Source: Ignavibacteriota bacterium (GTDB taxonomy: Bacteria; Bacteroidota; Ignavibacteria; UBA10030). From it: a DNA stretch of 64,000 nt. Within the stretch, counting starts at the first letter, position 1. Each line of letters begins with the position of its first letter. Below the pieces are notes generated by a model. That model saw nothing but the letters and a program-made list of their open reading frames with translations. It ran no database searches and was not told where the DNA came from. The stretch lies in NCBI GenBank assembly GCA_963727825.1, contig CAVSHO010000011.1:1-64000 (forward strand). Direction: 5' to 3'. Made by a program: the position numbers and the translations under genes. Positions 1 through 64,000 of the stretch are shown one piece after another.

Positions 1-176
1 ACGGACTGCGGCTAAGCTGCCGCACTGAGAATTTTAATGTTCACAAAACGAAACAAGTTCATGCTGAAAAGTTTATTATTAAAAACCGAAACCTATACTC
101 GCCATGCTTACCGTTACATGCCTGCCCGCCGTCTTTTGGGCGGGCTCATCCGGTCAGCTCGAGCCGCTGGTTAGCC
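1..176 (-). repeat. attC site 1 (truncated by window edge)
   Basis: GCTAAGCTGCCG ... CGGTCAGCTCGAGCCGCTGGTTAGCC. Confidence 0.9.
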
Positions 177-187
177 AGCGTTTGTAT

Positions 188-1016
188 TAACGCAGTAAAA
201 TAATTGTTCATTCAAATCTATTACCTATCATAAGCCGACATAAATAGACTCCGCTTGCATAATTTCCTGCATCCCATTTTCTTTGATATTACCGGCTGAA
301 AGATTTTCAGAAACTATTGTTGCAATTTCTCTTCCCAAAAAATCAATTATATCTAGTCGCACATATTCAGTATGTGACAATGAAAACTCAATTGTTGTAA
401 CTGGATTAAAAGGATTAGGATAATTTTGGTATAATCTAAAATTATTAAGAGTGAATTGATTCTGTTTTACCGATGTCGTATAACCATAATTAATTCCATT
501 GATGATACAACCAACTGCATCATAATGTTGATAATCCCAAGGTGGACATAAGTCGCAGTACATTATTGCACTTATTGGTCCAAATTTTTCGGATAAGGTA
601 GCTTCACCTCCCAATGAACCATAAAGTTGATAATGAATTATTCTCGTTTCCTCTCCAAACATTCTTATAGTATCAATATTATTTATGACAGCATAACTAA
701 AACTATAAAAGTAACCATCGAAATATGTTGTGTCTCCTTGTTTGCCATCTAATTTGTAAAATGGCACATCCTTAGAATTGGAAGAATTATAATAATAAAC
801 GAAATGTGAATCTACTCTTACATATTGACCACGAAAATAATCAGGTCGATTCAAAACATAATAGGTTTTACCATTTGCAAAAAGAGAATCAGAAACAACC
901 TTTAAAGCAGTCGCTGACGAATCGTATTGCCATTCATTTCCTATATTCAAAGGATAATATGGTTGTCCAAAAGTGATTTGAGCTAGGAATAAAAATAATA
1001 TTATAAAATATTTCAT
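188..1016 (-). pseudogene. Cassette gene: secreted protein with T9SS type A sorting domain, C-terminus frameshifted
   Basis: Signal peptide [21 protein letters not shown] motif; the expected [15 protein letters not shown] continues in another frame after ~290, then a TGA before TIILLR*. Confidence 0.7.
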
Positions 1017-1043
1017 ATTCCTTTCTTTTCTTTTACAAACGCT

Positions 1044-1202
1044 GGCTAACGGATGGCAAGTAAGCTGCGGCAACGAGAAGCCGCAAGTTGCTGAAAACGA
1101 AACAAGTTCATGCTGAAAAGTTTATTATTAAACATCTGAACCTCTATTAGCCATGCTTAACGTACTCACGCTCATTCCGTCAGCTTGAGTTGCTGGTTAG
1201 CT
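1044..1202 (-). repeat. attC site 2
   Basis: GGCTAAC...TAAGCTGCGG...CCGTCAGCTTGAGTTGCTGGTTAGCT. Confidence 0.95.
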
Positions 1203-2072
1203 GGCGCAAACAAATGTTTCAGAATGTTTCAAATTAAAAAAGTCATAAATATATTTGACATTGATGTCGTCTCTATATAAGACATATGCGTTGCCATCCC
1301 ATCTGCTCATAATTGCAAAATGAAGTTTATTCATATCAAGAGCTTTGAAATAATCCCAAAGTGCAACTTTGTCCTGTTTAATATGTGAGTGTATCCAGAC
1401 GCCTTGCAAATATTCTTTAGGCGAACGAGCGATAAATTTTTCGACTGTGTCCTTAAAGAGAATAGCCGAATTATTTATTGGAGGAGGAATTTGATTCACT
1501 CCAGCGTGAATGGAAGGAATTATTTGTTGCATATGTTCAAGCAAATCTTTTATACGATATTTGACATCTAAAAGGATTGGTGTATCAGATTTCGGTGTAA
1601 ACAACCAATCAATGGTTCGATTTCCTTCGCCGAGTCTTGGAATTTCATATTGTGGTACTACACCATCTTGTATACGAACCAACGGAGCCAATTCGGCAAG
1701 CGTTATTAGATGTTTAGACGGATCTTTTAATCTGTTAATAAAACTAAGAATTTCCGGTTCCGTCAAATGTTTTTTAATTGCTCGAATGCCCAAGTAAAAA
1801 TCTTCAATTTCGGGAAACTGTTCTGAACCAATAAGGATATAATCCTCTGGCATTCTATCAAAATAATCTCCGTACTCATAACACCACTTTTTTATTAGGT
1901 TATGGAAAAAGGCTGGTGTCATTTTGATTTCATTCGGCAATAAAATCAGAAGATCGTTTATTAGATCATCATGGTCACCTAAAGACTTGCCAAAAGAGAA
2001 AAAAGCTTTGTCAAGCGTGGTAAGACCAGTGTAAAATATCTCAGGCAAAGCAGCTAAAAGTGTCATGGTCAT
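1197..2072 (-). CDS. Cassette hypothetical protein, possible PD-(D/E)XK-like fold (copy 1)
   Basis: 291-aa ORF filling the cassette, stop inside attC; TIDWLF...ILLDVK motif; same sequence at 15311-16186. Confidence 0.8.
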   Translation of the reverse strand: MTMTLLAALPEIFYTGLTTLDKAFFSFGKSLGDHDDLINDLLILLPNEIKMTPAFFHNLIKKWCYEYGDYFDRMPEDYILIGSEQFPEIEDFYLGIRAIKKHLTEPEILSFINRLKDPSKHLITLAELAPLVRIQDGVVPQYEIPRLGEGNRTIDWLFTPKSDTPILLDVKYRIKDLLEHMQQIIPSIHAGVNQIPPPINNSAILFKDTVEKFIARSPKEYLQGVWIHSHIKQDKVALWDYFKALDMNKLHFAIMSRWDGNAYVLYRDDINVKYIYDFFNLKHSETFVCAS

Positions 2073-2095
2073 TTCCTTACTCAGTGATTTGCGCC

Positions 2096-2252
2096 AGCTA
2101 ACGGATGGCAACTAAGCTGCCGCGTGACCAATTTTAATGTTACACAAAACTAACTGAGTTTCAAGACGAATATTTTCCTCAACACAAAACCTCTAAGCGC
2201 AATGTTAAATAGTACCAACGCTCAATCGGTCAGCTTGAGTTGCTGGTTAGGC
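2096..2252 (-). repeat. attC site 3
   Basis: AGCTAAC...GGTCAGCTTGAGTTGCTGGTTAGGC. Confidence 0.95.
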
Positions 2253-2270
2253 AGCAGCATATTTTTGTGA

Positions 2271-2558
2271 TTACATTTCTTTTTTATTGGATTCTGATTC
2301 TCCAGCTTTCTGAACAATATTATTTGTGAAACGAACCGACAGCCAAAGGATAAAGAGAATGATAGCAAAAAGGAGAATCCAATCTGGATAGATACCAAAA
2401 GAAAAAAGTATAGTGAGCACAACAGTCAACACGGCTGTGTTCACCAATTGCTGAATCAAATTATACTTCCTTTTGGAATAGCGTGGAATTAGCTTGATCC
2501 AAGTCGCAAAGAGAGAAACAAGAATCGAAACTACAATTACTTCAAGTAAGAAGAACAT
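2271..2558 (-). CDS. Small cassette membrane protein
   Basis: 95 aa with about three hydrophobic stretches, fills the cassette. Confidence 0.7.
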   Translation of the reverse strand: MFFLLEVIVVSILVSLFATWIKLIPRYSKRKYNLIQQLVNTAVLTVVLTILFSFGIYPDWILLFAIILFILWLSVRFTNNIVQKAGESESNKKEM

Positions 2559-2622
2559 GAGAGTCTCCTAATATTCTGACACTGCTTGTTACAAACAGCT
2601 TACCTCAAGTTGTGTTGCTGCT

Positions 2623-2781
2623 GCCTAACGGACCGCAACTAAGCTGCGGCGTTGATAATTTTCGTAATGCAACCAACGAAACAAGTTCATGCTGAAAAGT
2701 TTATTATTAAACATCTGAACCTCTATTAGCCATGTTGATTGCACCCAGCTCCCAACCGTCAGCTTGAGTTGCTGGTTAGGC
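2623..2781 (-). repeat. attC site 4
   Basis: GCCTAAC...CCGTCAGCTTGAGTTGCTGGTTAGGC. Confidence 0.95.
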
Positions 2782-2795
2782 AGCATACTAAATAA

Positions 2796-2987
2796 TCAGA
2801 ATAGTTTTCGTATAAAAACCACAAGTAGAATCAATGCTATAAGAAGTATATACGAAACGGGTCGTGCACAATTTATAGTCCATCCGATTCCTACACTTTT
2901 AGGAACAAAATATCTGGAATCGCTCGGGTTGAAATAAAATATTCCCCACTTCCAGTTTTTGGGGTCTTTCTGAACATCGTCTTCCAT
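2796..2987 (-). CDS. DUF5808-like small membrane protein
   Basis: WKWGIFYFNPSD..FVPK..GIGWTIN motif plus C-terminal TM helix. Confidence 0.75.
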   Translation of the reverse strand: MEDDVQKDPKNWKWGIFYFNPSDSRYFVPKSVGIGWTINCARPVSYILLIALILLVVFIRKLF

Positions 2988-3016
2988 GTTATAATCCTAT
3001 TATTTGTGAGTATGCT

Positions 3017-3174
3017 GCCTAACGACTCGCGGCTAAGCTGCCGCGTTGAATAGTTTCGTGATGCACCCAAGGAAACAGGTTAACGCTATCAACCAAATTA
3101 TTAAGCACAAAACCTCTATCCGCAATGTTGATTGCTCCCACGCTCATTCGGTCAGCTTGAGCCGCTGGTTAGGG
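3017..3174 (-). repeat. attC site 5
   Basis: GCCTAAC...GGTCAGCTTGAGCCGCTGGTTAGGG. Confidence 0.95.
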
Positions 3175-3681
3175 CGCGTGTTTATCAATATCAGAGTTAA
3201 ATATATATTCTTCAATATTGCCACGAATACCACCATATATAATAGGAGCATAGAAAATAAGCGCTGCAACATCACCTGCCCATAACTCATCTGAATTATT
3301 AGAGCATAGTTTCAAGTAAATTATGCCAGCTATTCCACAACCTAAAGAACCAGCAACCAAGCCGGCAAATGCTCCATCAAAATGAAGACGTCTTTCAATT
3401 TTCTTAATGGCAACAAGCGGAAATGAGCTTTGCTTCAAATCGGGGAGAATTGTAAATGTGGCAGTTTCTTTTGAAAACATGACATTTTCAGCTCGAACTT
3501 GCTGATTATCGCGTAGGATAATTTTGACTGTTTTATCCTGAAGTTTCTGCTGGAGTTGATTAATAGTTATTGTATCTCTCTGGCTCTCGGTTGAATGCGT
3601 TACAACAATATATGTGCTGGTACAACCAATGTAGAATGCACTGCTAAATAAAAAGAGAATATGGAAGTAATATAATTTCAT
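3169..3681 (-). CDS. Cassette putative lipoprotein/membrane protein
   Basis: Lipobox-like YIGC, C-terminal glycine-rich hydrophobic helices; stop inside attC. Confidence 0.75.
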   Translation of the reverse strand: MKLYYFHILFLFSSAFYIGCTSTYIVVTHSTESQRDTITINQLQQKLQDKTVKIILRDNQQVRAENVMFSKETATFTILPDLKQSSFPLVAIKKIERRLHFDGAFAGLVAGSLGCGIAGIIYLKLCSNNSDELWAGDVAALIFYAPIIYGGIRGNIEEYIFNSDIDKHAP

Positions 3682-3692
3682 TTTTTCACGCG

Positions 3693-3850
3693 CCCTAACG
3701 GATTGCGGCTAAGCTGACCGCGTGACCAAATATAATATTGTACCCAACGAACTGAGTTTCAAGCTGAAAGCCTTAATAATAATACAAACCGTTACAAGCC
3801 ATGCGTAATGTACCAACGCTCATTCGGTCAGCTTGAGCCGCTGGTTAGCC
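3693..3850 (-). repeat. attC site 6
   Basis: CCCTAAC...GGTCAGCTTGAGCCGCTGGTTAGCC. Confidence 0.95.
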
Positions 3851-3857
3851 GGCAACC

Positions 3858-4469
3858 TTAATCGGATTTCTTGATACTATTAATCATTAAATCAATGGCT
3901 GCGTATGGATTACTACGAGCTGAATATATGAGCCCTTTTGGTATCATAATTATTGAATACTGTGTTCCCTTCGAAACATCAAGGAAATAGCCGTGATAAT
4001 GTAGAGAATCTGTAACAATATTTTTACAAATCGTTCTACTTGTAGCCCAAATGTGAAAACATCTTAGATGATATTTAGTGTTGAATTCGGTGATTGTATC
4101 GATACTGACAATCTGTGCACAATCTCCCATATTTTCATAAGGCGGATGTAGTGCCCAAAATTTTGCAATACCTTTTGCGATATCGATGCTATCTAAAATA
4201 TGAATACTATCCGAAGACCATGGTTCAACTAAGAGCATATATGCTGCAAGAATCCTTTTTACATTCTTGGAAAGTGAAATAATGTGACCTTGAATATCAA
4301 AGAAATAGCCCGGCACTGAATCAATGGTAAAGAATTTATTTGCATTGATAGCTCTAATATTTTCTTTCGTTGGAGCTTTTTCGAGTTGTGATGAGTCTTG
4401 ACGATTTGCCATTTGCCCAAAGGTAAACTGTATGAATAATAAAAAGAGAATGATGTACGATGATTTCAT
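3858..4469 (-). CDS. Cassette secreted hypothetical protein
   Basis: 203 aa, signal peptide MKSSYIILFLLFIQFTFG. Confidence 0.75.
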   Translation of the reverse strand: MKSSYIILFLLFIQFTFGQMANRQDSSQLEKAPTKENIRAINANKFFTIDSVPGYFFDIQGHIISLSKNVKRILAAYMLLVEPWSSDSIHILDSIDIAKGIAKFWALHPPYENMGDCAQIVSIDTITEFNTKYHLRCFHIWATSRTICKNIVTDSLHYHGYFLDVSKGTQYSIIMIPKGLIYSARSNPYAAIDLMINSIKKSD

Positions 4470-4482
4470 GTTTTTTGTTGCC

Positions 4483-4630
4483 GGCTAACGGACGGGCGCT
4501 AAGCTGCGGCGTTGATAACTTTCCAAACACACAAAACGAAATAGGTTCATTCTATCAACTTTCAATTAAACACAAAACCTATGCACGCAATGTAAATCGC
4601 ACCCAGCTCATTCCGTCAGCTTGAGCGCCT
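4483..4630 (-). repeat. attC site 7, interrupted by two IS110-family elements (remainder 7362-7371)
   Basis: GGCTAAC...CAGCTTGAGCGCCT, then IS sequence; CTGGTTAGGC resumes at 7362. Confidence 0.93.
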
Positions 4631-4670
4631 CGTATGTTGAGTCTGTGACACTTATATTTGTATCGTAATT

Positions 4671-4857
4671 CATTGGCAAAGTCATAGGAGAGATAGGAGC
4701 GTCTAGATATCTTCCCAGAAGAAGAATATCGTTAACCAGATACTTCTCCCTATGACTTTGTGCTTCTCCAGAATCTGAACAGTACTTTGAGATCCATACT
4801 TCTTGACGTGGAATCCCGTATAACGCACGAGTCTAGATCATACAGAAGCTGCCAATG
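4671..4857 (+). ncRNA. Predicted bridge RNA of IS-A (target loop plus donor loop)
   Basis: Closing stem CATTGGC/GCCAATG; stem CAAAGTCATAGG/CCTATGACTTTG enclosing GAGCGTCT and TAACCAG (match attC); stem GCTTCT/AGAAGC enclosing ACAGTACTT and AACGCACGAG (match circle junction). Confidence 0.85.
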
Positions 4858-4895
4858 TTTCTCTTTTCTTAACCTCTATTTCAAGGAGCTTTACT

Positions 4896-5981
4896 ATGAA
4901 TATCTTAAAACAAACCGTCGGTATCGATGTCTCCTACAAAACTTTCGATGCCAGATTCGGTACCATCGATACTCAACAAGAAATCAACCTATCCGCCTCT
5001 AAATCCTTTAAAAACTCACAGGCTGGATTCAAACTCTTCCTGCGATGGCTTATGAAATTTATCCTCTCTAATGATATTCCCCTCGTCTTTGTGATGGAAG
5101 CCACCGGTGTCTATTATGAACACCTCGCTCACTTCCTCCTTGAGCACGGTTATCACCTCGCCGTCGTTCTACCCAATAAAATAAGAAATTATGCCAAATC
5201 CCTCGAATCTAAATCCAAAACTGATCCTATCGATGCCGCTACTATTACTCGATTCGGACTTGAACGCAAACTCTCATTCTGGACTCCACCTTCAGATACT
5301 CTCAAAACCCTACGCGACTTATGCAGGGAATATCATTGCCTCAAAACTAATATCACACAAATTAAGAATCAACTCCACGCTCTCAAATCTTCTTTCAAGC
5401 CTCACAAAGAGTCTTTCAAACGCAAGACACAACTCCTCATATTTCTCGAACGTCAGGTATCGCTTATTAATAAAGAACTCCATGCATTAGTTAAGACCGA
5501 GCCTGATCTGGCCCAACACCTCAAGAATATCAAAACTGCCAAAGGTCTCGGCGATATTACCATTCTCACCGTTTTAGCTGAGACCCGATGCTTTGAACTC
5601 GTCACCAATCAAAAACAACTTACCAGCTACGCTGGGTTCGACATCGTCTTTAACGACTCCGGCTTGAAAAAAGGAAAAACCTCCATCTCCAAAAAAGGCA
5701 ATTCCTTTATCCGTAAAGCTCTCTTTATGCCTGCCCTCTCTGCCTGTCGGGCTAATCCTCAAATGAAAAAACTATATCAACGCCTTGTCGCTAAAGGCAA
5801 AAATAAAAAACTTGCCATCATTGCCGTCGCCCGTAAATTACTCTTACTGATTTACACTCTCTGGAAATCTAATTCTGTCTATATCCCCAATTATAAACCA
5901 TTGCTCTCGTTGTTGTCCCTGAACAAATTTAAATCATTCGCCCCTGCTTGTTCTTTGACATATTTTCTCTATCGCTCTTGA
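4896..5981 (+). CDS. IS110-family transposase/recombinase (IS-A)
   Basis: GIDVS, VMEATG, KTDPIDA (DEDD RuvC-like), NDSG serine loop, KKGNSFIRKAL, AIIAVARKLL; RBS AAGGAG. Confidence 0.95.
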   Translation: MNILKQTVGIDVSYKTFDARFGTIDTQQEINLSASKSFKNSQAGFKLFLRWLMKFILSNDIPLVFVMEATGVYYEHLAHFLLEHGYHLAVVLPNKIRNYAKSLESKSKTDPIDAATITRFGLERKLSFWTPPSDTLKTLRDLCREYHCLKTNITQIKNQLHALKSSFKPHKESFKRKTQLLIFLERQVSLINKELHALVKTEPDLAQHLKNIKTAKGLGDITILTVLAETRCFELVTNQKQLTSYAGFDIVFNDSGLKKGKTSISKKGNSFIRKALFMPALSACRANPQMKKLYQRLVAKGKNKKLAIIAVARKLLLLIYTLWKSNSVYIPNYKPLLSLLSLNKFKSFAPACSLTYFLYRS

Positions 5982-6081
5982 CTTTTATCACAGTACCTGG
6001 ATATTACAAAAAAGGAACCTCCCGATTTCGTATGTTTAAGATTATCAAGGTCATTAACCAACAAAATAAAAGGAGGTTCCC

Positions 6082-7083
6082 ATGTATTACTCAGGTATAG
6101 ATTTGCATTCAGATAATTCTTACATCACCACAATCGATGAGAGTGGCACAATCGTAAAACGACAACGCCTCGAGAATAACGACGAACTTGTTCTCGATTA
6201 CTTCCACTCTCTGCCCGGTCCTCATCAGGCAGTCGTCGAGTCTACAACAGGTTGGTATTGGCTCAACGATCTCCTCGGCGATAACGGCATCGAGCTTGTC
6301 CTTGCTCATGCCAAATATCTCAAAGCCATCAGCTATGCTAAAGTTAAAACAGATAAAGTCGATTCGCAAACTCTCGCTACACTTTTACGACAAGGCCTTA
6401 TTCCACAAGCACACAAGATCAGCCGTGAACTCCGTGGATTACGCGATACCATGCGCATCCGGCTTAGACTCGTTCAACAACGAACCGCTTGCCTGCTGCG
6501 TCTTTATAGCATTTATGCAAAATTTAACGGCTCTGTCCCTGATCCCTATCGCTTCCAGCTGGCTGTATTAGAGCATACACGCAATACCTTCAGCGATCAA
6601 ATCCTTGCCTTAGAAAAGTCTCTGCATCCTGTCCTGATCCCTAACGACGACATCCAACGACTCTTGAACATTCCAGGTATCGGCAAGCTCTCTGCATTTA
6701 CCATTTACTTAGAAATCGACGGCATAGAACGCTTTATCTCTGATAAACACTTTGTCTCCTATTGCCGTCTCGTGCCTGCTGCTGATAACTCCAATCGCAC
6801 TGTGCATCACCGCTCAAGTAAAGACGGCAATAAATATCTTAAAATCGCTTTCACTGATGCCGCTGTGCATGCCATTCAATTTTATCCTGAATACAAACGC
6901 TTCTATCAGAAATTAGCTCGGCGCTCTTGTGAAGCAACTGCTCGAACCGTCGTTGCAAAAGAACTTGCGAAAATTGTTTTCTATGTCTTAAAGAACAAAA
7001 CACAATATAAAGGTCTCAAAGGACAGCCGATCAGCCGGCATAAATCTCAGCAGTGGCCGCGCCTCTCAAGCCCGGATGCCTAA
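6082..7083 (+). CDS. IS110-family (IS1111-type) transposase
   Basis: GIDLH, VVEST, KTDKVDS (DEDD), IPGIG, SKDGNKYLK. Confidence 0.95.
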   Translation: MYYSGIDLHSDNSYITTIDESGTIVKRQRLENNDELVLDYFHSLPGPHQAVVESTTGWYWLNDLLGDNGIELVLAHAKYLKAISYAKVKTDKVDSQTLATLLRQGLIPQAHKISRELRGLRDTMRIRLRLVQQRTACLLRLYSIYAKFNGSVPDPYRFQLAVLEHTRNTFSDQILALEKSLHPVLIPNDDIQRLLNIPGIGKLSAFTIYLEIDGIERFISDKHFVSYCRLVPAADNSNRTVHHRSSKDGNKYLKIAFTDAAVHAIQFYPEYKRFYQKLARRSCEATARTVVAKELAKIVFYVLKNKTQYKGLKGQPISRHKSQQWPRLSSPDA

Positions 7084-7329
7084 CTGGTAATCTTTATTAC
7101 CTTCGCCTGGATTGGGAAGAGAGTGCGCTGTGCCGTGGTAATATCTGGAATATCTCGCTCAACGAGATAAGTCCCGCTTTCACCCCGGGATAAATCCGTA
7201 AACTGGTTTGGACGGCATTGCTCCGGTAATCGTCTGTCTATTTGATAGAGAACGCGGCATCGGCACGGGTTCGGTCGTCAATAATTGTCAATGAACTCTG
7301 CATTCCGTTTGTACGGAACGCATCGGGCG
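7070..7329 (+). ncRNA. Predicted seek/bridge RNA of IS-B (also in the other three copies)
   Basis: GCCTAACTGG and CGCCTGG match the attC target; GTAATATCTGG and TAAACTGG match the circle junction; stems GCCCGGATGC/GCATCGGGC and TGCCGT/ACGGCA. Confidence 0.8.
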
Positions 7330-7371
7330 TATTTTATCTACTTGACTCTTTCCTTTTTAAACTGGTTAGGC

Positions 7372-8271
7372 GCCGTTTTATTAGTAATGCAGAAATATTC
7401 TTAATGATCTGGCAAATCCTTCCAGATTCGGAAATAAAGTATTTGAGTCGATATTCATTTTACCTAGGTCACGAATAATATCTGAAAGTACAAGATCGTT
7501 TGGTACAATGAATTTGATTAATGGTGGCAATTCATCGCTTGATTCGGCTGTCTCAAATTTATCGATAGATAAATTAATTGCGTTCTGATCATCAAATTCA
7601 ACAGACGAATGATTTAATGTTCCGCTAATATTTTCGTTTAAATGTCGAATTAATAATGTTGGACAAGAAAAGTACCCTTTTGCATTGAATTTCGTTCGTT
7701 TAATTGTCTTGGTTAGTCAAGAATAACACCTTTTTTAGGATTTATTCATTTTGTAGCATCTAACAAATCGTTTAACTCAATATAATCATTTAAGATTTGG
7801 TCAAAGGGATTTTTGGGAATACAATTGGTTTTCAGAGTCCATACTGCAGCTTCATCATTCGCTTCTTCAAGTGCAAAAAATGATTGTCGATATAAAATGA
7901 ATAACTCAAAATTCGACTGAAACGAGCTTTGTCTACATAATATTGGATAAAAGCCACCCACTCTAAGAATGTCCGTTTCACTGGGTATGGATTAATAATA
8001 CTACCACGATGGCATTTTCTTCTTGAACCAATGAGATTACTTATTCTACCTTCATCTTGTACTTGTTCTGGCTAAGAATATCCTGATGTATTGATCCAGC
8101 CATCTCGTTCTAATGAGGACATAATATCCCAACTTGCGAAATTCTATTGACGCTCGAAATACCCAGTTGTGGAAATTACTATTGTGATGACACAAGCTTC
8201 TCTGAATATTTTATGTATTTCAGATACTTTTGATATTTAAAAATTTTGTAGCTACATAATTAATAGCTGGC
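7372..8271 (-). pseudogene. Degenerate or ORF-less cassette
   Basis: 900 bp between attC cores with only short ORF fragments. Confidence 0.55.
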
Positions 8272-8462
8272 GTCTAACGGACCGGCGCTAAGCTGCGGCA
8301 CTGATAAGTTTCAATTTGCTGAAAACGAAACAAGTTCATGCTGATAACCAAATTAATAAATCTCAAAGTTATAGGTACTAAAAACTGAATAACAAAAACG
8401 ACAACCCACCACTAGCAATGCTTAACTGTACCCACGCTCATTCCGTCAGCTTGAGCGCCTGG
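8272..8462 (-). repeat. attC site 8, interrupted by IS-B (remainder 9824-9833)
   Basis: GTCTAAC...CAGCTTGAGCGCCTGG then ATATTAC. Confidence 0.93.
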
Positions 8463-9827
8463 ATATTACAAAAAAGGAACCTCCCGATTTCGTATGTTTA
8501 AGATTATCAAGGTCATTAACCAACAAAATAAAAGGAGGTTCCCATGTATTACTCAGGTATAGATTTGCATTCAGATAATTCTTACATCACCACAATCGAT
8601 GAGAGTGGCACAATCGTAAAACGACAACGCCTCGAGAATAACGACGAACTTGTTCTCGATTACTTCCACTCTCTGCCCGGTCCTCATCAGGCAGTCGTCG
8701 AGTCTACAACAGGTTGGTATTGGCTCAACGATCTCCTCGGCGATAACGGCATCGAGCTTGTCCTTGCTCATGCCAAATATCTCAAAGCCATCAGCTATGC
8801 TAAAGTTAAAACAGATAAAGTCGATTCGCAAACTCTCGCTACACTTTTACGACAAGGCCTTATTCCACAAGCACACAAGATCAGCCGTGAACTCCGTGGA
8901 TTACGCGATACCATGCGCATCCGGCTTAGACTCGTTCAACAACGAACCGCTTGCCTGCTGCGTCTTTATAGCATTTATGCAAAATTTAACGGCTCTGTCC
9001 CTGATCCCTATCGCTTCCAGCTGGCTGTATTAGAGCATACACGCAATACCTTCAGCGATCAAATCCTTGCCTTAGAAAAGTCTCTGCATCCTGTCCTGAT
9101 CCCTAACGACGACATCCAACGACTCTTGAACATTCCAGGTATCGGCAAGCTCTCTGCATTTACCATTTACTTAGAAATCGACGGCATAGAACGCTTTATC
9201 TCTGATAAACACTTTGTCTCCTATTGCCGTCTCGTGCCTGCTGCTGATAACTCCAATCGCACTGTGCATCACCGCTCAAGTAAAGACGGCAATAAATATC
9301 TTAAAATCGCTTTCACTGATGCCGCTGTGCATGCCATTCAATTTTATCCTGAATACAAACGCTTCTATCAGAAATTAGCTCGGCGCTCTTGTGAAGCAAC
9401 TGCTCGAACCGTCGTTGCAAAAGAACTTGCGAAAATTGTTTTCTATGTCTTAAAGAACAAAACACAATATAAAGGTCTCAAAGGACAGCCGATCAGCCGG
9501 CATAAATCTCAGCAGTGGCCGCGCCTCTCAAGCCCGGATGCCTAACTGGTAATCTTTATTACCTTCGCCTGGATTGGGAAGAGAGTGCGCTGTGCCGTGG
9601 TAATATCTGGAATATCTCGCTCAACGAGATAAGTCCCGCTTTCACCCCGGGATAAATCCGTAAACTGGTTTGGACGGCATTGCTCCGGTAATCGTCTGTC
9701 TATTTGATAGAGAACGCGGCATCGGCACGGGTTCGGTCGTCAATAATTGTCAATGAACTCTGCATTCCGTTTGTACGGAACGCATCGGGCGTATTTTATC
9801 TACTTGACTCTTTCCTTTTTAAACTGG
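8463..9827 (+). mobile_element. IS1111-type element (IS-B) copy 2
   Basis: Same ends, protein and non-coding region as copy 1; CTGG junctions in attC. Confidence 0.95.
8544..9545 (+). CDS. IS1111-type transposase
   Basis: Protein identical to 6082-7083. Confidence 0.95.
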   Translation: MYYSGIDLHSDNSYITTIDESGTIVKRQRLENNDELVLDYFHSLPGPHQAVVESTTGWYWLNDLLGDNGIELVLAHAKYLKAISYAKVKTDKVDSQTLATLLRQGLIPQAHKISRELRGLRDTMRIRLRLVQQRTACLLRLYSIYAKFNGSVPDPYRFQLAVLEHTRNTFSDQILALEKSLHPVLIPNDDIQRLLNIPGIGKLSAFTIYLEIDGIERFISDKHFVSYCRLVPAADNSNRTVHHRSSKDGNKYLKIAFTDAAVHAIQFYPEYKRFYQKLARRSCEATARTVVAKELAKIVFYVLKNKTQYKGLKGQPISRHKSQQWPRLSSPDA

Positions 9828-10488
9828 TTAGGCAGCAGCTTTGAATTATCAATTTAAAAGGGCCATAATCCCTATCAAGAGAATCTAATTTTTTAACAGC
9901 ATCATGAATCCATCCAGTTGGGAATGGAAACTCATCATGATCAATGGCAAAGGGTTGACCGGTATTTGAGTCTTGGAAAAATATGAGATTTTTTTCAATT
10001 CTATAAATTTTTTTGTCTGGCTCGCGGCGATACGAAATTAGAAAAGTAATTCCGCTCGCGTATGGATAAAGACCATTGGCATATTTAGTATTTTCATCTT
10101 CGATTTGAATTCTATGGATTGTATTAATCATATTAGAATCGATAGGAAAACTGACAGAATTTTCTTGTTGCAAAACATCCACGCTATCCCATAATCCCTT
10201 GGATGATAATTCAGATAAAAGTGTATAGTTTCTTGATATCGTTCGATACAAGACCTTAATTCTAATTTTATATATAGAACTTGGTCCATCATTAAGAAGG
10301 GAAAGACACAGCCTTGTTTTTTGACCAGTTACAAATTTAACTTCTAAAATTGGAGTTAATGATATATCATATGATTTATCAGCAATAGAACAACTACGAA
10401 CTGATATTGCAAAACCGACAATAGATATAATAATGGCAACTATTGGAAGCCAAATTTGATTAATATTTTCTTTTGTTGATTTCTTCAA
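9796..10488 (-). CDS. Cassette membrane-anchored hypothetical protein
   Basis: N-terminal TM helix; ORF reads through the attC inverse core into IS-B. Confidence 0.7.
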   Translation of the reverse strand: MKKSTKENINQIWLPIVAIIISIVGFAISVRSCSIADKSYDISLTPILEVKFVTGQKTRLCLSLLNDGPSSIYKIRIKVLYRTISRNYTLLSELSSKGLWDSVDVLQQENSVSFPIDSNMINTIHRIQIEDENTKYANGLYPYASGITFLISYRREPDKKIYRIEKNLIFFQDSNTGQPFAIDHDEFPFPTGWIHDAVKKLDSLDRDYGPFKLIIQSCCLTSLKRKESSR

Positions 10489-10515
10489 GTTACTTCAAAG
10501 TATAATTAAGCTGCT

Positions 10516-10745
10516 GCCTAACGGTTGGCGGCTAAGCTGCCGCATGACCAACTTCAATTAACCACAAAACGAAACGAGTTATTGCTGAAAACTAAATTGA
10601 TAACATAAATGAAACGCTGGACTAAAAACGAAATAATGAATACTAAACCCACCACCAGCCATGCTTATCGTACGAGCCCGCCGACCAACGTTCTATAAAA
10701 CCGGCGGGCGAAGCTCATTCGGTCAGCTTGAGCCGCTGGTTAGGT
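10516..10745 (-). repeat. attC site 9 (long, 230 bp)
   Basis: GCCTAAC...GGTCAGCTTGAGCCGCTGGTTAGGT. Confidence 0.93.
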
Positions 10746-10914
10746 TGCGCTTTGCCGATTTCTTTTTGTTAAAATTGTTTATGAACAAACGCTAAAATGT
10801 GAGCAACGACCAACGTTTTTTGTTGGTGGTTGCGAACCAATAAGTAGTGTGCGTAGTTTGTGAGCAAAGCGAGCATACTTGCACACGTTTCAATATTGTC
10901 GCGTTTGCGAATTA

Positions 10915-12088
10915 TTAATTGTTATGTGCCACATTGGCTTTACGTTTAAGAAATTCTTCAACAATATCATTTTGTAGTTTTGGCGTTCTGTTATCCATCA
11001 GGAAAATAAGAATGTTGTTGAGTCGGCCCTCACGAAACAAATTCAGTAGTGATTGGCTTGCCTTAGGAGAAAATTTATTTGCAGAGAAAAAGGATGCTTG
11101 TTCTTTTTCGGTAGAGAGTGTATGACAATATCCGCGAATATTCTTGGATGTAAGTCCAAGAGTCGGATGATGAGGAAAAGGTTTGTCAGATACTAATACT
11201 TCGGAAAAATTTGTGTAAAGCATCATTTTGACAAGTCCATCTTTCACATCGGCAATGCTCGGCACAAGAGAATTCTCGCTATGTTTCTTCTCAATTAGGA
11301 ACAGATTATTTCGTTTAAGGAAAACTTCATCGACAGTAAAGTAATAATAGCCACCAAGGTAATTTTTTATAGTAATCGTTGCCTTATCTTCAATAACGCT
11401 TTCCTTCGGCTGAGTTGTCTGATACTCGCGGTTTTGAGCAGATGAGGCAAGCTCTCTTGAGTTGCTTTGAAACTTTGCCACACTTTCCTTGATGACTTCG
11501 ATTCTCGTTGAAATGCCACGATCACCGTGCATCTCAACACCAGGTACTTTTAGAAATCTTTTTATAGTGAAACTTGCTAAGTTCAGCCACGTTGAGAAGG
11601 TTCTTGTTTAACTCGTTGAGATTCCAATGAAGTGCATCAAGCTTGTACTGCGAAAGTTCGTCAAGACGTTGGCGTAAATAATTGTAGTCAAATTCTTGTT
11701 CAGTAACCTTATGTTGATAATCAGAACTCTTCACAGCCCTTTTATAGTAACCCAGAATAACATAGACTCCGAGAAGGCTCATCAAAGAAACGGTATCCCA
11801 CTGGATAAAATCGCGATCACCTTGTTTACCCTCATCTTTGAGGAAAGGAATAATGGTTACTCTCGTACGAGTGTTCATTGTGTCATAGACACGCGAATAA
11901 GGATAGCTACGAGTGCGTTTTGGAGAAACCCAATGACTGATAGCAAAAACATTATTGTTTAAGGCAAGTTGAAAGGCAGCGTTACTAAAAGCAGAACCTG
12001 AAAGAAATTCATCTATGTTGAAGGATTGCAAATCTTGGCAAAGGAATGGGGAATATTTTAGATTCTCAATCTTAGCGTCTATTTTCAA
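10915..12088 (-). pseudogene. Putative type II restriction endonuclease, split by a frameshift near 11540
   Basis: Follows the MTase in the same cassette; ORFs 11534-12142 and 10915-11532 join on removing one base (ST-GVEMHG); TVDEV...LIEKK PD-(D/E)XK-like motif. Confidence 0.65.
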
Positions 12089-12095
12089 TTTCTTT

Positions 12096-12966
12096 TTACC
12101 TCGCCGCTTTAAACGGGATCGTTTCTTGTTTAATTTCGTCATCTATGTTCCTAACTGCGTAATCAATGTAATCAGACTGTGTTTCAATTCCGATGTGTCT
12201 ACGTCCAGCCCTCTCTGCGGCAATGTTGGTTTGACCACTACCCGAGAAAATATTGATAGACAACATCACCTTTATAGGAATAAAGTTGAATAACTCGGTC
12301 TGCAAGTTCTACTGGGAATGGACAAGGATGGATATTCTCTTGTGGCGCGACAGGTCGTATCTTCCAGACATTCTTACTCTTTTCACCTTGATAATCAGCA
12401 AGATTGATACGACTATTTTCCTTTTCTTCAGGAGAGCGGAACCAGTAAATATTTTCTTTGTCTTCTTTTTCTGCGGGTTTTTGGAATACAAAGACATACT
12501 CGGCCACTAAGCTTGGATAATAATACCCTGGATAAGGATGTTGAAGGAGAACACCAGAGCGACGATCTCGCGCAATTGGTTTCTCCCAAATTATATCTTC
12601 CCTGAACTTCCAACCAATATCCTCCATCCAAGAGACAAAATGAAAAGGCAAAGCGGTTCTTACACCATCCCAAAGGACAGGTGCGATATTTACGATATTG
12701 TGCCCGCCAGGACGTGTTACTTTGAGTAATGCAGCAAATCTATCCACAAGAAATCGTTTGTAATCATCATAGGAAACTTCTTTTCTTTCCCACCTGTCCT
12801 TTTTGCCATTCAGTTTTTCCACATGCTCTTCATAATTGATAGCGTTTAAATAGGGTGGAGAGGTGAACGCCAAAACTACTTCATCTTCTGTCCAAGCTTT
12901 TAATACTTCAAGGCAATCACCTTGAATGAATTTTCCATTTCCTACAGGGAATTCCTTAAACATCAA
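12096..12966 (-). pseudogene. Amino DNA methyltransferase (beta class, likely N4-cytosine), frameshift near 12258
   Basis: TSPPY catalytic motif, IIWEKP, HPCPFP; SAM motif FSGSGQT lies in the adjacent frame (12096-12305). Confidence 0.85.
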
Positions 12967-13059
12967 TATCTCCTTGAAAACCTGACTGTTTGTTGAAATG
13001 TTCTTAGCCGTAAGATACGAAAATTAGACCAATGTGGCACATATCTATTTCAAAGCGCA

Positions 13060-13218
13060 ACCTAACGGATGGCAACTAAGCTGCGGCAACGATAACCCGC
13101 AAGTTGCTGAAAACGAAACAAGTTCATGCTGAAAAATGAATTATTAAACATATAAACCTCTATGCGCCATGCTTAATGTACCAACGCTCATTCCGTCAGC
13201 TTGAGTTGCTGGTTAGGC
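13060..13218 (-). repeat. attC site 10
   Basis: ACCTAAC...CCGTCAGCTTGAGTTGCTGGTTAGGC. Confidence 0.95.
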
Positions 13219-13235
13219 GTGCCCCATAATACGGC

Positions 13236-13264
13236 TTGACTATGGTTCACTAATATGTTAACTT
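13236..13264 (+). promoter_or_regulatory. Putative sigma70 promoter of the TA cassette
   Basis: TTGACT-N17-TAACTT just upstream of the toxin; the cassette is inverted so needs its own promoter. Confidence 0.45.
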
Positions 13265-13269
13265 TAATC

Positions 13270-13626
13270 GTGCGCACAATTGAATTCTATCTGACACCAT
13301 CTGGCAATTGTCCAATCGAGGAATTCCTTGATTCGTTGAGTGATCAACATGCTCAGAAAGTAACGTGGGTTCTTCGGTTGATTGAACGAATTAACATTGT
13401 ACCTATTCAATATCTTAAGAAGCTTGATGGAACACAAGATATATGGGAAATACGCGCTCAGTTTGGTGGTAACAATTATCGTCTCTTGGGATTCTTTGAT
13501 GGCGGTAGATTGATTATTCTGACAAACGGATTCTCGAAAAAGACTTAAAAGACACCAGCTAAAGAGATTAAGCTTGCTGAGCAACGACGATATGAATATT
13601 TGCAAAGGAGAAAGAGTCATGAGTGA
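13270..13626 (+). pseudogene. RelE/HigB-like (DUF891/Gp49-type) toxin with internal TAA at 13546-13548
   Basis: IEFY..G.CPIEEFLDSL, IWEIR, GFSKKT*KTPAKEIKLAEQRR; frame continues to a TGA overlapping the antitoxin start. Confidence 0.8.
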
Positions 13627-13897
13627 TGTTGAACGTTATATTGAAAAGCGAAAGAAACAGAATCCGCATTTCGCTAAAGATTATGAGTCTGGTTATCTGA
13701 CCTTTGAATTCAGTGTCATGCTTCGTGAAGCACGAGAACGTGCTGGAGTGACTCAAGAATCAATTGCCAAGAAACTTTGTACCAAGAAATCCGCCATTTC
13801 GCGGATTGAAAATCATTCTGAAGATATCCGCCTTTCAACTCTTCACAAGTATGCGAAGGCTCTCGGTAAGCGCCTTCGGGTTCAGATTACCGAATAA
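13619..13897 (+). CDS. HigA-like XRE HTH antitoxin
   Basis: LREARERAGVTQESIAKKL.TKKSAISRIEN HTH directly downstream of the toxin. Confidence 0.88.
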   Translation: MSDVERYIEKRKKQNPHFAKDYESGYLTFEFSVMLREARERAGVTQESIAKKLCTKKSAISRIENHSEDIRLSTLHKYAKALGKRLRVQITE

Positions 13898-13911
13898 TAA
13901 TTCTGGGGCAC

Positions 13912-14069
13912 GCCTAACGGACGGCAAGTAAGCTGCGGCGTTGAAAAGTTTCGTAATGCACCCAAGGAACCTGGTTCACGCTCCCAACTGAATTATTAAA
14001 CACCAGACCTCTATTAGCCATGTTGATTGCTCCAATGCTCATTCCGTCAGCTTGAGTTGCTGGTTAGGC
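13912..14069 (-). repeat. attC site 11
   Basis: GCCTAAC...CCGTCAGCTTGAGTTGCTGGTTAGGC. Confidence 0.95.
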
Positions 14070-14082
14070 GGTATTGCATTGG

Positions 14083-14847
14083 TTAAAAAAGTTTTCTAAA
14101 CAAGTCTTCATCATTCTCAAAAAGTCTATTAGCTAATTCATTCGTGTAGAACATATCAGGAATAAATTTTTGCGCTCGGACACGAATTCGGAAATTCGGA
14201 TTTGATACATTTACATCGAAAAGAATGAGCCCGATACCAAAAAGCATACAGAGAGATTCAATCCTGTCTAAATCTTCTGGAATAATTGTATTTGGTTCTA
14301 CAATGTACACCTTTGAACTAAATAGACGATAAGCTATAGCTTGGCCAAATGCAGTTATTGGTTCACGAGAGTCGATTTTTATTTCGGCAGATATTATTTC
14401 TGGTTGAAACTGAATAACATCTCTTCGCGAAGGTTTATAAGTCCCGATCACATCAGGTGTGCCCCACTTCTTTCCCAGAGAACTGCCTCCTAGAGCGGCA
14501 GCTTCAGTACATTCATCAAGGTCATTTTTTAACCAATTAGCGAACAATTTATAGAAGTCTTCTTCGTGTACGTTTGTTTCTTTCTCGGTTTCTGGAGGAA
14601 GTATTTTTTCTACTTCGATTTCTTCTTCAGTAGATAATCGGTATTTGAAAAGTCCTCTTGTAGGTTTATAGATTTCCTTACTTCTCGTATTATGTAAATC
14701 CCAAGAAGAGCCCTGAATTGTATTTAAAGGAGTATCTGGAAAAGCTTTTACAAGTGCACGATGTAAATCAGCGTACCTTAGACCGGTCGGATGTGATTTT
14801 AAAATTTCAACTGCCTTATCACGGATTTGTTCACGTTTAGATGGCAT
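14083..14847 (-). CDS. Winged-HTH-like domain fused to a PD-(D/E)XK nuclease-like domain
   Basis: Helical N-terminal domain, acidic linker, then EEDFY...PDVIG...AEIK...AFGQAIAY. Confidence 0.7.
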   Translation of the reverse strand: MPSKREQIRDKAVEILKSHPTGLRYADLHRALVKAFPDTPLNTIQGSSWDLHNTRSKEIYKPTRGLFKYRLSTEEEIEVEKILPPETEKETNVHEEDFYKLFANWLKNDLDECTEAAALGGSSLGKKWGTPDVIGTYKPSRRDVIQFQPEIISAEIKIDSREPITAFGQAIAYRLFSSKVYIVEPNTIIPEDLDRIESLCMLFGIGLILFDVNVSNPNFRIRVRAQKFIPDMFYTNELANRLFENDEDLFRKLF

Positions 14848-14865
14848 AAGATTTAGTCCTAATTA

Positions 14866-15120
14866 TTAATGTTTATTCTTATTTGTTTCCCAACTACCAC
14901 CAGAGGTAATGAATTTTCCGATGAAATGTTCATTATCTGATCTTGAGGAATCAAAAGAAGATTCAAGAGTATGCTCTTTACAAGCGATGCACAAATAAAC
15001 AGGACCAAGATTACTTTTTGAATATCTATAGACGGGTCGACAAATTGCTTCACATCGCGCGCATTTTTTTGATTCTTCAACTTGTACACCCTTGTGTGAT
15101 TCTAAGATGACCTTCTTCAT
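14866..15120 (-). CDS. Small CxxC...CxxC zinc-binding protein
   Basis: CARC and CIAC motifs; first gene of a two-gene cassette. Confidence 0.6.
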   Translation of the reverse strand: MKKVILESHKGVQVEESKKCARCEAICRPVYRYSKSNLGPVYLCIACKEHTLESSFDSSRSDNEHFIGKFITSGGSWETNKNKH

Positions 15121-15157
15121 AGACTTTCATCCTTTGAATTCGTGTCTTTGCAATACC

Positions 15158-15316
15158 GCCTAACGGATGGCAAGTAAGCTGCGGCAACGAGAAGCCGCAA
15201 GTTGCTGAAAACGAAACAAGTTCATGCTGAAAAGTTTATTATTAAACATCTGAACCTCTATTAGCCATGCTTAACGTACTCACGCTCATTCCGTCAGCTT
15301 GAGTTGCTGGTTAGCT
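15158..15316 (-). repeat. attC site 12 (matches attC 2 apart from the core bases)
   Basis: Part of the duplicated cassette. Confidence 0.95.
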
Positions 15317-16186
15317 GGCGCAAACAAATGTTTCAGAATGTTTCAAATTAAAAAAGTCATAAATATATTTGACATTGATGTCGTCTCTATATAAGACATA
15401 TGCGTTGCCATCCCATCTGCTCATAATTGCAAAATGAAGTTTATTCATATCAAGAGCTTTGAAATAATCCCAAAGTGCAACTTTGTCCTGTTTAATATGT
15501 GAGTGTATCCAGACGCCTTGCAAATATTCTTTAGGCGAACGAGCGATAAATTTTTCGACTGTGTCCTTAAAGAGAATAGCCGAATTATTTATTGGAGGAG
15601 GAATTTGATTCACTCCAGCGTGAATGGAAGGAATTATTTGTTGCATATGTTCAAGCAAATCTTTTATACGATATTTGACATCTAAAAGGATTGGTGTATC
15701 AGATTTCGGTGTAAACAACCAATCAATGGTTCGATTTCCTTCGCCGAGTCTTGGAATTTCATATTGTGGTACTACACCATCTTGTATACGAACCAACGGA
15801 GCCAATTCGGCAAGCGTTATTAGATGTTTAGACGGATCTTTTAATCTGTTAATAAAACTAAGAATTTCCGGTTCCGTCAAATGTTTTTTAATTGCTCGAA
15901 TGCCCAAGTAAAAATCTTCAATTTCGGGAAACTGTTCTGAACCAATAAGGATATAATCCTCTGGCATTCTATCAAAATAATCTCCGTACTCATAACACCA
16001 CTTTTTTATTAGGTTATGGAAAAAGGCTGGTGTCATTTTGATTTCATTCGGCAATAAAATCAGAAGATCGTTTATTAGATCATCATGGTCACCTAAAGAC
16101 TTGCCAAAAGAGAAAAAAGCTTTGTCAAGCGTGGTAAGACCAGTGTAAAATATCTCAGGCAAAGCAGCTAAAAGTGTCATGGTCAT
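15311..16186 (-). CDS. Cassette hypothetical protein (copy 2 of 1197-2072)
   Basis: Identical translation. Confidence 0.8.
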   Translation of the reverse strand: MTMTLLAALPEIFYTGLTTLDKAFFSFGKSLGDHDDLINDLLILLPNEIKMTPAFFHNLIKKWCYEYGDYFDRMPEDYILIGSEQFPEIEDFYLGIRAIKKHLTEPEILSFINRLKDPSKHLITLAELAPLVRIQDGVVPQYEIPRLGEGNRTIDWLFTPKSDTPILLDVKYRIKDLLEHMQQIIPSIHAGVNQIPPPINNSAILFKDTVEKFIARSPKEYLQGVWIHSHIKQDKVALWDYFKALDMNKLHFAIMSRWDGNAYVLYRDDINVKYIYDFFNLKHSETFVCAS

Positions 16187-16209
16187 TTCCTTACTCAGTG
16201 ATTTGCGCC

Positions 16210-16362
16210 AGCTAACGGACCGGAGCTAAGCTGACGGCGGCGAACAGCCGCCGTAAGGTAGTTCATTGCGCGGACGTTCCGATCAGATGCGCTAAGTCCG
16301 TCCGACACCGCGCGGCGAAATCGTCGACGGCTATTTCCGTCAGCTTGAGCGACTGGTTAGGG
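16210..16362 (-). repeat. attC site 13 (atypical GC-rich centre)
   Basis: AGCTAAC...TAAGCTGACGG...CCGTCAGCTTGAGCGACTGGTTAGGG. Confidence 0.9.
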
Positions 16363-16377
16363 CGCAATTGCCCGATA

Positions 16378-16944
16378 CTATTTGAGAAGTAAAAGTTTTT
16401 TCGTCTCGCTATATGTTCCTGCTTGTAAACGATACAAATAGACACCCGTTGGCAGATCGCCTATGTTAAATGTAACATTATGGCTGCCTACGCTTTGACG
16501 CTCATTGACTATCGTTTTGATTTCTCTTCCGAGTACATCATACACTTTCAATGTCACCATACTGTTCAAAGGTAACTGATAACTGATTACTGTCGACGGG
16601 TTGAAGGGATTGGGATAGTTCTGTGCAAGACCGAATCTAGTAGTGCTAATTGGTTTACTCTCGGCATTAACTGAAGTCGGAATCAATGCTATATTAAATG
16701 AAAACCCGCTCACAATGCGAGTATTTCCTTGCTGGGTTGTTCCAATAATCGTCTGCCCAATCAATGAACCCACTGACGTGTTTGACCCTGTGGACACGGC
16801 AGAGCCAATATCAAAAGCGGACCACGAAATAATACTGTTTTGAGATCGTAAGTCCATAGGGAAGATCGAGAGTACGATTGCTATGAAAATATATGATAAT
16901 CCTTCAAATAGAATTGACCTTCTTTTCATATAATCACCATGCAT
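16378..16944 (-). CDS. Small secreted protein with T9SS type A sorting domain
   Basis: Signal peptide; [11 protein letters not shown]...GVYLYRL...KKLLLLK. Confidence 0.88.
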   Translation of the reverse strand: MHGDYMKRRSILFEGLSYIFIAIVLSIFPMDLRSQNSIISWSAFDIGSAVSTGSNTSVGSLIGQTIIGTTQQGNTRIVSGFSFNIALIPTSVNAESKPISTTRFGLAQNYPNPFNPSTVISYQLPLNSMVTLKVYDVLGREIKTIVNERQSVGSHNVTFNIGDLPTGVYLYRLQAGTYSETKKLLLLK

Positions 16945-17053
16945 TTGTTAGCGTCTTACTGCGATGATTGATTGCACACTTGCTCTTTGCTATTGATCCA
17001 TTTTAATTGTTTGAAATTGCTTAGCAGATAGACCGCGCACTTAATCTGACTAA

Positions 17054-18046
17054 TCATTGCCACCTCCAAATTATTACTCTGCCATTACCACCACTAGAAC
17101 CGTGTGCGCCAGATGCAGCAGGGGCCCCCGCTCCACCACAACCGCCACCTCCCGGTGTATTGATGCTATCTTCCCATGCGCTAATACTGGCCCCCCCACC
17201 TCCAGCTCCGCCACCAGCTGATCCGGGAAAACCACCTCCACCCGGAGCATTCATCTTTGCATTGCTAGTCCCGCCATGACCCGGCACACCGTTCGTAAGA
17301 CTGCCGGCGAATCCACCACCGCCGCCTCCTCCACCGTTAGCGGCAACGAAAGAAAAACCATTTATCCAAACACTACTCGATCCACCGTTTCCGCCACCTC
17401 CACCATTTTGGCCAGAAGTAGGGATCCCCCCCTGCCCCCCCAAGCCAACTGTCACATTGAGGACCTCATGCGGTGTTACGTGAACGACCTCTTTTCCGTA
17501 TCCACCACCAGCACCTCCTCCACCATTGCCACCAACGTATTGGTTATTGGCTACGTCACCGCCTGCGCCACCACCGCCGCCGCCGCCCCACACTTCTATC
17601 ATAACTTTGGAGACACCTACTGGAACAACGAAGGTGCCATTTGCATCGAAAACTGCATAATCGAAATCTCCTGGATTCTGTCCCAAGCTATATGCAACAC
17701 TTGTCAAAGAAATGCGGGGTGATAGTTCTTGATCTGTTCCCACCGTGACCCCCAACCAATAGGGTTTGTCGAATGCAACGGTATCAAATGGGACTTGATC
17801 GCCTAATGCAGTTGAGAAGAGACCATGTTTCACAGTAAGAGTCTTCTGTTCACTCCAGATATCATTTCCACCTGTTGATGTTTGGTAGAGTTGAAACGTA
17901 AATGAATAGGCACCATCTGGTTTAGGAGATCCGAGAGAATCTGATAGAACTCCTTGATAAGATAATGTACGAGGGATTTGTGCTTCAGACGGAAGCGATA
18001 GTGCGATAAGCATAACTACAAAAATTATGAAGTAATAGATTTTCAT
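17054..18046 (-). CDS. Secreted glycine-rich protein
   Basis: Signal peptide, IPRTLSYQGVL N-domain, VPVGVSKVMIEVWGGGGGGG and a GNGRVIIW end. Confidence 0.8.
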   Translation of the reverse strand: MKIYYFIIFVVMLIALSLPSEAQIPRTLSYQGVLSDSLGSPKPDGAYSFTFQLYQTSTGGNDIWSEQKTLTVKHGLFSTALGDQVPFDTVAFDKPYWLGVTVGTDQELSPRISLTSVAYSLGQNPGDFDYAVFDANGTFVVPVGVSKVMIEVWGGGGGGGAGGDVANNQYVGGNGGGGAGGGYGKEVVHVTPHEVLNVTVGLGGQGGIPTSGQNGGGGGNGGSSSVWINGFSFVAANGGGGGGGGFAGSLTNGVPGHGGTSNAKMNAPGGGGFPGSAGGGAGGGGASISAWEDSINTPGGGGCGGAGAPAASGAHGSSGGNGRVIIWRWQ

Positions 18047-18114
18047 AATAGCCTTTTTTATTATTTGATTTTTGGTGGGACAATTGAAGCTAATTTAGTT
18101 ACGACGCAATTGCG

Positions 18115-18310
18115 CCCTAACGGAACCGGCGCTAAGCTGCGGCGCTGAATAATTTTCGTGATGTGTCCAACGAAATGAGTTCACGCTGTTTCTTCCATTT
18201 TTCATAATGAACTTTACGCGCCATGCTTAACGTACGAGCCCGCCGACAATAGCTTTTTAGAAAAGCCGGCGGGCGACGCTCATTCCGTCGGCTTGAGCGC
18301 CTGGTTAGGC
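18115..18310 (-). repeat. attC site 14 (unoccupied perfect IS-B target)
   Basis: CCCTAAC...GCTTGAGCGCCTGGTTAGGC. Confidence 0.93.
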
Positions 18311-18316
18311 GCCACA

Positions 18317-19087
18317 TTATTTTATTGATTCCGAATTTATTCGTGCCATAATTTCATTGGCTATGCGTTTCTCTGATCGCTTACCATTTTTTGCCATTCG
18401 TTCTAAATAAGGTAAAGCAGATTGTCCGCAATTTATTATGGCATCAGTAGCAGAGAAACGTAATTCCTGTTTTAAAAGACATCTTATTAATATTGGCAAG
18501 GAAGCAGGATCGCGATATTATCCTAGTAGATCGATCAGTTTATTTGATTTACTTATAACACTTGACTTTTTGATTAAAGAAACTAAATCAGATGAAATAG
18601 CTGGACTTCCTAAGTCTGATAAAAGTTTAATAGCCTTACTAAGAACCACATTATTATGATCCATCATATCTACAATTCTAATCTTATCTATGAATATGAT
18701 TAAACCTGGAATCACAGAGCTATCATTTATAGAACGAAGTGCATCCAACGCCTGCAAGTTGTTTGATGCAGAATCACCTTGCAGAACTCCAAGCAGGTTA
18801 GCAACAATTTCTTCTTTGCTAAACTTTTTTCCGCAATACTTACAAACAAAAGCCTCTATGCGAATACTTTCAGCGCAATCAGAACATTTTTTTAAAAGAA
18901 TATTAACAGATATTGTGGATGGATTAATTGGTAGCCCAGCGGCTGCAATTAGGCCGAATATTCCAAAGAAAAAACCAGCCGCGAACCATGCCCCAGTTGA
19001 CCGTCCTTTAAGTTCTGCAACATTTCCTGCGAGAAGTCCGCATATGATGGCTTGTAACGCCAGAATGATGATCCAAATAGTCTCCAT
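18317..19087 (-). pseudogene. Membrane/zinc-ribbon/HEAT-like protein with in-frame TAA at 18518-18520
   Basis: TM helices, CSDC..CKYC; LIDLLG*YRDPASLPILIRCL continues in frame. Confidence 0.7.
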
Positions 19088-19110
19088 ATCAATTATCCTC
19101 TATATGTGGC

Positions 19111-19269
19111 GCCTAACGGATGGCGGCTAAGCTGCCGCGTTGATAATTTTCAAAATACACTAAACAAAAAAAGTTCATACTGAAAAGTTTATTATTAAGA
19201 ACCGAAACCTATGCAAGCCATGTTTAACGTACTCACGCTCATCCGGTCAGCTTGAGCCGCTGGTTAGGC
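19111..19269 (-). repeat. attC site 15
   Basis: GCCTAAC...CGGTCAGCTTGAGCCGCTGGTTAGGC. Confidence 0.95.
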
Positions 19270-19590
19270 CGCATTATCGTTTGATTCGTTCACTGTCAAA
19301 ATTGCTTCACACATAATCTGGATTTTACGGTTCATTTCTCTGCGGATTATAAAATACCATGGTGCAAGAATATAAATAAGTGAGAAAAAAAGAAATAGTG
19401 AACCAATAATTATGTTTTTATTGCTTGCAATGATCAATATCAATTTTGCAAGTAAAAAGACACCCGCCATTGAAGTTAATGTTGCGCCAAGGTATCCATA
19501 TCGCGTCCAGCGTTTAGAATATTCATTTGATAAAATATTTTTTGCCCGTTCAGATTCTTTTACTAGAGCAATTCTTATTTCTGGTTTCAT
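19264..19590 (-). CDS. Cassette 2-TM membrane protein
   Basis: 108 aa, two hydrophobic helices, stop inside attC. Confidence 0.75.
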   Translation of the reverse strand: MKPEIRIALVKESERAKNILSNEYSKRWTRYGYLGATLTSMAGVFLLAKLILIIASNKNIIIGSLFLFFSLIYILAPWYFIIRREMNRKIQIMCEAILTVNESNDNAA

Positions 19591-19619
19591 AAAATATCCT
19601 TTGTTTATTTTAGAATGCG

Positions 19620-19807
19620 GGCTAACGGACCGGCGCTAAGCTGCGGCGCTGATAATTATCAAGTTGTTGAAAACGAAATGAGTTCACGCTGAAGCTTTCA
19701 AATTTACACAAGACCTATACTAGCCATGCTTAACGTACTAGCCCGCCGACAATTGCTTTTTAGTAAAGCCGGCGGGCGACGCTCATTCCGTCAGCTTGAG
19801 CGCCTGG
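19620..19807 (-). repeat. attC site 16, interrupted by IS-B (remainder 21169-21178)
   Basis: GGCTAAC...CAGCTTGAGCGCCTGG then ATATTAC. Confidence 0.93.
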
Positions 19808-21172
19808 ATATTACAAAAAAGGAACCTCCCGATTTCGTATGTTTAAGATTATCAAGGTCATTAACCAACAAAATAAAAGGAGGTTCCCATGTATTACTCA
19901 GGTATAGATTTGCATTCAGATAATTCTTACATCACCACAATCGATGAGAGTGGCACAATCGTAAAACGACAACGCCTCGAGAATAACGACGAACTTGTTC
20001 TCGATTACTTCCACTCTCTGCCCGGTCCTCATCAGGCAGTCGTCGAGTCTACAACAGGTTGGTATTGGCTCAACGATCTCCTCGGCGATAACGGCATCGA
20101 GCTTGTCCTTGCTCATGCCAAATATCTCAAAGCCATCAGCTATGCTAAAGTTAAAACAGATAAAGTCGATTCGCAAACTCTCGCTACACTTTTACGACAA
20201 GGCCTTATTCCACAAGCACACAAGATCAGCCGTGAACTCCGTGGATTACGCGATACCATGCGCATCCGGCTTAGACTCGTTCAACAACGAACCGCTTGCC
20301 TGCTGCGTCTTTATAGCATTTATGCAAAATTTAACGGCTCTGTCCCTGATCCCTATCGCTTCCAGCTGGCTGTATTAGAGCATACACGCAATACCTTCAG
20401 CGATCAAATCCTTGCCTTAGAAAAGTCTCTGCATCCTGTCCTGATCCCTAACGACGACATCCAACGACTCTTGAACATTCCAGGTATCGGCAAGCTCTCT
20501 GCATTTACCATTTACTTAGAAATCGACGGCATAGAACGCTTTATCTCTGATAAACACTTTGTCTCCTATTGCCGTCTCGTGCCTGCTGCTGATAACTCCA
20601 ATCGCACTGTGCATCACCGCTCAAGTAAAGACGGCAATAAATATCTTAAAATCGCTTTCACTGATGCCGCTGTGCATGCCATTCAATTTTATCCTGAATA
20701 CAAACGCTTCTATCAGAAATTAGCTCGGCGCTCTTGTGAAGCAACTGCTCGAACCGTCGTTGCAAAAGAACTTGCGAAAATTGTTTTCTATGTCTTAAAG
20801 AACAAAACACAATATAAAGGTCTCAAAGGACAGCCGATCAGCCGGCATAAATCTCAGCAGTGGCCGCGCCTCTCAAGCCCGGATGCCTAACTGGTAATCT
20901 TTATTACCTTCGCCTGGATTGGGAAGAGAGTGCGCTGTGCCGTGGTAATATCTGGAATATCTCGCTCAACGAGATAAGTCCCGCTTTCACCCCGGGATAA
21001 ATCCGTAAACTGGTTTGGACGGCATTGCTCCGGTAATCGTCTGTCTATTTGATAGAGAACGCGGCATCGGCACGGGTTCGGTCGTCAATAATTGTCAATG
21101 AACTCTGCATTCCGTTTGTACGGAACGCATCGGGCGTATTTTATCTACTTGACTCTTTCCTTTTTAAACTGG
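19808..21172 (+). mobile_element. IS1111-type element (IS-B) copy 3
   Basis: Same ends and protein; CTGG junctions in attC. Confidence 0.95.
19889..20890 (+). CDS. IS1111-type transposase
   Basis: Protein identical to 6082-7083. Confidence 0.95.
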   Translation: MYYSGIDLHSDNSYITTIDESGTIVKRQRLENNDELVLDYFHSLPGPHQAVVESTTGWYWLNDLLGDNGIELVLAHAKYLKAISYAKVKTDKVDSQTLATLLRQGLIPQAHKISRELRGLRDTMRIRLRLVQQRTACLLRLYSIYAKFNGSVPDPYRFQLAVLEHTRNTFSDQILALEKSLHPVLIPNDDIQRLLNIPGIGKLSAFTIYLEIDGIERFISDKHFVSYCRLVPAADNSNRTVHHRSSKDGNKYLKIAFTDAAVHAIQFYPEYKRFYQKLARRSCEATARTVVAKELAKIVFYVLKNKTQYKGLKGQPISRHKSQQWPRLSSPDA

Positions 21173-21849
21173 TTAGGCGCCACTATTTTGAACAATTCGG
21201 GAATGAATATGATTAAGTAAATGTGCACGACTTTCTAAAAAGATAGAACGATACCTCTCATTAGGAGTGGCATCCTTCTTGTCGAAATTGACACAAGGTT
21301 TGTAGATCGAAACATAGAAAGTCTCGAGTTCGCTCCAAACCGAATAATCGAGATCCTGATTTGAAAGCCAAGCAACTGATGTAAAGCAGCTGCTTTTGTA
21401 GCAAAGAAATTGCCGTTCGTATTCATCCCTGTGGTCAGGATAGAGGCCTTCACCGTAGAACCTCATTACCTCATGAAAGTATGTTTCGGATTGACACGGA
21501 TAGGCAATAGAGTAAAAGATGAAATCGAGCCTCGTGAAATGTTCGCCAAGCCTTCTCTTTATTGAATCTGCAACGCCTATATAGTAGAACAAAGGTTTCT
21601 GGTTTTGCATTTTAAAAGAGAGAGTTACAGTCCCGATTCAGTTGGCGGCAGTAATTCATTTCTCATCAGTCTTGACTTTAGCGAGCTGTATTGTTTAGCA
21701 TTATGCTTTCTGAGAGGAACGTTTGTTACCCAGTGCGGATAAGCTCCCTTTTTCCTCAGCGGCAAAACTGACGGATCAGGGCTTGGAATCGATCTTAATG
21801 ATTCAATGAAAGCAGAGATAGTGACAACATTACTGAGGAATTCCATCAT
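21173..21849 (-). pseudogene. Probable GIY-YIG-like nuclease, split into 21625-21849 and 21173-21610
   Basis: KKGAY in the upstream fragment; FYYIGVADSIKRRLGEHF, ELE..Y and PCVN in the downstream one; fragments out of frame. Confidence 0.55.
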
Positions 21850-22215
21850 TTAGAACCTGTAGCTGTCAAAGTTGGGAAACTGCTATTTCGAGAGAGCATA
21901 TAGCCCGTATCAAACGATCCACTCTGTCCTGATTTCAATGAGTTAGGACTTACATCAATAGTTCGGGCAGCATCGTTTGTTGTAAGCTTTAACTTGTACG
22001 TTGTAGACGGTGAATGAGCTTTGGTTTGTGACAGTTCCTCGGATTCCTCTCTGGTCACTTCCTGAACCATATAGGTTGGTCTGGTCGATTCTAAGCTTGA
22101 TTTCACTATTCGTTCCATCGCTAGATGAACTAGATGAAGTCGTTGGACTGTCCTCTTTCTTTTCGCAGGATACGAAAATAAAGAGACAGAGAAGGATAAG
22201 TGCAATTGTCTTCAT
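21846..22215 (-). pseudogene. Lipoprotein with probable frameshift near 21980
   Basis: MKTIALILLCLFIFVSC lipobox, IRGTVTN..YNVQV; plausible continuation (SPNSLKSGQSGSF) in another frame. Confidence 0.6.
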
Positions 22216-22255
22216 TTATTATTCCTTGAAAGAAAATTTAGTACAACAAAGTGGC

Positions 22256-22411
22256 GCCTAACGGACCGGCACTAAGCTGCAGCAACGATAACTTTCAAAA
22301 TGCACCCAACGAACTAAGTCCGTCGTGTTATTTATTCTTTGAATTCGAAATCCACTCGCAATGCTTATCGTACCCACGCTCATTCTCGTCAGCTTGAGTG
22401 CCTGGTTAGGT
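22256..22411 (-). repeat. attC site 17
   Basis: GCCTAAC...GTCAGCTTGAGTGCCTGGTTAGGT. Confidence 0.93.
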
Positions 22412-22691
22412 TATAGTTTGTTTGTTATACAAAAATTCTTTTTAGACAATACTTTCTCACATCATCATAACTTTAATTTTGCTGACCACAGGCAGCGCAT
22501 TAGCGAGATTCTTTTTGGTAATTAATTTGTACTGCTTTTGAACTCTCGCAATATATGAAACTTGTTGACGACAACCTTTATAGAAAGCAACCAACATTGA
22601 AATTCGTACGATGCAAATAGAACTTTAAGCCGGTAGAACGCGAAACCCAACCAAATAAGTAACGTTAACATATAAGCGCGCTGCCTGTGGA
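22412..22691. other. ORF-less cassette
   Basis: 280 bp between two attC sites with no ORF of 60 aa or more. Confidence 0.8.
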
Positions 22692-22888
22692 ACCTAACGG
22701 ATGGCGGCTAAGCTGCCGCGTTGATAAATTTCAATAATGCACTAAACGAAACAAGTTCATGCAGAAAATAAAATTATTAAACACTAAACTTCTACACGCA
22801 ACGTTAATTGCACAAGCCCGCCGTATTTTGAATTTCAAATGTCACGGCGGGCGACGCTCATCCGGTCAGCTTGAGCCGCTGGTTAGGG
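22692..22888 (-). repeat. attC site 18
   Basis: ACCTAAC...CGGTCAGCTTGAGCCGCTGGTTAGGG. Confidence 0.95.
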
Positions 22889-22895
22889 CGCGTGA

Positions 22896-23649
22896 CTACT
22901 TTTTAGTTTTTATCCAATAACCAAATTTACTTCCATTCCAAGTGTAAGTGATACTTGGTAATGTGGGAGAATTCAAATTAGGGAAATCCTCTTGCCAATG
23001 ATCTATCTCTCCCCTGATTTCAATTATTCCATTTCGATTAACATCGACTAAATTATACCATCCATCAGTCGAGACAAGAATGGATTGATGCGTGATTGGA
23101 TCAATGTCATTAATAATCTTTCCGGTTTTACCGTTCCAGCTTAATATCCACAAATATGAAATACTCGATTCCCTTGTATTGCGAGTAAAATCTGTTTCTG
23201 TCTCAAGTATATCTACTTCGCCGTCGTTGTTTATATCTTTGGTAGCAAAGAGTTTACTGGCAAAATCAGCTTCTGTACCGGGATAATCATCCCATATAAT
23301 CTGTCCATTCTTATATATACCGGTTACGACACTATCCATAGTTTGTTTTTCTTTTTGTGACTTATACCAAGCTGAGAAAAGTTACACATCCTGCAAGCGT
23401 GTGATAAGGATCAGTTATCTTACCATGTAAAGAATTGGCAATGAGAGAATCCATTATATGAAAACTTACCTCGTAATTAGAACCATATTTGGAATGAACT
23501 GCTGTTTCAAGTGCAGAAAGAACAATTTCATTAGGATCATATTTTCTTTCCGACATAATCTGTGCAAACAAAACAGGAGAATACAATACTGAGAGTATTA
23601 TAATCTTTATTAAAGGATTACTGTTCATCATATACTCATTAATTCCCAC
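22896..23649 (-). pseudogene. Secreted protein with Ca-binding-like DxNxDG motifs, split into two out-of-frame ORFs
   Basis: Signal peptide in 23362-23649; DINNDGEVDI and DVNRNGIIEI in 22896-23339. Confidence 0.55.
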
Positions 23650-23652
23650 GCG

Positions 23653-23838
23653 CCCTAACGGATGGCGCTAAGCTGCGGCGTTGATAATTTTCAAATTGCT
23701 GACAACGAAATGAGTTCACGCTGATACCTTTAAAATATACTAAACCGTTACGCGCCATGCTTAACGTACAAGCCCGCCGACAATTGCTTTTTAGTAAAGC
23801 CGGCGGGCGACGCTCATTCCGTCAGCTTGAGCGCCTGG
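23653..23838 (-). repeat. attC site 19, interrupted by IS-B (remainder 25200-25209)
   Basis: CCCTAAC...CAGCTTGAGCGCCTGG then ATATTAC. Confidence 0.93.
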
Positions 23839-25203
23839 ATATTACAAAAAAGGAACCTCCCGATTTCGTATGTTTAAGATTATCAAGGTCATTAACCAAC
23901 AAAATAAAAGGAGGTTCCCATGTATTACTCAGGTATAGATTTGCATTCAGATAATTCTTACATCACCACAATCGATGAGAGTGGCACAATCGTAAAACGA
24001 CAACGCCTCGAGAATAACGACGAACTTGTTCTCGATTACTTCCACTCTCTGCCCGGTCCTCATCAGGCAGTCGTCGAGTCTACAACAGGTTGGTATTGGC
24101 TCAACGATCTCCTCGGCGATAACGGCATCGAGCTTGTCCTTGCTCATGCCAAATATCTCAAAGCCATCAGCTATGCTAAAGTTAAAACAGATAAAGTCGA
24201 TTCGCAAACTCTCGCTACACTTTTACGACAAGGCCTTATTCCACAAGCACACAAGATCAGCCGTGAACTCCGTGGATTACGCGATACCATGCGCATCCGG
24301 CTTAGACTCGTTCAACAACGAACCGCTTGCCTGCTGCGTCTTTATAGCATTTATGCAAAATTTAACGGCTCTGTCCCTGATCCCTATCGCTTCCAGCTGG
24401 CTGTATTAGAGCATACACGCAATACCTTCAGCGATCAAATCCTTGCCTTAGAAAAGTCTCTGCATCCTGTCCTGATCCCTAACGACGACATCCAACGACT
24501 CTTGAACATTCCAGGTATCGGCAAGCTCTCTGCATTTACCATTTACTTAGAAATCGACGGCATAGAACGCTTTATCTCTGATAAACACTTTGTCTCCTAT
24601 TGCCGTCTCGTGCCTGCTGCTGATAACTCCAATCGCACTGTGCATCACCGCTCAAGTAAAGACGGCAATAAATATCTTAAAATCGCTTTCACTGATGCCG
24701 CTGTGCATGCCATTCAATTTTATCCTGAATACAAACGCTTCTATCAGAAATTAGCTCGGCGCTCTTGTGAAGCAACTGCTCGAACCGTCGTTGCAAAAGA
24801 ACTTGCGAAAATTGTTTTCTATGTCTTAAAGAACAAAACACAATATAAAGGTCTCAAAGGACAGCCGATCAGCCGGCATAAATCTCAGCAGTGGCCGCGC
24901 CTCTCAAGCCCGGATGCCTAACTGGTAATCTTTATTACCTTCGCCTGGATTGGGAAGAGAGTGCGCTGTGCCGTGGTAATATCTGGAATATCTCGCTCAA
25001 CGAGATAAGTCCCGCTTTCACCCCGGGATAAATCCGTAAACTGGTTTGGACGGCATTGCTCCGGTAATCGTCTGTCTATTTGATAGAGAACGCGGCATCG
25101 GCACGGGTTCGGTCGTCAATAATTGTCAATGAACTCTGCATTCCGTTTGTACGGAACGCATCGGGCGTATTTTATCTACTTGACTCTTTCCTTTTTAAAC
25201 TGG
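23839..25203 (+). mobile_element. IS1111-type element (IS-B) copy 4
   Basis: Same ends and protein; CTGG junctions in attC. Confidence 0.95.
23920..24921 (+). CDS. IS1111-type transposase
   Basis: Protein identical to 6082-7083. Confidence 0.95.
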   Translation: MYYSGIDLHSDNSYITTIDESGTIVKRQRLENNDELVLDYFHSLPGPHQAVVESTTGWYWLNDLLGDNGIELVLAHAKYLKAISYAKVKTDKVDSQTLATLLRQGLIPQAHKISRELRGLRDTMRIRLRLVQQRTACLLRLYSIYAKFNGSVPDPYRFQLAVLEHTRNTFSDQILALEKSLHPVLIPNDDIQRLLNIPGIGKLSAFTIYLEIDGIERFISDKHFVSYCRLVPAADNSNRTVHHRSSKDGNKYLKIAFTDAAVHAIQFYPEYKRFYQKLARRSCEATARTVVAKELAKIVFYVLKNKTQYKGLKGQPISRHKSQQWPRLSSPDA

Positions 25204-25230
25204 TTAGGCGGCAAGAATTCTATTGATTTA

Positions 25231-25908
25231 TTATTTTTTGTAAGAAACCAATTGATAAATAATTTGTGCTTGTTTTTGTCCGATCGAATAAGTAATGTTT
25301 TCGGTTCTGATACCTTTGACACATCCAATCCCTGGTGCGTACCAGTCTTGTTCATTAACATCAATATGTTCACTATAATGTTGCTCGATACTGCCTTTAC
25401 GAGAAATTTTAACACAATCTTTAAAAGATCCAATAGGAATTGTTATGACTTCACTAATGGATTCAATTGTGGATTTAAGAATAAGCGTATCATTATGGGA
25501 GACGAGAAAAGCTTCACTTCTTGTTCTCCAGTTTATTCCTTGAACAATTGGATACTTTATTTCATAGCGAGGTGGTGAAAATATTATCGGTTCTGTATCT
25601 GCCATTGATTGCTTCGCAACTACAGCAATACCATTTTTATCTTCGACATAAAAAGCGAAAGAAGACTGTCCATTAATATCACTTTTCTGCACCTTGACTC
25701 GCATTCCATTAAGATCTCGATCTTCAAGATTTGATATTGTTAGACTCAGAGTATTTTTCTCACCAAATGAGTTTGTCGTCAACAGAGAATACGTCCATGA
25801 TCTTCCCTCATCTAAAGGGATGTAATCCGTACCAGATTTGGAACAACCAACAATGTTGAGAGTGAGAAAAGAGAGAAGAAAAATTAATATAGAAATATGT
25901 TTATTCAT
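25231..25908 (-). CDS. Cassette lipoprotein
   Basis: RBS GGAGG, lipobox IVGC, YIPL..G.SWTY and WYAPGIG.VK motifs. Confidence 0.8.
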   Translation of the reverse strand: MNKHISILIFLLSFLTLNIVGCSKSGTDYIPLDEGRSWTYSLLTTNSFGEKNTLSLTISNLEDRDLNGMRVKVQKSDINGQSSFAFYVEDKNGIAVVAKQSMADTEPIIFSPPRYEIKYPIVQGINWRTRSEAFLVSHNDTLILKSTIESISEVITIPIGSFKDCVKISRKGSIEQHYSEHIDVNEQDWYAPGIGCVKGIRTENITYSIGQKQAQIIYQLVSYKK

Positions 25909-25938
25909 ATTAACCTCCGAGTTTTGAAAACGTTTGCC

Positions 25939-26132
25939 GCCTAACGGATGGCGGATAAGCTGCCGCACTGATAACTTTCGAAATGCACTAAACGAACCAA
26001 GTTCGCGCTGAAAACGAAATTTATTATACTAAAGTTATGAGTCCTAAAAATGTAATAATAAAAACCTAAACCCACCATTAGCCATGAATTTTGCAGTGCG
26101 CTCATTCGGTCAGCTTGAGCCACTGGTTAGGC
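25939..26132 (-). repeat. attC site 20
   Basis: GCCTAAC...GGTCAGCTTGAGCCACTGGTTAGGC. Confidence 0.93.
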
Positions 26133-26158
26133 AGCGAAATATTTATGTTGAATAAAAT

Positions 26159-26662
26159 TTATGGATGAGTAATGCGATCAATTTCATTTTCAAATTCTCG
26201 TAATTCCTCAGGAGCCTCAAATGCCTTTAATTCTTTATCTGGTCCATAAGATCGGAAATAATCAACAACTGACTTTATGAGATTGCCAATTTTAATCGTT
26301 ACAATGTTCGTAGGTAGATCTGAAACCGAAACAGTAAGTGTGTCGATTAAACCATTTTTATTTTTTCGTATTATTTTTCCCTCGGCATAAGCTGGTTTCA
26401 GTGAGAAGATTCCAATTTCCTTAGCCCTTTGAAATAGATATGCCACGGAATCTTTTGAAATTTTAAAAGATCGCTTATCAGCTTCTACATTAGATAGAGT
26501 ATCTAGATATTCGACCGTTCCTGTAGAATATACTGTTACAGAATAACCTCCAGGCGGGCCATAACCACCTCTGCGTTCTAATTTAATAAAATCCGAATCT
26601 GGTTGTTGAATTTGCAAACCCAAAAGAACAAGGTTAATTAATAACTGTGATAAGATATTCAT
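26159..26662 (-). CDS. Cassette hypothetical protein (DUF6438-like)
   Basis: IKLERRGGYG...YSVTVYSTGTVEY, SDLP, PEELREFENEID. Confidence 0.65.
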   Translation of the reverse strand: MNILSQLLINLVLLGLQIQQPDSDFIKLERRGGYGPPGGYSVTVYSTGTVEYLDTLSNVEADKRSFKISKDSVAYLFQRAKEIGIFSLKPAYAEGKIIRKNKNGLIDTLTVSVSDLPTNIVTIKIGNLIKSVVDYFRSYGPDKELKAFEAPEELREFENEIDRITHP

Positions 26663-26685
26663 CAGGTTCCTCTTTGTATTTCGCT

Positions 26686-26839
26686 GCCTAACGGACCGGC
26701 ACTAAGCTGCGGCGTGATCAAATATCAAATTGCACCAACGAAACGAGTTCACGCTGAATATTTTGCTCTTGCAATTGACCGTTATGGGCAATGTTAATTG
26801 TACCACGCTCACCCCGTCAGCTTGAGTGCCTGGTTAGGC
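26686..26839 (-). repeat. attC site 21
   Basis: GCCTAAC...CCGTCAGCTTGAGTGCCTGGTTAGGC. Confidence 0.95.
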
Positions 26840-26863
26840 GGCAACCCATTCTTTAAAATGAAC

Positions 26864-27085
26864 TTATTTCTTTTTTCTTTCAATACGGATTCCAAGCTTT
26901 GTTAAACCCGACTTTTGAAATTGTTCTAACGCATCTCTTGAAAACTCAAATCGTTCATCATTTTTCAAAATGATTATTTGGAGTGCTCCATTGGAATCAT
27001 AAGTAGTGTCTTTGATTCCGAACTGACGAATCCTCTCTTGCACAAAGCTCCAATTATCAATTGTGACTTTCAAATTAGTTCTCAA
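26864..27085 (-). CDS. Small cassette hypothetical protein
   Basis: 73-aa ORF (TTG start) filling the cassette. Confidence 0.6.
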   Translation of the reverse strand: MRTNLKVTIDNWSFVQERIRQFGIKDTTYDSNGALQIIILKNDERFEFSRDALEQFQKSGLTKLGIRIERKKK

Positions 27086-27102
27086 ATTATAATAAAGTTG
27101 CC

Positions 27103-27256
27103 GCCTAACGGACCGGCGCTAAGCTGCGACGATGAAAACTTTCAACATGCACCAAACGAAATGAGTTCACGCAGTATCTTTCTAATTCCACAAGAACTTT
27201 ATACGCCATGAATTTTGTACCACGCCCATTTCGTCAGCTTGAGCGCCTGGTTAGGT
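27103..27256 (-). repeat. attC site 22 (first cassette; unoccupied GAGCGCCTGG variant)
   Basis: GCCTAAC...CGTCAGCTTGAGCGCCTGGTTAGGT. Confidence 0.95.
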
Positions 27257-27269
27257 GCCATTTGCTCTG

Positions 27270-27956
27270 TTATTTTTTCTCTCCGACTTTCTTTTTCTTT
27301 TCAATTACCTTTTTACCATCTTTATTATATTCAGGATGATATTTACCATATGGTATTGCCAATAAAATTTTTGCGTTTGCATCTCGCGCAACTGTAACAT
27401 ACTGAGTTGCCGCTGTTTTTATTGCCGTTGTTACAGCTTTTACCAGAAGACCTGCTAAACCACCAGCATTGCCACTATCACCTGAAGTATTTACAACCAC
27501 TTCATCATCATAAAACCATATAACATCACCTGTAGTAGTGGATTTAAGTTCACAGGCAATCTGGACGGTAACGCTTCCAGAAGTAATAAGATATTGTGTG
27601 TTCCATTTAAGGATGGTCACATACATAACAGCATCCGCACCAAAGAATTCTTTGAATTTTTGTGGCGGAACATTTAACATTGTCTCTGTATCAAATAATC
27701 CTTCTTGTTTTAAAACATCATTCACAATTTCTGTCGGAAATACATAATAACCGCTATTCGTTAGTGGTTCCGCTATTGTTGTGGAATAATATTCCTTTGC
27801 ATCTGCAGCGGTGGACTTGTTTTGTGGAGGTAAAACAAGAATGGAAACAGGATGTTGATCGTACATCTTAGGGGCAAATTCATGTTTTGTTATTGTCGGG
27901 TTGCATCCATAAAGAGCAAGGGCAATTACAAGGACAACAAAATATTTTGTTTTCAT
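27270..27956 (-). CDS. DUF799/GNA1162-like lipoprotein
   Basis: Lipobox LYGC; P.SILVLPP.N, GYYVFP, FGADAVMYVTI, IPYGKYHP. Confidence 0.85.
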   Translation of the reverse strand: MKTKYFVVLVIALALYGCNPTITKHEFAPKMYDQHPVSILVLPPQNKSTAADAKEYYSTTIAEPLTNSGYYVFPTEIVNDVLKQEGLFDTETMLNVPPQKFKEFFGADAVMYVTILKWNTQYLITSGSVTVQIACELKSTTTGDVIWFYDDEVVVNTSGDSGNAGGLAGLLVKAVTTAIKTAATQYVTVARDANAKILLAIPYGKYHPEYNKDGKKVIEKKKKVGEKK

Positions 27957-28306
27957 TTTTTGCCTCGCGCTAATTCGTCTTTCAATCGTTGAATGAATAC
28001 AATAGATTCCGGATAAAGTTTTATTTCTTTATCAAAACATTCTAATCCATCCTTTTCATTGCCTTCTTTGATCAGCAAGAAACCATATTCTGCGTACACT
28101 CCAGGGGGAACATGTAAATGTTTCTGTGGAGATACTGCAATAATGTCTTGAAGCGATTTCTTATGTGCTGCGAAGGTTTTTTCATCTGGGTTCTTATTAT
28201 AATCGTACAAAGAGGTAGAATAGTCCCCCCAATAGAATATAGTCTGGGGAACACAACCTACGAAAAAGACCAATATAAATAAGTAGCATATATGTTTTAG
28301 ATTCAT
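27953..28306 (-). CDS. DUF4810-like lipoprotein
   Basis: Lipobox; YWGDY, VPPGVYAEYG, E..LYPES. Confidence 0.85.
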   Translation of the reverse strand: MNLKHICYLFILVFFVGCVPQTIFYWGDYSTSLYDYNKNPDEKTFAAHKKSLQDIIAVSPQKHLHVPPGVYAEYGFLLIKEGNEKDGLECFDKEIKLYPESIVFIQRLKDELARGKK

Positions 28307-28596
28307 GGTATTTGTATCTCCATAGTCGTTTGATTGTCGACAAGCACAACTCTGTTTACTATGAGTTGATTGTTTCTGTAGACTTTGAGGGAATGTTTTC
28401 CTGGTTTTACCTGATATACTTCTATCTTTGGATCGAGCGAAAATCCTTCTCCCTCGTCTATTGCGACTGTCACTGTATTTATATCGCCAACAAATTTAAG
28501 GAATCCCTTTTCTGCTTTTTGCACGACTCCCTCATTATAACCACCACAAGAGATAAAGAGAAATGATATTAGAAAAATGAACATCGATAATTTCAT
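28303..28596 (-). CDS. Small lipoprotein (PEGA-like beta domain)
   Basis: Lipobox FISC; VKPGKHSLKV; overlaps the next gene. Confidence 0.75.
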   Translation of the reverse strand: MKLSMFIFLISFLFISCGGYNEGVVQKAEKGFLKFVGDINTVTVAIDEGEGFSLDPKIEVYQVKPGKHSLKVYRNNQLIVNRVVLVDNQTTMEIQIP

Positions 28597-28608
28597 TTGA
28601 GCCTCCTT

Positions 28609-29556
28609 TTATTTTTCTTGAATATAGTATTCAATAAAGTTAACTGTCGGGATCTCGCCAGAAGCTTTTGAACATATAGAAAGTTCTGTGTTTACATCTC
28701 CTTTTACCAGTGTTACGACTTTAATTTTACCGACTTCTTTTCCTGGAAGCTCAATAGGAATTCCTGTTTGAGGATTGTTAACCTTTTGGCCTCTCTTATA
28801 AATTGTAAATATATCGCCTTCTTTAATGCCTTGCATAGCCCCACCTGCGATGACATAGTTTCCATCTTCGAAAGAAAGGATGTATGATTTCCAAGGTTTA
28901 TCCAACAATTTTTCAGAGATATTGTTTACAAGTTTAGAGATAGCAGCAGAAATGACTTTATCATTGAGTGTAGCATCATAGTCAGCTGTATTTCCAACAC
29001 CTAAAACGGTCCCCGCTTCTGAGAATGCTTCTCCTTCACCCTCCTCCGAGTATATTATTTGACTTGTTTTTACATCCACAAGGCGGACATTGACTTTTGC
29101 ATAAGCGGTTTGTTTCTTTGATCGACTGAAAACGCCAACATCACTTGTTGTTTTCCGTCCGAATTCTGAGACAGATCCCAAAATCAAATAGTCCGCTGGT
29201 ATATTCAAATCGGTGAGGTTGCTCATTTGTTTTTCTTTTGTGAGATGCGATAAATCGACACGCTCTAACATGATAAACTTTTCAGTAGCGGTGAGTTTGG
29301 CTGAGAATATATCCATTGCTTGTTTGCCCAGTCGATCATCGTTTTGGTCATAAAAGAATCCTTGGCCATATTTTGTTTCATTCGAGAATCTTGCTATTGC
29401 TACTTTCCTTTTAAGTGATCTCTCTGGATTCTCAATAGACTTGCTCACTTGTGGAACTGGCTGAGTAATAACCCTTTTCTCAGGTGGCCTGACAGTGGAA
29501 CAAGATTGAAGGATGAGAAAAAGAATTGTTATGGTACAAAGAACGATCTTACTCAT
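28609..29556 (-). CDS. CsgG/HfaB-family lipoprotein
   Basis: Lipobox LQSC; LKRKVAIARFSNET, ADYLILGSVSEFGRK, VNVRLVDV. Confidence 0.88.
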   Translation of the reverse strand: MSKIVLCTITILFLILQSCSTVRPPEKRVITQPVPQVSKSIENPERSLKRKVAIARFSNETKYGQGFFYDQNDDRLGKQAMDIFSAKLTATEKFIMLERVDLSHLTKEKQMSNLTDLNIPADYLILGSVSEFGRKTTSDVGVFSRSKKQTAYAKVNVRLVDVKTSQIIYSEEGEGEAFSEAGTVLGVGNTADYDATLNDKVISAAISKLVNNISEKLLDKPWKSYILSFEDGNYVIAGGAMQGIKEGDIFTIYKRGQKVNNPQTGIPIELPGKEVGKIKVVTLVKGDVNTELSICSKASGEIPTVNFIEYYIQEK

Positions 29557-29606
29557 GTTTTACCTCCTTTTTGAATAGTTAATATGACTTATCTTTTGCA
29601 AATGGC

Positions 29607-29690
29607 ACCTAACTATGATTAGACTGCACCCGGCAGCCTAACTCGCGTTTTAAGAGTGTTAGACCGCTGATTTCAGCCTAATATGCGTGT
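29607..29690 (-). other. attI site (crossover G|TTAGGT at 29613/29612) with upstream repeats
   Basis: Minus strand GTCTAATCATAG|TTAGGTGCC at the start of the first cassette with no attC arm beyond it; CAGCCTAA repeats at 29634 and 29674. Confidence 0.75.
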
Positions 29691-29877
29691 TTTGTATTAT
29701 AGACTGCGTACGCCGCAGTCCTCCGAAAAGATGCATGCTGTTAGTTTCTGTCCCTATATTCCTCTTGAGAGAATCCGCAACAGCCTAATCCCTTTCTTTG
29801 AAAATAACTTCTTTGTATTTTCTCTTAAGGTTTGCGCTAAACTATTGAATGTCTTTATCAATTGCAAGGGAAATATT

Positions 29878-30837
29878 ATGGCTAACGAAAAAATTCTACA
29901 ACAAGTCCACAATTGCATCCGTACTCTGCATCTTAGTCTTCGCACTGAAGAAGCTTATTGCAATTGGATCAAACGATTTATGAATTTTCACGCTCAAAAA
30001 AATGTGCACGCTATGCGTGAACCGCAGATAGAACAGTTCCTCACTTCGCTCGCCGTGGATGAACAAGTATCAGCATCTACACAAAATCAGGCGCTTAATG
30101 CGATTCTCTTTTTATACCGCGAAGTATTAAATGTGAAGATCGGACTCCTAAAAGATATAATCCGCGCAAAACGAACTGTGCGCATTCCTGTCGTCTTCTC
30201 CCGGGAAGAAATCCAAACTATTTTACATCAGCTCCAGGGAACGTCGGGACTAATTTGTTCGCTATTGTACGGAAGCGGAATGCGCTTATTAGAGTGTATG
30301 CAACTGCGCATAAAGGATATTGATTTTTTGAGGAAACAAATTATTGTCAGGGAAGGAAAGGGCGAAAAAGACCGGATAACACCTCTACCTGTGTCGTTAA
30401 TTCCTCAACTGGAACGGCAAATCGCCAGAGTAAAAGTGATACATCAGGAAGATCGCGCCGCTGGTTATGGCGATGTCTATTTGCCGGATGCTATTCGTAA
30501 AAAATTCCCCCGTGCGGCAAAAGAATTCATGTGGCAATACGTTTTCCCAGCTTCCAAGCGTTCAATGGATCCTATTACAGGCGCGATTCAGCGGCATCAT
30601 CTTGATGAAAGCGCTGTTCAGCGTGCCTTCAAACTTGCATTGCAAAAATCGAAAGTTACAAAGCAGGGAACTGTTCATTCACTCAGACATTCATTCGCAA
30701 CGCATGTGTTGGAATCAGGATACGATATCCGAGTTGTGCAGGAATTATTAGGACATAAGGATGTCCGAACTACTCAAATTTATACACACGTAATGAATCG
30801 CCCTGGAATTTCTGTCCGCAGCCCGCTGGATACATAA
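29878..30837 (+). CDS. intI: Integron integrase (tyrosine recombinase)
   Basis: SASTQNQALNA, LLYGSGMR, GKGEKDR, IntI-specific insert (VYLPDA..KKFP.A...WQYVFP...RHH), HSLRHSFATH, LGHKDVRTTQIYTHV. Confidence 0.97.
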   Translation: MANEKILQQVHNCIRTLHLSLRTEEAYCNWIKRFMNFHAQKNVHAMREPQIEQFLTSLAVDEQVSASTQNQALNAILFLYREVLNVKIGLLKDIIRAKRTVRIPVVFSREEIQTILHQLQGTSGLICSLLYGSGMRLLECMQLRIKDIDFLRKQIIVREGKGEKDRITPLPVSLIPQLERQIARVKVIHQEDRAAGYGDVYLPDAIRKKFPRAAKEFMWQYVFPASKRSMDPITGAIQRHHLDESAVQRAFKLALQKSKVTKQGTVHSLRHSFATHVLESGYDIRVVQELLGHKDVRTTQIYTHVMNRPGISVRSPLDT

Positions 30838-30917
30838 CCATCTCTGCCTATCTCCAGACGCAGCGTCCGATTTATCCGCCTTTTTGATCCTTCCAGGGCC
30901 GTAGTAATGTTTTACGA

Positions 30918-33686
30918 TTATCTGCTTAACACTTCCCGAATTTTTTTTGCAAGAAGAATTTGAGTGAAGGGTTTTGGTAAAAACTCTACGCCTTCTTCTA
31001 ACACTCCGCGATGAGCTACGATATCCGCCGGATACCCGGACATAAACAATACTTTTATGCCTGGATACTTCGCTTCGATTCTCTCCTCTAATTCTTTGCC
31101 GTTCATATCCGGCATAATAACATCTGTAATCAGTAAGTCAATTTTATCTCCGTACTTCTCACATATAGCAAGCGCATCGGACGGAGATTGTGCACTCAGC
31201 ACTTTATACCCATATCTTTCCAGAGCAATTTTGGCAAGTGTGATTATTTCTTCTTCGTCTTCAACAATCAGCACTGTTTCTGTTCCGGTCAACTGGCTTT
31301 CCGGTAACCGTTCATGTGGAGATTCTGTTGCGCCTTGATATCTCGGAAAATAAATTTTGAAAGTCGTTCCCTGGTTTGGTTCGCTGTACGCATTGATAAA
31401 TCCGTTATTCTGTTTGACAATTCCAAATATAGTGGAAAGTCCCAGGCCTGTTCCTTCGCCTTTCGGTTTGGTCGTGAAAAAAGGCTCAAAGATATGACTG
31501 ATGGTTTCTTTATTCATTCCCTTTCCTGTATCGGAAAATATTAATTGCACATATTCTCCGGCTGGCATTTTTTTCGATCCATGCCCAATCGTCTCTTCAA
31601 TGCGAATATTAGCTGTTCCGATCGTTACAGTACCGGTATTCTCGATGGCATCACGTGCATTTGTTGCCAGATTGGTTAATATTTGAGTGATTTGAACTGG
31701 ATCAATTTTAATATTCCACAAATCTTCTCTAAGCGATATGTCCAGAGTAATATCCTCGCCGATCAATCGCCCAAGCATTTTTTTAAGCGGGACTAATTCC
31801 TGATTTAAGTTCAATGTTACGGGCGCGATGATCTGTTTTCTGGCAAATGCCAGTAGTTGCTTGGTTAGGTTTGCTGAACGTTCTGCAGTTTCAATGATCG
31901 CTTTAATCTTCTTTTGACACGGATCCGTCGGGGGTAACTCTTCCTCCAGCATGGATCCATACAAGAGAATAATTTCGATAATATTATTGAAATCATGTGC
32001 CACGCCGCCTGCGAGCTGGCCGATGGCATCCATCTTCTGCGCCTGAAACAATTGATCCTGCAGACTTCGTCGTTCTGTCTGATCGTTGAAGACGAGCACA
32101 ACACCGGTTGTTTCCCCTTTGGAGTTTCGTATCGGTGCACCGCTGTCTGCTATAGGGCGCCGTGTACCATCCCGTGCAACTAACACTGTATGGTTTGCCA
32201 GTCCTACAATAATTCCTTTTTTCAGCACAGAGGCGACTGGGTTCACCGCCGGTAAATTTGTCTGTTCATTAAAGATCTTAAATATTTCATCGATATTTTT
32301 TCCATTTGCTTCTGTTTCATTCCAGCCGGTCAATATCTCAGCGATATAATTCATTTGCTGAATATTACCATTGGTATCAGTTGTAATAACACCATCACCG
32401 ATACTATAAAGAGTAGTCCGGAACCGTTCTTCGCTTTCCCGCAACGCCTCCTCGTTCAGCTTGCGCTCAGTGATATCGCGTGCGACACCTACCATCGCGA
32501 TGACCTTACCATTATCGTCTTTCACGGTCGAGGTCCAAAGCTCAATTGGAAACTCAGTGCCGTCTTTCCGACGGTTGAAGAGCTGGCCACTCCACCTTCC
32601 CTCAGACGTAGCCGTCTGGATTCGGCTTCCGATTTCCAATGAAGTCTTTTCCGAACGGACGAACGAAATAGGCTGGCCCAACAACTCTTCACGAGTATAT
32701 CCGTATGTTTTCTGGAATGCTTCATTCACGAAAATAATCTTATCTTCAAGATCGGTAATCGAAATACATTCATTTGTCGATGCTACTGTTTGTGCAAGCA
32801 ATCTAATCTCTTGTTCCGCTTTTCTGTGCACCGTAACATCCCGGAAACTCCAAACTCGGCCGACCGGATTGCCGTCAATTCTTTGCGCTCGCGAATAGCG
32901 CTCGAAGATTTTTCCGTCTTTGAATTCAAATACGTCGAAGCTGTTTTCATCCGGATGGGCATAGAGCTCTCTTACTTTCGATATGAAGGTATCAGGATCT
33001 TTCAATTGTTCCAGGATATAGTTCAATACAAGGTCGTCATTTCTGCTTGCAATAATATCGTCTGGTATTTTCCACATCTTTACAAACCGCTTGTTATAGC
33101 TTGCAATCTTTCCTGATATGTCAACGACAAGAATTCCGTCAGCCGTAGATTCCAGCGTTGCCTGCAGAAGCGAGACCGACTCCTTCAACGCCTCTTCAGC
33201 TTGCTTGCGCTCAGTGATATCACGGCTTATGCCTACTAGGCCAATGATCTTCCTTTGTTGATCACGCAATGGCACCTTGGTTGCCAAATGCCAACCCGTT
33301 TTATTCGATGAAAAAACTGTCGGCTCCTCGCGGTTAATCAACGCCTCGCCCGACTTGATCACGCTTTGATCATCAGCCAAATAGCGATTCGCGAACTCCG
33401 GCGGACGAAAATCAAAATCTGTTTTGCCCCTCACCTCTTCCTGCGATTTTGCACCGAGATAACGTATGTGCGCAAAGTTGTTCAGCAGGAATCGGCTTTC
33501 GGTGTCCTTGACATAGATACGATCAGGCAGACTGTTAATCAGCGTTTGCAATAGGTTGTGCTCTACTGCCAGCGCGTCATCCGCTTGTTTTGTCTTGCTT
33601 TCAGCAAGTGGCCCTTTTTTAACTAATCTGCGAAGAGATTTCAATTCACGAATTAAATCTGATTTAGTTCGGTTCTCGTCTTTCAT
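30918..33686 (-). CDS. Multi-PAS hybrid sensor histidine kinase/response regulator
   Basis: Four PAS/PAC repeats, GGVAHDFNN H-box, NARDA, FEPFFTTK, GTGLGL, C-terminal receiver. Confidence 0.95.
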   Translation of the reverse strand: MKDENRTKSDLIRELKSLRRLVKKGPLAESKTKQADDALAVEHNLLQTLINSLPDRIYVKDTESRFLLNNFAHIRYLGAKSQEEVRGKTDFDFRPPEFANRYLADDQSVIKSGEALINREEPTVFSSNKTGWHLATKVPLRDQQRKIIGLVGISRDITERKQAEEALKESVSLLQATLESTADGILVVDISGKIASYNKRFVKMWKIPDDIIASRNDDLVLNYILEQLKDPDTFISKVRELYAHPDENSFDVFEFKDGKIFERYSRAQRIDGNPVGRVWSFRDVTVHRKAEQEIRLLAQTVASTNECISITDLEDKIIFVNEAFQKTYGYTREELLGQPISFVRSEKTSLEIGSRIQTATSEGRWSGQLFNRRKDGTEFPIELWTSTVKDDNGKVIAMVGVARDITERKLNEEALRESEERFRTTLYSIGDGVITTDTNGNIQQMNYIAEILTGWNETEANGKNIDEIFKIFNEQTNLPAVNPVASVLKKGIIVGLANHTVLVARDGTRRPIADSGAPIRNSKGETTGVVLVFNDQTERRSLQDQLFQAQKMDAIGQLAGGVAHDFNNIIEIILLYGSMLEEELPPTDPCQKKIKAIIETAERSANLTKQLLAFARKQIIAPVTLNLNQELVPLKKMLGRLIGEDITLDISLREDLWNIKIDPVQITQILTNLATNARDAIENTGTVTIGTANIRIEETIGHGSKKMPAGEYVQLIFSDTGKGMNKETISHIFEPFFTTKPKGEGTGLGLSTIFGIVKQNNGFINAYSEPNQGTTFKIYFPRYQGATESPHERLPESQLTGTETVLIVEDEEEIITLAKIALERYGYKVLSAQSPSDALAICEKYGDKIDLLITDVIMPDMNGKELEERIEAKYPGIKVLFMSGYPADIVAHRGVLEEGVEFLPKPFTQILLAKKIREVLSR

Positions 33687-34304
33687 AAAGTTTTTCTTTC
33701 TAACGAACGGATGTCAACTCTTTTCAGAAGCGTATTGAAACGCTTGAAATATAGGACAATCTGGTTAAGTCTAGATTGTGTTATATCTTTTGGATTTCTG
33801 AAGGAGTATTTGTCTCATTTTAATATTTCACTGCCGCTTAAAAGACCACGGCCAAGCTACGGTAACGCGGATAAATGGATCCAATTGAAGAATAAATTTC
33901 TATGAGTTACAGAGATTATATTCGGTGTTTGACCAGCGAATAGAAAAGCCGCTAACCGTAACACCCTCATAAAAATTCCTTTTAAGGACTTGTGTGACTA
34001 TGTAATTTAGGTAACTAAAGTGTTATTCACAACAAAAAACGCCTGACATATTACTAGATGCCAGACGTTTATGGAAGTTGACTACGCCGGTGGGGAAACG
34101 GCGTTATCAACATACTTATCGCTTATGATTCAGTCGACTTCTCATAAATCACGATGAGATTATCAATCGGTTTTTCTTCAACAATTCCTTTTATGTTCAA
34201 TTTTATGAAATTTCGATTATACATAATTCTGTATCAGAAATCTCATGACTCAAAGGATATCTTAGAATCAGTGAAGAAACTTATATTTCTGCAAATCTGT
34301 ATTT

Positions 34305-34712
34305 TTATAATAATAGTTTACTTGTCTGAAACATTTTAAAAGGGCCATGTCTCACAACACCGAATATATTCTCCAATACGTGTTTCAAGGATGACTTTAT
34401 AAAATATCCATCCGCATTCGCTTCTAATGCCCGAATTCTATACGATGGATTGTCGTATTTTGTTTCGATCATAACTTTAATATCCGGCCAACGCTTCTTG
34501 ATGATACGCGTCGCTTCAATCCCGTTTTTCTTTGGCATCACCACATCCATGAGAATGACATCCGGCGATAACGTTTCAGCCTTTTCTATTGCTTCATTGC
34601 CATCTACTGCCTCGCCTACAATATTAATGTTCGGCAGGCTATTTAAAAAATCGAACACAACACGGCGAAAATCCTGTTGATCATCAACCACAAGCACTTT
34701 AATTTGCTTCAT
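34305..34712 (-). CDS. Single-domain response regulator (NarL-like receiver)
   Basis: VLVVDD, PDVILMDVVMP, ADGYFIK. Confidence 0.9.
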   Translation of the reverse strand: MKQIKVLVVDDQQDFRRVVFDFLNSLPNINIVGEAVDGNEAIEKAETLSPDVILMDVVMPKKNGIEATRIIKKRWPDIKVMIETKYDNPSYRIRALEANADGYFIKSSLKHVLENIFGVVRHGPFKMFQTSKLLL

Positions 34713-34771
34713 ACCGCACTTCCAGAATTGGCGAAAATATTCAGTAAAATATGAACTATTATCGAAGAATA

Positions 34772-35071
34772 ATCTGTCGTATTTTCACCAATTGAGTGTC
34801 ACAAAAAAAACCAAAAGTGATATGCAAAAACTAAAATAATGGGCTGTGTTTCAATTTAATGTTACTGGCGAGTGATGTCAGGAGTTTCCTCTTGACATCC
34901 AATAGGATATCTGTCGTATTTTCACCAATTGAATGTCACAAAAACAACCAAAAGTGATATGTAAAGACACAAATAATGGGTTGTGTTTCAATTTAATGTT
35001 ACTGGCGAGTGATGTCAGTCCCGCCCACTTGCTGCAGGCAGGCAAAGCGGGATTCCTGACATCCAACAGGA
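34772..35071. repeat. Imperfect tandem duplication, 137-bp period
   Basis: ATCTGTCGTATTTTCACCAATTGA...GTTACTGGCGAGTGATGTCAG begins at 34772 and 34909. Confidence 0.85.
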
Positions 35072-35275
35072 ATTGATTTTCTAGTTTACTAAATAATCCG
35101 TAACATTCTTCTGCAGGCCAAGGAATTGCTGACATAGATGCTAACAGCTCAAGATATCGTTCAAGACATACTTGACATCTCTGCATATTTGGTGTATCAT
35201 TTTACATTAATGCATTTATGAAGAATTCAATGAAACTTTTAATCACTCAGGTTTGAGTTCCCCGCCGCTTGCAAC

Positions 35276-35455
35276 GTCATTCCGGCGTTCCGAAGGAATC
35301 ACATTGTGAAAAGCCGGAATCCATAGAATGGGGGACTGACCAAAAAGAAAGAAAATGTCACCCCGAACTTGTCCCGCTTTACGGGATGCCGTACAGCGGC
35401 ATTTCAGGGTCTAATTTTTTCAAAAAACAGATGCTGAAACGAATTTAGCATGACA
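35276..35455. repeat. Cluster of REP-like palindromes
   Basis: GTCATTCCGGC...GCCGGAATCC and TGTCACCCCGAACTTG...TTTCAGGGTCT...AGATGCTGAAACGAATTTAGCATGACA. Confidence 0.6.
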
Positions 35456-35646
35456 ACTCCGGACTTTTTAGACAGCCTCTATGGGGTGGTTAACCTAACT
35501 GGCGCGAAGCACTACGTTGAAAACGGCGTATAATGCGACGGTGCCAAAGGCGCTCACCTCTCCTAAAAGGAAAAGGAATTATTTCGTTGTTTAATCAAAG
35601 ACGCTGAGTTATTACTATTTATTTAAAAAATATTTGAAATGGAATT

Positions 35647-36351
35647 ATGAAACCGACTATATTCAAGAGATATATTCTCATCGTTTGCCTGACCATGTCA
35701 TTTTGGGAAAGCTGCAGCAGTCAAGCATCCACACGTATCCTGTTCATCGGCAACAGTTACACATTCTTCAACGGCGGTCTCGACAAACAATTAAAAGGGC
35801 TGGCTCCTTCTACCGAGACAGTGTGTATTGCTGCAGGTGGATATAATCTTGAAAATCATTGGAATAATGGTGATGCCGTCCGAATAATTCGCGAGGGCAA
35901 ATGGGACTATGTCGTTTTACAAGAACAAAGCCAAATACCGGTCATTAATAAGAAAAAGTTCTATGACTTTGCTCGAAAGTTCGATGAGGAAATCCGAAGT
36001 AGCGGTGCGAAGACCATCCTCCTAATGACGTGGGAACGGCCAGATAGTAGAACGTTTGGAGTCACAACAGACAACTTGGCAAATGCATATACAACTGTTG
36101 GAAATGAATTAGGTGTTAAAGTAGCCCCAGCTGGACTTGCATTCGCACGCTCCATTAGTAATAAGCCAGAACTTATATTGTACAGTCAGGATGGACATCC
36201 GACAGTGGAGGGAACTTACCTGGCAGCGTGTGTGCTCTATCAAACAATATTTGAAAAAAGTCCTGTCGGGAATCCGTATTCGGAGAGTTCTATTCCTGAT
36301 GATATGAGAGCTTATCTACAAGGAATTGCGGCAGAGAATCCTGGATTATGA
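35647..36351 (+). CDS. SGNH/GDSL-like hydrolase
   Basis: RILFIGNSYT, WDYVVLQEQS, DGHP. Confidence 0.88.
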   Translation: MKPTIFKRYILIVCLTMSFWESCSSQASTRILFIGNSYTFFNGGLDKQLKGLAPSTETVCIAAGGYNLENHWNNGDAVRIIREGKWDYVVLQEQSQIPVINKKKFYDFARKFDEEIRSSGAKTILLMTWERPDSRTFGVTTDNLANAYTTVGNELGVKVAPAGLAFARSISNKPELILYSQDGHPTVEGTYLAACVLYQTIFEKSPVGNPYSESSIPDDMRAYLQGIAAENPGL

Positions 36352-36684
36352 CCGATTTAAATTAGTTCGATAGCTATCCTTATGCTGATAACCTTCAAAA
36401 TATACTAAGCCGTTATACGCCATACACTCTAGCGGTGTCCAAAATTATCAGACATCTTTCTTGGGAACAGGCAGGGAATTCCTGCCCACCTGATTGCACG
36501 TAGTCGGTTGGGGAACCCCCGATATATAGATTTTCAGACCGACCCTGTGTTAAGATTGAAGCTCCTATCTCCTACAATCATATTTTCCCAAAGAATAATA
36601 TGATTCGAAGGTTTCAGATTCAAGTCCGGATTTGATACAAAGTCAGAAGAAGAATCTTAAATATTTGAGTTTTTATTTACAAGT

Positions 36685-37704
36685 TCATCTGTCCAGTGAC
36701 ATCCTCTCCAGCATCATGTACGGATAAACTTTCGGCGGTTTGCTTAATTCATCGAGTCGGGCAACCTCTTCGTTAGTCATCTCCCAATCCACAGTCTTAA
36801 GATTGTCGGTGAGTTGTTCCTTATTTTTCGCACCAATGATTACTGAAGTAACACCGGATTTCCTGAGCAGATAATTCAGCGCTGCCTGCGTAATTGTTGC
36901 GTCATGGCTACGAGCTGTTTTCTCTAACTCATCCACAATGTCGAATCCATGTTCTTCATCGAATTGGAGAAACTGATTAGTCGGATCAGATCTTCTCGCA
37001 CCTTCCGGCCTCGGTTTGCCGCGTCGATACTTTCCAGTTAAAAATCCACCGCCCAGGGGACTCCAGGTTAGAATCCCGAGCTTCTGATCAAGCGAGAGCG
37101 GGATAAGTTCGTTTTCAAGATCGCGGGCGATCAGAGAATACAATGCCTGAAGCGTGACAAATCTCTCAAGGTTTTGTTTTTCTGAGATAGCAAGCGCTTT
37201 CATCAATTGCCATCCCGTAAAATTGGACGCCCCAATGTATCGTACTTTCCCTTCCCTTACCAAATCATCAAGTGTCCTGAGGGTCTCGTCAAGCGGAGTC
37301 CGCGGATCAAAACTGTGAACCTGATACAGGTCTATGTAATCTGTGCCGAGCCTCTTGAGACTTGCGTTGCAAGAATCGATGATATGCTTTCGCGAAAGGC
37401 CGACATCATTAGAACCTGTCCCGGTTCTACCTCTAACTTTCGTTGCAAGAATAATGTCTTTCCGCTTGTTGCCGAGCGCTTTACCAAGAATTTCTTCCGA
37501 CCGTCCTTCAGAATACACGTCCGCGGTGTCAAAAAAGTTTATTCCGCCATCTATTGCTATGGTCACCATTTCGTCGGCTTCTTTCTGTTCTACCTGTCCA
37601 ACATTCTTCCAGAAACCTTTACCGCCGAAAGTCATAGCGCCGAAACAAAGTTCGGAAACTCTGATTCCGGTATTACCAAGAAATCGTGTTTTCATTAATT
37701 CCAT
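36685..37704 (-). CDS. Aldo/keto reductase
   Basis: GINFFDTADVYS, LATK, DYIDLYQVH, GKVRYIGASN, WSPLGGG. Confidence 0.95.
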   Translation of the reverse strand: MELMKTRFLGNTGIRVSELCFGAMTFGGKGFWKNVGQVEQKEADEMVTIAIDGGINFFDTADVYSEGRSEEILGKALGNKRKDIILATKVRGRTGTGSNDVGLSRKHIIDSCNASLKRLGTDYIDLYQVHSFDPRTPLDETLRTLDDLVREGKVRYIGASNFTGWQLMKALAISEKQNLERFVTLQALYSLIARDLENELIPLSLDQKLGILTWSPLGGGFLTGKYRRGKPRPEGARRSDPTNQFLQFDEEHGFDIVDELEKTARSHDATITQAALNYLLRKSGVTSVIIGAKNKEQLTDNLKTVDWEMTNEEVARLDELSKPPKVYPYMMLERMSLDR

Positions 37705-37885
37705 CTCCTTTATAATAATGACTCAATTTAGATAACTCTGGGATTATTCACAACCTGTTTGTCTTGAAACAGAAAAATCATCGATGCACTAATAAATGCC
37801 GAGGATTAGGAATAAGCATATTGAAATTATTATCCCGATCCATGATGAATTAAAAGAGGGTAATAATAGATACCCAAAGCACAAT

Positions 37886-40120
37886 CTAAATACCCAATCG
37901 CAATCCAGCATAGACCATCCTGCCGGTCAGCGGTCCCCAGATAAGCGATGCATCAAAGAACGGACCCTGAGGATTTGCACTATCAAGAATAGGATTGGTT
38001 TGACGGAAATTTAAAATATTCTCAAGGCCTAGATACAAATCAATGTTTTTTATAAATGACCGTGTTACCTGAAGATTCATAGTAAGAAAATTTGGTGAAT
38101 AGGCCAGTGCGCGTAAGCTATCCGGATTCAGCAAGGTTTCAGGAATTCGTTTCCTTCCAAACCATTGCATAGTCACATCGAATGATGTTTGCGGATCATC
38201 CGGCTGGCTACGTTCCGTTGCATATGAAATGGTCGCAAGTGCGCGGTTCTGCGCTGTGAGAGGTCGTTCAAGCCATGCGCTATCTAACTTCTGTTTCACA
38301 TCTAAATACCTGTAGGCAATACGTATGTCCAACCTCTCAAGCGGTTGAAAATTCAGCTCTGTCTGAAAACTATTGGAATATGAACCATTGGGCACCGAAT
38401 AAAAAATAACCTGATGAGGATTTGTATCAAAATCTGCAAGTACAACTTGTTCAAATTCCGTTCGATACAAATCGATTATCAGCGATGCTTCACGATAAGC
38501 AAATTGGAAATAATGAGTAAGATTGAAACCATAATTCCACGCTACTTCTTGCTTTAGTCCGTACCCAAATGTTCCGGTTGGAATAATGGAAACCGTCCTA
38601 GAGCTGGCAAACACAGTAGAATTTTCTGCAAAAATATTTGCCGTTCGATAACCTTTCCCTGCAGCTAAACGCAGCACCCAGTCTTCTTGCGGCGTGTAGC
38701 GGATATGCAAGCGTGGTGTTATCATGGTGCCATACGCATTGTGCTCATCGGCACGGATGCCTGCAACAAGCGAAAATTGTTCGCTAGGACTGAACGTATA
38801 TTCAAAGAACACACCAGGCACTCTTTCCACTCGCTGATACTGCATAAGGTCAAATGTTTCATTGAAATCATCGAACAAAAAACTCATTCCGGTTCTGAAT
38901 TTATGCACCGTGCCGGAAAGCGAAGATTGATAGAGAACATTGATATACCCGCTTTGCTCGTCACCGTTATATTCGCGTGAACCAAACTGCGAAGAGTTGC
39001 GGTACCGGCTTAATGACCACTGGATACCAATACTCTGGTCATGATCATCAGAATAAATAAAACCCGTTTTTCCATTCATCCGCAAAAGATCGCTGTTTGT
39101 TTTATATAGATATGAAGTTGGTAATGACTGAATCAGTGTGCCTCCATCCTTCCTATCATTCACATATTGTACAGCAAGTTGTCCGGTGATTCCGTTCAGG
39201 TCATTGAAATTCCAGCGCTGCATTATATTGTAGGTTGTGAATAATGGCGTATCAAGAAAACCATCGCCATTGTCGTCAACAGAATGCTGCTGCGAACTTG
39301 CATGAAACAGCGTCATTGACGAAAGATTATCACTTAATCGTTCCCGCACATTGAAGTTTGCTTCCATTCGCTGGTCCTGATTTCCATAAAGATTTAGAAA
39401 GAATTGCTGCTCATCGTCTTTCTCAGGTTTCCGCAGATCGACATCGATCTGACCAGTGATGGACTCATACCCGTTCGCAACAGAACCAATACCCTTTGAT
39501 ACATTGATTGCTTCTATCCACGTTCCCGGAATAAATGTCAGCCCCACATTGGACGTCAAGCCGCGAATATATGGCATATTTTCTAGGGTGGTTTGCGTGT
39601 AAATTCCTGAAAGTCCAAGCATTTCAATTTGTCTCGTTCCGGTGATTGCGTCAGTGTAAGAAACATCAACGGATGGATTAGTTTGGAAACTTTCGGACAG
39701 ATTACAACATGCCGCTTTGAAGAGTTCTTTCTGAGTCACAACAGTTTTATTCAAAGGATTCGAATACTCAAGATAGGAAGCCTTTCGCTCGCCGACAACG
39801 CTTACTTCGTCAACAGCATGAGCTTCAGGTCTTAGAAATATCCGAATAGAATGTTGAGTTTTTATTGCTATTGTATCCGGATGATATCCAATATAATGGA
39901 CAACGAGCGTTGTAGATTCCTTCACAAACGGAAGCGTGAAGAATCCGATCGAGTCAGTTATCGTGCCGCGTGAAGTACCAAGCCAGTATGCGTTGACACT
40001 AACCAGCGGATGTTCATTTCCCTTTTCATCCTTCTCTCCGACAAAGCCTTTCAGAACATCCTGGGCAAACGCAGAAGACAACAGAAAAACAAGGAAAACA
40101 AAAAACATGAATGCTTTCAT
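37886..40120 (-). CDS. TonB-dependent receptor (heavy-metal cluster type)
   Basis: N-terminal carboxypeptidase-regulatory-like domain, KAACCNLSESF plug motif, beta-barrel C-terminus. Confidence 0.9.
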   Translation of the reverse strand: MKAFMFFVFLVFLLSSAFAQDVLKGFVGEKDEKGNEHPLVSVNAYWLGTSRGTITDSIGFFTLPFVKESTTLVVHYIGYHPDTIAIKTQHSIRIFLRPEAHAVDEVSVVGERKASYLEYSNPLNKTVVTQKELFKAACCNLSESFQTNPSVDVSYTDAITGTRQIEMLGLSGIYTQTTLENMPYIRGLTSNVGLTFIPGTWIEAINVSKGIGSVANGYESITGQIDVDLRKPEKDDEQQFFLNLYGNQDQRMEANFNVRERLSDNLSSMTLFHASSQQHSVDDNGDGFLDTPLFTTYNIMQRWNFNDLNGITGQLAVQYVNDRKDGGTLIQSLPTSYLYKTNSDLLRMNGKTGFIYSDDHDQSIGIQWSLSRYRNSSQFGSREYNGDEQSGYINVLYQSSLSGTVHKFRTGMSFLFDDFNETFDLMQYQRVERVPGVFFEYTFSPSEQFSLVAGIRADEHNAYGTMITPRLHIRYTPQEDWVLRLAAGKGYRTANIFAENSTVFASSRTVSIIPTGTFGYGLKQEVAWNYGFNLTHYFQFAYREASLIIDLYRTEFEQVVLADFDTNPHQVIFYSVPNGSYSNSFQTELNFQPLERLDIRIAYRYLDVKQKLDSAWLERPLTAQNRALATISYATERSQPDDPQTSFDVTMQWFGRKRIPETLLNPDSLRALAYSPNFLTMNLQVTRSFIKNIDLYLGLENILNFRQTNPILDSANPQGPFFDASLIWGPLTGRMVYAGLRLGI

Positions 40121-40161
40121 TTCTCGCCTCTTATCAATTCGTATGTATGTTGAATGATGAG

Positions 40162-40509
40162 TTAGCGAGACTTCTGGCTGTCGCGATAAAGGCAGCAGGA
40201 AGGCAATTTGTTGTAAACAGAATCGGCCGCTAAATATTTCTCTGTATCGTGTCCCACTGCAGCGATCCGTTGCTGTAATGAATCAAGTGTGATCGCAGGT
40301 GAAAGATAGGCAACTGAAAGCATTTTGGTCTGTTTGTCCCATTTGGCAGATTTCACTTCTTTGATCTTCAAAGCCTTTTCGATGCGGCTTTTACAAGAAG
40401 AACAATTACCAAAAACTTTAAACTCAGATTCTTTCACAGTGTTTTCCTGTGCACCAAGGAACGATGAAAGAGAAACTATAAGCACGAATAAAACTATAAG
40501 ATATTTCAT
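40162..40509 (-). CDS. Periplasmic heavy-metal-associated (HMA) domain protein
   Basis: GNCSSCKSRIE, YNKLPSCCLY. Confidence 0.88.
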   Translation of the reverse strand: MKYLIVLFVLIVSLSSFLGAQENTVKESEFKVFGNCSSCKSRIEKALKIKEVKSAKWDKQTKMLSVAYLSPAITLDSLQQRIAAVGHDTEKYLAADSVYNKLPSCCLYRDSQKSR

Positions 40510-40602
40510 GGCTTTCCTCAATAATTAATATAATGTGTATAGATACGTCGATTTTGCGGATTGAATATAGCTTTTCCGCATCAGAGCATTAGAATACACT
40601 TC

Positions 40603-40986
40603 TTAAATGAGGAGCGAGCAATGAAGAATATATGATGGCGGCGAATCTGGCGGCGAATTTGTCGGAAGAACTATGTGTACTGAAATTGAAGAAAACAATT
40701 CCTCAATTGATTTGTCTGCCCAAAGGTTCACATCTGTTTGTGGAGATGATTGTTGATCTGCATGGACAGCAATTTGTTCATCGTTCAATTGTAATGATTT
40801 TATCTCTGTTTTGCAGCAGCTATTAGAGGTAGTAGCGTCATCACAGCCGCAGGGATTTTCTTTGGGAACAATGGGCAGAACTTGTACGGAAACAATCTTT
40901 CCGCCGCAGAAATGCGTTGCCACAGTCATTCCAACCGTGAGAACAAAATATATAAAGAGAAATAATGTAGTTGTTGTCTTTTTCAC
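40603..40986 (-). CDS. HYC_CC_PP-family metal-cluster protein
   Basis: HFC, CC and PP motifs; upstream of the HMA and TonB genes. Confidence 0.8.
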   Translation of the reverse strand: MKKTTTTLFLFIYFVLTVGMTVATHFCGGKIVSVQVLPIVPKENPCGCDDATTSNSCCKTEIKSLQLNDEQIAVHADQQSSPQTDVNLWADKSIEELFSSISVHIVLPTNSPPDSPPSYILHCSLLI

Positions 40987-41126
40987 AGTTTAAAATACTA
41001 ATATTTGAACGTAGTACCTAATGAATTCATTTCTAAATCCTGGATCTTCCATGATATTTATCGGAATTCAAACTATTAACTATTTATATATCGATAATTT
41101 CCAGGTCTCTTCTATTTCTTGTATGT

Positions 41127-41816
41127 TTAGTATTCCGTTAAAATACGATTTGCATTTCCGGAATAATTTTCATCATTCGGAGCTGCAATAAGATCAAAAT
41201 TTACGCTAAGCTTTTCGTGCGCATTGATCAGGCCAAAGAAAGCAGATGGCGGAGTAATATTGAAATCAATCATTGAAAGATTTATACTTCCAATAATTTC
41301 AAATTTTCTTTCATGAAGGCTTTTAATGTTGACATCGATCGTATCCTGTCGTGAAACTCCGGCAACCGATAGATTTCCAATGGTGCGTAAACCAAAAAGG
41401 CCGTTGAATCCTGTCGAGTCATACAAAACTATGGTTTTAATTAATTTGTATTGAATGACAGAATCCCTATTTGCTTTTAATGCGGTATACATATCCTCAT
41501 TCATAGCTGGATTCCCGCAGTCGAAAAATTTCACCAGGACATCTATTTGCGCATGTTTATTGGAATTATTGGCTATAGAATTAGAATTATTCTTATCTAA
41601 ATTATTAGTATTGATATCTCCAATTCCATATACAGCAACGGTTCTGCATTCATAAGAACCAATAGTAGCGCTGCCATCTATCCACAAGCGGCTTCCGGTT
41701 TCGAGATGATAGGCTATAGAATTATTATTCCGATCCCATGAAATAGAAGCAAATGAGATCAGAAGCGATAATGCAATAATATTTATTCGTTTTAATTTCA
41801 TATAACTTACCATCAA
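41127..41816 (-). CDS. YceI-family protein
   Basis: SRLWIDGS, MNEDMYTALKA, GNLSVAGV, DFNITPP. Confidence 0.8.
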   Translation of the reverse strand: MMVSYMKLKRINIIALSLLISFASISWDRNNNSIAYHLETGSRLWIDGSATIGSYECRTVAVYGIGDINTNNLDKNNSNSIANNSNKHAQIDVLVKFFDCGNPAMNEDMYTALKANRDSVIQYKLIKTIVLYDSTGFNGLFGLRTIGNLSVAGVSRQDTIDVNIKSLHERKFEIIGSINLSMIDFNITPPSAFFGLINAHEKLSVNFDLIAAPNDENYSGNANRILTEY

Positions 41817-41858
41817 ATTGCTGAAGAATCGATATTACACTGATTTTTAGGTTTCTTT

Positions 41859-43163
41859 TTAATTAAAAGCGTATTGTAATTGCATCCTGCCTTGGACTAT
41901 ATTCTGTCTATTTATTTTTCCACCTGTAGCAATATAAACAACTTGGTCCGGTTGTTGAGTAAGAACGTACGAACCGCTTATCGGATCATTCATAACTGGA
42001 GCTTGAATTAAAATTGGTAAATCTAATGTGAGTTTCAAACGATCATTCTTTAGGAAATAGGTTATTCCAAGTGTAATCTCATGGATAAGATTATCGCCCA
42101 CGAGGCTGTATGATTGTTGATTGCTGCCTATATATGCAAATTTCGAGCTCGGACTGATAAAAGCATATCGTAAGGCAATCTCATATGGCTTCTTATGAAT
42201 TCCGAATTGTATTCTTCCACCTGCTGACGAAATGGAACCGTATTTGTTGTTGTAACCGCCGTAGTTCAATTCCGCCTCTGCAAAACCTAATAGATCTTCA
42301 CTAAGAGTTTTACGAATCGCAGCATCAGCTCCTATCTGCCAGAATTGCCCTAAATCAAGCGGCGAAGCTGCAATGAAGGGATTCCAGTTAGCGTCTAATA
42401 AGAGCGACTTGTCGCTGGATTTTACATTAAGGACTGTCGAATGGCCGATTCTTGAATCAGAAGTATACAAAGCATTAATATAGAATGCAGAACCTGTCGA
42501 TGGATTATAGCTAGTTTGCTTGACTGTAAGAATATCTTCATCATACCCATCATTGATTCCAGCACGCAGAACAAGCATTGGAATCCCAATCTTCTCAGGA
42601 AGATATTTAATCGGGATGTCTCTTCCTCCTCCGGTAAATATACCCAGAGCAGCAGTCAGATCTCCAGAGGTTCCGTATGTAGCAAGCCCAACATCCCTTC
42701 CAATTTCAAAATCATCATATTGAATTGATCGGTCACCAAAAGAAAGGTAACCAGTGTTTGTCATACCTTCGCGACCGTATGGAACTTTAAATTGTCCTGC
42801 TTTAAGCCGGAGAGATTGCGATAGTGGGACATCAATGCTGAAATCCAACATTTGCAGCGAGATACCTGGTGAAGGAGCCACTATAACATCTTCTCCTCCA
42901 AAAGCAAATTGGACATCGAGCTTGGTACCATCGTCATTCCCTTGAAAGCCGAATCTCGCTTCTTTAAGATATAAGTATACCCTTTGGTCTGATTCAACTT
43001 GGTCCGTTAAGGATTGTCCAAATCCTAACAATTGTAATCTCCCGTATGGAGTTATTTCTAGCTTGGCTTCTGACGTCGTGTCATTGTTAGGTTGAGCATT
43101 TGCAGGCAGAGTATATATTCCAATGATAAACAACACAAAAAGCATTTTCTGAAATGTTTTCAT
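41859..43163 (-). CDS. Outer-membrane porin (OprO/OprP-like)
   Basis: Signal peptide, AGQFKVPYGRE, GRDVG, terminal QLQYAF. Confidence 0.75.
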   Translation of the reverse strand: MKTFQKMLFVLFIIGIYTLPANAQPNNDTTSEAKLEITPYGRLQLLGFGQSLTDQVESDQRVYLYLKEARFGFQGNDDGTKLDVQFAFGGEDVIVAPSPGISLQMLDFSIDVPLSQSLRLKAGQFKVPYGREGMTNTGYLSFGDRSIQYDDFEIGRDVGLATYGTSGDLTAALGIFTGGGRDIPIKYLPEKIGIPMLVLRAGINDGYDEDILTVKQTSYNPSTGSAFYINALYTSDSRIGHSTVLNVKSSDKSLLLDANWNPFIAASPLDLGQFWQIGADAAIRKTLSEDLLGFAEAELNYGGYNNKYGSISSAGGRIQFGIHKKPYEIALRYAFISPSSKFAYIGSNQQSYSLVGDNLIHEITLGITYFLKNDRLKLTLDLPILIQAPVMNDPISGSYVLTQQPDQVVYIATGGKINRQNIVQGRMQLQYAFN

Positions 43164-43190
43164 TTGTTCTTCCTCTCAGGTTTTTTGTTT

Positions 43191-43805
43191 TTAGTTCGAT
43201 GGAATAGATGGAACGAGTAATTTGTAATTTTTAAGACCGACTTCGAATTCGACAGACACTTCATTTCCTGTTTTTAACACACCAAGCATAAATGTCGGTG
43301 GTTTAATGCCGTAGTCGGTCATCAACAATGTTTTTTTACCGCGTACGGTGATAATCCCGTTGCTATTTTTAATGACTTTAACTGGCAAATCAATCAATTG
43401 CTCCTTTCCTGCTATCGTCAGTGTTCCGTGTAGTTGTAAAGTAGAGTCCGAATGAATCAAGTTCTTTTCCCCGGGGCTATCGGAATGAAAAAGCGAGAAT
43501 TTTATATCGGTATATTTTTCCGCCTTTAAAGCTTCATACATATTGTCATCCATAGAAGAACTTTCCGAATGAATACTCTTTACCGGGATGATTACTTCGG
43601 CGGATGTGAATGTTCGCATAAGCGTATCCATTTCTATAACTCCATTGAGTACCGTCGATTTGCATTCATAATCGTGTAGCGTTGATGTCCCCTTGAGAAT
43701 AATAGTATTGGAAGGTTGAATGGATAATTGAATATTCGTTCCAGCCCCTATCCAGACCGATAAGCTCAATATTATTAATGGTGCGATGCTTTTAAATTTC
43801 AACAT
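43191..43805 (-). CDS. YceI-family protein
   Basis: GTSTLHD, MDDNMYEALKA, GTLTIAG, MTDYGIKPP. Confidence 0.88.
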   Translation of the reverse strand: MLKFKSIAPLIILSLSVWIGAGTNIQLSIQPSNTIILKGTSTLHDYECKSTVLNGVIEMDTLMRTFTSAEVIIPVKSIHSESSSMDDNMYEALKAEKYTDIKFSLFHSDSPGEKNLIHSDSTLQLHGTLTIAGKEQLIDLPVKVIKNSNGIITVRGKKTLLMTDYGIKPPTFMLGVLKTGNEVSVEFEVGLKNYKLLVPSIPSN

Positions 43806-44370
43806 AATGACAGCCTCTTTTCTTCGTTGATATACTTTTAACTGGAATCATATTCCTTAAATGCTAACAGTAAAACGGCAACAAAAGTTTCACAAACCAT
43901 ATTTATTTTTATAATCTTGAGATAGAGCACTAGTTTCACTTTACAAGATTGTAATTGGAGAGCAATGTATTTTGTAAAAATATAATTCGATGGATGTATT
44001 CGAATATGGAACGAAATTCTTTTCAATTTGTTATAATAGGAAAGGTCTATTGTCATAACAAATTTATCGGGTGTCTGCAAAGACGAATATCATTATGAGG
44101 ATCATCGGATCGCTTGATCATTCGTTGAAATTTGATATAAGTTATCGGTTTGTAGAGGATTCATATGCAATCTTTCTAGCACATAGACAATGTCTATTTA
44201 TAATTTAAACGATTTGCAGTTTCTGCAGTCAAAAAGATAGGCACGTTTAAGGATGCTATTTATTAAAACAATTAGAATTGAAAATGTTTTTAATGAATTT
44301 GTAATAATTGTAATCTCGATAATTAAGATGTGTGATTATATTTATAAGTACATCATCCATGGAGGCATAA

Positions 44371-47242
44371 ATGAAAACATCTATTACCGTTTCTTTACTA
44401 CTCCTTCTTTTAGCAGCTAACGAAGTAATCTTAGCTCAAACTTTTGATCATATCTCGCCAAAGGATAATTCGATACTTGTTTCGTTAAGTACGAATATTA
44501 TTCTTAAATCACATGACTCTATTGACCCATCAAGCCTTTCGCCAAACGAATTTTCTGTCACTGGCTCGATGAGCGGCATACACCAGGGAACTGTACGATT
44601 ATCCGATGACAACAAAACAATTCTGTTTCTTCCATCAACGCCTTTTTTACCAAGTGAAGATGTACGTGTTCAGGTCGCTCAGGATATAACGACAACAGAT
44701 GGAGTGGCTCTTCCTGTGGTCATAATACATTTCAAAACAACTCCGCTTTCGCAGCCGCTCATTAATATCTCGCAGTCATACGACGGGACAAATGTAACCG
44801 CCGGGAATACCACAGCAGCACCGCGCTCTCTTCGCAAGACTTCGGGAGTTGATACCGTGCCATCCAATTTTCCACAAATAACGATTGGAACATCCAACAA
44901 TCCGGCGCCAGGGAGCATCTTCATAACCAACTTGACAACAACCGCTAATGCGTCTATAGGAAGCTATTTGATGATAGCCAACAACGATGGAAGTGTTGCC
45001 AAATACAAAGCACTTCCGGCAGTTGCGACCCTGTTTAAAATGGAATCCAACGGTGAGCTCTCGTTCGACTTCAGTGCAAATAGTGAGCGCTATATCATGG
45101 ATACTTCCCTAACAACGATCGATTCACTCCAATGTGGCAACGGCTATAGCGCGGATCAACATGACGGCATCCTGTTGCCGAACGGTCATGCGATATTATT
45201 TGCCTACGATCCGGAGCCAGTCGATATGAGCCAGATCGTGCCAGGAGGCAGCCCGGATGCAGTAGTCACCGGATTAGTGGTGCAGGAATTAGATGCCTCG
45301 AAAAATGTGATCTTTCAATGGAGAACCTGGGATTACCTTCCAATAACAGACTCGTATATTGATCTTACGACTCAAACTGTTGATTTAATCCATGGAAATG
45401 CATTAGCCGTTGATTTGGATGGAAATATACTTGTCTCCATGCGGCATCTTTCAAGTATTGTAAAAATAAACCGTCAAACCGGGGATGTGATGTGGATTTT
45501 AGGTGGAAAACAAAATCAATTCACGTTCATTAATGAACATGCAGCCAACGCTCCAACCTATTTTTCGTATCAGCATAATATCAACGCACTTCCAAACGGG
45601 AATTATACTTTGTTCGATAACGGTAATCAGCATGCACCTAATTATTCCCGCGGTGTGGAATATAAATTGGATGTGCCGAACAAAACGGCAACCCTGGTCT
45701 GGGAGTACCGGCACACACCAGATATCTATAGTTTCGCTACAGGCTCCGTTCAACGGCTACAAAACGGAAATACCTTGATAGACTGGGGTATCGCTCCCAG
45801 CACAAGCACTGTACCAATATTCACGGAAGTTCATCCGGACAACTCAACGGCACTCGAATTGTCTCTTCCTGCAGGACAATTTGCGTATCGCACATACAAG
45901 TACCCATGGGTAAGCCAGAAACCAAATGCAGCCGTTTCGGTTGAAATTTTGCCGGGGAATACCTATTCCTTCAACAATGCTGGGGATACGACAGGAATTA
46001 AAATAACATATAATTCTCTGACGCTGGCATTCTATGCAGGTATGACTGATGACGAGTTATCCTTATGCCCCGGTGAATCCCACGTTTAGCACCCAGGCTC
46101 CCCTTATATATTCAAATTACTTCAACATCGCAGGTTCTGGTTTCGGCACCTATACCGGCGTTGTTCAGGTCAGTCTTGCAAATTATCCTGCGGTCACCAA
46201 TCCCCGGCAGACCATCGTCTATGCAAGAACAGGTATCGGTAATATTTTTACTTCTCAGCCGACAAGCTATGACTCAACCAAGAATATTTTAACATTTACC
46301 ACCTCGACACTTGGTGATTTCGCTTTCGGAATACCGCAAATTATTGATTCTGCTTACGCGCCAGTTCCAATATCTCCAACGGACAGTGAGATTGTAAATG
46401 AACAGGCCCCGGTAAAATTTGTTTGGGGAACACGTGGCATTGTTCAAACGTATCATCTTCAAATTTCCATGAATGCCTCATTCAGCAATTTGGTAGCTGA
46501 TCAATCAAGCTTAAGCTCAACTAATTTTACACTGAGCTCAGTGAACAATAATGCGACATATTATTGGCGGATAAACAATACAAATACTTCTGGAATAAGC
46601 AACTGGTCAAAGGTAGCGAGCTTTACTACTGCTGCTCCATTTATAAAATTATTGTCTCCAAACGGCGGCGAGAAAATCTATCTTGATTCTATTAGTATTA
46701 TCCGCTGGGAATCAAATGCGAGCGATACAGTATCGATAGATCTCCTCAACGGCAATACGGTCAGTTCGGCCATTAATGACAGCGTGGTATCCGGAACGTA
46801 CGCATTCGGATGGCAGGTTGCTGCAACCTTGCTGGCAGGATCAAACTACAAGATCAGAGTAGTCAGCAGAACTAATTCCAGCTTATTCGGTGTAAGCAGT
46901 TCTGCCTTTACAATTTTATCAAGTACCACCGGAGTGAGCTCCTCCAACAATGACATCGTCAAAAGCTATGAACTGTACCAAAATTATCCCAATCCGTTCA
47001 ATCCCTCAACGGCCATTCGATTCAGCGTTCCGCAACGAAGCACAGTACATTTGACTATTTATAATATTCTTGGCCAGGTGGTGGCAGAACTGTTCAGTGG
47101 AACAGTTGATGCCGGATATTTCGAAAAGGAATGGTACGCTAACGTTGCTTCCGGTATTTATTTTTATCGTCTTGATGCCGTTGCGGTAGACAATCCCGCT
47201 ATGAGATTCACGTATGTAAAGAAGATGGCACTGTTAAAATAA
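44371..47242 (+). pseudogene. Aryl-sulfate sulfotransferase-like protein with Ig-like/Fn3 domains and T9SS CTD; frameshift near 46048
   Basis: HGNAL, YQHN, LFDNG motifs in 44371-46089; overlapping ORF 46049-47242 supplies the CTD. Confidence 0.75.
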
Positions 47243-47301
47243 AATATTGTTCCACATATGATAGACTGTAGTTCATCCATATAGTGTAGTAAAGGGTACC
47301 G

Positions 47302-49260
47302 ATGAAAACTAGATCTTGGCGATCACAATCAATTGTAAATAATCCTATTTCTGTTTATTTATTTCGTTCCTTCAGATTATTGATTCCGCTTTATGCACTG
47401 TTTTTCTTTACAGGTGCCTCTAAAATAACGACGGTACAATATATCTCGCCTGTACCCAATTCAAAAATAGTAAAGGCGCAGACAAATATCATTATGAAGG
47501 TCATTGGGTCGCTCGATAACACGTTGAAAAAAGATTCGTCACTCTTTCTTGTGAACGGCTCTCTTAGTGGTAAGCATCTTGGGCTTGTATCAATTTCTGA
47601 TGATAACGAAACAATCGTGTTTCTTCCGGATGTCCCGTTTACTCCTGGTGAGAAGGTTTCAGTACTTTTACGTAGTGGGGTTCGAACTCGCGAAGGTTAC
47701 GCTGTACAACCAGTTGCCTTTTCTTTTACGATATCTTCGACGATAGGCGAGAGTCAAACACACAAGACTCAAACAGAACTGGCCAGAATAAGTCTTGCAG
47801 AAAACTCCATTACCAATCCGGCACATGTTCAATCACCGTCGAATAGAATAGGCAAGGTTCAAGATCCCCTTCCTTCCGGATTTCCATTAATGAGACTCAC
47901 TGCATCCAACAATCCGTCGCCGGGATATATTTTCCTTTCGTCCTATAAAACAGACAATCCAGGCAATCACATGCAATATGCGCCTTTTGTCTACTCCGAC
48001 GAGCAATATAGCATAATCCTTGATAATAGTGCCAATCCGATCTATTATAAAAAAATGCCTGGATTTAATACTGATTTTAAAGTTCAGCCAAATGGACACC
48101 TCACGTACTACGATGATTCATGTCCTGCCTTCTATGAAATGGATACCACTTACACAATCACCAATACGTACACCGCTGAAAATGGATACACGATAGATTC
48201 CCATGAGTTTAGAATATTGCCGAACGGTCATGTTATTTTTTTATGCCAGGATCGAGAACCAGTGGACATGAGCAAGATTGTCAGTGGTGGTGATTCAAAC
48301 GCACTCGTCATCGGGATAGTGATACAGGAGCTCGACAAGAATAAAAACGTTGTATTCCAGTGGAGAAGTTTTGATCACTTCCAAATCACTGATGCGACAC
48401 AGGAGGATCTGACTGAAAGTCTCATTGACTATGTCCATTCAAATGCAATCGAATTTGATACGGACGGAAATATTCTTCTTTCGTCACGCCATTTGGATGA
48501 GATCACCAAGATCGATCATACGACAGGAAATATTATCTGGCGTTGGGGAGGGAAAAACAACCAATTCACATTCATCAACGATACAATTCATTTCTCTCAT
48601 CAACATTCAATACGTAAAACGCCTACTGGAACATATATCTTATTTGATAACGGCAATTTCCGGACTCCAGCATTTTCAAGGGCATTAGAGTATGCTCTCG
48701 ATGAAAAAGCTAAGACTGCTACTCTCATATGGCAATATAGACATACGCCGGATGTAGTTTCTATTGCCATGGGTTCTGTACAAAGACTGTCGAACGGAAA
48801 TACGCTAATAGGATGGGGCACTGGAACGCCAGCTTTAACGGAAGTGCGTCCGGATGGTACAACTGCTCTCGAGCTACAATTTCCGGACAGTGTTGTAAGT
48901 TATCGCGCGTTCCGCTCTGTGTGGCCGCTTCCGACTGCAACAAATGTTTTGCAGCCGGGCAGTAAACCCGTAACATCTTTTTTGCTTCTCCAGAATTATC
49001 CAAACCCGTTTAATCCCACAACGACCATTCAATTTAATTTGGAGAATCAATGCTTTGTGAATCTCAAAGTGTACGATATGCTTGGGCGTACGATTGCAAC
49101 TCTTGTCGAAAAAGAAATGTCTTCCGGAAATTACTCAGTTCCTTTCGATGCAAGCAGATACTCATCAGGCACATATCTCGCAGTGCTGAAGGTCACTGTT
49201 GAAGGTCAAAACGGACATAGCGTGTACACCTATACACGAAAAATGACATTAAATAAATGA
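47302..49260 (+). CDS. Aryl-sulfate sulfotransferase-like protein with T9SS CTD
   Basis: [27 protein letters not shown]. Confidence 0.85.
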   Translation: MKTRSWRSQSIVNNPISVYLFRSFRLLIPLYALFFFTGASKITTVQYISPVPNSKIVKAQTNIIMKVIGSLDNTLKKDSSLFLVNGSLSGKHLGLVSISDDNETIVFLPDVPFTPGEKVSVLLRSGVRTREGYAVQPVAFSFTISSTIGESQTHKTQTELARISLAENSITNPAHVQSPSNRIGKVQDPLPSGFPLMRLTASNNPSPGYIFLSSYKTDNPGNHMQYAPFVYSDEQYSIILDNSANPIYYKKMPGFNTDFKVQPNGHLTYYDDSCPAFYEMDTTYTITNTYTAENGYTIDSHEFRILPNGHVIFLCQDREPVDMSKIVSGGDSNALVIGIVIQELDKNKNVVFQWRSFDHFQITDATQEDLTESLIDYVHSNAIEFDTDGNILLSSRHLDEITKIDHTTGNIIWRWGGKNNQFTFINDTIHFSHQHSIRKTPTGTYILFDNGNFRTPAFSRALEYALDEKAKTATLIWQYRHTPDVVSIAMGSVQRLSNGNTLIGWGTGTPALTEVRPDGTTALELQFPDSVVSYRAFRSVWPLPTATNVLQPGSKPVTSFLLLQNYPNPFNPTTTIQFNLENQCFVNLKVYDMLGRTIATLVEKEMSSGNYSVPFDASRYSSGTYLAVLKVTVEGQNGHSVYTYTRKMTLNK

Positions 49261-49377
49261 TTCGTTATGGAAATCGGTCCCTTGAGCGGAGAACACTCCG
49301 AAGAATCGTAGGAATTTCATAAAGAAAGAATTATCTGTCATGATATTTCGATTTTTTCAACTTGGGGAGAACTATTT

Positions 49378-51273
49378 ATGACACGGATCTTGCTTCAATC
49401 TATGAAACAGAGTTCACCATTAAGCAACCATCTGATGATCACCATCGGTGTCCTTTTTCTTTTATACATCAAGGTGAATGCGATGCCCGGCGTACAATAT
49501 GTATCTCCGTCTCCCGGGTTAACATGTGTCTCCCAGCAGTCGAATATCATTATCCGCTGGGGATGTACATTGGACCGATCACTCGAATTGGATTCTTCTG
49601 TGTTTTCAGTGCGAGGCTCCAAGAGCGGTTCCATTGGCGGCAGAATAGTGTTGTCTGACGACGCAAAGACACTCCTTTTTTTTCCTGAAAAGAATTTTCT
49701 GCCTAGCGAGATAATCTCCGTCTCAGTGAAGAACGGCCTCCACGCAACCTCTGGTGCAGAGCTGGATTCAGTTCACATAAACTTTACCGTGAGTCCCCTT
49801 TCGACGCCTGAAAAGAAAGCACTCGATCAGAAGGCGATTGCATTATACAACCCATCAAGTCAACTTTCAGGGATGAAGAAAGCGTCGGCCGGCGGTAAAG
49901 CTTCAGGGAATATTGGAGCATCTTCAGCTTTAACATTGCCACTTCCGGTGATCAACATATCTACTCAACCTTCACCTGGCGTGATTCTCCTTAGTCCTTG
50001 GTATGGCACTCTTACAGCAACAGGGACAATTGCTGTTTTTTCAGATAATCAGTTTATTCTAGTTATCGATAATACTTGTCAACCAATATTTGACGCCTCA
50101 ACTATATACAGGGCATTTGATTTTAAATTGCAGCCAAATGGAACCTTGTCGTACTTCGACGAATATTTATCTTCGAACATCGTAATGAATCTTAATTTTC
50201 AAATGGTTGATACTTACACATGCGGTAATGGTTACCAAACAGATCCACATGATTTCCTTCTCTTCCCCAACGGCCACGCACTTATTTTGGGCCTCGATCC
50301 TGAACTGATGGATATGAGCTCCATCGTAACGGGCGGTGATTCTAACGCAACTGTGATTGGCTTCGTCATTCAAGAACTCGACCGATTAAAAAACGTGATC
50401 TTCCAATGGAGGAGCATTGATCATTTCAAAGTCACCGACGCTACACACGAGGATCTGACCGCCGTCACAATTGATTATGCACATGCAAATGCACTTACCC
50501 TCGATGCCGATTCAAACATTATAGTATCGACCAGACATATGGATGAAATCACAAAGATCGATCGCATAACGGGGAATATTATCTGGAGATGGGGAGGGAA
50601 AAACAATCAATTTACATTCACAAACGATACAATAGGATTTTCTCATCAACATTGCATTAATTACATCGACAATGGCAATTTTACTCTCTTCGACAACGGC
50701 AATTTCCATACACCCCAATTTTCACGTGCGCTTGAATACAGGCTTGACGAACAGGCAAAAACTGCGGCACTGGTTTGGCAATTCAGACATACTCCGGATG
50801 TCTATGCTAATTCCATGGGTTCCGTTGAACGATTATCGAATGGGAATACATTTATCGGATGGGGAGCAAGTGACTTGGCGGCGACAGAAGTAAGCCCCGA
50901 CGGAAGTACAGTATATGAAATACAATTCCCTGACAATTTCTTCAGCTATCGAGCAATGAAAATTCCCTGGGGCACTGGCACATCGACACCCGTGACGTTG
51001 GAAGTTCCCGCTGCATTTTCACTGGCTCAAAATTATCCAAACCCGTTTAATCCATCCACGAATATTGAGTTCTCGCTTCCGGAAGTCCATTTCGTCACTT
51101 TAAAAATCTACGATATGCTCGGAAAAGAAATCGCTTCACTCATTAACAAGACCATGAATGCCGGAACCTACACTGTACAATGGAATGCCGCTAACGCTAC
51201 TAGCGGTGTCTATTTCTATCGACTCACTGCAGGCACTTATTCGATAACTAGAAAACTTATGTTGCTACGATAG
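49378..51273 (+). CDS. Aryl-sulfate sulfotransferase-like protein with T9SS CTD
   Basis: [27 protein letters not shown]. Confidence 0.85.
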   Translation: MTRILLQSMKQSSPLSNHLMITIGVLFLLYIKVNAMPGVQYVSPSPGLTCVSQQSNIIIRWGCTLDRSLELDSSVFSVRGSKSGSIGGRIVLSDDAKTLLFFPEKNFLPSEIISVSVKNGLHATSGAELDSVHINFTVSPLSTPEKKALDQKAIALYNPSSQLSGMKKASAGGKASGNIGASSALTLPLPVINISTQPSPGVILLSPWYGTLTATGTIAVFSDNQFILVIDNTCQPIFDASTIYRAFDFKLQPNGTLSYFDEYLSSNIVMNLNFQMVDTYTCGNGYQTDPHDFLLFPNGHALILGLDPELMDMSSIVTGGDSNATVIGFVIQELDRLKNVIFQWRSIDHFKVTDATHEDLTAVTIDYAHANALTLDADSNIIVSTRHMDEITKIDRITGNIIWRWGGKNNQFTFTNDTIGFSHQHCINYIDNGNFTLFDNGNFHTPQFSRALEYRLDEQAKTAALVWQFRHTPDVYANSMGSVERLSNGNTFIGWGASDLAATEVSPDGSTVYEIQFPDNFFSYRAMKIPWGTGTSTPVTLEVPAAFSLAQNYPNPFNPSTNIEFSLPEVHFVTLKIYDMLGKEIASLINKTMNAGTYTVQWNAANATSGVYFYRLTAGTYSITRKLMLLR

Positions 51274-51299
51274 TTCCTTACAATTAGATTATTAAATCT

Positions 51300-51326
51300 A
51301 GCTCCGGCTAATCGCTGGGGCTTTTT
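51300..51326 (+). terminator. Putative intrinsic terminator
   Basis: AGCTCCGGC-TAATC-GCTGGGGCT hairpin (with G:U pairs) plus T run between convergent genes. Confidence 0.55.
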
Positions 51327-51401
51327 AAAAGTCATTTACGCTTTAAATGCGGATTCTATGACTAATTACTTAACTTCTCCAATGAAAAAAATATTTGATA
51401 T

Positions 51402-51947
51402 TCATTTTGCAATACCAATAACCCCATACCCAATTCTCGCTCCAGCATTTCCAGTTGGTTGTGTTTTGAAGTCGTCCTCTTTTGCATGAATAATAACAGC
51501 ATGGCCGATAATCGAATATTTGCCATTCAGTTTCATTGCAGAATCGATGTAATCGAGATGCGCAATACCATTTTCATCTGCTTCAAGGTTTCCCATATCG
51601 CCTGCATGACGTTTCTCACTCATCGGACTGCTATGAGGCATTTGCATAGGATTGAAGTGTCCGCCCGCTGAACTGCCGTCTTCAGAACTGATATCGCCAA
51701 ATTCGTGAATGTGAAATCCATGTTTACCTTGTGTTAGTCCCGTAAGATTCGCAATAACATGTATCCCTTTATCGACTTCTTCAAACGTCACCAAGCCGTG
51801 TATAGAATTCCCTTTTGTAGGTGTGATCACAGCAATTGCCCTCTTGACAGTAAACTTCTGATGCACCATACTTTCCATTTGAGCAAACAGAAAATGCGTG
51901 CTTATAAGGAATAATGCCAGGGCAAAAAGAATAATTCTTTTTTTCAT
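51402..51947 (-). CDS. sodC: Periplasmic Cu/Zn superoxide dismutase
   Basis: HGFHIHE, AGGHFNP, HAGDMGN, IIHAKEDD, GNAGAR. Confidence 0.93.
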   Translation of the reverse strand: MKKRIILFALALFLISTHFLFAQMESMVHQKFTVKRAIAVITPTKGNSIHGLVTFEEVDKGIHVIANLTGLTQGKHGFHIHEFGDISSEDGSSAGGHFNPMQMPHSSPMSEKRHAGDMGNLEADENGIAHLDYIDSAMKLNGKYSIIGHAVIIHAKEDDFKTQPTGNAGARIGYGVIGIAK

Positions 51948-52081
51948 ATCTCCTCCTTTTATATAAAAACGAACAACTTACTGTATTTAAACTTAGAACT
52001 TTATTTTCATTTATAACCACTGTTTTGTTAGGAAAGTTTCATCGAGGAACGTTTTGGTTGCAATTGTTTGTTAAAAAGTAA

Positions 52082-52838
52082 ATGAAAAATATGTCTCTCA
52101 GATGCTGTAACTATATCATTCTTCAAATCGGCGCCCTTTTGGGGGTAATATCTATTCCTGCGTTAGCAGGTCCTCCTTTTAGGACTGATGACCCTCAGCC
52201 CGTCGACTATCAGCATTGGGAGTTCTATGTCGCATCAATGCAGCAAATAGATAACGATCAAACTAGCGCCACGCTTCCTCACTTTGAGATCAATTACGGT
52301 GTAGTACCCGATGTTCAGCTTCATCTTGTCGCCCCATTGGGCTATGTGCATGATGCCGACGCCACACATTATGGATATTCCGATACGGAGTTTGGCATTA
52401 AATACAGGTTTGTAGAAGAAACGGAAACTGCCCCTCAAATTGGAATTTTCCCTCTTGTTGAACTTCCAACGGGCGATGAGAATAAACAATTAGGCACGGG
52501 AAAAGTCCAGGCTTATATTCCCATTTGGATTCAAAAGAGCTGGGGAAACTGGACGACGTACGGCGGAGGAGGGTTTTGGTATAATCCCGTACCCGATCAA
52601 AAGAACTGGATTTTTACGGGATGGGAACTGCAGTACCGATTTTTCTAAGCTCGTCACGCTAGGTGGAGAATTGTGCTATCAGACCGCTAATACGCCGAAT
52701 TCTGAATCAAGCAGATCGTTTAATCTCGGTGGATTTATAAATTTCGATGAAGCAAACCATCTCTTATTTTCACTCGGCCATAGTTTATCAGGCAATGCAA
52801 CGATAACGGGTTATTTCGGTTATCAACTCACCATTTAA
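52082..52838 (+). pseudogene. Putative outer-membrane beta-barrel protein, +1 frameshift near 52637
   Basis: AGPPFRTDDP, GIKYRF, ELPTGD; removing one C gives YDFSKLVTLGGE...GYQLTI*. Confidence 0.7.
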
Positions 52839-52911
52839 TGACAGTGATTAATAAATAGTGACAACTTATAACAAAAACAAATTACGATCATATTGAATTC
52901 AATTGAGGGAT

Positions 52912-53165
52912 ATGAAATTATGCCTACATTATTGTAAGATCGTTTATTTTAGGGTGTGCAGAGAAACCCGACAAGGTTCAAAATATTATTATACTCAATC
53001 GTTTTATGGCAAGCATTGCATTCATTTCTGAAGGGTTTCAAAAATTCTTATTTTCTGAATCACTTGGTGTGAGACAAATCATTAAGATAGGAATTTCCGC
53101 TCCTGAACTGATGACTCCCTTTGTTCGTATCGTTGAAGTAGCATGTGGCACAATGATATTTTTTT
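52912..53165 (+). pseudogene. DoxX-like remnant
   Basis: Fragment SEGFQKFLFSESLGVRQIIKIGISAPELMTPFVRIVEVACG without intact start or end. Confidence 0.4.
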
Positions 53166-53398
53166 TATTACTTCACTATCTTTAAGAATACTTGCCCAAA
53201 GTTATCCTTTCTAAAACCAAAGTAAATTATAAAAATTGATCTGTTCATGAAATGAAAAATGAATTTATAGTAATTCCGGATACCACTTTATTTATTTGAA
53301 TCGATATTTCGTCTCGCCCTTATTCCTAAGCAGAAGTTACTCGATGGATCCCCTGTAAAGCTTAAAAGCAGAATACAATATCCGTAATGGAAAACCTG

Positions 53399-54244
53399 TT
53401 ACGGTATAACAATTCGTTTTGAGTCGACCGTATAAGCTGCAAAATATCCTAGTGCATCACCGCTAATATTCGTAGAGGGATTTGCCGGTGCGAGCGAAGT
53501 TGGGCTTTGGTCAGATGAAAGAATATTCGAAAGCGTATGGAAGTAGTCATAGGTCGCTTTATCGATAGACAATAAATCTATCGTAATCGTGTCGCCTTTA
53601 TTTACTTTGTCTCCCCCGCGTATCCTCACAGTCATTTCTTGGCCTTTCGTTAATTCATCGGTGAAGAGTCGATACCTGAGCCCGTCAATCGAATCTGCAG
53701 GAATCAGAGCACTGGATTGAGCGTTAACACGGTAATAATTATAATTGTTCGTCTGCGGAGGATCTTTAAATACTATATAAATATCATACCCAGTGCTGCC
53801 GCCAAAGCCAGTCCTTAGTTTGGTATACAAAGAATCGATAAATACTTTCGTCGGCATAGAAGAAGCTGCATCATATTCTTTGCCTTCTGCCAATACTTTC
53901 ATTTGATAACTCGTGCCGGGAACACCTCGTATCGTGGAAGTAAGGTATGTTCCACTCACCGTCTCCTTCAATGTATCCAGTTGATTCAAATTATCTGCCA
54001 TAACAACAAGCGCGCCGGAAACCGGAGGAAAATATGACGATGATGCAAAATAGTTTCCACTCATGCTGAGAACAACGGAATAGGGCCCGGGACTGTCCTT
54101 CACAACACCCTCGATGACGATATGCGGCGAAGCTTCATTTAAATCAACAGAAATAATCTGCTGACAAGAGAGAAGGCAGCATGCCATTGCTGCAAGAATA
54201 ATGAAAAGTGTTATGCGGTTTATGAACATTGAATGTGTTTTCAT
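53399..54244 (-). CDS. DUF4249-family lipoprotein
   Basis: Lipobox LLSC, IVIEG, FKDP..NYY, TNISGDALGYF; follows a TonB receptor. Confidence 0.85.
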   Translation of the reverse strand: MKTHSMFINRITLFIILAAMACCLLSCQQIISVDLNEASPHIVIEGVVKDSPGPYSVVLSMSGNYFASSSYFPPVSGALVVMADNLNQLDTLKETVSGTYLTSTIRGVPGTSYQMKVLAEGKEYDAASSMPTKVFIDSLYTKLRTGFGGSTGYDIYIVFKDPPQTNNYNYYRVNAQSSALIPADSIDGLRYRLFTDELTKGQEMTVRIRGGDKVNKGDTITIDLLSIDKATYDYFHTLSNILSSDQSPTSLAPANPSTNISGDALGYFAAYTVDSKRIVIP

Positions 54245-54256
54245 TGGACATCAAAA

Positions 54257-56578
54257 TTAGAAAGTAAAATTATATGTGACGGACGGAATGATCGGAAAAA
54301 TTGTTGTCTGCACGGCTTGATTTTGACCGGGATTATTTGAATCCTGCCTGAAAGTTATGGAATAGGCATTCATCCGATCATAAACGTTATAGATAGAAAA
54401 ATTCAAATTGGAATGCAGTCCCAAAATCCATGTAGCTGACAAGTCCAAGCGATGGTATGGGGGCATGCGATAGCCGTTTCTATTTGTATAATATGGAACC
54501 ACTCGTCCATCGACATAGTAGTCTCCATTTGGAAATGTCACTGCATTCCCTGTATTGTACACCCAGGTTGCCGAGAATGTCCACGTGCTGTTATAGTCGT
54601 AAATAAGCACGACAGAAGCATCATGCGTCCTATCCTGCGTTGCCGGGAAAGGCTGCCCGTCATTGATCTGCGCGAAATGTTCCTCCGTCTTGGATAGCGT
54701 GTATCCTATCCACCCGCTGATTGTACCGAACCGCTTCCTCACAAGAAGTTCCGCCCCGTAGCTCCATCCTCTGCCGTAAAGAAGAAGAGATTCAATATTT
54801 GGATTGCGCTGCAAATCCGCGCCATTTTGATAATCAATAACATTCTGCATGTTCTTGTAATAGATTTGGAGTGAAGTTTCAAAAGCGTTGTCGCTAAAAT
54901 TTCTGAAATAGCCAAGTTCTACTTGATCGGCATATTGCGGCGGCACGTTATTGCTGCTGGGGATCCATAGGTCGCTTGGATTCGTCTCTGTTGAATTAGA
55001 AAGGAGATGAAGATATTGCGTTGTCCTCGTATATGATGTTTTGATCGAGCTTGTTTCATCAAGTACGTAGGTCATGGAGAGGCGCGGCTCTAAACTCGTA
55101 TAAGTCTTAACAACTTCGCCAGAGGAATAATCAGCGGTATCGATAGGATTGCCATTACTATCGTATGTATAAATATGTCCGGGGCCCAGTAGGCTGAATG
55201 TAGAAAATCTCAGGCCGTAATTCACCTTGAGATCGGAAAATACATTGAGTTCATGTGAAAAATAGATTCCGTTTTCAAGGGCATATCGATGCTCAAGATC
55301 GATATCAATTAAACCGCTCGGTGTTCCGCCCGTAATTGTACCCGGCACAAATGTGTGGTAAATGGAGTTGATACCGAATTTCAGTGTACTTTGAGAATTC
55401 GTGAAATACTGAAAATCTTCTTTAAAGTTCAGATCTTTTATACCGGAAGTTATTTCAAATTGACTCGTACCGGATGAGATGGAGTTGGTATACTCATAGT
55501 CGCTTACGATAAATGATGTATTTGAGAAAAGGTGATCTCCAAAAATATGATTCCAGCGAAGAGTTCCTGTGGTGTTGCCCCAATTGAACCCGAAAATATT
55601 GGGATAAGCAAAATTATCCCTTCCGAAATAACCGGAAAGAAAAATACGATCTTTGTCCCCAAGTGTATAGTTCGCTTTCACATTAATATCGTAGAAATAC
55701 AGACTCGCCTGATTGATGGTCGTGTCGCGCGATAAATGGAGAAAAAGATCTGCGTATGACCGCCTTGCGGTAATGATAAACGATCCTTGATCCACAACAA
55801 TAGGTCCATCCAGCATAAGTCTGGAATCGAGCAAGCCGATTCCCGCAGATCCTCCGAATTCTTTCTCGTTTCCATCATTGGTCCGGATATCGACAACCGA
55901 CGAAAGTCGCCCTCCGTATTCGGAGGGAATACCGCCCGTTATAACTGATACATTCTTGATGGCATCGGCATTGAATACAGACAGGTATCCCAGAAGGTGG
56001 GAAGGATTGTAAACTGGTGCTTCATCGAGGATGATCAGATTCTGATCAATACCGCCTCCTCGCGCATAAAATCCAGTGCTTCCTTCTCCTGCCGATTTCA
56101 CGCCCGGGAGTAGTTGAATCGTTTTAAGAATATCCTTTTCCCCTAATAACACGGGAATGGATTCTATTTCATCTATTTCAAGTTTTTTAACACTCGTCCC
56201 CGTGGAGGTAACGTTTGCATTAGTTCTCTCACCCGACACGACGACTTCGCCAACTTTGATTGGCTGAGGAAAAAGATTAAAATTTACTATCCGATCACGA
56301 TCGAGCATAATAGTATCGGTTGCGGTTTTGAATCCGAGATACTGAGTCAGCACTGTGTATTTTCCCCTCGGAAGCGTTAGCGAATAAAAACCGTACGCAT
56401 TAGAAGCAACCCCCACACCGGGCAGCTCCTTTACGACAATTGTCGCGCCTATAAGAGCCTCGCCGGTTTCACTGTTCTTGATTGTCCCGCTCATTGTTTG
56501 TTTCGTCTGTGTGAATGCGATATTGCTGAAGAGCTGGAGGAAAAAAAAGATCGAAGTGAGTACAACAGGGGTCTTCAT
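54257..56578 (-). CDS. TonB-dependent receptor
   Basis: TGEALIGA, GEKDILKTIQLLPGV, RGGGIDQNLI, YHRLDLS, terminal YNFTF. Confidence 0.93.
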   Translation of the reverse strand: MKTPVVLTSIFFFLQLFSNIAFTQTKQTMSGTIKNSETGEALIGATIVVKELPGVGVASNAYGFYSLTLPRGKYTVLTQYLGFKTATDTIMLDRDRIVNFNLFPQPIKVGEVVVSGERTNANVTSTGTSVKKLEIDEIESIPVLLGEKDILKTIQLLPGVKSAGEGSTGFYARGGGIDQNLIILDEAPVYNPSHLLGYLSVFNADAIKNVSVITGGIPSEYGGRLSSVVDIRTNDGNEKEFGGSAGIGLLDSRLMLDGPIVVDQGSFIITARRSYADLFLHLSRDTTINQASLYFYDINVKANYTLGDKDRIFLSGYFGRDNFAYPNIFGFNWGNTTGTLRWNHIFGDHLFSNTSFIVSDYEYTNSISSGTSQFEITSGIKDLNFKEDFQYFTNSQSTLKFGINSIYHTFVPGTITGGTPSGLIDIDLEHRYALENGIYFSHELNVFSDLKVNYGLRFSTFSLLGPGHIYTYDSNGNPIDTADYSSGEVVKTYTSLEPRLSMTYVLDETSSIKTSYTRTTQYLHLLSNSTETNPSDLWIPSSNNVPPQYADQVELGYFRNFSDNAFETSLQIYYKNMQNVIDYQNGADLQRNPNIESLLLYGRGWSYGAELLVRKRFGTISGWIGYTLSKTEEHFAQINDGQPFPATQDRTHDASVVLIYDYNSTWTFSATWVYNTGNAVTFPNGDYYVDGRVVPYYTNRNGYRMPPYHRLDLSATWILGLHSNLNFSIYNVYDRMNAYSITFRQDSNNPGQNQAVQTTIFPIIPSVTYNFTF

Positions 56579-56733
56579 ATATTAATCAACGTTTATGGAG
56601 ATATTTAGTTCCCATTGGTAGGAAGACTATTTAATAAAAAGGAATAGAAATAGTTTCTGTTTCAAAACTGTCAATAGATATTCACTCTCAGTTTGTTGCA
56701 GAATAGCACTGTGATCACTATATTAATTTTGTT

Positions 56734-57672
56734 ATGGTACGCTATCTACTCAAGCATATTTGTGGATCATTTCTTTTAGCTTTCATTTCATTTTCTGGCA
56801 CTATTGATTTGTGTCTTTCCCAAAACAATACCATGCCAGCTTCTCTGCAGCAGAATTTTTTTGGGCAGCGTCAAAAACTCCTTCGGGGGCGTCTGCGGAA
56901 TGACATAACTTTGAAAACCGATATCAGTTACACTGACGTTCCGGATCGGTTGCAAACACTCGACATTTATTATCCTGCACCGCATGAGAATCTTGAACCG
57001 ATTCTTATGCATATTCATGGCGGTGGATGGAGTACCGGCGATAAGAGATTGATGAGAAAACATGGGGTATTCTACGCTGGGCAGGGAATCATTTTCATCG
57101 CGATCAATTATCGTTTATCTCCGAAAGTGCAACACCCTGCACACATCCAGGATTGTGCTGCAGCATTTGCATGGGTCTATGCACATGCGGAAGAGATGGG
57201 TGGTGATAGGAATCGCATTTTTGTTTCTGGCCACTCTGCGGGGGCACATTTGGCTGCTTTGTTAGGAACGAATTCAACCTATTTGCAGCAATACAACATT
57301 TCGCCATCAACTATTGCTGGTGTCATCGGTGTGGATGCAGCAAGTTATGATGTACTTGCACCGACAAGTGAAAAACTGAATAAGCGCTTTATTGTTCAGG
57401 CATTTGGTACAGACCATAGAATTCTTAAATCTGCTTCGCCATATTATAATGTGGTCGATCATCAGTCCTATCCGCAATTTCTCCTTCTGAATACCAGCAA
57501 ACGAATGGAAGCGGCGGTTGCTGCCAAGCGATTTGTAGACAAACTGCACAGCGTGCACTGCGCTGCGCAGATAATTGTTGTCGGCGGCCATACCCACGAA
57601 GAAATGAATAGTGCGATGTATGATGAATCAGATAGTGTGAGCCACGAGATACTCAAGTTTATCCTTAAATGA
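56734..57672 (+). CDS. Alpha/beta hydrolase (HSL-like carboxylesterase)
   Basis: HGGGW, NYRLSP, GHSAG. Confidence 0.92.
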   Translation: MVRYLLKHICGSFLLAFISFSGTIDLCLSQNNTMPASLQQNFFGQRQKLLRGRLRNDITLKTDISYTDVPDRLQTLDIYYPAPHENLEPILMHIHGGGWSTGDKRLMRKHGVFYAGQGIIFIAINYRLSPKVQHPAHIQDCAAAFAWVYAHAEEMGGDRNRIFVSGHSAGAHLAALLGTNSTYLQQYNISPSTIAGVIGVDAASYDVLAPTSEKLNKRFIVQAFGTDHRILKSASPYYNVVDHQSYPQFLLLNTSKRMEAAVAAKRFVDKLHSVHCAAQIIVVGGHTHEEMNSAMYDESDSVSHEILKFILK

Positions 57673-57819
57673 AAATGAGTTAGTGGAAAAAAAGACCCTT
57701 GAGTACATGCAAGACCAAAAGCGGCGATGGTAGCCACTTTTATTTACTTGAGACTCGAAGAAATAAAATGTAGTATTCTGGTGGTTAAAGCCGAAGAGTC
57801 AATTGCAGGAGAGAATAAA

Positions 57820-58248
57820 ATGAAAACATCCATCAAAATACTACAATGGCTTCCACGAGTTATCTGCACCCTGGCTATTCTTTTCGTCAGTTTATTTGCA
57901 CTCGATGCATTTACACCCGGACATACTATCTGGCAACAACTTGGAGATTTCTTTATCCATCTCATCCCATCATTTATTTTAATTGCATCTCTCATCATTG
58001 CTTGGAAATGGGAATTCGCTGGTGGTATCATCTTTTTGATAATAGGTATTGGGCTGAGCCCGTTTGTCTTTATGATGAATTATCACAGAACTCATTCCAT
58101 TGGAATTAGCCTTGTCATCATTCTTATGATTACAATTCCATTTGTTGTTGTTGGTATTCTTTTTCTGATAAGTCATTCCTGGAGGAAAAAAGAATCTTCT
58201 AAAATCTCTCAACAAATGTTGGAAAACCAAACTACCATTAAGCAATGA
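57820..58248 (+). CDS. Small 4-TM membrane protein
   Basis: RBS GGAG; WLPR..FALDAF, HLIP, AWKWE. Confidence 0.75.
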   Translation: MKTSIKILQWLPRVICTLAILFVSLFALDAFTPGHTIWQQLGDFFIHLIPSFILIASLIIAWKWEFAGGIIFLIIGIGLSPFVFMMNYHRTHSIGISLVIILMITIPFVVVGILFLISHSWRKKESSKISQQMLENQTTIKQ

Positions 58249-58956
58249 GTTCGTTCTTTATTGGATGAGAAAATAGCCTCGGCCAAGCGCTGACTATTGC
58301 CTGAGATCTACTTTCCAAACTTTATTGTGAAATTGGATAGTAATGGACACTTTGTACTGTAATTCATACACCTAATCATTACACATAGAGTGTATGGATT
58401 TTGTGTTATTGGATAGAAAAAGTAGCACATTTATTTCTAAGGATTCTCTTACAGAAACTTTTATGTGGTATTACATTCTAATCAATAGCTAACTAAAACT
58501 GTTGACAAAATTGCGTAAAAAAAGGAAGAATCGGAGTGCTGGTGACTGGCGATGATGCCAGATTATCCCAAATTATACATTAGCTTGTAGAGTCCCCGCC
58601 TGCGTCGGGCAGGCGATCACCAGATCGGACAATGATGTTAACATTGTTTCATCCAGTCGGTGACTGGATTCTACACCAATTCGGTTATCGTTCACCTTTC
58701 CCATATTCTATCATTTCAATAACATATGCCCCTCTTTTATTTCTAATGAATGGTTTGGGATTATCAACATTCTTGTTGAGGGACTCATTACATAACGCAC
58801 TTGAAATCCACTCCCCTTGATCAGTATCATAATCTTTGAATAGTTTGGGATATATTAGAATAACTGATTTTTTACCATAGTAATTCTGCAAATACAATTG
58901 ATATTTGTAAGAGAATCAGGATGGTAATAAAACATGCAGATTGAAGGTAGTTTTTG

Positions 58957-61900
58957 CTATTTAAAATTGAATTTGTTGCAGAAATCCATGGCTTCTTCTC
59001 TTGTCTTGAAAACACCAACAAAAACACGATATCGTAAGCCCATCGAAGGAATACGTGCAGTCATCACGTACGCTTGTAGTCTGTGAAATTTCTCAACTTT
59101 TTTCGCCACTCGCCCCACTTTTGATTTCGTAACCCATGGAGAGATTTGAAGAATATAACCTGTCTTCTCTGCATTAGAAATCACAATACACGGCTTTTCA
59201 GTTTTAATTCTTGGCGATGGTTGTTCGACTTTCTCTACAGCTGCTTGCGGTGTAGGTACGACCTTCTCTTTAACTTCTTGTGGCGGAGGTACGACTTTTT
59301 CTACAGCTACTTGCGGTGAAGGTACGACTTTCTCTACAGCTACTTGTGGTGGAGGTATGACTTTCTCTTCAGCTGCTTGCGGTGTAGGTACGATCTTCTC
59401 TTTAGCGACTTGTGGCGGAGGTACGACTTTTTCTACAGCTACTTGTGGTGTAGGTACGACCTTCTCTTCAGCTGCTTGCGGTGTAGGTACGACTTTCTCT
59501 TCAAGTATCTGAGGCTTTTCGGTGGCAATAGTTCTTTGTTCACCTATCTTTCCGAGTATAGCCGTAGTGTCTCTCTGGAAGGATTCGAGCACGAATTCGA
59601 GCCCTTCCACTACAAAGCCATCCTTATTTTGTAAAATATTAACTGGCAATGTTATCGGTGAAGAAGTCATGTATAATCTCCGTAATTGGGCGGTATCAAT
59701 TCGGGCAAAATATGAACCAGGTGCCAAACCGAGAAAACTAAAAAAGCCATCGGCCTCAGAAAGAGTGCTCGCAACAAGACTAGAGTCATCACTACGATAA
59801 AAACATACTATAATACGTCCCTGTCCTTTCTTTTTATTGTTTTCACTAAGATAAACTGTTCCTGAAACTTCACCTACTACAGCGATAGGAATCTCTATCA
59901 ATTTGAATTGGTTAGGATCGATAAAAACGCTTATGGTTGGCTTTTTTATTTGCCAACTAATATTGTCAAAACTGTTGCGGTCGAGTTCAATCGTATAAGT
60001 CGTATAGGGTTCTAGATCGAATACGCGTATGGTTGTATCCCGATCGTCACGTTCTATGCGACCACTATTGATACTAAAATTAAGTCCAAAAGCTTTTGGT
60101 TCACCTTTATCATGCCGACCATTGCAATTAAGATCAAGGAAAGGAACGATGACGATTCCTCCTCTGCCAACACTTGGCCGATTATCTGTACCAATGTAAT
60201 TTGTTTTGCCATCGAACAATAAACTTCCACTGGCTGACTGAATAAAGGTGTTTGTATTGTTATCGCGCCTGGCTGATGCACTGGCCTGTGCATAGGGAAA
60301 TTCATACCGTAACACAATCTGATAACTATTGATTTTGTTGATGAAATCTTTTTCATAAATCATATCTAGATAACTATGACCAAACATTTGTTTCTCAAAT
60401 TCACATTTCGCAAAGGTCATCTTTTTTTGATTGTAATCATATTGCGTCTGAGGCGTCATAATGAATCCGTTCGGAAGCCTAAAAGACAGAGAAAGGTTGC
60501 CATAAATGTATGGAGGGAATGGATCCGTATACGACGCATAGGTACTGGAGTTGACACTTACACCGAGAATTGAACCAGACAATAACAAATCAGACATAAT
60601 GTATTTCATCGTAGGCAAAACAATTTGATTAATAGTAAACCGAGAATATATTGTGGAATTCCCGAAACTAAAAGGCATAGATATCACAGCTTTACGATCT
60701 TCAAGAAAATTGGTATTGATTGCTTCTTGGTCTTTATCGTACTTGGTATAATCAATTTCAAACTGCAGGTTCGAAGGCAAGCGGTAATTAAGTATGCCTT
60801 TCGACCTTACGCCGTTTACATATTCGCCGGAGAAAAGAAGGCTGGAAGTAAGACTGAGCGAAGTATTTAAAAAAGGCATGCTTTTCCCGGAAGCGACTGA
60901 TGAAAAGTATTCTATTCCACTGCCAACCGTAATATGTCGATCCACACCATAATTGAAATTGATGCGTGAAAACAGATTATCACTTCCATCTTCCACCGTA
61001 CCGGTGCTCACGGTATATTCAAATTCCTTTTGTGGAAGAAAATTAAAAGGTATTGTTATATTTTGTAGTGTGGTACGCTCTTCGCCATCAGGTCCATAAA
61101 AACGAAGTTTAATATCTGAATTTCCATACACAAGCGGGACTTCAAAAAGATAAAAGCCGGAAGCGTCGGACTTTACATAATCCACTAATACATTATTCAC
61201 ATAGAGTTCCACTATCCAATTGGGCTCAGTGTAGTCACTCAATGTATAGGAACCGAACGATCGTCTGTAAGTCGTTGGCGTATTAGTTAATTGCGCTCCC
61301 ACGATAGGCGCATAAATGGATGAGATAGATTGTGTAGAGATTGTGCCTGCCATTATTTGCCGAAAGGCTTGATTATCGTTGTTGACAAAATGCCAGAGGT
61401 AATATTGCTGCCTCATGGTAAAAGGCTCGTTGTTGTCATAATTGATCAGAACTTTCGTTTCTCCTCCCCCCAGAGTAGCTCCGAGCCCTAAGTTAAGTCT
61501 CACATCATTCCAACCTTGATATTGTTCTGTATTGATCGACCAATCTGCCATCCCAAAACGGAAAAATGGATAATCCCTTCCAATGATGGTATCGGCTTTA
61601 ATTTCTCCTTTGAGACGGCTGATGTTTTTACGCATCTGTTCTTGCCGCATTTCGCGAATTGCAGGCAATTCAAATTTTGTATTCAGTATGACCGAAAGAC
61701 TACGGAAATTAAACGTACAATATAATCCGAACACTTCGCCAAAATAATTCGATTTCAAATAGAGATTAGTTTCTGTCCGGATCAGATCATTCGGCTTTAG
61801 AGTAAAAACTTTATTTTGATATAGAATGCGCCGGTTCACCCTATCAACGAGATAAGTTGCTTGTCGGTCGATAAAAAAGCCAGACACCGATTCAAATCCT

Positions 61901-62241
61901 GGAGAAGGATTGTTCTTGATCTTTAAAAAATCGAAAACATTTGTAATAGGTAGATACACTACTTCGTTGCGGATAACGGCCGGCATCTCTGTTAATCCAA
62001 TGCCTTGCACCTCGAAGGAAACTGATGTTTCATCGTATTCAGGTTCTTTCTGAGCGTAGCTAAGTATAGGCGAGAGTAGAGTTAGAAGCAAAAAACTGGA
62101 CGCAATCCGGCAAACGGCAACTTTTTGTCTTTGAAGATTCAATTTCAAAGACAAGCAGACTTCCACTTTTTTATTCTTCACGAAGTGTTGCATTTCATTG
62201 CTAAACTCAAAAATTTTTATTCCTAGCTTATTGTTGAACAA
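58957..62241 (-). CDS. Large usher-like outer-membrane protein with Pro-rich repeats and a C-terminal SPOR domain (start uncertain)
   Basis: VELYVNN.L, VPLVYG.SDIKLRFYGPDGE, FLDLNCNG, terminal YRVFVGVFKTREEA. Confidence 0.7.
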   Translation of the reverse strand: MFNNKLGIKIFEFSNEMQHFVKNKKVEVCLSLKLNLQRQKVAVCRIASSFLLLTLLSPILSYAQKEPEYDETSVSFEVQGIGLTEMPAVIRNEVVYLPITNVFDFLKIKNNPSPGFESVSGFFIDRQATYLVDRVNRRILYQNKVFTLKPNDLIRTETNLYLKSNYFGEVFGLYCTFNFRSLSVILNTKFELPAIREMRQEQMRKNISRLKGEIKADTIIGRDYPFFRFGMADWSINTEQYQGWNDVRLNLGLGATLGGGETKVLINYDNNEPFTMRQQYYLWHFVNNDNQAFRQIMAGTISTQSISSIYAPIVGAQLTNTPTTYRRSFGSYTLSDYTEPNWIVELYVNNVLVDYVKSDASGFYLFEVPLVYGNSDIKLRFYGPDGEERTTLQNITIPFNFLPQKEFEYTVSTGTVEDGSDNLFSRINFNYGVDRHITVGSGIEYFSSVASGKSMPFLNTSLSLTSSLLFSGEYVNGVRSKGILNYRLPSNLQFEIDYTKYDKDQEAINTNFLEDRKAVISMPFSFGNSTIYSRFTINQIVLPTMKYIMSDLLLSGSILGVSVNSSTYASYTDPFPPYIYGNLSLSFRLPNGFIMTPQTQYDYNQKKMTFAKCEFEKQMFGHSYLDMIYEKDFINKINSYQIVLRYEFPYAQASASARRDNNTNTFIQSASGSLLFDGKTNYIGTDNRPSVGRGGIVIVPFLDLNCNGRHDKGEPKAFGLNFSINSGRIERDDRDTTIRVFDLEPYTTYTIELDRNSFDNISWQIKKPTISVFIDPNQFKLIEIPIAVVGEVSGTVYLSENNKKKGQGRIIVCFYRSDDSSLVASTLSEADGFFSFLGLAPGSYFARIDTAQLRRLYMTSSPITLPVNILQNKDGFVVEGLEFVLESFQRDTTAILGKIGEQRTIATEKPQILEEKVVPTPQAAEEKVVPTPQVAVEKVVPPPQVAKEKIVPTPQAAEEKVIPPPQVAVEKVVPSPQVAVEKVVPPPQEVKEKVVPTPQAAVEKVEQPSPRIKTEKPCIVISNAEKTGYILQISPWVTKSKVGRVAKKVEKFHRLQAYVMTARIPSMGLRYRVFVGVFKTREEAMDFCNKFNFK
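59227..59502 (-). repeat. Intragenic 33-bp tandem repeat (8 units plus a partial)
   Basis: Encodes xEKVVPxPQxA repeats. Confidence 0.9.
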
Positions 62242-62758
62242 AAGTTACCTGAAATATACCGCTATAATCCCCGGGTGGATTAGCTCCAGGATTGCCTACT
62301 GTAAGCGTTCCGCCAATATGCACATGCGTAGGCGATGGACGCATTGCTGCTGTAATAAATGGGGAACCGGTACTGGAAGTGCCAATGTGAAGCATCAGAG
62401 TACCTCCATTGCTACCGTTTAATGAGACATCAGAACCGTTTACTATGGTAATCAGGGTACCGGGGTTAGCAACCACATCAAAAAGAGCTGCAGAAACTGA
62501 ACCCCCATTGAGAAGTACGATGTTGCCCGACCAGGAGCGCATTCCACTGGACGAAACGCTAACAGTTCCACCCAAAGCGCCCTGAGCAAAATTACCAAAA
62601 CTCAGGTTTTGAGAGGTAATCGCCGTAACGGTTATTGGTCGAGGAGGCATTTCCTGAGCACTGACCGACACATAAATCATCAAAAGCAAGAATATACTTC
62701 TTTGAGAAAGTCGAATAAACCGACTGAAGAGTGAATATATTGTTCGGGTCTTTATCAT
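62228..62758 (-). CDS. DUF4402-like (pilin/SCPU-like) secreted protein
   Basis: QNLSFG.F, IGGTLTV, PGDYSGIFQVTF. Confidence 0.8.
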   Translation of the reverse strand: MIKTRTIYSLFSRFIRLSQRSIFLLLMIYVSVSAQEMPPRPITVTAITSQNLSFGNFAQGALGGTVSVSSSGMRSWSGNIVLLNGGSVSAALFDVVANPGTLITIVNGSDVSLNGSNGGTLMLHIGTSSTGSPFITAAMRPSPTHVHIGGTLTVGNPGANPPGDYSGIFQVTFVQQ

Positions 62759-62792
62759 TAATTTCGTATAAATATTTTTTGTTTAATAAAAA

Positions 62793-64000
62793 CTATTTAA
62801 GTAGCACTGATTTTTTTGTTTTAAAATAATTACCAGCATGGATTCTATAAAAATAGACACCGCTGGAAAGTCCACTACCATCAAATTGCACTTCATAAGT
62901 ACCTGGTAGTTTTTGTTCGTTCACAAGTTTTGATACTTCTTTTCCAAGAATATCGTAAACAGTGATGCTTACAAAACTTGTATGCGGAATTAAATATCTT
63001 ATTGTGGTCCGCGGATTAAATGGATTAGGAAAATTCTGTAACAACGAGAATTCTGTCGGAATGTTATTTAATACATTTAAAGAGAAAACCAAAGAAAACC
63101 GGTTTTTATACTCACCTGCTTTTAATAAGAAACTGTACTGCGGATTAAGTCTTAAATCCTGACTGATCCCTGCTACGGTATCTACTAGATAAATATACCT
63201 TTTGGCGGGTATTTGTACAATGTTATTAGCTTTGAAAGTGATCCATCCATCTTTTGCTGTTTTGATGCCAAGCGGAATCCTCTTAATACTATCAACCGGA
63301 AAGGGTATCGCGATTATCGAAAGGCGACTGGAATCTGCTATCATTGTATATAAATTAGGAACAAGTACATTGGTATTCATCAGCTTCAATGCATCAAGAT
63401 TCTTATCGAATGACTGCGTAGCCGAACTGTCAAAATAGATTACGGCAGGGTCGGGTGTTGCTCCGTTGTCCGTAAAACCTGCAGTAATTCTTAGTAAAGG
63501 CAGAGTGTCCGTTTTCACCGATTTTAAAAGCGCGTGTGTAAGATCGTTTATTCTTACACTATCTGTGATTCCAAGAGTTCCGGTAACTGGATAAGAGCCA
63601 TTGGAAACATGAACAAAAAATCCTTGCATTGAAGGAATAATATTAGTGGCCATCCCATCGCTCGAAATCCCATTGATATAAGTGCTATATGTGCCGGTAT
63701 ATTGATCACTTGCCTGGAAGTAATATAATGCATTATCGATATTCGTCTTTGTCCAGCCACTTGTGTCATCCCAATTGATAGGTGAAGGATATGGATTGCC
63801 CACCAAATTAAAACCCGATGTGTATGGCTGATTATGATTATACAAAGTGGTAGACAAGCTACCATTGTTCACCACACCAGCAACAGCCACAGTTTCAACA
63901 ATTGCTGAAGGACCAAAGTTCGCGGCATATCCCTGCATGGGATTTAACAAATTTGTTGCTGTGGTATAATTTACCCATCCTGAGGAAGTCATATTCTCGT
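62793..64000 (-). CDS. Large T9SS-CTD surface protein (5' end outside window)
   Basis: GFNLVGNPYPS, IPSMQGFFV, LQNFPNPFNP...KSVLLK. Confidence 0.88.
   Translation of the reverse strand, partial: ENMTSSGWVNYTTATNLLNPMQGYAANFGPSAIVETVAVAGVVNNGSLSTTLYNHNQPYTSGFNLVGNPYPSPINWDDTSGWTKTNIDNALYYFQASDQYTGTYSTYINGISSDGMATNIIPSMQGFFVHVSNGSYPVTGTLGITDSVRINDLTHALLKSVKTDTLPLLRITAGFTDNGATPDPAVIYFDSSATQSFDKNLDALKLMNTNVLVPNLYTMIADSSRLSIIAIPFPVDSIKRIPLGIKTAKDGWITFKANNIVQIPAKRYIYLVDTVAGISQDLRLNPQYSFLLKAGEYKNRFSLVFSLNVLNNIPTEFSLLQNFPNPFNPRTTIRYLIPHTSFVSITVYDILGKEVSKLVNEQKLPGTYEVQFDGSGLSSGVYFYRIHAGNYFKTKKSVLLK

Follow-up and report, generated by a model that had tools for sequence, protein, structure and literature searches.

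Insertion sequences (ISs) that enter integron attC sites by RNA guidance are already known. An IS1111-attC group, which includes ISPa21, ISPst6 and ISKpn4, was reportedly described by Tetu and Holmes in 2008 and by Post and Hall in 2009. According to the sections of PMC3001079 and PMC11187229 that treat them, such elements enter "certain" or "distinct" attC sites at a single constant position, close to the 5′ end, and lie antisense to the cassettes. The seekRNA, as presented in the relevant part of Siddiquee et al. 2024 (PMC11187229), has one stretch per target strand, the top-strand match coming first, and the order of the guide segments is said there to be opposite in IS1111 and IS110 types. 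For the bridge-RNA recombinase IS621, the corresponding section of Durrant et al. 2024 (PMC11208160) gives a low tolerance of mismatches, with a natural rG:dT exception. Group IIC-attC introns, in the portion of PMC3001079 devoted to them, home to the attC 5′ end, antisense to cassette transcription.

Two ISs analyzed here, IS-A and IS-B, are an Ignavibacteriota-like addition to these attC-targeting elements. They lie in the window, a 64,000-nucleotide stretch of a genome (G000) that has Ignavibacteriota MAGs as its nearest named relatives and whose assembly has 14 contigs and 6.55% contamination. As part of the whole explanation proposed below, the window is very probably a chromosomal integron's array of cassettes. 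This array stops at a contig end, and it is incomplete because the window begins there within an attC site. The features are as follows.

1–27256, cassette ORFs on the − strand: array of integron cassettes, 22 attC sites, from repeat families D1, D8 and D10, the ORFs and the site table
4631–5996, + strand: IS-A, IS110-type; 5′ non-coding region 4631–4895 (265 nt), transposase 4896–5981
6001–7365, + strand: IS-B copy 1, transposase 6082–7083; directly 3′ of IS-A, within the attC starting at 4477
8463–9827, + strand: IS-B copy 2, transposase 8544–9545, 3′ non-coding region 9546–9827; attC 8266–8462, continuing from 9828
19808–21172, + strand: IS-B copy 3, transposase 19889–20890; attC starting at 19614
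23839–25203, + strand: IS-B copy 4, transposase 23920–24921; attC starting at 23646
18118–18310, + strand: empty CGC attC, triplet 18298–18300; predicted insertion point after 18304
27106–27256, + strand: empty CGC attC, triplet 27244–27246; predicted insertion point after 27250, right flank GTTAGGT
29683–30837, + strand: intI, integron integrase, divergent from the array

The predicted intI product (TIGR02249, 447 bits against a cut-off of 265; Pfam Phage_integrase and SAM_4) is an IntI-type tyrosine recombinase, as expected of an integron. The + strand of the window corresponds to the attC bottom strand; read from left to right, each site has R′ first and L″-R″ last. R″ and R′ boxes, GCCTAAC ... 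GTTAGGC, are found in the 22 attC sites and fit the integron consensus RYYYAAC / GTTRRRY; the sites are long, about 145–220 bp. The window contains 26 copies of the motif GAGNNNCTGG, where shuffles predict 3.8, and 22 of these copies are on the + strand inside 1–27256. The one at 14730 (GAGTATCTGG) was rejected as an attC, as it lies inside an ORF and has no opposite arm, leaving 21. The 22nd attC is the site at 4617–4630, where GAGCGCCT is followed by IS-A.

Just left of CTGG, the attC sites differ in a triplet. A preliminary description had counted TTG in 6 sites, CCG in 6, CGC in 6, TGC in 2, CGA in 1 and CCA in 1, and we reproduce these counts exactly. It had also stated that the opposite arm usually covaries; the genome has 26 two-armed sites, and in 24 of them this arm is exactly complementary to the triplet, the exceptions being CGA and CCA. 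In the predicted fold of 27100–27258, both the arms and the triplet are paired, and a G and a T bulge out of the L″-R″ arm.

Occupancy follows this triplet. The four occupied attC sites, holding all IS-B copies and IS-A, are all CGC; that is, 4 of 6 CGC sites are occupied in the window versus 0 of 16 others (15/7315 = 0.00205), again as first described. Over the whole genome, which adds one empty CGC site (G000:C12:74445, the third empty one and outside the window) and six non-CGC sites, the figures are 4/7 versus 0/21 (p = 0.0017). At the tandem site, the left flank of IS-B is the end of IS-A (TAC-CTGG), so IS-B may not have selected CGC independently at this site; with it dropped, three IS-B events remain and p = 0.011. 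The comparison that would bear on positions −7 and −6 within G000, TGC plus CAC (0/5 occupied) against CGC (4/7), is not significant.

IS-B is present as four 100% identical copies of 1365 bp, and since these identical copies have different flanking cassettes they represent separate insertions. It is, to judge from its predicted protein and ends, an IS1111-type element of the IS110 family. The transposase has the N-terminal, RuvC-like DEDD_Tnp_IS110 domain and the C-terminal Transposase_20 domain of the IS1111 type (PF01548, E = 6e-17; PF02371, E = 1e-18) and scores 169.5 bits, over a cut-off of 140, with NF033542, "IS110 family RNA-guided transposase". As is typical of IS1111 elements, the longer non-coding region is downstream (282 nt, 9546–9827, versus 81 nt upstream, 8463–8543), and a 9-bp subterminal inverted repeat, AAAAAGGAA, starts after 7 nt at each end. 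All four copies, and nine relatives in a second genome of the same genus (G015), sit after CTGG and before TTAGG in a single orientation. Among relatives the right-end xTGG varies (C/G/A/U) and the target keeps CTGG; thus there is no true target duplication. IS-B runs along the + strand, opposite to the − strand cassette ORFs, its insertion falling between L″ and R″, beside the 3′ end of the upstream ORF. This is the position and orientation, near the attC 5′ end and antisense to the cassettes, given for the IS1111-attC elements in the pertinent section of PMC3001079.

IS-B thus resembles the IS1111-attC group in its 3′ non-coding region, subterminal inverted repeats and fixed antisense attC insertion. 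It differs in its host, which is Ignavibacteriota-like rather than proteobacterial, in targeting long attC sites, and in belonging to a family whose series of guide alleles partitions the attC variants. Its transposase is also at most 35% identical to plasmid-borne IS110-family proteins (the best tblastn identity to any of them), and close kinship with the monophyletic ISPa21/ISPst6 clade is therefore unlikely on present protein comparisons.

Four candidate guide segments were found in IS-B, with coordinates for copy 2, and two in IS-A.

9540–9546, + strand: IS-B guide GCCUAAC, complement of the R″ box top strand (GTTAGGC) on the right of the insertion point
9566–9574, + strand: IS-B guide CGCCUGG (9566–9572) plus AU, sense of the left flank CGC-CTGG and the first two IS bases
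9600–9606, + strand: IS-B donor guide GUAAUAU, complementary to the left end ATATTAC, conserved in the relatives' alignment
9661–9670, + strand: IS-B donor guide UAAACUGGUU, sense of the right end and first flank bases
4697–4704, + strand: IS-A left-target guide GAGCGUCU, sense of attC GAGCGC-CT, found as a k-mer match
4733–4739, + strand: IS-A right-target guide UAACCAG, complementary to CTGGTTA of the intact attC, invariant in relatives

The IS-B 3′ non-coding region has a conserved internal loop with covarying closing stems. In 18 sequences, each of five base pairs in the loop-closing stem has 2 to 8 compensatory changes, and covariation is seen in the inner hairpin as well. GCCUAAC overlaps the transposase stop codon on the 5′ side of the loop, and CGCCUGG would base-pair with the left flank on its bottom strand. 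Among relatives, the base of the donor guide UAAACUGGUU that is fourth from last before GG changes in step (C/G/A/U) with the right end (AAAC/G/A/U-TGG). As in seekRNA elements, the top-strand match of the predicted RNA precedes the bottom-strand match, and the two overlap at the insertion point, as judged from the sequence and covarying structure only; in IS-A the order is reversed. Rfam has no matching family, and none of the public sequencing runs covers more than 8% of the stretch.

IS-A, which lies in tandem with IS-B copy 1 inside one attC, has CT core copies at 4629–4630 and 5997–5998 and encodes a transposase with DEDD_Tnp_IS110 and Transposase_20 domains (NF033542, 211 bits). The junctions in 16 relatives are ...CT|CG... 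and ...AC|CTGG. CAUAGGAGAG/CUUCUCCCUAUG close the loop that contains the left and right guides, a structure read by eye; a U of the left guide faces a bottom-strand G, and the same loop position varies in relatives. With a predicted upstream non-coding loop carrying left and right guides round a CT core, IS-A has the layout of an IS110-type bridge RNA. Its 5′ non-coding region and CT core resemble those of IS621 and other IS110-type recombinases (Durrant et al. 2024, PMC11208160), as does the division of labor in which the left guide spans bases left of the core and the right guide spans the core and right flank. Unlike IS621, the target of which is a REP element, IS-A targets attC and is known here from its sequence alone. 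Guide–flank matching among its relatives is looser, with 8 of 16 pairs compatible, 5 with one mismatch and 3 with two. In contrast to both DEDD-transposase elements, the group IIC-attC introns, which share the antisense homing to the attC 5′ end, are ribozyme/reverse-transcriptase retroelements without sequence relation.

Triplet-matched RNA-guided insertion is very likely the overall explanation for the occupancy by IS-B and IS-A. Two RNA-guided ISs of the IS110 family would have inserted at the L″-R″ end of attC, antisense to the cassettes. The IS-B bridge/seek RNA would be encoded just 3′ of the transposase gene, and in its internal loop GCCUAAC would address the R″ box on the top strand, CGCCUGG the left flank on the bottom strand. 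The equivalent IS-A loop would lie upstream of its gene and direct insertion 2 bp further left, at the CT core. All else that the guides touch is constant in these attC sites, so the triplet is the only feature that distinguishes sites for the ISs; it falls within the part that CGCCUGG and GAGCGUCU would pair with, and the preliminary description had likewise taken it to match the guide. A CGC-reading guide would enter CGC sites and leave TTG, CCG and the rest alone. We infer that the guide RNA is produced, that the transposase binds it, and that the pattern comes from pairing rather than from selection afterwards. Such guide-matched occupancy is the expected behavior of these elements. Both empty CGC sites of the window, earlier named as the next targets, carry the full 7-nt match; in the site at 27241, the right match ends in T instead of C, and this T would make an rG:dT pair. 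The natural rG:dT exception of IS621 parallels this G-T pair and the U-G pair of IS-A.

The pattern extends, reciprocally, to the congener. The nine G015 copies belong to an 83%-identical IS with the guide UCGCUGG, and they occupy TTG (5), CCG (3) and TGC (1) sites but none of the 58 CGC sites, although CGC is the commonest triplet there (58/119 sites). This avoidance has p = 0.0018, or 0.0035 with one duplicated site dropped. Across the wider family, 62 unique flank-and-guide pairs were collected from genomes and metagenomes, wobble being allowed. At the triplet (−7 to −5), 31 pairs have no mismatch, 18 have one, 11 have two and 2 have three; by comparison, 5000 permutations average 11.1 zero-mismatch pairs and never exceed 21. 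Collapsed to 30 distinct combinations, 9 match versus 4.0 expected, and 33 of 5000 permutations reach 9. From −7 to −1 the guides pair with the flanks exactly or by wobble; at −8 the count drops to 2/62. Tabulated over related genomes, then, occupancy does follow the guide. The match is not rigid: guide UCG (15 pairs) sits in TTG 7 times, CCG 5, TGC 2 and CGC once. Four of five other CGCC-guide relatives are in CGC sites, as expected; the fifth, L189, is in a TTG site, and its body is nearest to UCG-guide lineages and its 3′ region nearest to others, which may indicate a mosaic element or a chimeric contig.

If this reading is correct, bridge/seek-RNA targeting separates near-identical natural sites by three bases, and two IS variants with different guides divide one site family. 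RNA-guided ISs that home to attC would extend to Ignavibacteriota-like genomes, and the IS1111 and IS110 branches would both converge on the same few attC bases. Cassettes fixed or fused by an IS would become predictable from the guide, provided that an IS inside attC blocks folding, as we suppose. The guide alleles found in the family, CGC, UCG, CAC, GCG, CGA, UGA and CCG, form a natural set for the mismatch rules of an IS1111-type recombinase.

The preliminary description went further and suggested target-site escape, an arms race in which compensated L″/L′ variants stay IntI substrates and spread by evading the resident guide, so that IS pressure maintains the polymorphism. We consider this unlikely. 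Compensation in nearly all two-armed sites agrees with it, and CGC is rarer where the CGC guide resides (7/28 in G000 versus 58/119 in G015, which has guide UCG; p = 0.033). TTG plus CCG also differ in the predicted direction, 14/28 versus 43/119 (p = 0.20). These figures, however, compare two genomes only, with sites that are not independent within an array, and CGC sites would be lost from G000 where IS repeats break assemblies; deletions between IS copies would likewise deplete matched sites. The variants CGC, TTG, CCG, TGC and CAC are common to both genomes and therefore travel with cassettes rather than having arisen in this array, and no evidence of direction was found. Nor are the other variants "invisible" to the guides, as had been claimed: one-mismatch insertions are common in the family, UCG occupying TTG in 7 of 15 pairs, and 13 of 62 pairs have two or three mismatches. 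At the family level no triplet variant is safe, because guides exist for CGC, CCG, CGA, CAC and GCG. Compensated L-box variation is, moreover, general in attC sites with or without such ISs, which we count against escape.

A related and slightly less probable proposal is co-evolution of attC triplets with guide alleles under negative frequency dependence: cassettes with rare triplets would avoid immobilization by the resident IS, the IS family would answer with new guides, and the cassette pool would stay polymorphic. Were it true, its first trace would be that in both genomes the variant matching the guide has the smaller share.

It is improbable that IS-B enters all variants and that non-CGC copies are then lost by selection or excision, for instance if their cassettes are needed or mobile. 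Nothing directly favors this, though IS decay does occur (a remnant lies at G000:C11:97829-97957). It leaves unexplained why the retained variant is the one that the guide matches, why that variant switches in G015, and why guide and flank covary family-wide.

Still less probable is that IS-B and its CGC attC were duplicated together, making the four sites one event. Two of the attC sites, at 19614 and 23646, do resemble each other (D7, 97% over a stretch including IS sequence), and two CCG copies in G015 have both flanks in common. Against this, the right flanks of the four G000 copies diverge from the sixth base on, the neighboring ORFs are not the same, and the attC at 8266 has a different upstream part. 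Chance placement among attC sites, which the small number of events (three or four) might suggest, is highly improbable given p values of about 0.002–0.011 in G000 and, in the opposite direction, 0.002–0.0035 in G015, and with 0 of 5000 permutations reaching the family-wide result.

Guide matching very probably explains which triplet, i.e., which three variable bases in the GAG-nnn-CTGG segment of attC, the insertion sequences (IS) of this array choose. The array consists of 22 attC repeats, each about 145–220 bp, at positions 1–27256. Each repeat starts GCCTAACGG...CTAAGCTG and ends ...CAGCTTGAG-nnn-CTGGTTAGGC. Sites were counted by paired-arm scans, as an earlier loose regex scan gave mostly noise. 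The cassette ORFs between the repeats lie on the minus strand, and this orientation, together with the intI gene, indicates an integron array that is read leftwards. The plus strand of the window is the attC bottom strand, and GAG-nnn-CTGG is the L'' box adjoining R''. When 27100–27258 is folded as single-stranded DNA, two arms are paired, the triplet sits opposite GCG of the other arm, and the L''-R'' arm carries a bulged G and T. The features needed here are as follows.

29683–30837, plus strand: intI, integron integrase gene (TIGR02249, 447 bits; cut-off 265)
4697–4704, plus strand: IS-A guide GAGCGTCT, matching GAGCGC-CT with one U opposite G
4733–4739, plus strand: IS-A guide TAACCAG, matching CTGGTTA
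9540–9546, plus strand: IS-B guide GCCTAAC, the complement of GTTAGGC (top strand) on the right side of the insertion point
9566–9574, plus strand: IS-B guide CGCCTGG-AT, in the same sense as the left flank and running on into the first two IS bases

The interval from the last attC to intI (27270–29556) holds four minus-strand genes: one for a GNA1162-like lipoprotein, one for a CsgG-like protein and two small ORFs. They may be a single large first cassette or non-cassette DNA. Within the array, a 300-nt duplication of 100% identity (1046–1345 and 15160–15459, family D13) comprises an attC and the beginning of the following cassette.

The proteins of IS-A and IS-B have DEDD_Tnp_IS110 and Transposase_20 domains and match the NCBIfam model for IS110 family RNA-guided transposases. 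IS-A is of the IS110 type, as its non-coding region precedes the gene and it has a CT core. IS-B has a 282-nt non-coding region 3' of the gene, 9-bp subterminal inverted repeats beginning 7 nt from either end, and a fixed insertion point between CTGG and TTAGG. In the relevant passages of PMC11187229, a non-coding region after the gene, subterminal inverted repeats and a fixed insertion point characterize the IS1111 type, and by these marks IS-B is of that type. The IS-B segment matching the top strand is 5'-most, and the two target matches adjoin each other at the insertion point, an arrangement that section 9 of the same source reports for IS1111-type seekRNAs. Aligning 18 relatives places the IS-B guide segments on opposite sides of an internal loop. 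Its outer stem shows 2, 4, 7, 8 and 3 double changes at five pairs; the inner hairpin likewise covaries. Two further segments, GTAATAT and TAAACTGGTT, match the ends of the IS, and the base preceding TGG in TAAACTGGTT covaries with the right end among relatives. Judging from sequence, both guide RNAs are presumably expressed. An Rfam scan gave no match to a bridge-RNA family.

The triplets of the 22 sites are TTG 6, CCG 6, CGC 6, TGC 2, CGA 1 and CCA 1; a motif count and a site table both return exactly the figures of the preliminary description. IS-B is present as four 1365-bp copies that are 100% identical, and IS-A (4631–5996) and IS-B copy 1 stand in tandem within a single attC. The reported confinement of the IS to CGC holds: 4/6 CGC sites are occupied versus 0/16 others (p=0.00205). 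So does the covariation of the opposite arm, with the triplet being the exact complement in 24 of 26 two-armed sites. Six further attC are found in the source genome, namely CCG, CGC (empty) and two CAC on contig C12, TTG on C1 and CAC on C6. Genome-wide occupancy is thus 4/7 for CGC and 0/21 for the others (p=0.0017). The empty C12 site, at 74445–74458, is a third predicted target beside 18304 and 27250.

Each of the three empty CGC sites has one base upstream, at -15 or -21 from the insertion point, unlike the four occupied ones. This difference was rejected as the cause of their emptiness, because sites with G at -15 are occupied in relatives (L078, L174) and guide pairing ends at -8. The six public sequencing runs found each contain at most 8% of the words sampled from the stretch. 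Beyond the window, at 97829–97972 of the same contig, an attC left arm adjoins an IS-B-like right end of only about 60 nt. The flank to the right of this remnant agrees, over the 14 bases compared, with that of one IS copy (L058) in G015, a relative of the same genus. The arrangement resembles a degraded IS whose site the two genomes share.

Tabulating triplet against occupancy in a related genome is possible in G015. Its single contig carries an IS 83% identical to IS-B in nine copies, and every copy has guide UCGCUGG. A relaxed scan of 16 fetched regions gave 110 empty sites: CGC 58, TTG 19, CCG 16, TGC 6, CAC 3, CGT 3, CTG 2, TTT 1, GCG 1 and ATC 1. The nine copies occupy TTG 5, CCG 3 and TGC 1, and CGC not at all (0/58; p=0.0018, or 0.0035 when the two CCG copies whose flanks are identical are counted once). 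A hand count of exact-pattern sites agrees, as 46 of 93 are CGC and all of these are empty. The more than 110 attC of G015 are spread over at least 12 clusters of its 3.6-Mb chromosome. Near 3542252, a relative of IS-A sits in a CGC site with its own guide reading CCG.

Family-wide, 160 loci from genome and metagenome collections were screened for copies whose left end is ATATTA and whose guide is recognizable. This gave 73 copies, or 62 unique pairs of flank and guide; the set excludes more distant relatives with other ends and copies whose locus lacks a guide. Guide and flank agree, exactly or by wobble, at -1 to -4 in 59–62 of the 62 pairs, at -5 in 54, -6 in 38, -7 in 48 and -8 in 2. The triplet is free of mismatch in 31/62 pairs; 5000 permutations average 11.1 such pairs and never exceed 21. 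Among 30 distinct guide/target combinations, 9 match versus 4.0 expected, a value reached by 33 of 5000 permutations, and the observed mean mismatch is reached by none of 5000; kinship among the sequences and possibly chimeric contigs mean that these family-wide figures are not clean probabilities.

The remaining pairs, with one (18), two (11) or three (2) mismatches, speak against a strict rule. Guide UCG occupies TTG 7, CCG 5, TGC 2 and CGC 1 times in this set; a CAC guide is found in a CGC site (L067) and GCG guides in TTG sites (L066, L188). A relative with a CGCC guide (L189) occupies a TTG site, the kind of case that the preliminary description named as refuting. The L189 element looks like a mosaic. 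Published passages on IS621 (PMC11208160) describe it as tolerating few mismatches, with rG:dT as a natural exception; in comparison, the present elements appear more permissive at -6 and -7. Speculatively, one bulged base could bring guide UCGC into line with TTG, and guide GCGC with CGA or CGC. A hand count of the IS-A family, many copies of which are truncated, gave 8 compatible pairs of 16, with one mismatch in 5 and two in 3. One locus (L070), a second IS-B-like type in the record that holds L057–L065, has a left flank ending GAGTTGTTAG rather than ...CTGG and a right flank of TTCGG; it was entered as a two-mismatch pair.

The preliminary description also raised target-site escape, in which compensated variants would remain IntI substrates but go unseen by the RNA guides. 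This is unlikely. The guide-matched CGC is indeed rarer in the source genome than in G015 (7/28 vs 58/119, p=0.033), and TTG plus CCG, the side of the G015 guide, make up 14/28 in the source genome versus 43/119 in G015 (p=0.20). However, the contrast is between two genomes only, one of them fragmented at repeats, and cassette loss through recombination between IS copies would yield the same frequencies. The triplet variants are common to both genomes, and the family has guide alleles cognate to CGC, CCG, CGA, CAC and GCG. None of these data shows a direction.

Guide matching, the preferred reading, has parallels. ISPa21, ISPst6 and ISKpn4 are described in passages of PMC11187229 and PMC3001079 as homing to "certain" or "distinct" attC, at their 5' end and antisense to the cassettes, and the former source states that seekRNAs of such IS match attC. 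Judged by insertion site and guide matches, IS-B would work in the same way. No plasmid-borne relative has a transposase more than 35% identical to that of IS-B. In the titles and passages searched, no report linked attC L-box variants to guide matching or placed an attC-homing IS of such kind in Ignavibacteria. New are the host group (Ignavibacteriota-like) for attC-homing RNA-guided IS, the presence of IS110 and IS1111 branches at the same attC bases, and a guide-allele series splitting attC variants among elements.

At the tandem site, the left flank of IS-B copy 1 is TAC-CTGG, i.e., the right end of IS-A. Had IS-B arrived second, its left guide would have one mismatch and one G-T pair; had IS-A arrived second, its right guide would have one mismatch. 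Counting three IS-B events in place of four gives p=0.011 for the confinement to CGC. A metagenome locus (L190) has an IS-B relative with a CAC guide directly after an IS-A right end, reading …CACAGTAC-CTGG and then ATATTACC, the same tandem as at 4631–7365. Both IS carry TTGACT near the right end (9780–9827 with 8463–8475 for IS-B; 5965–5996 with 4631–4645 for IS-A). In a circle junction it would be 17 nt from GATATT (IS-B) or TATGTT (IS-A), a possible junction promoter; in the tandem, the TTGACT of IS-A is 17 nt from the ATATTA of IS-B. A hairpin at the IS-B left end, GGAACCTCC ... GGAGGTTCC (8476–8546, and in the other copies), would mask the ribosome-binding site of the transposase gene. 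An Rfam match to Ms_IGR-7 on its minus strand was sub-threshold (34.5 bits, gathering score 45) and was treated as chance.

Relatives 55% identical to IS-B (L080–L136) retain the GGATTGGGA guide motif and occupy attC-like sites of other types. One example has the target ...AAATTGCATTG and the guide UUUGCAUUG, with about ten copies in one MAG. Since these relatives keep both motif and attC-like sites, attC homing may be old in the IS-B branch. Six further genomes (G019, G040, G013, G001, G004 and G012) have many short matches to only the last 40–100 nt of IS-B; these are candidates for solo right ends or decayed copies and are widespread in relatives.

Follow-up and report, generated by a model that had tools for sequence, protein, structure and literature searches.

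The attC7 site of this genome holds two insertion sequences, IS-A and IS-B, lying end to end, and it raises the question of how both came to occupy one short recombination site and whether the DNA records the order of their arrival. The window, i.e., the whole stretch of 64,000 nucleotides analysed (contig CAVSHO010000011.1 of an Ignavibacteriota bacterium), was studied together with relatives of both elements.

The host integron

The window carries an integron, composed of an integrase gene and an adjoining attC cassette array. The intI product scored 447.9 bits against TIGR02249 (cut-off, 265) and contains the Pfam Phage_integrase and SAM-like domains, and the cassette ORFs lie on the minus strand, divergent from intI. 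The window contains 21 attC right arms, and a 22-mer attC end gave 15 matches at ≤3 mismatches versus none in 100 shuffles. An empty attC of the attC7 type folds into a hairpin with a single bulged G on its 3' arm, the plus strand being the folding (bottom) strand of attC7. Once split by the insertions, attC7 would no longer be able to fold.

29683..30837, plus strand: intI, integron integrase gene, divergent from the cassette array
4483..4630, plus strand: attC7, R' box through L'' box (R' side, GGCTAAC, at 4483-4489)
4631..5998, plus strand: IS-A, IS110 group, single copy in the genome, CCT at both ends
6001..7365, plus strand: IS-B copy 1, IS1111 group, boundary sliding within CTGG
7365..7371, plus strand: attC7 R'' box, GTTAGGC
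8461..9826, plus strand: IS-B copy 2, in an attC, native flank GAGCGCCT/GG (here and below, a slash marks a junction)
19806..21171, plus strand: IS-B copy 3, native flank GAGCGCCT/GG
23837..25202, plus strand: IS-B copy 4, native flank GAGCGCCT/GG

Architecture of the stack

Rereading of the sequence gave the same order and ends as an earlier reading made from the sequence only: GAGCGCCT (4623-4630), the left target common to both elements; IS-A (4631-5998; 1368 bp); GG (5999-6000); IS-B (6001-7365; 1365 bp); and TTAGGC (7366-7371), all within one attC of a chromosomal integron. A repeated CCT flanks IS-A and a repeated CTGG flanks IS-B, so that each boundary can slide by 3 to 4 bp. Also as described in that reading, the left flank of the stacked IS-B copy is now GTACCTGG (5993-6000).

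The two recombinases are indeed different members of one family. PF01548 and PF02371 were found in both, as well as in IS-C, an element of metagenome contig L087 (see below), which places all three in the IS110 family, and IS-A and IS-B share 26% identity over 282 aa. Both translations show a D/E/D/D set and an SK.G serine motif, the presumed recombinase residues of the IS110 family.

Both elements inserted in the spacer that separates the L'' and R'' boxes, GAGCGCC-T/G-GTTAGGC on the folding strand, and not at the IntI crossover. Both guides are aimed at the same ∼14 bp of attC, as had been proposed; the further proposal that the integron competes for these base pairs holds in part. The target does lie between the L'' and R'' boxes needed by IntI in the folded attC, but the IntI crossover is elsewhere, in R' at the opposite attC end (4483-4489).

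IS-A and its predicted bridge RNA

4896..5981, plus strand: IS-A recombinase gene, 361 aa, DEDD_Tnp_IS110 and Transposase_20 (Pfam)
4671..4857, plus strand: predicted bridge RNA region (RNAalifold on 9 relatives)
4696..4704, plus strand: predicted left target guide, GGAGCGTCT
4733..4739, plus strand: predicted right target guide, TAACCAG, reverse complement of CTGGTTA
4779..4787, plus strand: predicted left donor guide, ACAGTACTT, matching right end ACAGTACCT with one U.G wobble
4820..4831, plus strand: predicted right donor guide region, ATAACGCACGAG, in which ACGAG pairs with left-end CTCGT

The IS-A recombinase matched the transposases of ISCro4 (E = 2.2e-31) and IS621 (E = 3.6e-27) in the PDB. 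IS-A belongs to the IS110 group by its 265-nt 5' noncoding region upstream of the recombinase gene and by its guide order, with the left target guide 5' of the right target guide and the donor guides arranged likewise. A search for a subterminal inverted repeat found none among the 25 longest pairs, only a 6-mer. The RNA is predicted to fold into an outer stem (CATTGGC/GCCAATG) around two stem-loops, each with an internal loop.

In an alignment of 15 sequences the guide block was hypervariable. The guide triplet of relatives could pair with their own flank at 34 of 45 positions, compared with 28.7 after shuffling, a score reached by 1,000 of 20,000 shuffles and hence only a modest excess, one variant being common to most sites. 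The right target guide was invariant in 14 of the 15 aligned noncoding regions, i.e., in all those that reach through it. It pairs with top-strand CTGGTTA of the empty attC at 7/7 positions and with CTGGATA of the IS-B junction at 6/7, the latter as originally claimed. The right donor pairing is discontinuous further out, and this assignment is the least secure among the eight made for the guides of the two elements.

IS-B and its predicted RNA

6082..7083, plus strand: IS-B recombinase gene, 333 aa, DEDD_Tnp_IS110 and Transposase_20 (Pfam)
7078..7087, plus strand: predicted right target guide, GCCTAACTGG, pairing with top-strand CTGGTTAGGC with two wobbles
7104..7112, plus strand: predicted left target guide, CGCCTGG followed by AT, together the native left junction
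7138..7148, plus strand: predicted right donor guide, GTAATATCTGG, pairing with left-end top-strand CTGGATATTAC
7199..7208, plus strand: predicted left donor guide, TAAACTGG followed by TT, together the right junction

IS-B is present in four copies at 100% identity in the genome. Copies 2 to 4 are all flanked by GAGCGCCT/GG...AAACTG/GTTAGGC, with no IS-A beside them. Its recombinase matched ISCro4 (E = 1.7e-5) and IS621 (E = 2.4e-4) in the PDB. The 3' noncoding region (7084-7365) and the guide order, right before left for both target and donor, place IS-B in the IS1111 group. A perfect 9-bp subterminal inverted repeat (6009-6017/7350-7358) is shorter than the 11 to 13 bp usual for IS1111 elements (PMC11187229). 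With the ends set at GG/AT, the extensions past the repeats are 8 and 7 bp, versus the IS1111 pattern of 7 bp left and 3 bp right; the 4-bp CTGG ambiguity permits other splits, none of which yields 7 and 3.

The right target guide overlaps the recombinase stop codon. The left-target-guide block varies among relatives (CGCC, TCGC, CACC, or GCGC) between invariant flanks, and the left donor guide and the right end vary together in 9 of 10 relatives (AAACTGG, AAAGTGG, or AAAATGG). In both elements the left-target-guide blocks are hypervariable segments of otherwise conserved RNAs, and all eight predicted guides sit in internal loops of conserved stem-loops. The guide strings first picked out by eye, CGCCTGG at 7104-7110 and TAACCAG at 4733-4739, were correct and are backed by covariation in relatives. 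Thus, judging by their target and donor loops, by guides complementary or identical to the target and the element ends on either strand, and by covariation, the predicted RNAs are bridge RNAs or seekRNAs, and both are probably expressed. Their guide orders fit those published for IS110 versus IS1111 elements (PMC11187229 and the available part of PMC11208160). A search of Rfam with the RNA yielded no matching family, only one unrelated subthreshold match.

Target choice and guide tolerance

Relatives of both elements occupied the same site. For IS-A, the junctions of relatives were attC halves in 14/14 cases on the left and 9/9 on the right, and all 9 right junctions, from other genomes, read ...ACAGTACCT/GGTTAG, which is the empty attC. 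Given these junctions and the invariant right target guide, IS-A is programmed for the empty attC. For IS-B, all 18 left junctions of the relatives listed (17 distinct places) were attC arms ending in ...CT/GG, and position and strand were constant in these 18 as well as in the 4 copies of the window.

The IS-B guide had been said to need CGCCTGG, which proved too strong a requirement, since relatives accept left-target mismatches. One relative with the guide TCGC had nine identical copies in TTGC (5), CCGC (3), and TGCC (1), and two further relatives occupied sites with 1 to 2 unpaired positions. IS621 likewise inserts at half-matching sites (preprint 10.64898/2026.08.31.748434). The IS-A end, TACC, pairs with the IS-B guide CGCC at 3 of 4 positions, with one C.A mismatch and one G.T wobble, a score equal to that of 5 of the 9 copies of the TCGC-guide relative. 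Of the other attC sites in this genome, IS-B occupied 3 of the 5 with a perfect CGCC and none of the 15 variant sites (P = 0.009, one-sided hypergeometric), the unoccupied variants including two TGCC sites with one distal mismatch.

It is thus probable that attC7 was struck twice, by independent, site-specific, bridge-RNA-guided insertions aimed at one sequence; that the two elements share this short target would explain their stacking in a single attC.

Order of insertion

The sequence-only reading held that the order could be inferred, with IS-B first. We found no support for this, since IS-A is programmed for the empty site and the IS-B family tolerates mismatches. IS-A would recombine at CT and IS-B 1 to 2 bp further right, within TGG, and the first insertion would spare the core and one complete half-site of the second element. 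After IS-B insertion, IS-A would keep its full left target plus CTGG (junction, GAGCGCCT/GGATATT); after IS-A insertion, IS-B would keep its full 10-bp right target plus CCTGG (junction, ACAGTACCTGG/TTAGGC). With core and half-site intact, the second insertion would need just one tolerated mismatch, whichever the order. The DNA alone does not reveal which element arrived first, as either order yields the observed sequence, and a search of other genomes for alleles of the attC7 cassette found none.

Entry of IS-B into the empty attC7, followed by IS-A taking the hybrid GAGCGCCT/GGATATT at the cost of a single A.A mismatch to its 7-nt right target guide, is plausible, though somewhat less so than its alternative. 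The confinement of IS-B in this genome to perfect CGCC sites speaks for it, as does the fact that the IS-B junction still holds the whole IS-A left target together with CTGG, the initial 4 bp of the IS-A right target; natural IS621 functions with a 4-bp right target guide, according to the part of PMC11208160 available. On the other hand, the right junctions of the IS-A relatives were those of the empty attC without exception, the right target guide is unadapted to the IS-B end, the perfect empty sites at 18291 and 27237 remain free of IS-A, IS-A is a single copy without other sign of recent activity, and mismatches of the size that an IS-A-first history requires are tolerated in the IS-B family.

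We therefore lean slightly toward IS-A having inserted first, because IS-A, present only once, is programmed for the empty site and would need no mismatch in such a history, and because IS-B was recently active, as its four identical copies indicate. The restriction of IS-B to perfect CGCC sites in this genome argues against this preference.

Recurrence of the stack

A metagenome contig, L087, carried an IS-A' and IS-B' pair with an identical joint, and also, 11 bp upstream, an insertion of IS-C, which represents a third lineage of the IS110 family. The joint (5998/5999) was bridged by none of the public-run contigs of related populations among those listed, and its independent support thus comes from L087 and not from reads of this genome. 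Among the 277 genomes of the order, the stack junction was found in one, its own, and two collection scans gave one true match among 74 loci.

This unbridged joint, the fourfold exact repeat of IS-B, and an estimated genome contamination of 6.55% are what an assembly artefact would have in its favor, IS-A and IS-B from different attC sites having been misjoined through repeats. Such an origin is very improbable: the joint coincides exactly with the site-specific crossover, where just 5 bp (CCTGG) are common, far too short for an assembler join; four identical 1.37-kb repeats were resolved within the single contig; and the independent L087 contig has the same joint.

The pairs in the window and L087 might instead descend from one old stack, with IS-A and IS-B moving as a single 2.7-kb composite circle by the IS-A machinery, which would bring together the left junction of IS-A and the right junction of IS-B (...AAACT/GGTTAGG). 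Such a substrate would fit three of the four IS-A guides, namely the left target, the right donor, and the right target guide, the last at 7/7, better than at IS-A's own right junction; the two elements are nearly equally diverged from those of L087 (78.6% identity for IS-A and 78.4% for IS-B); and modular circles are documented for ISPpu9 in the available part of PMC12288879. Nevertheless, we consider this improbable, since the left donor guide would stay unmatched, IS-B copies 2 to 4 lack IS-A, the junction is as rare as stated above, and each stacked element is nearer to unstacked relatives (84% for IS-A and 83% for IS-B) than to its counterpart in L087, which argues for separate stacking events.

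A hybrid promoter-like site at the joint

5978..6005, plus strand: predicted hybrid promoter-like site, TTGACT-16-GATATT, 9/12 matches

In this site, the right end of IS-A supplies the −35 hexamer, TTGACT, and the left end of IS-B supplies the −10, GATATT; a 16-nt spacer separates them, and the site faces the IS-B recombinase gene. The L087 joint has the same −35/−10 spacing. The region contains 9 promoter-like sites versus 5.7 ± 2.5 in shuffles, so that the promoter scan is weak taken alone. The outward −35 of IS-A and the −10 of IS-B would mimic the promoter created when either element joins its own ends in a circle, and the stacked IS-B may thus be expressed without circularizing.

It is conceivable, but unlikely, that the stacking amounts to functional cross-activation between two RNA-guided transposons, with a joint promoter, an IS-B master copy, and a three-lineage attC guild. 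If so, the joint would recreate a promoter that IS-B otherwise gains only on the excised circle, the stacked copy would constitutively make recombinase and bridge RNA, and, acting in trans as the master copy, it would account for the burst of identical IS-B copies in perfect-match attC sites. At least three IS110-family lineages (IS-A, IS-B, and IS-C) with independently evolved guide RNAs would then form a guild on one arm of the attC of this clade, interacting via the half-sites and promoters left for the next insertion.

Relation to known systems

The stack is a variation on known IS1111-attC insertion. The IS1111-attC group (ISPa21, ISPst6, and ISKpn4), reportedly described by Tetu and Holmes in 2008 and Post and Hall in 2009, is said to insert site specifically, in one orientation, at one attC end, with several copies possible per array and degenerate footprints. 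IS-B resembles these elements, compared here by description, in its site and orientation specificity in attC. Its recombinase shares no more than about 35% identity with any plasmid-borne relative, many Klebsiella and Pseudomonas matches included, which argues against close kinship. In addition, the host here is environmental and has an attC type of its own, and IS-A belongs to the IS110 group, not to IS1111.

ISKpn4 and ISPst6 have a downstream seekRNA with a top-strand match followed by a bottom-strand match, and ISKpn4 and ISPa25, with transposases 46% identical, share the attC position and the guide stretches (PMC11187229). Whereas these last two are both IS1111 elements with similar RNAs, IS-A and IS-B are of different groups and physically stacked, with reversed guide order and RNAs at opposite ends. 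In Pseudomonas putida, two different IS110-family elements, ISPpu9 and ISPpu10, share one REP target in one genome, rather than attC, and no end-to-end stack of the two is described in the available part of PMC12288879. ISEc21 (IS110 group), which is guided into IS3-family transposase genes (PMC11187229), resembles IS-A as an IS110-family element placed in another insertion sequence; its guide is programmed for that other element, whereas the IS-A guide is directed at the empty attC, and its match to the IS-B junction is only a near one.

As in IS621, the predicted RNAs have two internal loops, each with a bottom-strand and a top-strand guide overlapping at the core, and the guides are followed by additional dinucleotides that fit the recombinant junctions (handshake guides). 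The circle-junction promoter is a further likeness, the IS-A/IS-B counterpart being a prediction. Unlike in IS621, the cores are CT (IS-A) and within TGG (IS-B), and the IS-B guide order is reversed, as is typical of IS1111. On the suggestion of the sequence-only reading that IS-A may block IS-B excision until it leaves itself, published precedents point both ways: circle formation by ISEc11 and ISEc21 required flanks (PMC11187229); IS621 excision is possible without them (preprint 10.64898/2026.08.31.748434).

Implications

With 4 of the 21 attC sites of the array split between the L'' and R'' boxes, the neighboring cassettes should be frozen. Both bridge/seek RNA architectures, IS110 and IS1111, have converged on the same 14 to 16 bp of the integron attC, and a third lineage, IS-C, targets the adjacent 18 bp. 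A stacked pair of the IS-A/IS-B kind keeps no record of its own insertion order. If the hybrid promoter works, it would offer a simple route for one transposon to switch on another. Finally, these families set natural left-target-guide variation against target variation and so display which guide mismatches are tolerated, which bears on the off-target behavior of bridge recombinases as editing tools.

Anatomy of the stack and its integron array

The genome under study comprises 3.1 Mb in 14 contigs, and the first 64 kb of contig C11 (the window) contain an integron. The cassette array lies to the left of the integrase gene, and 21 attC right arms that fit the pattern GCTTGAG-NNN-CT-GGTTAG were counted in it; with up to 3 mismatches allowed, a 22-mer consensus of the attC end gave 15 matches, and 100 shuffles gave none. 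One of these sites, attC7, holds two insertion elements, IS-A and IS-B.

Integrase gene and stacked elements (window coordinates)
29683-30837, + strand, intI, integron integrase gene (TIGR02249, 447.9 bits against a cut-off of 265, with supporting Pfam domains)
4631-5998, IS-A, 1368 bp, preceded by GAGCGCCT at 4623-4630
6001-7365, IS-B, 1365 bp, with GG before it and TTAGGC after it

The layout of attC7 was exactly as the sequence-only reading had it, namely GAGCGCCT (4623-4630), IS-A, GG, IS-B and TTAGGC. Both ORFs contain the DEDD_Tnp_IS110 and Transposase_20 domains, and the two recombinases share 26% identity. Compared with the solved recombinases, the IS-A protein gave strong matches (ISCro4, E 2e-31; IS621, E 4e-27), whereas those of the IS-B protein were weak (E 2e-5 and 2e-4, respectively). 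In IS-A, a non-coding region of 265 nt precedes the gene, and the 25 longest repeat pairs include no sub-terminal inverted repeat; in IS-B, a non-coding region of 280 nt follows the gene, and there is a perfect 9-bp sub-terminal inverted repeat (6009-6017/7350-7358). By the published criteria that separate the two groups (PMC11187229, PMC11208160), IS-A is an IS110-group and IS-B an IS1111-group element. Identity to plasmid-borne relatives did not exceed 46% for the IS-A protein and 35% for that of IS-B, so that each represents a new element within a known group.

IS-A is present in a single copy in this genome, and IS-B in four copies of 100% identity, all inside the array. The other three IS-B copies are flanked by GAGCGCCT/GG on the left and AAACTG/GTTAGGC on the right (slashes mark junctions). 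A 43-nt fragment of the IS-A left end was also seen at C1:363255-363298, ending at element position 82, just past the left target guide; a fragment in a genome of the same genus (L048) likewise ends there. These fragments, which then run into GGTTAAGG or GGTAAGG, are possibly truncated derivatives, and a contig of public run X1 contains the same fragment. A footprint of the IS-B right end lies outside the window, 68 kb beyond intI on its other side (C11:about 97770-97960), where an isolated attC has, in place of its L'' arm, the final ~60 nt of the element, followed by GTTATGT. Degenerate footprints of a similar kind have been reported for elements of the IS1111-attC group.

Nearly all cassette ORFs are on the - strand, divergent from intI, and the + strand of each attC shows RYYYAAC-like boxes on the left and GTTAGGC on the right. 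The right arm has one bulged G (CTT-G-AGC), in keeping with the fold obtained for an empty attC of this type. In the bottom strand of attC, the one that folds, the L'' side is recognisable by its extrahelical bases; on the basis of this rule, the fold and the orientation of the ORFs and intI, the + strand was assigned as the bottom strand. The elements are inserted where a short spacer separates L'' (AGCGCC) from R'' (GTTAGGC), whereas the IntI crossover is in R', at the opposite end of attC7 (4483-4489). Thus, they split the two IntI-binding boxes but spare the crossover itself. An attC split in this way would be unable to fold, and 4 of the 21 sites in the window are probably disabled by it.

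Other features of the array were a 1074-bp cassette present twice (1046-2119 and 15160-16233, 99.6% identity) and ~90% similarity between the attC sites at 19622 and 23655, each with an IS-B copy. The cassette that owns attC7 (7372-8273) has no ORF of at least 100 aa on either strand, the longest seen being one of 71 aa on the - strand (7746-7961).

Guide segments of the two predicted bridge RNAs

The eight guide segments were located by applying the published geometry, in which left guides equal the top-strand sequence left of the core and right guides the reverse complement of the top strand to its right (PMC11208160).

Guide segments of the predicted bridge RNAs (window coordinates)
4696-4704, IS-A left target guide, GGAGCGTCT, pairs with GAGCGCCT with one U.G wobble
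4733-4739, IS-A right target guide, TAACCAG, pairs with CTGGTTA
4779-4787, IS-A left donor guide, ACAGTACTT, pairs with the right end ACAGTACCT with one wobble
around 4820-4831, IS-A right donor guide, ...ACGAG, pairs with the left end CTCGT
7078-7087, IS-B right target guide, GCCTAACTGG, overlaps the recombinase stop codon
7104-7112, IS-B left target guide, CGCCTGG plus AT
7138-7148, IS-B right donor guide, GTAATATCTGG
7199-7208, IS-B left donor guide, TAAACTGG plus TT

The guide sequences that had been read from the sequence alone were all present, and consensus folds and covariation bore them out. In the folds, built with nine relatives per element, each guide pair occupies the two sides of an internal loop between an outer conserved stem and an inner hairpin, and the stems of both predicted RNAs show compensatory changes. 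IS-A has its left guides before the right ones and IS-B the reverse, which is the published difference between the IS110 and IS1111 groups (PMC11187229). With the added AT and TT, the IS-B left target and left donor segments become identical to the left and right junctions, respectively, and behave as guide extensions matching junctions do in the account of handshake guides in PMC13626964.

In an alignment of 10 IS-B-type RNAs, the neighbours of the left-target-guide block are invariant but the block itself is not (CGCC, TCGC, CACC, GCGC), and the left donor guide tracks the right end in nine (AAACTGG, AAAGTGG, AAAATGG), the exception being a truncated copy. The sole hypervariable block of 15 aligned IS-A-type RNAs consists of three left-target-guide positions, which face three variable positions of attC. 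When each IS-A-type guide was compared with its own flank, 34 of 45 positions were pairable, against 28.7 after shuffling (1000 of 20000 shuffles reached 34), a modest signal because most sites carry one common variant.

Two further motifs were considered. AATATC (4725-4730), just 5' of the IS-A right target guide, is the reverse complement of the IS-B left end GATATT and might have been an adaptation to IS-B. This was rejected because neither the motif nor the right target guide GTTAACCAG varies among the sequences that reach across the block (14 of 15), all of them from elements in empty attC sites; the motif forms the inner hairpin stem. CGCTCAA (7156-7162) was considered as an IS-B guide, being the reverse complement of a stretch of the left target, and was rejected: it forms a hairpin loop within the donor loop, and its variation is unrelated to the target.

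In a genome of the same order (L047, about 480-640), an IS-A-type left end breaks off directly after the left-donor-guide DNA (ACAGTACT) and is joined there to GGTTAGGC. The arrangement resembles a deletion between the true right end and the guide-coding segment that mimics it; thus, guide-coding DNA may serve as a pseudo-end of the element.

Insertion order

The sequence-only reading held that the order of insertion could be inferred, with IS-B entering first and IS-A then using the hybrid junction. We found no support for this inference: both orders result in identical sequence and IS-B relatives tolerate left-target mismatches, and the sequence does not reveal which element came first.

Relatives of IS-A (78-91% identity) were found in 13 of the 40 other genomes searched. 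All 14 left junctions read ...CT/CGTATG in attC arms, and all 9 right junctions read ACAGTACCT/GGTTAG, that is, an empty attC, which is therefore the programmed target of IS-A. The left junctions listed for IS-B relatives (18, in 17 places) were likewise all in attC arms, with a loose fit to the left target guide. One relative with the guide TCGC had nine identical copies, in TTGC (five), CCGC (three) and TGCC (one) sites, two of the nine having both flanks in common and perhaps representing one event, and two further relatives occupied sites with one and two unpaired positions.

Had IS-A inserted first, IS-B would have met the IS-A right end TACC with its guide CGCC, at the cost of one C.A mismatch and one G.T wobble; three of the four positions are pairable, no worse than in the natural cases. 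With IS-B already in place, the 7-nt right guide of IS-A would have met a single A.A mismatch, at its fifth position. The target forms are GAGCGCCT/GGTTAGG and the hybrid GAGCGCCT/GGATATT for IS-A, and GAGCGCCTGG/TTAGGC and ACAGTACCTGG/TTAGGC for IS-B. For IS621, half-matched substrates were enough for insertion in vitro (47% of non-target reads; preprint 10.64898/2026.08.31.748434).

The site preference of IS-B, which occupies three of the five other perfect sites in the window and none of the 15 variant sites (p = 0.009), argues for its prior arrival at attC7. Against this, IS-A fits the empty site perfectly, shows no sign of recent activity and left two perfect sites unused, while at least three insertions of IS-B are very recent. 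On balance, we consider it somewhat probable that IS-A was the first to insert; entry of IS-B first, followed by IS-A at the hybrid junction, is a serious possibility that falls short of an even chance, and routes other than these two are very improbable.

Search for intermediates

The attC7 cassette (7365-8280) was not found in any of 15 further genomes of the genus, and its R''-side 31-mer gave 0 matches in metagenome contigs. Four public runs from one study, stored as contigs of related populations, contained 61-77% of the sampled words. Their IS-B right junctions led into other cassettes. A joint from 4627 to 5996, skipping IS-A, was present in runs X1 and X3 with a short side of only 19 and 31 nt; it is no proof of an attC7 with IS-B only, because the remaining three IS-B copies are flanked by a near-identical stretch. 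Run X1 had no cover over 4756-5895, positions 7378-7700 were uncovered in all four runs, and a contig of run X4 matched 4556-4700 (the left part of attC7 and the IS-A left end) at 100%. The IS-A/IS-B joint was bridged by none of the contigs listed from the four runs, which do not decide the order.

Recurrence of stacks and a third element

The 17-mer of the stack junction was found at 74 loci (38 in metagenomes and 36 in the genome collection), of which 73 were dismissed as chance, coming from unrelated taxa with similarity confined to the 17-mer. The one real case was L087, a metagenome contig of 4856 bp. With an 18-mer at up to 1 mismatch, only the genome studied here was returned among 277 genomes of the order. 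Stacks are therefore rare.

L087 reads, in order, attC left part, a third IS110-family element (IS-C, 273-1792), CTTGAGCGCCT, IS-A', IS-B' and GGTTAGGT. IS-A' and IS-B' are 78.6% and 78.4% identical to IS-A and IS-B. The latter two have nearer relatives outside stacks (84% and 83%), and this suggests that the two stacks are separate events. IS-C, assigned to the family by Pfam, encodes a 356-aa recombinase 27% identical to that of IS-B and 26% to that of IS-A, and its downstream non-coding region holds CGCTCAAGCT and CCGTCAG, matching both sides of its own site. That site, CCGTCAG/CTTGAGCG, and the IS-A/IS-B site belong to one attC arm, in which IS-C is inserted 11 bp further left. The same 11-bp spacing separates an IS-C relative from an IS-B relative to its right in another genus of the same family (L029), and IS-C belongs to a stack of three elements in L087 and of two in L029. 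A search of our genome for IS-C, run without a positive control, returned no match. The IS-A and IS-B families also co-occur in arrays unstacked, as in a genome of the same genus (L033), where relatives of both occupy neighbouring attC sites ~700 bp apart on the same strand.

Predicted expression and excision of the stacked elements

Both elements carry TTGACT near the right end, and in each circle junction it would lie 17 nt from the left-end -10 (TATGTT in IS-A, GATATT in IS-B), in agreement with the junction promoters known on circles of the family (PMC11187229). In the stack, the IS-A TTGACT lies 16 nt from the IS-B GATATT (5978-6005), with identical spacing in L087, and the native attC flank of IS-B has no comparable -35 upstream of the element. 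Thus, the stacked IS-B copy may be expressed without circularising, from a predicted hybrid promoter; the site scored 9 of 12 matches in a promoter scan in which the promoter-like total for the region was not above chance.

The IS-B leader has a perfect 9-bp inverted repeat (6014-6022/6072-6080; GGAACCTCC/GGAGGTTCC) that would, on pairing, occlude the ribosome-binding site in front of the recombinase gene. Rfam returned only a sub-threshold match in this leader, on the minus strand, to the actinobacterial sRNA model Ms_IGR-7, which was taken as chance.

As to whether excision of the stacked IS-B copy might be hindered, the precedents are divided. Flanks mattered for ISEc11 and ISEc21 (PMC11187229). 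IS621 excision substrates are contacted by all four guides (PMC13626964), yet this element was excised efficiently despite mutated flanks (preprint 10.64898/2026.08.31.748434). In copy-out models the donor stays in place (10.1101/2025.10.25.684509; preprint 10.64898/2026.08.31.748434).

Relation to known systems

Several parts of this picture have precedents. Site-specific IS1111 elements in attC are known as the IS1111-attC group; ISKpn4 and ISPa25 have divergent transposases and a common attC site; ISPpu9 and ISPpu10 are two IS110-family elements with a common REP target; and ISEc21 is an IS110 element aimed at another IS. The literature searched gave no description of an attC-targeting IS110-group element or of an IS110/IS1111 stack. 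The stack itself is real and its guides were correctly read. As far as these searches show, the new features are an attC-directed lineage of the IS110 group, the convergence of this lineage and one of the IS1111 group on the same bases with mirror-image RNAs, the IS-C lineage aimed at adjacent bases, and physical stacks of two and three IS110-family elements.

What the first reader, a model, noticed from the sequence alone, without database searches (positions are those of the whole stretch)
4631..5998. IS110-group bridge recombinase whose RNA guides spell the integron attC site
Seen: the 265-bp left end contains two stem-enclosed loops. Loop 1 has GAGCGTCT (4697-4704; target left GAGCGCCT) and TAACCAG (4733-4739; exact reverse complement of CTGGTTA, the native attC right side). 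Loop 2 has ACAGTACTT (4779-4787; donor left ACAGTACCT) and AACGCACGAG (4822-4831; pairs with donor right CTCGTATGTT with one G:T and one mismatch). Both left guides have U for C just 5' of the CT core, a parallel U:G wobble. Established: IS621-type elements use a left-end bridge RNA with LTG/RTG/LDG/RDG and a CT core; the attC-targeting elements I know (ISPa21, ISPst6) are IS1111-type. Inference: an independently evolved attC-targeting bridge recombinase with guides that can be reprogrammed. Novelty not confirmed without a search.
Basis: partly seen in the sequence, partly recalled or inferred. Interest (0 to 1): 0.92.

Follow-up and report, generated by a model that had tools for sequence, protein, structure and literature searches.

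The report
RNA-guided insertion sequence aimed at integron attC
This is a small mobile element of the IS110 (IS621-like) type whose own guide RNA is written to match the recombination site of integron gene cassettes, showing that a second branch of this RNA-guided family has specialised on integrons.

Summary
Window 4631-5998 is a complete IS110-group element, here called IS-A. It has a 265-nt left end, a 361-aa DEDD/Ser transposase and a 17-nt right end, and is bounded by CT cores. It sits in an attC site of a chromosomal integron (intI at 29683-30837, about 20 attC repeats). The left end folds into a closing stem and two internal loops. All four matched together in 0 of 20,000 shuffles.

In relatives, 20 of 22 right flanks read GGTTAG, and 11 of 18 left flanks read GAGCGCCT. 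More distant relatives (37-50% identity) have other targets, and their loop sequences change to match. RNA-library contigs from four runs cover the guide-RNA region.

Two corrections. The in-situ right flank is the end of a second attC-targeting element (IS-B, IS1111-type, four copies), not attC. The "parallel wobble" is wrong: the donor-guide U faces the core C.

Mechanism is that of IS621. What is new is attC targeting from the IS110 group. My literature searches found it reported only for the IS1111 group.

The parts
4483..4630 (.). Larger part of the interrupted attC site: R box GGCTAAC, L box, variable middle, and second L box ending ...CAGCTTGAGCGC-CT.
   Evidence: Member of the roughly 20-copy attC repeat families. 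An intact copy folds as R/L stems with bulged G and T.
4629..4630 (+). CT core, left copy (target side).
   Evidence: CT precedes CGTATGTT in 18 of 18 relatives that have a left end.
4631..5998 (+). IS-A: complete IS110-group insertion sequence, 1368 bp including one CT core.
   Evidence: Thirteen relatives align end to end over 1-1368. Boundaries are conserved. Single full copy in the genome.
4633..4638 (+). TATGTT, a -10-like hexamer of a junction promoter that exists only when the right and left ends are joined in a circle.
   Evidence: invariant in 18 of 18 left ends. It lies 17 nt from the TTGACT in the right end when the ends are joined. Inference by analogy with IS621 (PMC11208158, passage seen).
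4671..4857 (+). Bridge RNA gene: closing stem CATTGGCA/TGCCAATG enclosing a target-binding loop module (about 4677-4760) and a donor-binding loop module (about 4765-4849).
   Evidence: RNA-library contigs cover 4671-4840 in 4 runs.
4697..4704 (+). Left target guide GAGCGUCU, same sense as left target GAGCGCCT (7 of 8, with U opposite the C just 5' of the core).
4733..4739 (+). Right target guide UAACCAG, the reverse complement of CTGGTTA.
   Evidence: invariant in 28 of 28 rows; right flank GGTTAG in 20 of 22.
4779..4787 (+). Left donor guide ACAGUAC-UU, same sense as right end ACAGTAC-CT (7 of 7 non-core; U opposite the core C).
   Evidence: covaries with the right end in L043, L048 and L039.
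4822..4831 (+). Right donor guide AACGCACGAG, which pairs with CT-CGTATGTT (8 Watson-Crick pairs, 1 G:T, 1 C:A).
4896..5981 (+). Transposase (bridge recombinase), 361 aa, with motifs VGIDVS, MEATG, KTDPIDA and SKKGN.
   Evidence: The tail after residue 336 differs from a 99%-identical 345-aa relative.
5978..5983 (+). TTGACT, a -35-like hexamer in the right end.
   Evidence: invariant in 22 of 22 right ends.
5990..5998 (+). Donor left half ACAGTAC plus the CT core (right copy).
6001..7365 (+). IS-B: an IS1111-type element abutting IS-A in the same attC. Transposase at 6082-7083.
7365..7374 (.). Remaining R box of the interrupted attC (GTTAGGCGCC).
29683..30837 (+). Integron integrase gene intI.
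   Evidence: TIGR02249 scores 447 bits against a cut-off of 265.

Best explanation
IS-A is an IS621-like, bridge-RNA-guided insertion sequence whose target-binding loop is written for the attC site of integron cassettes.

**Inferred cycle**
1. The element excises as a circle. This joins TTGACT in the right end to TATGTT in the left end across a 17-nt spacer, forming a promoter.
2. A structured RNA of roughly 190 nt is made from the left end.
3. Its donor loop holds the right-end/left-end joint ACAGTAC-CT-CGTATGTT.
4. Its target loop holds GAGCGC-CT-GGTTA. This is the junction between the L box and the R box of attC, on the arm next to the end of the cassette gene.
5. The DEDD/Ser recombinase exchanges strands at the CT core.

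The insertion splits the attC, separating one R box from the rest, so it should block IntI folding and recombination at that site.

In this window the element most likely entered an attC already occupied by IS-B, using the hybrid site GAGCGC-CT-GGATA, which has one mismatch to the right target guide.

**Shown here:** anatomy, guide complementarity, conservation, insertion-site specificity, guide/target covariation across relatives, and presence in RNA libraries.
**Inferred:** the circle, the promoter, catalysis, and the effect on the integron.
For: **Protein.**
- Domains and family.
- Solved relatives: ISCro4 2e-31 and IS621 4e-27, with the VGIDVS / MEATG / KTDPIDA / SKKGN motifs aligned.
- The IS621 catalytic residues D11, E60, D102, D105 and S241 are as given in PMC11208158 (passages).

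**Architecture.** Left end 265 nt, right end 17 nt. No subterminal inverted repeat.

**RNA.**
- The consensus fold of 22 distinct left ends has 52 pairs: a closing stem and two internal-loop modules, with variation concentrated in the apical loops.
- All four guides together matched in 0 of 20,000 shuffles.

**Insertion site.**
- Right flank GGTTAG in 20 of 22. The exceptions are L025 GGATATTAC and L037 GGTTAAG.
- Left flank GAGCGCCT in 11 of 18. The other 7 are AAGCGCCT x2, GAACCGCT x2, GAGTGCCT, GATGTGCT and GAGCCGCT.
- An upstream attC arm CTAAC..TAAGCTG was found within 200 nt in 10 of the 28 loci with a left flank.
- The 63%-identical L041 also lies in an attC-like site.
- An RNA-library contig of X17 shows the empty site ...GAGCGCCT followed by GGTTAGAC.

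**Guides in relatives** (28 rows including the window, 23 distinct left ends).
- Right target guide: invariant in 28 of 28.
- Left donor guide: 27 of 28.
- Right donor guide: 23 AACGCACGAG and 5 AATGCACGAG.
- Left target guide: varies, and is a perfect match to its own flank in L013/L014 and L030.

**Covariation**, using eight elements with different targets.
- Own left target against own left target guide: 35 of 56 non-core matches. The permuted mean is 17.0, and 2 of 40,320 permutations reach 35.
- Six elements with a right flank: 27 of 30 against a mean of 9.2, and 1 of 720 permutations reaches 27.
- Donor guides covary with the element ends: ACAGTAC, GCAGTAC, ATAGTAT and ACAGTAT.

**Promoter.** TTGACT is invariant in 22 of 22 right ends and TATGTT in 18 of 18 left ends.

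**RNA libraries.** Short contigs of 66-168 nt cover 4671-4840 in X15-X18.
Against: - Only one copy exists in this genome, so recent activity here is not shown.
- The left target guide is imperfect. 14 of 28 rows carry GAGCGGCU, and most of these sit in GAGCGCCT or GAGCCGCT sites with one mismatch. L054 matches its left flank at only 2 of 7 non-core positions.
- Stems are almost invariant: only 2 of 52 pairs show double-sided changes. Structural covariation within the clade is therefore weak.
- No sigma-70-type promoter or simple terminator was found in the integrated left end.
- The RNA evidence is contigs of relatives from RNA libraries. By the tool's own caution these may contain DNA, and they cannot give strand, ends or level.
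- I chose the loop positions used by structural homology, by eye.
- The transposase tail differs from its close relatives.
Confidence: 0.88

Rival explanations
1. IS-A is simply a member of the already described IS1111-attC group (ISKpn4, ISPst6, ISPa25 type), so nothing here is new.
For: It has the same kind of target, one end of attC (PMC11187229 passages), and belongs to the same protein superfamily.
Against: - The long non-coding region and the guides lie upstream of the gene, not downstream.
- There is no subterminal inverted repeat.
- It scores 99-113 bits to IS621 and ISCro4, against 37.7 bits over 99 residues to IS5075.
- The best plasmid relatives are Hymenobacter elements at 42-46% identity (H1-H4; lower hits fall to 34%), none in a class 1 integron context.
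Confidence: 0.03
2. IS-A targets the left end of IS-B rather than attC, because that is what flanks it here and in L025.
For: The right flank is GGATATTAC in the window and in L025.
Against: - 20 of 22 relatives are flanked by GGTTAG, with no IS-B adjoining.
- The right target guide is exactly complementary to CTGGTTA and has one mismatch to CTGGATA.
Confidence: 0.04
3. The guide matches are chance or a by-product, the left end is only a 5' untranslated region or promoter, and the protein alone chooses the site.
For: The whole left end does not fold better than shuffles (z-score -0.54), and stem covariation within the clade is slight.
Against: - All four matches together occurred in 0 of 20,000 shuffles.
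- Guide and flank covary across eight targets.
- Donor guides covary with the element ends.
- The mechanism is demonstrated for IS621 and for ISEc21 (PMC11208160 and PMC11187229, abstracts and passages).
Confidence: 0.03
4. IS-A entered the empty attC first, and IS-B then inserted at the IS-A/attC right junction.
For: The junction ACAGTAC-CTGG-TTAGGC keeps IS-B's core and its right half-site. A 2026 preprint title and abstract report half-match recombination (search listing).
Against: - That order gives IS-B a wholly mismatched left half-site.
- The other order gives IS-A a single mismatch.
- The three other IS-B copies all have GAGCGCC on the left.
Confidence: 0.25

Closest known systems
IS621 and ISCro4 (IS110 group bridge recombinases)
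   Same: - Same protein fold family.
- Guide RNA encoded in the long left end.
- Two internal loops, with the left guide on the 5' side and the right guide on the 3' side, and both target guides covering a CT core.
- A donor of the form ACAGTAx-CT-xGTAT.
- A promoter split across the right-end/left-end joint (PMC11208160 and PMC11208158 passages).
   Different: - The target is attC rather than REP-like sequence.
- A closing stem encloses both loops.
- The right target guide is 7 nt rather than 4 nt.
- The left donor guide does not pair with the core C.
- Protein identity is low.
- The hosts are Bacteroidota/Ignavibacteriota metagenome-assembled genomes.
IS1111-attC group (ISKpn4, ISPst6, ISPa25, ISPa21)
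   Same: RNA-guided DEDD elements that insert at one end of attC sites (PMC11187229 passages; titles of Post & Hall 2009 and Tetu & Holmes 2008 seen in reference lists only).
   Different: Their guide (seekRNA) is encoded downstream of the gene, and they have subterminal inverted repeats. IS-A has neither feature. I could not read their exact insertion point: PMC2447020 is not held.
IS-B of this window
   Same: Same attC, same orientation, with cut sites 2 bp apart (GAGCGCCT^GG^TTAGGC).
   Different: - IS1111-type layout: 81-nt left end, 282-nt right end, and a 9-nt subterminal repeat.
- Only 26% identity to IS-A over 282 residues.
- TGG core.
- Four copies.
Group IIC-attC introns
   Same: Another mobile element that finds attC through RNA-DNA pairing (PMC3001079, abstract seen in the listing).
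   Different: It is a retroelement with a reverse transcriptase. The enzyme and chemistry are unrelated.

Membership tests
IS110 family, IS110 group (bridge recombinase elements) | RuvC-like DEDD domain plus a Tnp domain with a conserved serine. | tested here: met
   PF01548 (5.7e-28) and PF02371 (2.5e-19). The motifs align with ISCro4. Assigning catalytic roles to these residues is by homology to IS621.
IS110 family, IS110 group (bridge recombinase elements) | Long non-coding left end upstream of the gene and a short right end. | tested here: met
   265 nt against 17 nt. The criterion is as stated in PMC11208160 and PMC11187229.
IS110 family, IS110 group (bridge recombinase elements) | Two-loop RNA with guides complementary to the target and to the joined element ends. 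| tested here: met
IS110 family, IS110 group (bridge recombinase elements) | Conserved core dinucleotide at both junctions. | tested here: met
   CT lies at 4629-4630 and 5997-5998, and at the ends of all relatives.
IS110 family, IS110 group (bridge recombinase elements) | The RNA is made and bound by the recombinase, and a circular intermediate forms. | tested here: inconclusive
   RNA-library contigs cover 4671-4840. They give no strand or ends, and DNA carry-over is not excluded. The circle was not testable.
IS110 family, IS110 group (bridge recombinase elements) | Match to a curated bridge-RNA model. | tested here: not met
   No Rfam family matched at gathering score or at E<=1 over the left end. 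I do not know whether Rfam 15 holds such a family.
IS1111-attC group | Long non-coding region and guide RNA downstream of the transposase gene. | tested here: not met
   Only 17 nt follow the stop codon.
IS1111-attC group | Subterminal inverted repeats. | tested here: not met
   None of 8 nt or more between the two ends. IS-B does have one.
IS1111-attC group | Insertion at a fixed point in attC. | tested here: met
Integron attC site (the target) | Array beside intI, R boxes RYYYAAC / GTTRRRY, paired L boxes with bulged bases. | tested here: met
   - intI scores 447 bits.
- There are 19-20 repeat copies.
- The fold shows a bulged G and T.

No attC covariance model was available, and the consensus motifs are recalled.

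The most novel reading that the evidence does not exclude
attC sites of environmental chromosomal integrons are a shared niche that RNA-guided DEDD elements have entered at least twice from opposite sides of the family.

- One is a left-end-encoded bridge-RNA clade (IS-A, at least 63% identical members across peat, soil and sediment Bacteroidota/Ignavibacteriota).
- The other is a right-end-encoded clade (IS-B).
- Their cut sites lie 2 bp apart, and they nest into one another repeatedly (window and L025).

The loosely paired position next to the core in the left target guide (U, G, C or A in relatives) may let a single guide serve the variable L box of many attC sites.
Probability: 0.55. Interest if true: 0.6.

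Novelty: new member of a known kind. Interest (0 to 1): 0.5.

Why it matters
- It is a natural example of bridge-RNA reprogramming onto a site class of wide interest. It shows that integron recombination sites attract RNA-guided insertion sequences from both branches of the family, not only the IS1111 branch known from clinical integrons.
- Such insertions split attC sites and should freeze neighbouring cassettes, so they bear on how cassette arrays decay.
- The clade has many close relatives with known flanks and a 7-nt right target guide. That makes it a compact natural data set for studying mismatch tolerance in bridge recombinases.
- It does not change the known mechanism.

Tried and rejected
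- **Rfam.** No family matched at gathering score over the whole window. At E<=1 over 4560-7420 the only match was RF02469, below its cut-off, on the IS-B left end.
- **Promoter and terminator scan.** A sigma-70 promoter and terminator scan of 4560-4960 found nothing. I then looked at the joined ends instead.
- **Unconstrained covariation test.** An unconstrained best-match covariation matrix was too noisy for the 9-nt left target, with chance matches of 6-7 of 9. I replaced it with structurally fixed positions. Dropped:
  - L041, because it has the same target class as the window;
  - L038, because no right end was found;
  - L049, a duplicate target of L050;
  - L047, L046, L044, L052 and L045, because the contigs are cut;
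  - L051 and L058, whose ends I could not place.
- **RNA libraries.** In one search, bins 4888-5070 had no cover in any of the four RNA runs, and the depths of the left-end contigs (16-114) exceeded those of the gene contigs (2-23). The tool warns that neither a gap nor contig depth may be read as evidence, so I do not count them.
- **Other copies in the genome.** The own-genome search found only one full IS-A copy, so there is no within-genome test of site choice.
- **Literature.** None was found in that library. ISfinder, TnCentral and the supplements of the bridge-RNA and seekRNA papers, which list many elements and targets, could not be seen and may hold one.
- **IS-B guides.** Same-sense matches to left target plus core, and to left donor plus core, were found, along with a reverse-complement match to the left-end start. 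No right target guide was found, so this is left open.
- Structure prediction, complex prediction and the large profile search were not used, because the family assignment did not need them.
Full report
**Context.** The window holds a chromosomal integron. The ORF at 29683-30837 (+) matches the integron-integrase model TIGR02249 at 447 bits against a cut-off of 265. To its left, from about 1 to 27,260, lie 19-20 copies of a repeat of roughly 165 nt. On the plus strand each copy begins ...GCCTAACGG...CTAAGCTGCGGC and ends ...CGTCAGCTTGAG(NNN)CTGGTTAGGC. Small minus-strand ORFs sit between the copies. An intact copy, folded as single-stranded DNA, pairs the two R boxes and the two L boxes, with a bulged G and a bulged T. 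These repeats are therefore attC sites. The R-box consensus RYYYAAC/GTTRRRY is recalled, and no attC model was available. The plus strand of the window is the strand that carries the bulged bases.

**The element.** Window 4631-5998 (IS-A) is bounded by ...GAGCGC-CT|CGTATGTT... on the left and ...ACAGTAC-CT|GG... on the right.
- It encodes a 361-aa protein with PF01548 and PF02371.
- The protein matches NF033542, 'IS110 family RNA-guided transposase', at 211 bits.
- Its nearest solved relatives are the bridge recombinases ISCro4 (2e-31) and IS621 (4e-27). The motifs VGIDVS, MEATG, KTDPIDA and SKKGN align. They correspond by homology to the IS621 catalytic residues named in PMC11208158 (passages).
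- The non-coding left end is 265 nt and the right end is 17 nt. No subterminal inverted repeat was found.
- This is the IS110-group layout as defined in PMC11208160 and PMC11187229 (passages).
- Against IS5075, an IS1111-group member, IS-A scores only 37.7 bits over 99 residues.

**The RNA.**
- The single-sequence fold shows the first module clearly, although the whole left end folds no better than shuffles (z-score -0.54).
- The consensus fold of 22 distinct left ends gives 52 pairs. They form a closing stem (4671-4678 with 4850-4857) and two modules, each with an outer stem, an internal loop and an inner stem-loop.
- The left guide lies on the 5' side of each internal loop and the right guide on the 3' side, as in IS621.
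- Variation is concentrated in the apical loops and linkers. Only 2 of 52 pairs show double-sided change, because the sequences are close.
- In 20,000 dinucleotide shuffles the four matches were reached 1128, 234, 469 and 2020 times singly, and never together.

- First, the right flank in this window is not attC. It is the left end of a second element, IS-B.
- Second, the U in the left donor guide faces the core C (ACAGTAC-UU against ACAGTAC-CT). Only the U in the left target guide faces the base 5' of the core. The two are not parallel.

**Relatives.** The protein has thousands of database relatives. The best 120 are 67-99% identical, and most are 336-345 aa. Thirty-five loci were fetched from Bacteroidota and Ignavibacteriota metagenome-assembled genomes and from metagenome contigs.
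- Right flanks: of 22 loci with a right end, 20 continue GGTTAG. L025 continues GGATATTACC, an IS-B relative again, and L037 continues GGTTAAG.
- Left flanks: of 18 loci with a left end aligned from base 1, 11 have GAGCGCCT. The rest have AAGCGCCT (2), GAACCGCT (2), GAGTGCCT, GATGTGCT and GAGCCGCT. The window's own attC copies vary at these same three positions.
- An upstream attC arm lies within 200 nt in 10 of the 28 loci with a left flank.
- Guides in 28 rows, 23 of them distinct:
  - Right target guide: invariant.
  - Left donor guide: 27 of 28.
  - Right donor guide: AACGCACGAG in 23 and AATGCACGAG in 5.
  - Left target guide: GAGCGUCU in 8, GAGCGGCU in 14, GAGCGCCU in 2 (perfect to the flank), GAGCCGCU in 1 (perfect to the flank), GAGUCGCU in 1, GAGCGACA in 1 (flank CAGCGACT), and one aberrant (L004).
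- The position next to the core is therefore often mismatched. This counts against strict pairing there.

**Family-level covariation.** A search of 400 further genomes of the same phylum (401 counting the window's own) found 13 of 401 with a relative at E<=1e-60, the window's genome among them. None of the 17 other genomes of the same family had one.
- L041 (63% identity) still sits in an attC-like site, with guides GAGCGACU and UAACCAG.
- L042, L043, L048, L054, L050 and L053 (41-50% over the best matches), and the Hymenobacter plasmid element L039 (43%), have other flanks.
- I took the 9 nt ending in CT before the inner stem and the 7 nt ending in AG after it. Own-pair non-core matches were then 35 of 56 for the left side. 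The permuted mean was 17.0, and 2 of 40,320 permutations reached 35.
- For the right side, own-pair matches were 27 of 30. The permuted mean was 9.2, and only the identity permutation of 720 reached 27.
- L054 is a poor fit on the left, at 2 of 7.
- The donor guides follow the element ends: ACAGTAC, GCAGTAC, ATAGTAT and ACAGTAT.
- I chose the positions by eye from structural homology.

**Promoter and RNA evidence.**
- No sigma-70-type promoter is present in the integrated left end.
- Joining the ends places TTGACT (5978-5983) 17 nt from TATGTT (4633-4638). These hexamers are invariant in 22 of 22 right ends and 18 of 18 left ends.
- This mirrors the junction promoter reported for IS621 (PMC11208158 passage). 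It is inference here.
- Contigs from four RNA libraries cover 4671-4840 as short separate pieces. One contig shows an uninterrupted site ...GAGCGCCT then GGTTAGAC.
- The tool warns that such contigs may include DNA and give no strand, ends or level. I count this only as presence in RNA libraries.

**IS-B and order of insertion.**
- IS-B (6001-7365) has four identical copies, all in this array.
- It has an 81-nt left end, a 282-nt right end, and a 9-nt subterminal repeat.
- It scores 57 bits to IS5075 over its full length, against 24-28 bits to IS621 and ISCro4.
- It duplicates TGG at GAGCGCC-TGG-TTAGGC. Relatives at 86-88% identity occupy the same spot in L005 and L025.
- The two cut sites are 2 bp apart.
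- If IS-B came first, IS-A met GAGCGC-CT-GGATA, a single mismatch. The reverse order gives IS-B a wholly foreign left half-site. I therefore favour IS-B first, at about 3 to 1.

**Novelty.** In the papers I could search, attC targeting is described only for IS1111-type elements. ISfinder and the supplements were not available. The mechanism is that of IS621. The new point is the target and the convergence with the IS1111 side.

Noticed in passing
window 6001-7365, 8463-9827, 19808-21172, 23839-25203: IS-B has four identical copies and an IS1111-type layout (short left end, 282-nt right end, 9-nt subterminal repeat). Every copy sits at GAGCGCC-TGG-TTAGGC of an attC. Its right end holds CGCCTGG (7104), GTAATATC (7138) and TAAACTGG (7199), which match the left target, the left-end start (as reverse complement) and the right end. 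No right target guide was found.
   Followed up: partly
L002 (own genome C1:363255-363298, minus strand): A 43-nt piece of an IS-A-like left end (element nt 40-82, 95% identical) is joined directly to GGTTAAGG. It lies downstream of a degenerate attC arm (GCCTAACGGATGGC). It looks like a footprint left by deletion of most of an element.
   Followed up: partly
window 5997-6084 (-): A sub-threshold Rfam match (34.5 bits, cut-off 45) of RF02469 Ms_IGR-7, an actinobacterial sRNA family, falls on the IS-B left end.
   Followed up: no
L008, L010, L021, L024 left flanks: Small GC-rich hairpins of about 20 nt sit between CAGCTTG and AGCGCCT, inside the attC L box just upstream of the insertion point.
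   Followed up: no
L055, L057, L059 (genome G240): Distant relatives of IS-A (40%) and IS-B (43%) lie side by side and divergent, about 400 nt apart, in at least three places in one genome.
   Followed up: no
window 4461-4523: The conserved 5' arm of attC has very high summed contig depth in RNA libraries (up to 909 in X18). Many different loose ends on both sides suggest many transcribed cassettes in those communities.
   Followed up: no
window 5900-5981: The transposase tail after residue 336 differs from a 99%-identical 345-aa relative and from most relatives (336-345 aa). This suggests an indel near the 3' end of this copy.
   Followed up: partly
window 59185-59547: A tandem array of a 33-nt unit with at least eight overlapping register copies.
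   Followed up: no
window 29683-29892: The intI ORF has about 70 residues ahead of the start of the integrase model match (71-383). The start codon may be called too early.
   Followed up: no

Follow-up and report, generated by a model that had tools for sequence, protein, structure and literature searches.

Positions 7055-7260 of the window, the 64,000-nucleotide stretch of DNA analysed here, encode, with a probability that we put at about 0.8, the bridge RNA (seekRNA) of an attC-inserting IS1111-type element, and the target loop of this predicted RNA overlaps the end of the transposase gene, tnp. The 5' half of the loop is at the same time the last ten codons of tnp (W-P-R-L-S-S-P-D-A-stop), and the guide that it carries includes the stop codon itself. 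Published descriptions derive bridge and seek RNAs from non-coding ends, and the pipelines used to discover them scan only the flanks of the recombinase ORF; in a whole clade of elements, half of the target-reading loop, including a programmable guide, would be coding sequence. All features described below lie on the + strand.

The window carries four copies of a 1365-bp IS1111-type element that are 100% identical to each other, with mismatches starting only beyond the right end. Copy 1 occupies 6001-7365, a length of 1365 bp that includes only one of the two bounding copies of CTGG (5997-6000 and 7362-7365), and the identical further copies start at 8458, 19803 and 23834. The source genome holds only these four copies and a 43-bp relic. 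Each of the four occupies an attC site, at its GCCTAAC-type end, in a chromosomal integron of an Ignavibacteria-like genome, with the right junction ...TTTAAACTGG|TTAGGC in all four and the left junction ...GAGCGCCTGG|ATATTAC in three of them. The element also forms a tandem with an IS110-type element whose use of the same site is shifted by two bases.

IS1111 elements are defined by a transposase of 330-350 aa with a DEDD (RuvC-like) N-terminal domain and a Transposase_20 C-terminal domain and, in the accessible descriptions, by subterminal inverted repeats of 7-17 bp, set back by 7 nt at the left end and by 3 nt at the right. In copy 1 the left repeat, AAAAAGGAA (6009-6017), is a 9-bp exact inverted match with the right repeat, TTCCTTTTT (7350-7358); the left one is preceded by an extension of 7-8 nt, ATATTAC(A), and the right one lies 3 nt from the AAA|CTGG end. 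A -35-like TTGACT was read from the sequence of the right end at 7342-7347, and in the circle junction it stands 17 nt from GATATT (G7365 plus 6001-6005). The same pair of hexamers was also scored where the right end of the neighbouring element abuts copy 1. A promoter at the circle junction, Pjunc, is established for ISEc11 in the accessible text of PMC11187229. Non-coding sequence amounts to 81 nt upstream of tnp (6001-6081) versus 282 nt downstream of it (7084-7365).

The tnp gene (6082-7083, stop codon TAA at 7081-7083) encodes a predicted DEDD/IS110-family RNA-guided transposase of 333 aa, which contains PF01548 (E 6e-17) and PF02371 (E 1e-18) and scored 169.5 bits against NF033542 (cut-off 140). 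With both transposase domains, the 9-bp subterminal inverted repeat and the long non-coding region downstream of tnp in place, the assignment of the element to the IS1111 type in the original prediction was upheld. The C-terminal motif of IS1111, GL-P----S(t)G, reads R229-L-V-P-A-A-D-N-S237-N238 here, the serine being kept and both glycines replaced; all 40 aligned homologues share R229, L230, P232, S237 and N238. Among proteins of solved structure, homologues were found only in ISCro4 and IS621 (IS621 8wt6, E 2.4e-4), and the homology to their chains stops at residue 317-318. The AlphaFold2 pLDDT falls below 50 at residues 316-333, and the last 15-18 or so residues are a predicted disordered extension. 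In a comparison of homologues, the third-codon-position excess of entropy found upstream of this tail (1.06/0.88/1.47) was lost in codons -9 to -1 (0.75/0.43/0.63), and the third positions of the tail codons are more conserved than the first. At the protein level, W-P-R and S-P in the tail are invariant or nearly so.

The target-binding loop is closed by a 9-bp stem, P1, which covaries strongly across about 140 relatives with 47-95% protein identity. Its 5' arm, GCGCCUCUC (7059-7067), lies inside tnp in codons for P-R-L-S and starts 22 nt before the stop codon; its 3' arm, GAGAGUGCGC (7119-7128, with U7124 bulged), lies downstream of the stop codon, and an invariant AUUGGGAA stands just ahead of it. 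RNAalifold found P1 unprompted, with compensatory changes in seven of the nine pairs. Of the P1 cells, 96.2% were paired; shuffling gave 82.8% and sliding of the 3' partner 32-41%. The covariation score was 0.457 versus 0.178, a value matched by none of 500 shuffles. Among 57 unique arm pairs, an arm paired with its own partner at 8/8 positions in 48 and at 7/8 in 9. The original prediction had the closing stem begin inside the CDS and named covariation across homologues as a way to check it; with 25 distinct 5' arms embedded in the CDS, each with its own complement, this became the best-supported point of the analysis. Excluded from the set of 160 relative loci were 24 that lacked the TGGCC-CG-N6-AAGCCC anchor (truncated, frameshifted or diverged).

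Above P1, CCCG at 7071-7074, part of the invariant AAGCCC motif, pairs with UGGG at 7113-7116 (P1b) in the RNAalifold prediction and in the single-sequence fold, and because it is invariant it provides no covariation evidence either way. The top of the loop is the P2 hairpin, GGUAAU-CUUU-AUUACC (7086-7101), with compensatory changes in all four scored pairs. The internal loop closed by P1 presents GCCUAAC (7078-7084) on one strand and CGCCUGG (7104-7110) on the other. The former, the right target guide, is made up of the last codon GCC, UAA and the following C, and is complementary to GTTAGGC, which lies on the top strand just right of where the element inserts; the latter, the left target guide, reads in the sense of the left target and the core. 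TAA is present at the guide codon in 132 of 136 loci. In three loci it is replaced by TCA and the ORF is just extended, and one listed homologue reads through for about 44 residues.

The predicted RNA continues with the donor-binding domain, which was folded from 42 unique sequences of the close clade (from 60 loci of sufficient length). Its closing stem pairs GCCG (7132-7135) with CGGC (7255-7258); all 42 close relatives can pair it, one of its pairs showing three A-U and two G-U changes, and it also appears in the single-sequence fold. The right donor guide, GUAAUAUC (7138-7145), is complementary to the left end GATATTAC (6000-6007, G plus ATATTAC), and its covariation concerns chiefly left-end position 6. 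The left donor guide, UAAACUGG (7199-7206), is identical to the right end at 7358-7365, and at position -3 it matched in 0.92 of cases versus 0.37 expected. Between the two guides, an inner helix pairs UGGA (7146-7149) with UCCG (7195-7198); at pair 7149-7195, 20 of the 42 sequences have G-C and 19 have A-U, and the other three pairs are invariant. Several helices of the donor domain are likewise invariant and hence give no covariation signal, and the consensus and single-sequence folds differ in the exact structure of the domain. A conserved terminal hairpin at 7300-7321 (six pairs, several pair types among the 42 relatives), followed by UAUUUUAU, is possibly a 3'-end or terminator element.

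Every sequence string quoted in the original prediction was found where it had been placed: GCCTAACTGG at 7078-7087 with TAA at 7081-7083, GGTAAT/ATTACC at 7086-7101, CGCCTGG at 7104-7110, TGCCGT at 7131-7136, ACGGCA at 7212-7217, GTAATATCTGG at 7138-7148 and TAAACTGG at 7199-7206. The guide order given there is the order published for IS1111, with the top-strand guide (7078) 5' of the bottom-strand guide (7104), and the right target guide does include the last codon and the stop codon. Two details had to be revised, the CTGG extensions of the two right-hand guides and the closing stem of the donor loop. The target CUGG had been thought to pair with the core through two wobbles, but its trailing TGG sits in the covarying P2 hairpin: TAAC is followed by T in every anchored locus except one (TAAT), and the later bases (G or A, then variable) open P2. 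A similar CTGG extension with two wobbles had been drawn for the donor; here TGG belongs to the helix 7146-7149/7195-7198, and a wobble-paired CUGG would be unable to pair in relatives with the left junction ...TTG|ATATT. The proposed closing stem of the donor loop, TGCCGT/ACGGCA, forms its central pair in no more than 9 of the 42 close relatives and fits more poorly than GCCG with CGGC.

We compared each guide with the DNA that it would read. The right target guide scored 3.11 against its own right flank and 2.47 in permuted pairings, the left target guide 5.49 and 4.28 against its own flank, the left donor guide 6.29 and 5.17 against its own end, and the right donor guide 6.91 and 6.54. The observed value was reached in none of 10,000 permutations in each case; by this cross-family covariation the four guides predicted originally are real. 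The right-guide test used 97 loci (flank TTA, guide end TAAC) of 124 with any parsed flank, and the flank begins with TTA in 80 of 82 verified target junctions. The excess for this guide lies at flank positions 4-6. The penultimate codon showed little excess over permuted pairings at positions 7-9 and none at 10-11, consistent with free drift. The suggestion that sharing bases with the protein constrains retargeting was thus borne out in a narrow sense, since the last codon alone covaries with the target. The right target guide matches its targets over only about 7 nt, with 1-2 mismatches in many natural insertions, and part of its covariation could come from a host-specific attC composition common to related elements. 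In the window, attC ends with CGCCTGG were occupied in 3 of 5 cases versus 0 of 15 for the others (Fisher p = 0.0088; the table leaves out copy 1, whose left flank is another element). The words GCCTAAC, CGCCTGG, GTAATATC and TAAACTGG had frequencies of 0.014, 0.019, 0.0046 and 0.0038 in 200,000 shuffles of 7054-7361, and all four together appeared in none of the 200,000 (product 4.8e-9).

Other approaches to the RNA gave less distinctive results. A search of the whole window at Rfam gathering thresholds matched no family. Folding of the whole region 7060-7365 gave z = -1.31 and a structure unlike the consensus; local single-sequence folds recovered P1, P1b and P2 with unexceptional energies (z from -1.3 to -1.8 over all folds). 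In 24 RNA runs, at most 0.18 of the sampled words were found. RNA-library contigs of relatives (at least 85% alike) from four runs spanned the last part of tnp and the non-coding sequence after it, and two of them cross the stop codon (6880-7138 and 6902-7221); such contigs show neither ends, strand nor binding and may derive from DNA.

We propose that the target-binding loop would be closed by P1 and CCCG/UGGG, with its 5' strand bearing GCCUAAC for the top-strand GTTAGGC, and that the donor-binding domain would follow as a multiloop in which GUAAUAUC reads the left end and UAAACUGG reads the right end. The RNA would be cut from a tnp transcript starting at the circle-junction promoter. The overlap most likely arose by the ORF running on into the RNA gene up to the UAA of the guide. 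This UAA would persist because it is the complement of TTA, which is near-invariant in the attC ends targeted by the clade, and the encoded tail would be a disordered extension, with selection at the RNA level determining its sequence.

If selection on the C-terminal peptide explained the conserved 3' nucleotides of tnp instead, the match to the target would be incidental and the RNA would start after the stop codon. The near-invariance of W-P-R and S-P agrees with this, but the residues between them vary freely, and each time the non-coding 3' arm has changed to compensate. The tail is disordered and absent from the structural homologues, and its third codon positions are more conserved than the first. 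Moreover, a loop without 7059-7084 would lose both its closing stem and its top-strand guide, and we consider this explanation barely credible. Structured 3' ends commonly stabilise messages, and the modest folding z-scores would suit a stem-loop over the stop codon that serves as a translational or mRNA-stability element or as a terminator of tnp, leaving the choice of target to the protein or to other parts of the RNA. That both strands of the loop covary with the DNA flanking the insertions, that site occupancy in the window tracks the left guide and that the layout is the same as in experimentally verified IS1111 seekRNAs make such a role very unlikely.

The overlap may, with rather low probability, be an adaptive coupling device and not a tolerated run-on, translation and folding of the target loop alternating on one transcript. 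A terminating ribosome would have to melt P1, P1b and the guide, the finished transposase would be released next to its own RNA (loading in cis), and excision of the RNA would leave a stop-less tnp message, which would limit transposase output. The stretch before a stop codon that a terminating ribosome covers extends to the start of P1, and the stop-in-guide arrangement is kept in nearly all loci of a clade that spans a wide range of protein identity. ISEc11 and ISPa11 keep gaps of 74 and 39 bp in the available descriptions, which would make the overlap a derived state. Against this, RNA-level constraint alone explains the conservation equally well, the TCA loci and the read-through homologue tolerate a longer ORF, and a relative whose loop begins about 5 nt after the stop suggests a small slide and not a designed overlap. 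We are doubtful that the stop codon in the guide is a working part, with each transcript being message or guide at any moment and not both because a terminating ribosome must unfold the target loop. If this were true, refolding of the loop would leave the new transposase placed on its own RNA and excision of the RNA would destroy the message by removing its stop, giving the element a built-in cis-preference and self-limitation and tying the last residue of the protein to the target sequence. We prefer the reading in which an ORF that ran on into the RNA gene is tolerated there.

With the preferred reading, the edge of an ORF cannot be taken as the boundary of an RNA in annotation, and in engineering, retargeting of the right guide would alter the last residue of the protein or delete its stop. 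The element also offers a natural system in which to ask if transposase synthesis and RNA loading are coupled, and it would represent a second solution to attC targeting, at a position differing from that of the known IS1111-attC group.

The seekRNAs of two members of the IS1111 family, ISEc11 and ISPa11, have been described (Siddiquee et al. 2024, PMC11187229 and preprint). As far as the accessible text of that report describes them, the element studied here resembles both in its DEDD transposase, in the position of the RNA after tnp, in two hairpins with internal loops of which the target-reading one comes first, in a top-strand match 5' of the bottom-strand match, and in subterminal inverted repeats with a circle-junction promoter (PMC11187229). 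It differs in that the RNAs of ISEc11 and ISPa11 start 74 and 39 bp after the stop codon, whereas here the first stem begins ahead of the stop and the guide contains it. Like ISKpn4, ISPst6 and ISPa25 (IS1111-attC), the element inserts in one orientation at the same end of attC sites. The target of ISKpn4 is given as CGGCTTGAA*CGAATTGTTAG (Table 1, PMC13604230, in the part available). Unlike this group (ISKpn4, GCTTGAA*CGAATTGTTAG), our element inserts at CTGG*TTAGGC, 11 nt nearer the GTTAG end, in four of four copies and in relatives. Two plasmid loci (L086 and L087) considered as ISKpn4 turned out to be other IS110-family elements without attC context, and none of the plasmid-borne transposases among the best 5000 matches listed was at least 36% identical.

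The bridge RNA of IS621, of the IS110 group (Durrant et al. 2024, PMC11208160; Hiraizumi et al. 2024), is likewise, in the accessible accounts, a single RNA that combines a loop for the target with one for the donor, in each of which the left guide reads the bottom strand and the right guide the top strand (PMC11208160); the transposases are sequence homologues. In contrast, the RNA of IS621 is encoded upstream of its CDS, has the opposite guide order and uses a CT core (PMC11208160). As described there, the IS621 discovery pipeline examined only the sequence flanking the CDS, and it would therefore miss or truncate a loop that overlaps the stop codon. In the available portions of the IS1111 and bridge RNA literature searched, which included PMC11187229, PMC11208160, PMC13604230, PMC12288879 and PMC13626964, an overlap of ORF and RNA is not described (supplementary RNA coordinates for ISKpn4 and ISPst6 aside).

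A Paraburkholderia plasmid relative (L168, 35% identity) shows, by eye, the same succession of a stem arm, AGCCCG, a guide region, ATTGGG and a complementary arm; unlike here, its stem begins about 5 nt after a TAG stop, with no overlap, and in the alignment its protein stops some 17 residues sooner. Guide RNA genes are also known to overlap the end of the guided protein's ORF in TnpB and IscB elements, whose omega and right-end RNAs share their scaffold with the ORF and have their guide outside the element. In the element described here, by contrast, the guide segment itself is coding sequence, including the stop codon. With two predicted loops, each holding a left and a right guide for target and donor, the stop-overlapping RNA is, on its sequence features, a new variant of the known seekRNA system, judged against ISEc11 and ISPa11.

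The element in the window belongs to an IS1111-type clade of environmental bacteria in which the target-reading loop of the seekRNA (bridge RNA) is half coding and its guide supplies the stop codon of the transposase gene, tnp. GCC TAA at 7078-7083 closes an ORF at 6082-7083 (333 aa) whose product carries PF01548 and PF02371, both domains of IS110-family transposases, and scores above the cut-off of the NCBI model for IS110-family RNA-guided transposases. Four copies, 100% identical, are present in the window, with identity beginning at 5996, 8458, 19803 and 23834, and comparison of the four showed that they diverge only past ...TTTAAACTGG. On the left, ...GAGCGCCTGG is joined to ATATTAC in three copies, and on the right ...AAACTGG is joined to TTAGGC in 4 of 4; thus each end carries CTGG, and the element itself measures 1365 bp. 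Its short left (81 nt) and long right (282 nt) non-coding regions, together with 9-bp subterminal inverted repeats (6009-6017 and 7350-7358) inset by 7-8 nt on the left and by 3 nt on the right, match the IS1111 layout as described in the literature. The catalytic-loop motif (6766-6795, residues 229-238) reads R-L-V-P-A-A-D-N-S-N, the published form being G-L-x-P-x4-S/T-G; R229, L230, P232, S237 and N238 are unchanged in 40 of 40 homologues, and the AlphaFold2 model has low confidence over residues 232-249 of this loop. The genome contains only these four copies and one solo 43-bp right-end relic outside the window (C11:97915-97957, 93% identical, the remainder of the element absent), where ...AAACTGG meets TTATGTTGC within a further attC-like site.

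Positions 1-30837 are a chromosomal integron, with the integrase gene at 29683-30837 on the plus strand (TIGR02249, 447 bits). All cassette-sized ORFs within 228-29556 lie on the minus strand and the plus strand there carries transposase genes only, so the elements are oriented against the cassettes. Empty sites of the form GCTTGAG-N4-CTGGTTAG occurred 17 times on the plus strand of the window and never on the minus strand; given these strands, the targeted end, in cassette sense, is the GCCTAAC (inverse-core) end of attC. Seventeen attC ends in the integron were empty and four occupied. CGCCTGG was present in the left flank of all three copies that have an attC left flank and in just 2 of the 17 empty sites, one of which, 18291-18309 (GAGCGCCTGGTTAGGCGCC), is an unoccupied yet perfect target. 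In the window, 3 of 5 CGCCTGG sites were occupied versus 0 of 15 others (Fisher p = 0.0088). A 300-nt stretch of the cassette array (1046-1345) recurs at 100% identity at 15160-15459, with a 62% copy at 13062, and probably represents the duplication of a cassette.

This attC end hosts at least three kinds of element in these genomes. A second element, of IS110 type (4631-5996, tnp 4896-5981), adjoins copy 1 (6001-7365) on its left in the same attC, and the site of copy 1 is therefore rebuilt by the neighbour's right end (left flank GTACCTGG). The neighbour has CT at both junctions (GAGCGCCT joined to CGTATG..., and ...CAGTACCT joined to GG), 2 bases away from where the IS1111-type element inserts. 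The long non-coding region of the neighbour lies upstream and contains, in IS110 order, GGAGCGTCT (about 4696), a 7/8 match to the left target, and TTAACCAG (4732-4739), a 7/8 match to the complement of CTGGTTAG. Across the boundary (5978-6005), TTGACT from its right end and GATATT from the left end of copy 1, 16 nt apart, form a promoter-like pair directed into the tnp of copy 1. At two relatives' loci (L023, L044), about 60 nt left of the element, an element of a third type ends on its right side in ...CTCTTGACTTTTTACATAAC and meets the attC sequence, AGCTTGAG or GGGTTGAT, at a point a few bases more to the left.

The best 120 of 3789 protein matches were 78-95% identical and had 49 different C-terminal hexapeptides, each after a conserved ...QWPR. 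Of the loci compared, 80 came from named genome records, almost all of which bear the label Ignavibacteria, Bacteroidota or relatives, and 80 more from metagenome contigs. The anchor TGGCC-CG-N6-AAGCCC was found in 136 of the 160, and in 132 of these the stop was TAA at the tenth codon counted from TGG, followed by C in every locus except one with T. The other four comprised three with TCA and a longer ORF and one that was cut off. TCA replaces the guide TAA in L019, L148 and one more locus; a flank could be parsed for L148 alone, and its target retains the initial TTA. The listed homologue P0079 (377 aa) has a reading frame that continues through the RNA region. By sequence, the TCA loci and P0079 are natural stop-loss variants.

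RNAalifold was run, unprompted, on 50 distinct sequences (7054-7252 and counterparts). It returned a 9-pair stem, P1 (columns 6-14/79-88, 7059-7067/7119-7128), with CCC/GGG within it, and a variable hairpin 3' of TAACT. Compensatory changes were seen in 7 of the 9 P1 pairs, and 96.2% of P1 cells were paired, versus 82.8% in shuffles and 32-41% with the 3' partners slid. The covariation score was 0.457 versus 0.178 in shuffles, and 0 of 500 shuffles reached it. Over all loci there were 25 different 5' arms; among 57 unique arm pairs, an element's own 3' arm pairs 8/8 in 48 and 7/8 in the remaining 9, and the 3' arms of other elements pair 6.0 on average. The claim in the original prediction that the closing stem begins within the coding sequence is thus borne out. 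The 5' arm forms the codons after W-P-R, and the peptide there (L-S, V-Q, I-T, V-V, L-P and others) tracks the RNA. In 95 distinct CDS ends, upstream codons showed the usual third-position excess of variation (1.06/0.88/1.47 bits), which is gone from the last nine codons (0.75/0.43/0.63), where some third positions are invariant next to fully variable first positions. The sequence is homologous to the IS621 and ISCro4 transposases, whose structures are solved, only as far as residues 317-318, and pLDDT in an AlphaFold2 model from 40 homologues is below 50 over residues 316-333. Taken together, these data indicate that the tail is an extension shaped by the RNA.

The target-loop stems close an internal loop whose 5' strand reads GAUGCCUAACU and whose 3' strand reads CUUCGCCUGGAUU. 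Each guide was scored against the flank or end of its own element and against pairings permuted among elements whose guides differ; for all four, 0 of 10,000 permutations reached the observed score. The right target guide (7078-7084; 97 loci, 92 unique pairs, 28 guides) scored 3.11 versus 2.47 of 6, and the left target guide (7104-7110; 62 pairs, 28 guides) 5.49 versus 4.28 of 8, with signal at -7 to -2. The left donor guide (7199-7206; 26 pairs, 16 guides) scored 6.29 versus 5.17 (position -3, 0.92 versus 0.37), and the right donor guide (7138-7145; 45 pairs, 36 guides) 6.91 versus 6.54, mainly from left-end position 6. Flank positions 4, 5 and 6 of the right target guide, which correspond to the last tnp codon, gave 0.80, 0.78 and 0.63 versus 0.63, 0.68 and 0.43, with little excess at positions 7-9 and none at 10-11. 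The right junction was taken as confirmed at the 82 loci where the right end agrees with the left donor guide; the flank starts with TTA, the complement of the guide UAA, in 80 of them. The predicted overlap of target guide and stop codon therefore stands, and the working guide is about GCCUAAC, which comprises the final tnp codon, its stop and a single further base.

Two structural details had to be revised. The extension of both right-hand guides into CUGG through two G-U wobbles fails, the bases belonging to helices in the family. In the target guide, the U after TAAC is almost invariant and the next bases open the covarying hairpin P2 (7086-7101; G7086-C7101, G7087-C7100); in the donor guide, UGGA (7146-7149), after AUAUC, pairs with UCCG (7195-7198), and among 42 close relatives one pair of this helix is G-C in 20 and A-U in 19. 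A nearly invariant C-U-G follows both right-hand guides (7084-7086 and 7145-7147), and where a relative's junction joins ...TTG to ATATT, its U is unable to pair with the core. Nor is closure of the donor loop by TGCCGT/ACGGCA supported, its central pair being formed in only 9 of 42 relatives. All 42 can form GCCG (7132-7135)/CGGC (7255-7258), one pair of which varies to A-U in three and to G-U in two, and this stem recurs in the single-sequence fold. The donor domain is a multiloop of provisional fold, a shape that Durrant et al. (PMC11208160) note in many IS1111 elements. UAUC of the right donor guide (7142-7145) can pair with invariant GAUA (7244-7247), and a more distant clade (L029 and others) has GAUAUU there, a copy of the left-end sequence. 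In free RNA, such pairing would cover the donor guide with a strand that imitates the DNA it reads.

On the model of ISEc11 and IS621, as described in the literature, the element would be excised as a circle, at whose junction TTGACT (7342-7347) and GATATT, 17 nt apart, would form a promoter. The transcript would pass through tnp into the RNA, which would be excised from it and bound by the transposase, and the two loops would unite the attC end with the circle junction. For the element itself, the sequence features and the covariation are observed, whereas its transcription, processing and binding are proposed from ISEc11 and IS621. With a first stem that opens 22 nt upstream of the stop, a released RNA must carry the last part of the ORF, and the loop must be melted by any ribosome that completes tnp. 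That the overlap serves regulation, such as the originally proposed coupling of translation termination to RNA folding or release, or loading in cis seems to us unlikely. A run-on ORF is the simpler reading; a Paraburkholderia plasmid relative (35% identical) has the same motif series starting about 5 nt after a TAG stop and encodes a protein whose C-terminus falls about 17 residues sooner.

Among known systems, the long seekRNAs of ISEc11 and ISPa11 occupy 74-227 and 39-210 bp beyond the stop, according to the legends of the Siddiquee et al. preprint, whose legend for ISKpn4, an IS1111-attC element, states lengths alone. The ISKpn4 target and insertion point, between CGGCTTGAA and CGAATTGTTAG in PMC13604230, lies 11 nt away from that of the present element. 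Durrant et al. (PMC11208160) sought RNA structures in CDS-flanking sequences. Within the accessible full-text literature, supplements aside, we found no description of a bridge RNA or seekRNA overlapping its own recombinase ORF. The original observation is correct, and its core interpretation holds with the two structural corrections. Its interest lies in the dual use of bases, in the consequences for annotation and retargeting, and in a possible link between translation and RNA loading. The nearest parallel known to us is found in TnpB and IscB, whose guide-RNA scaffolds overlap their ORFs. The overlap is a variation on the known IS1111 system, not a new kind of system.
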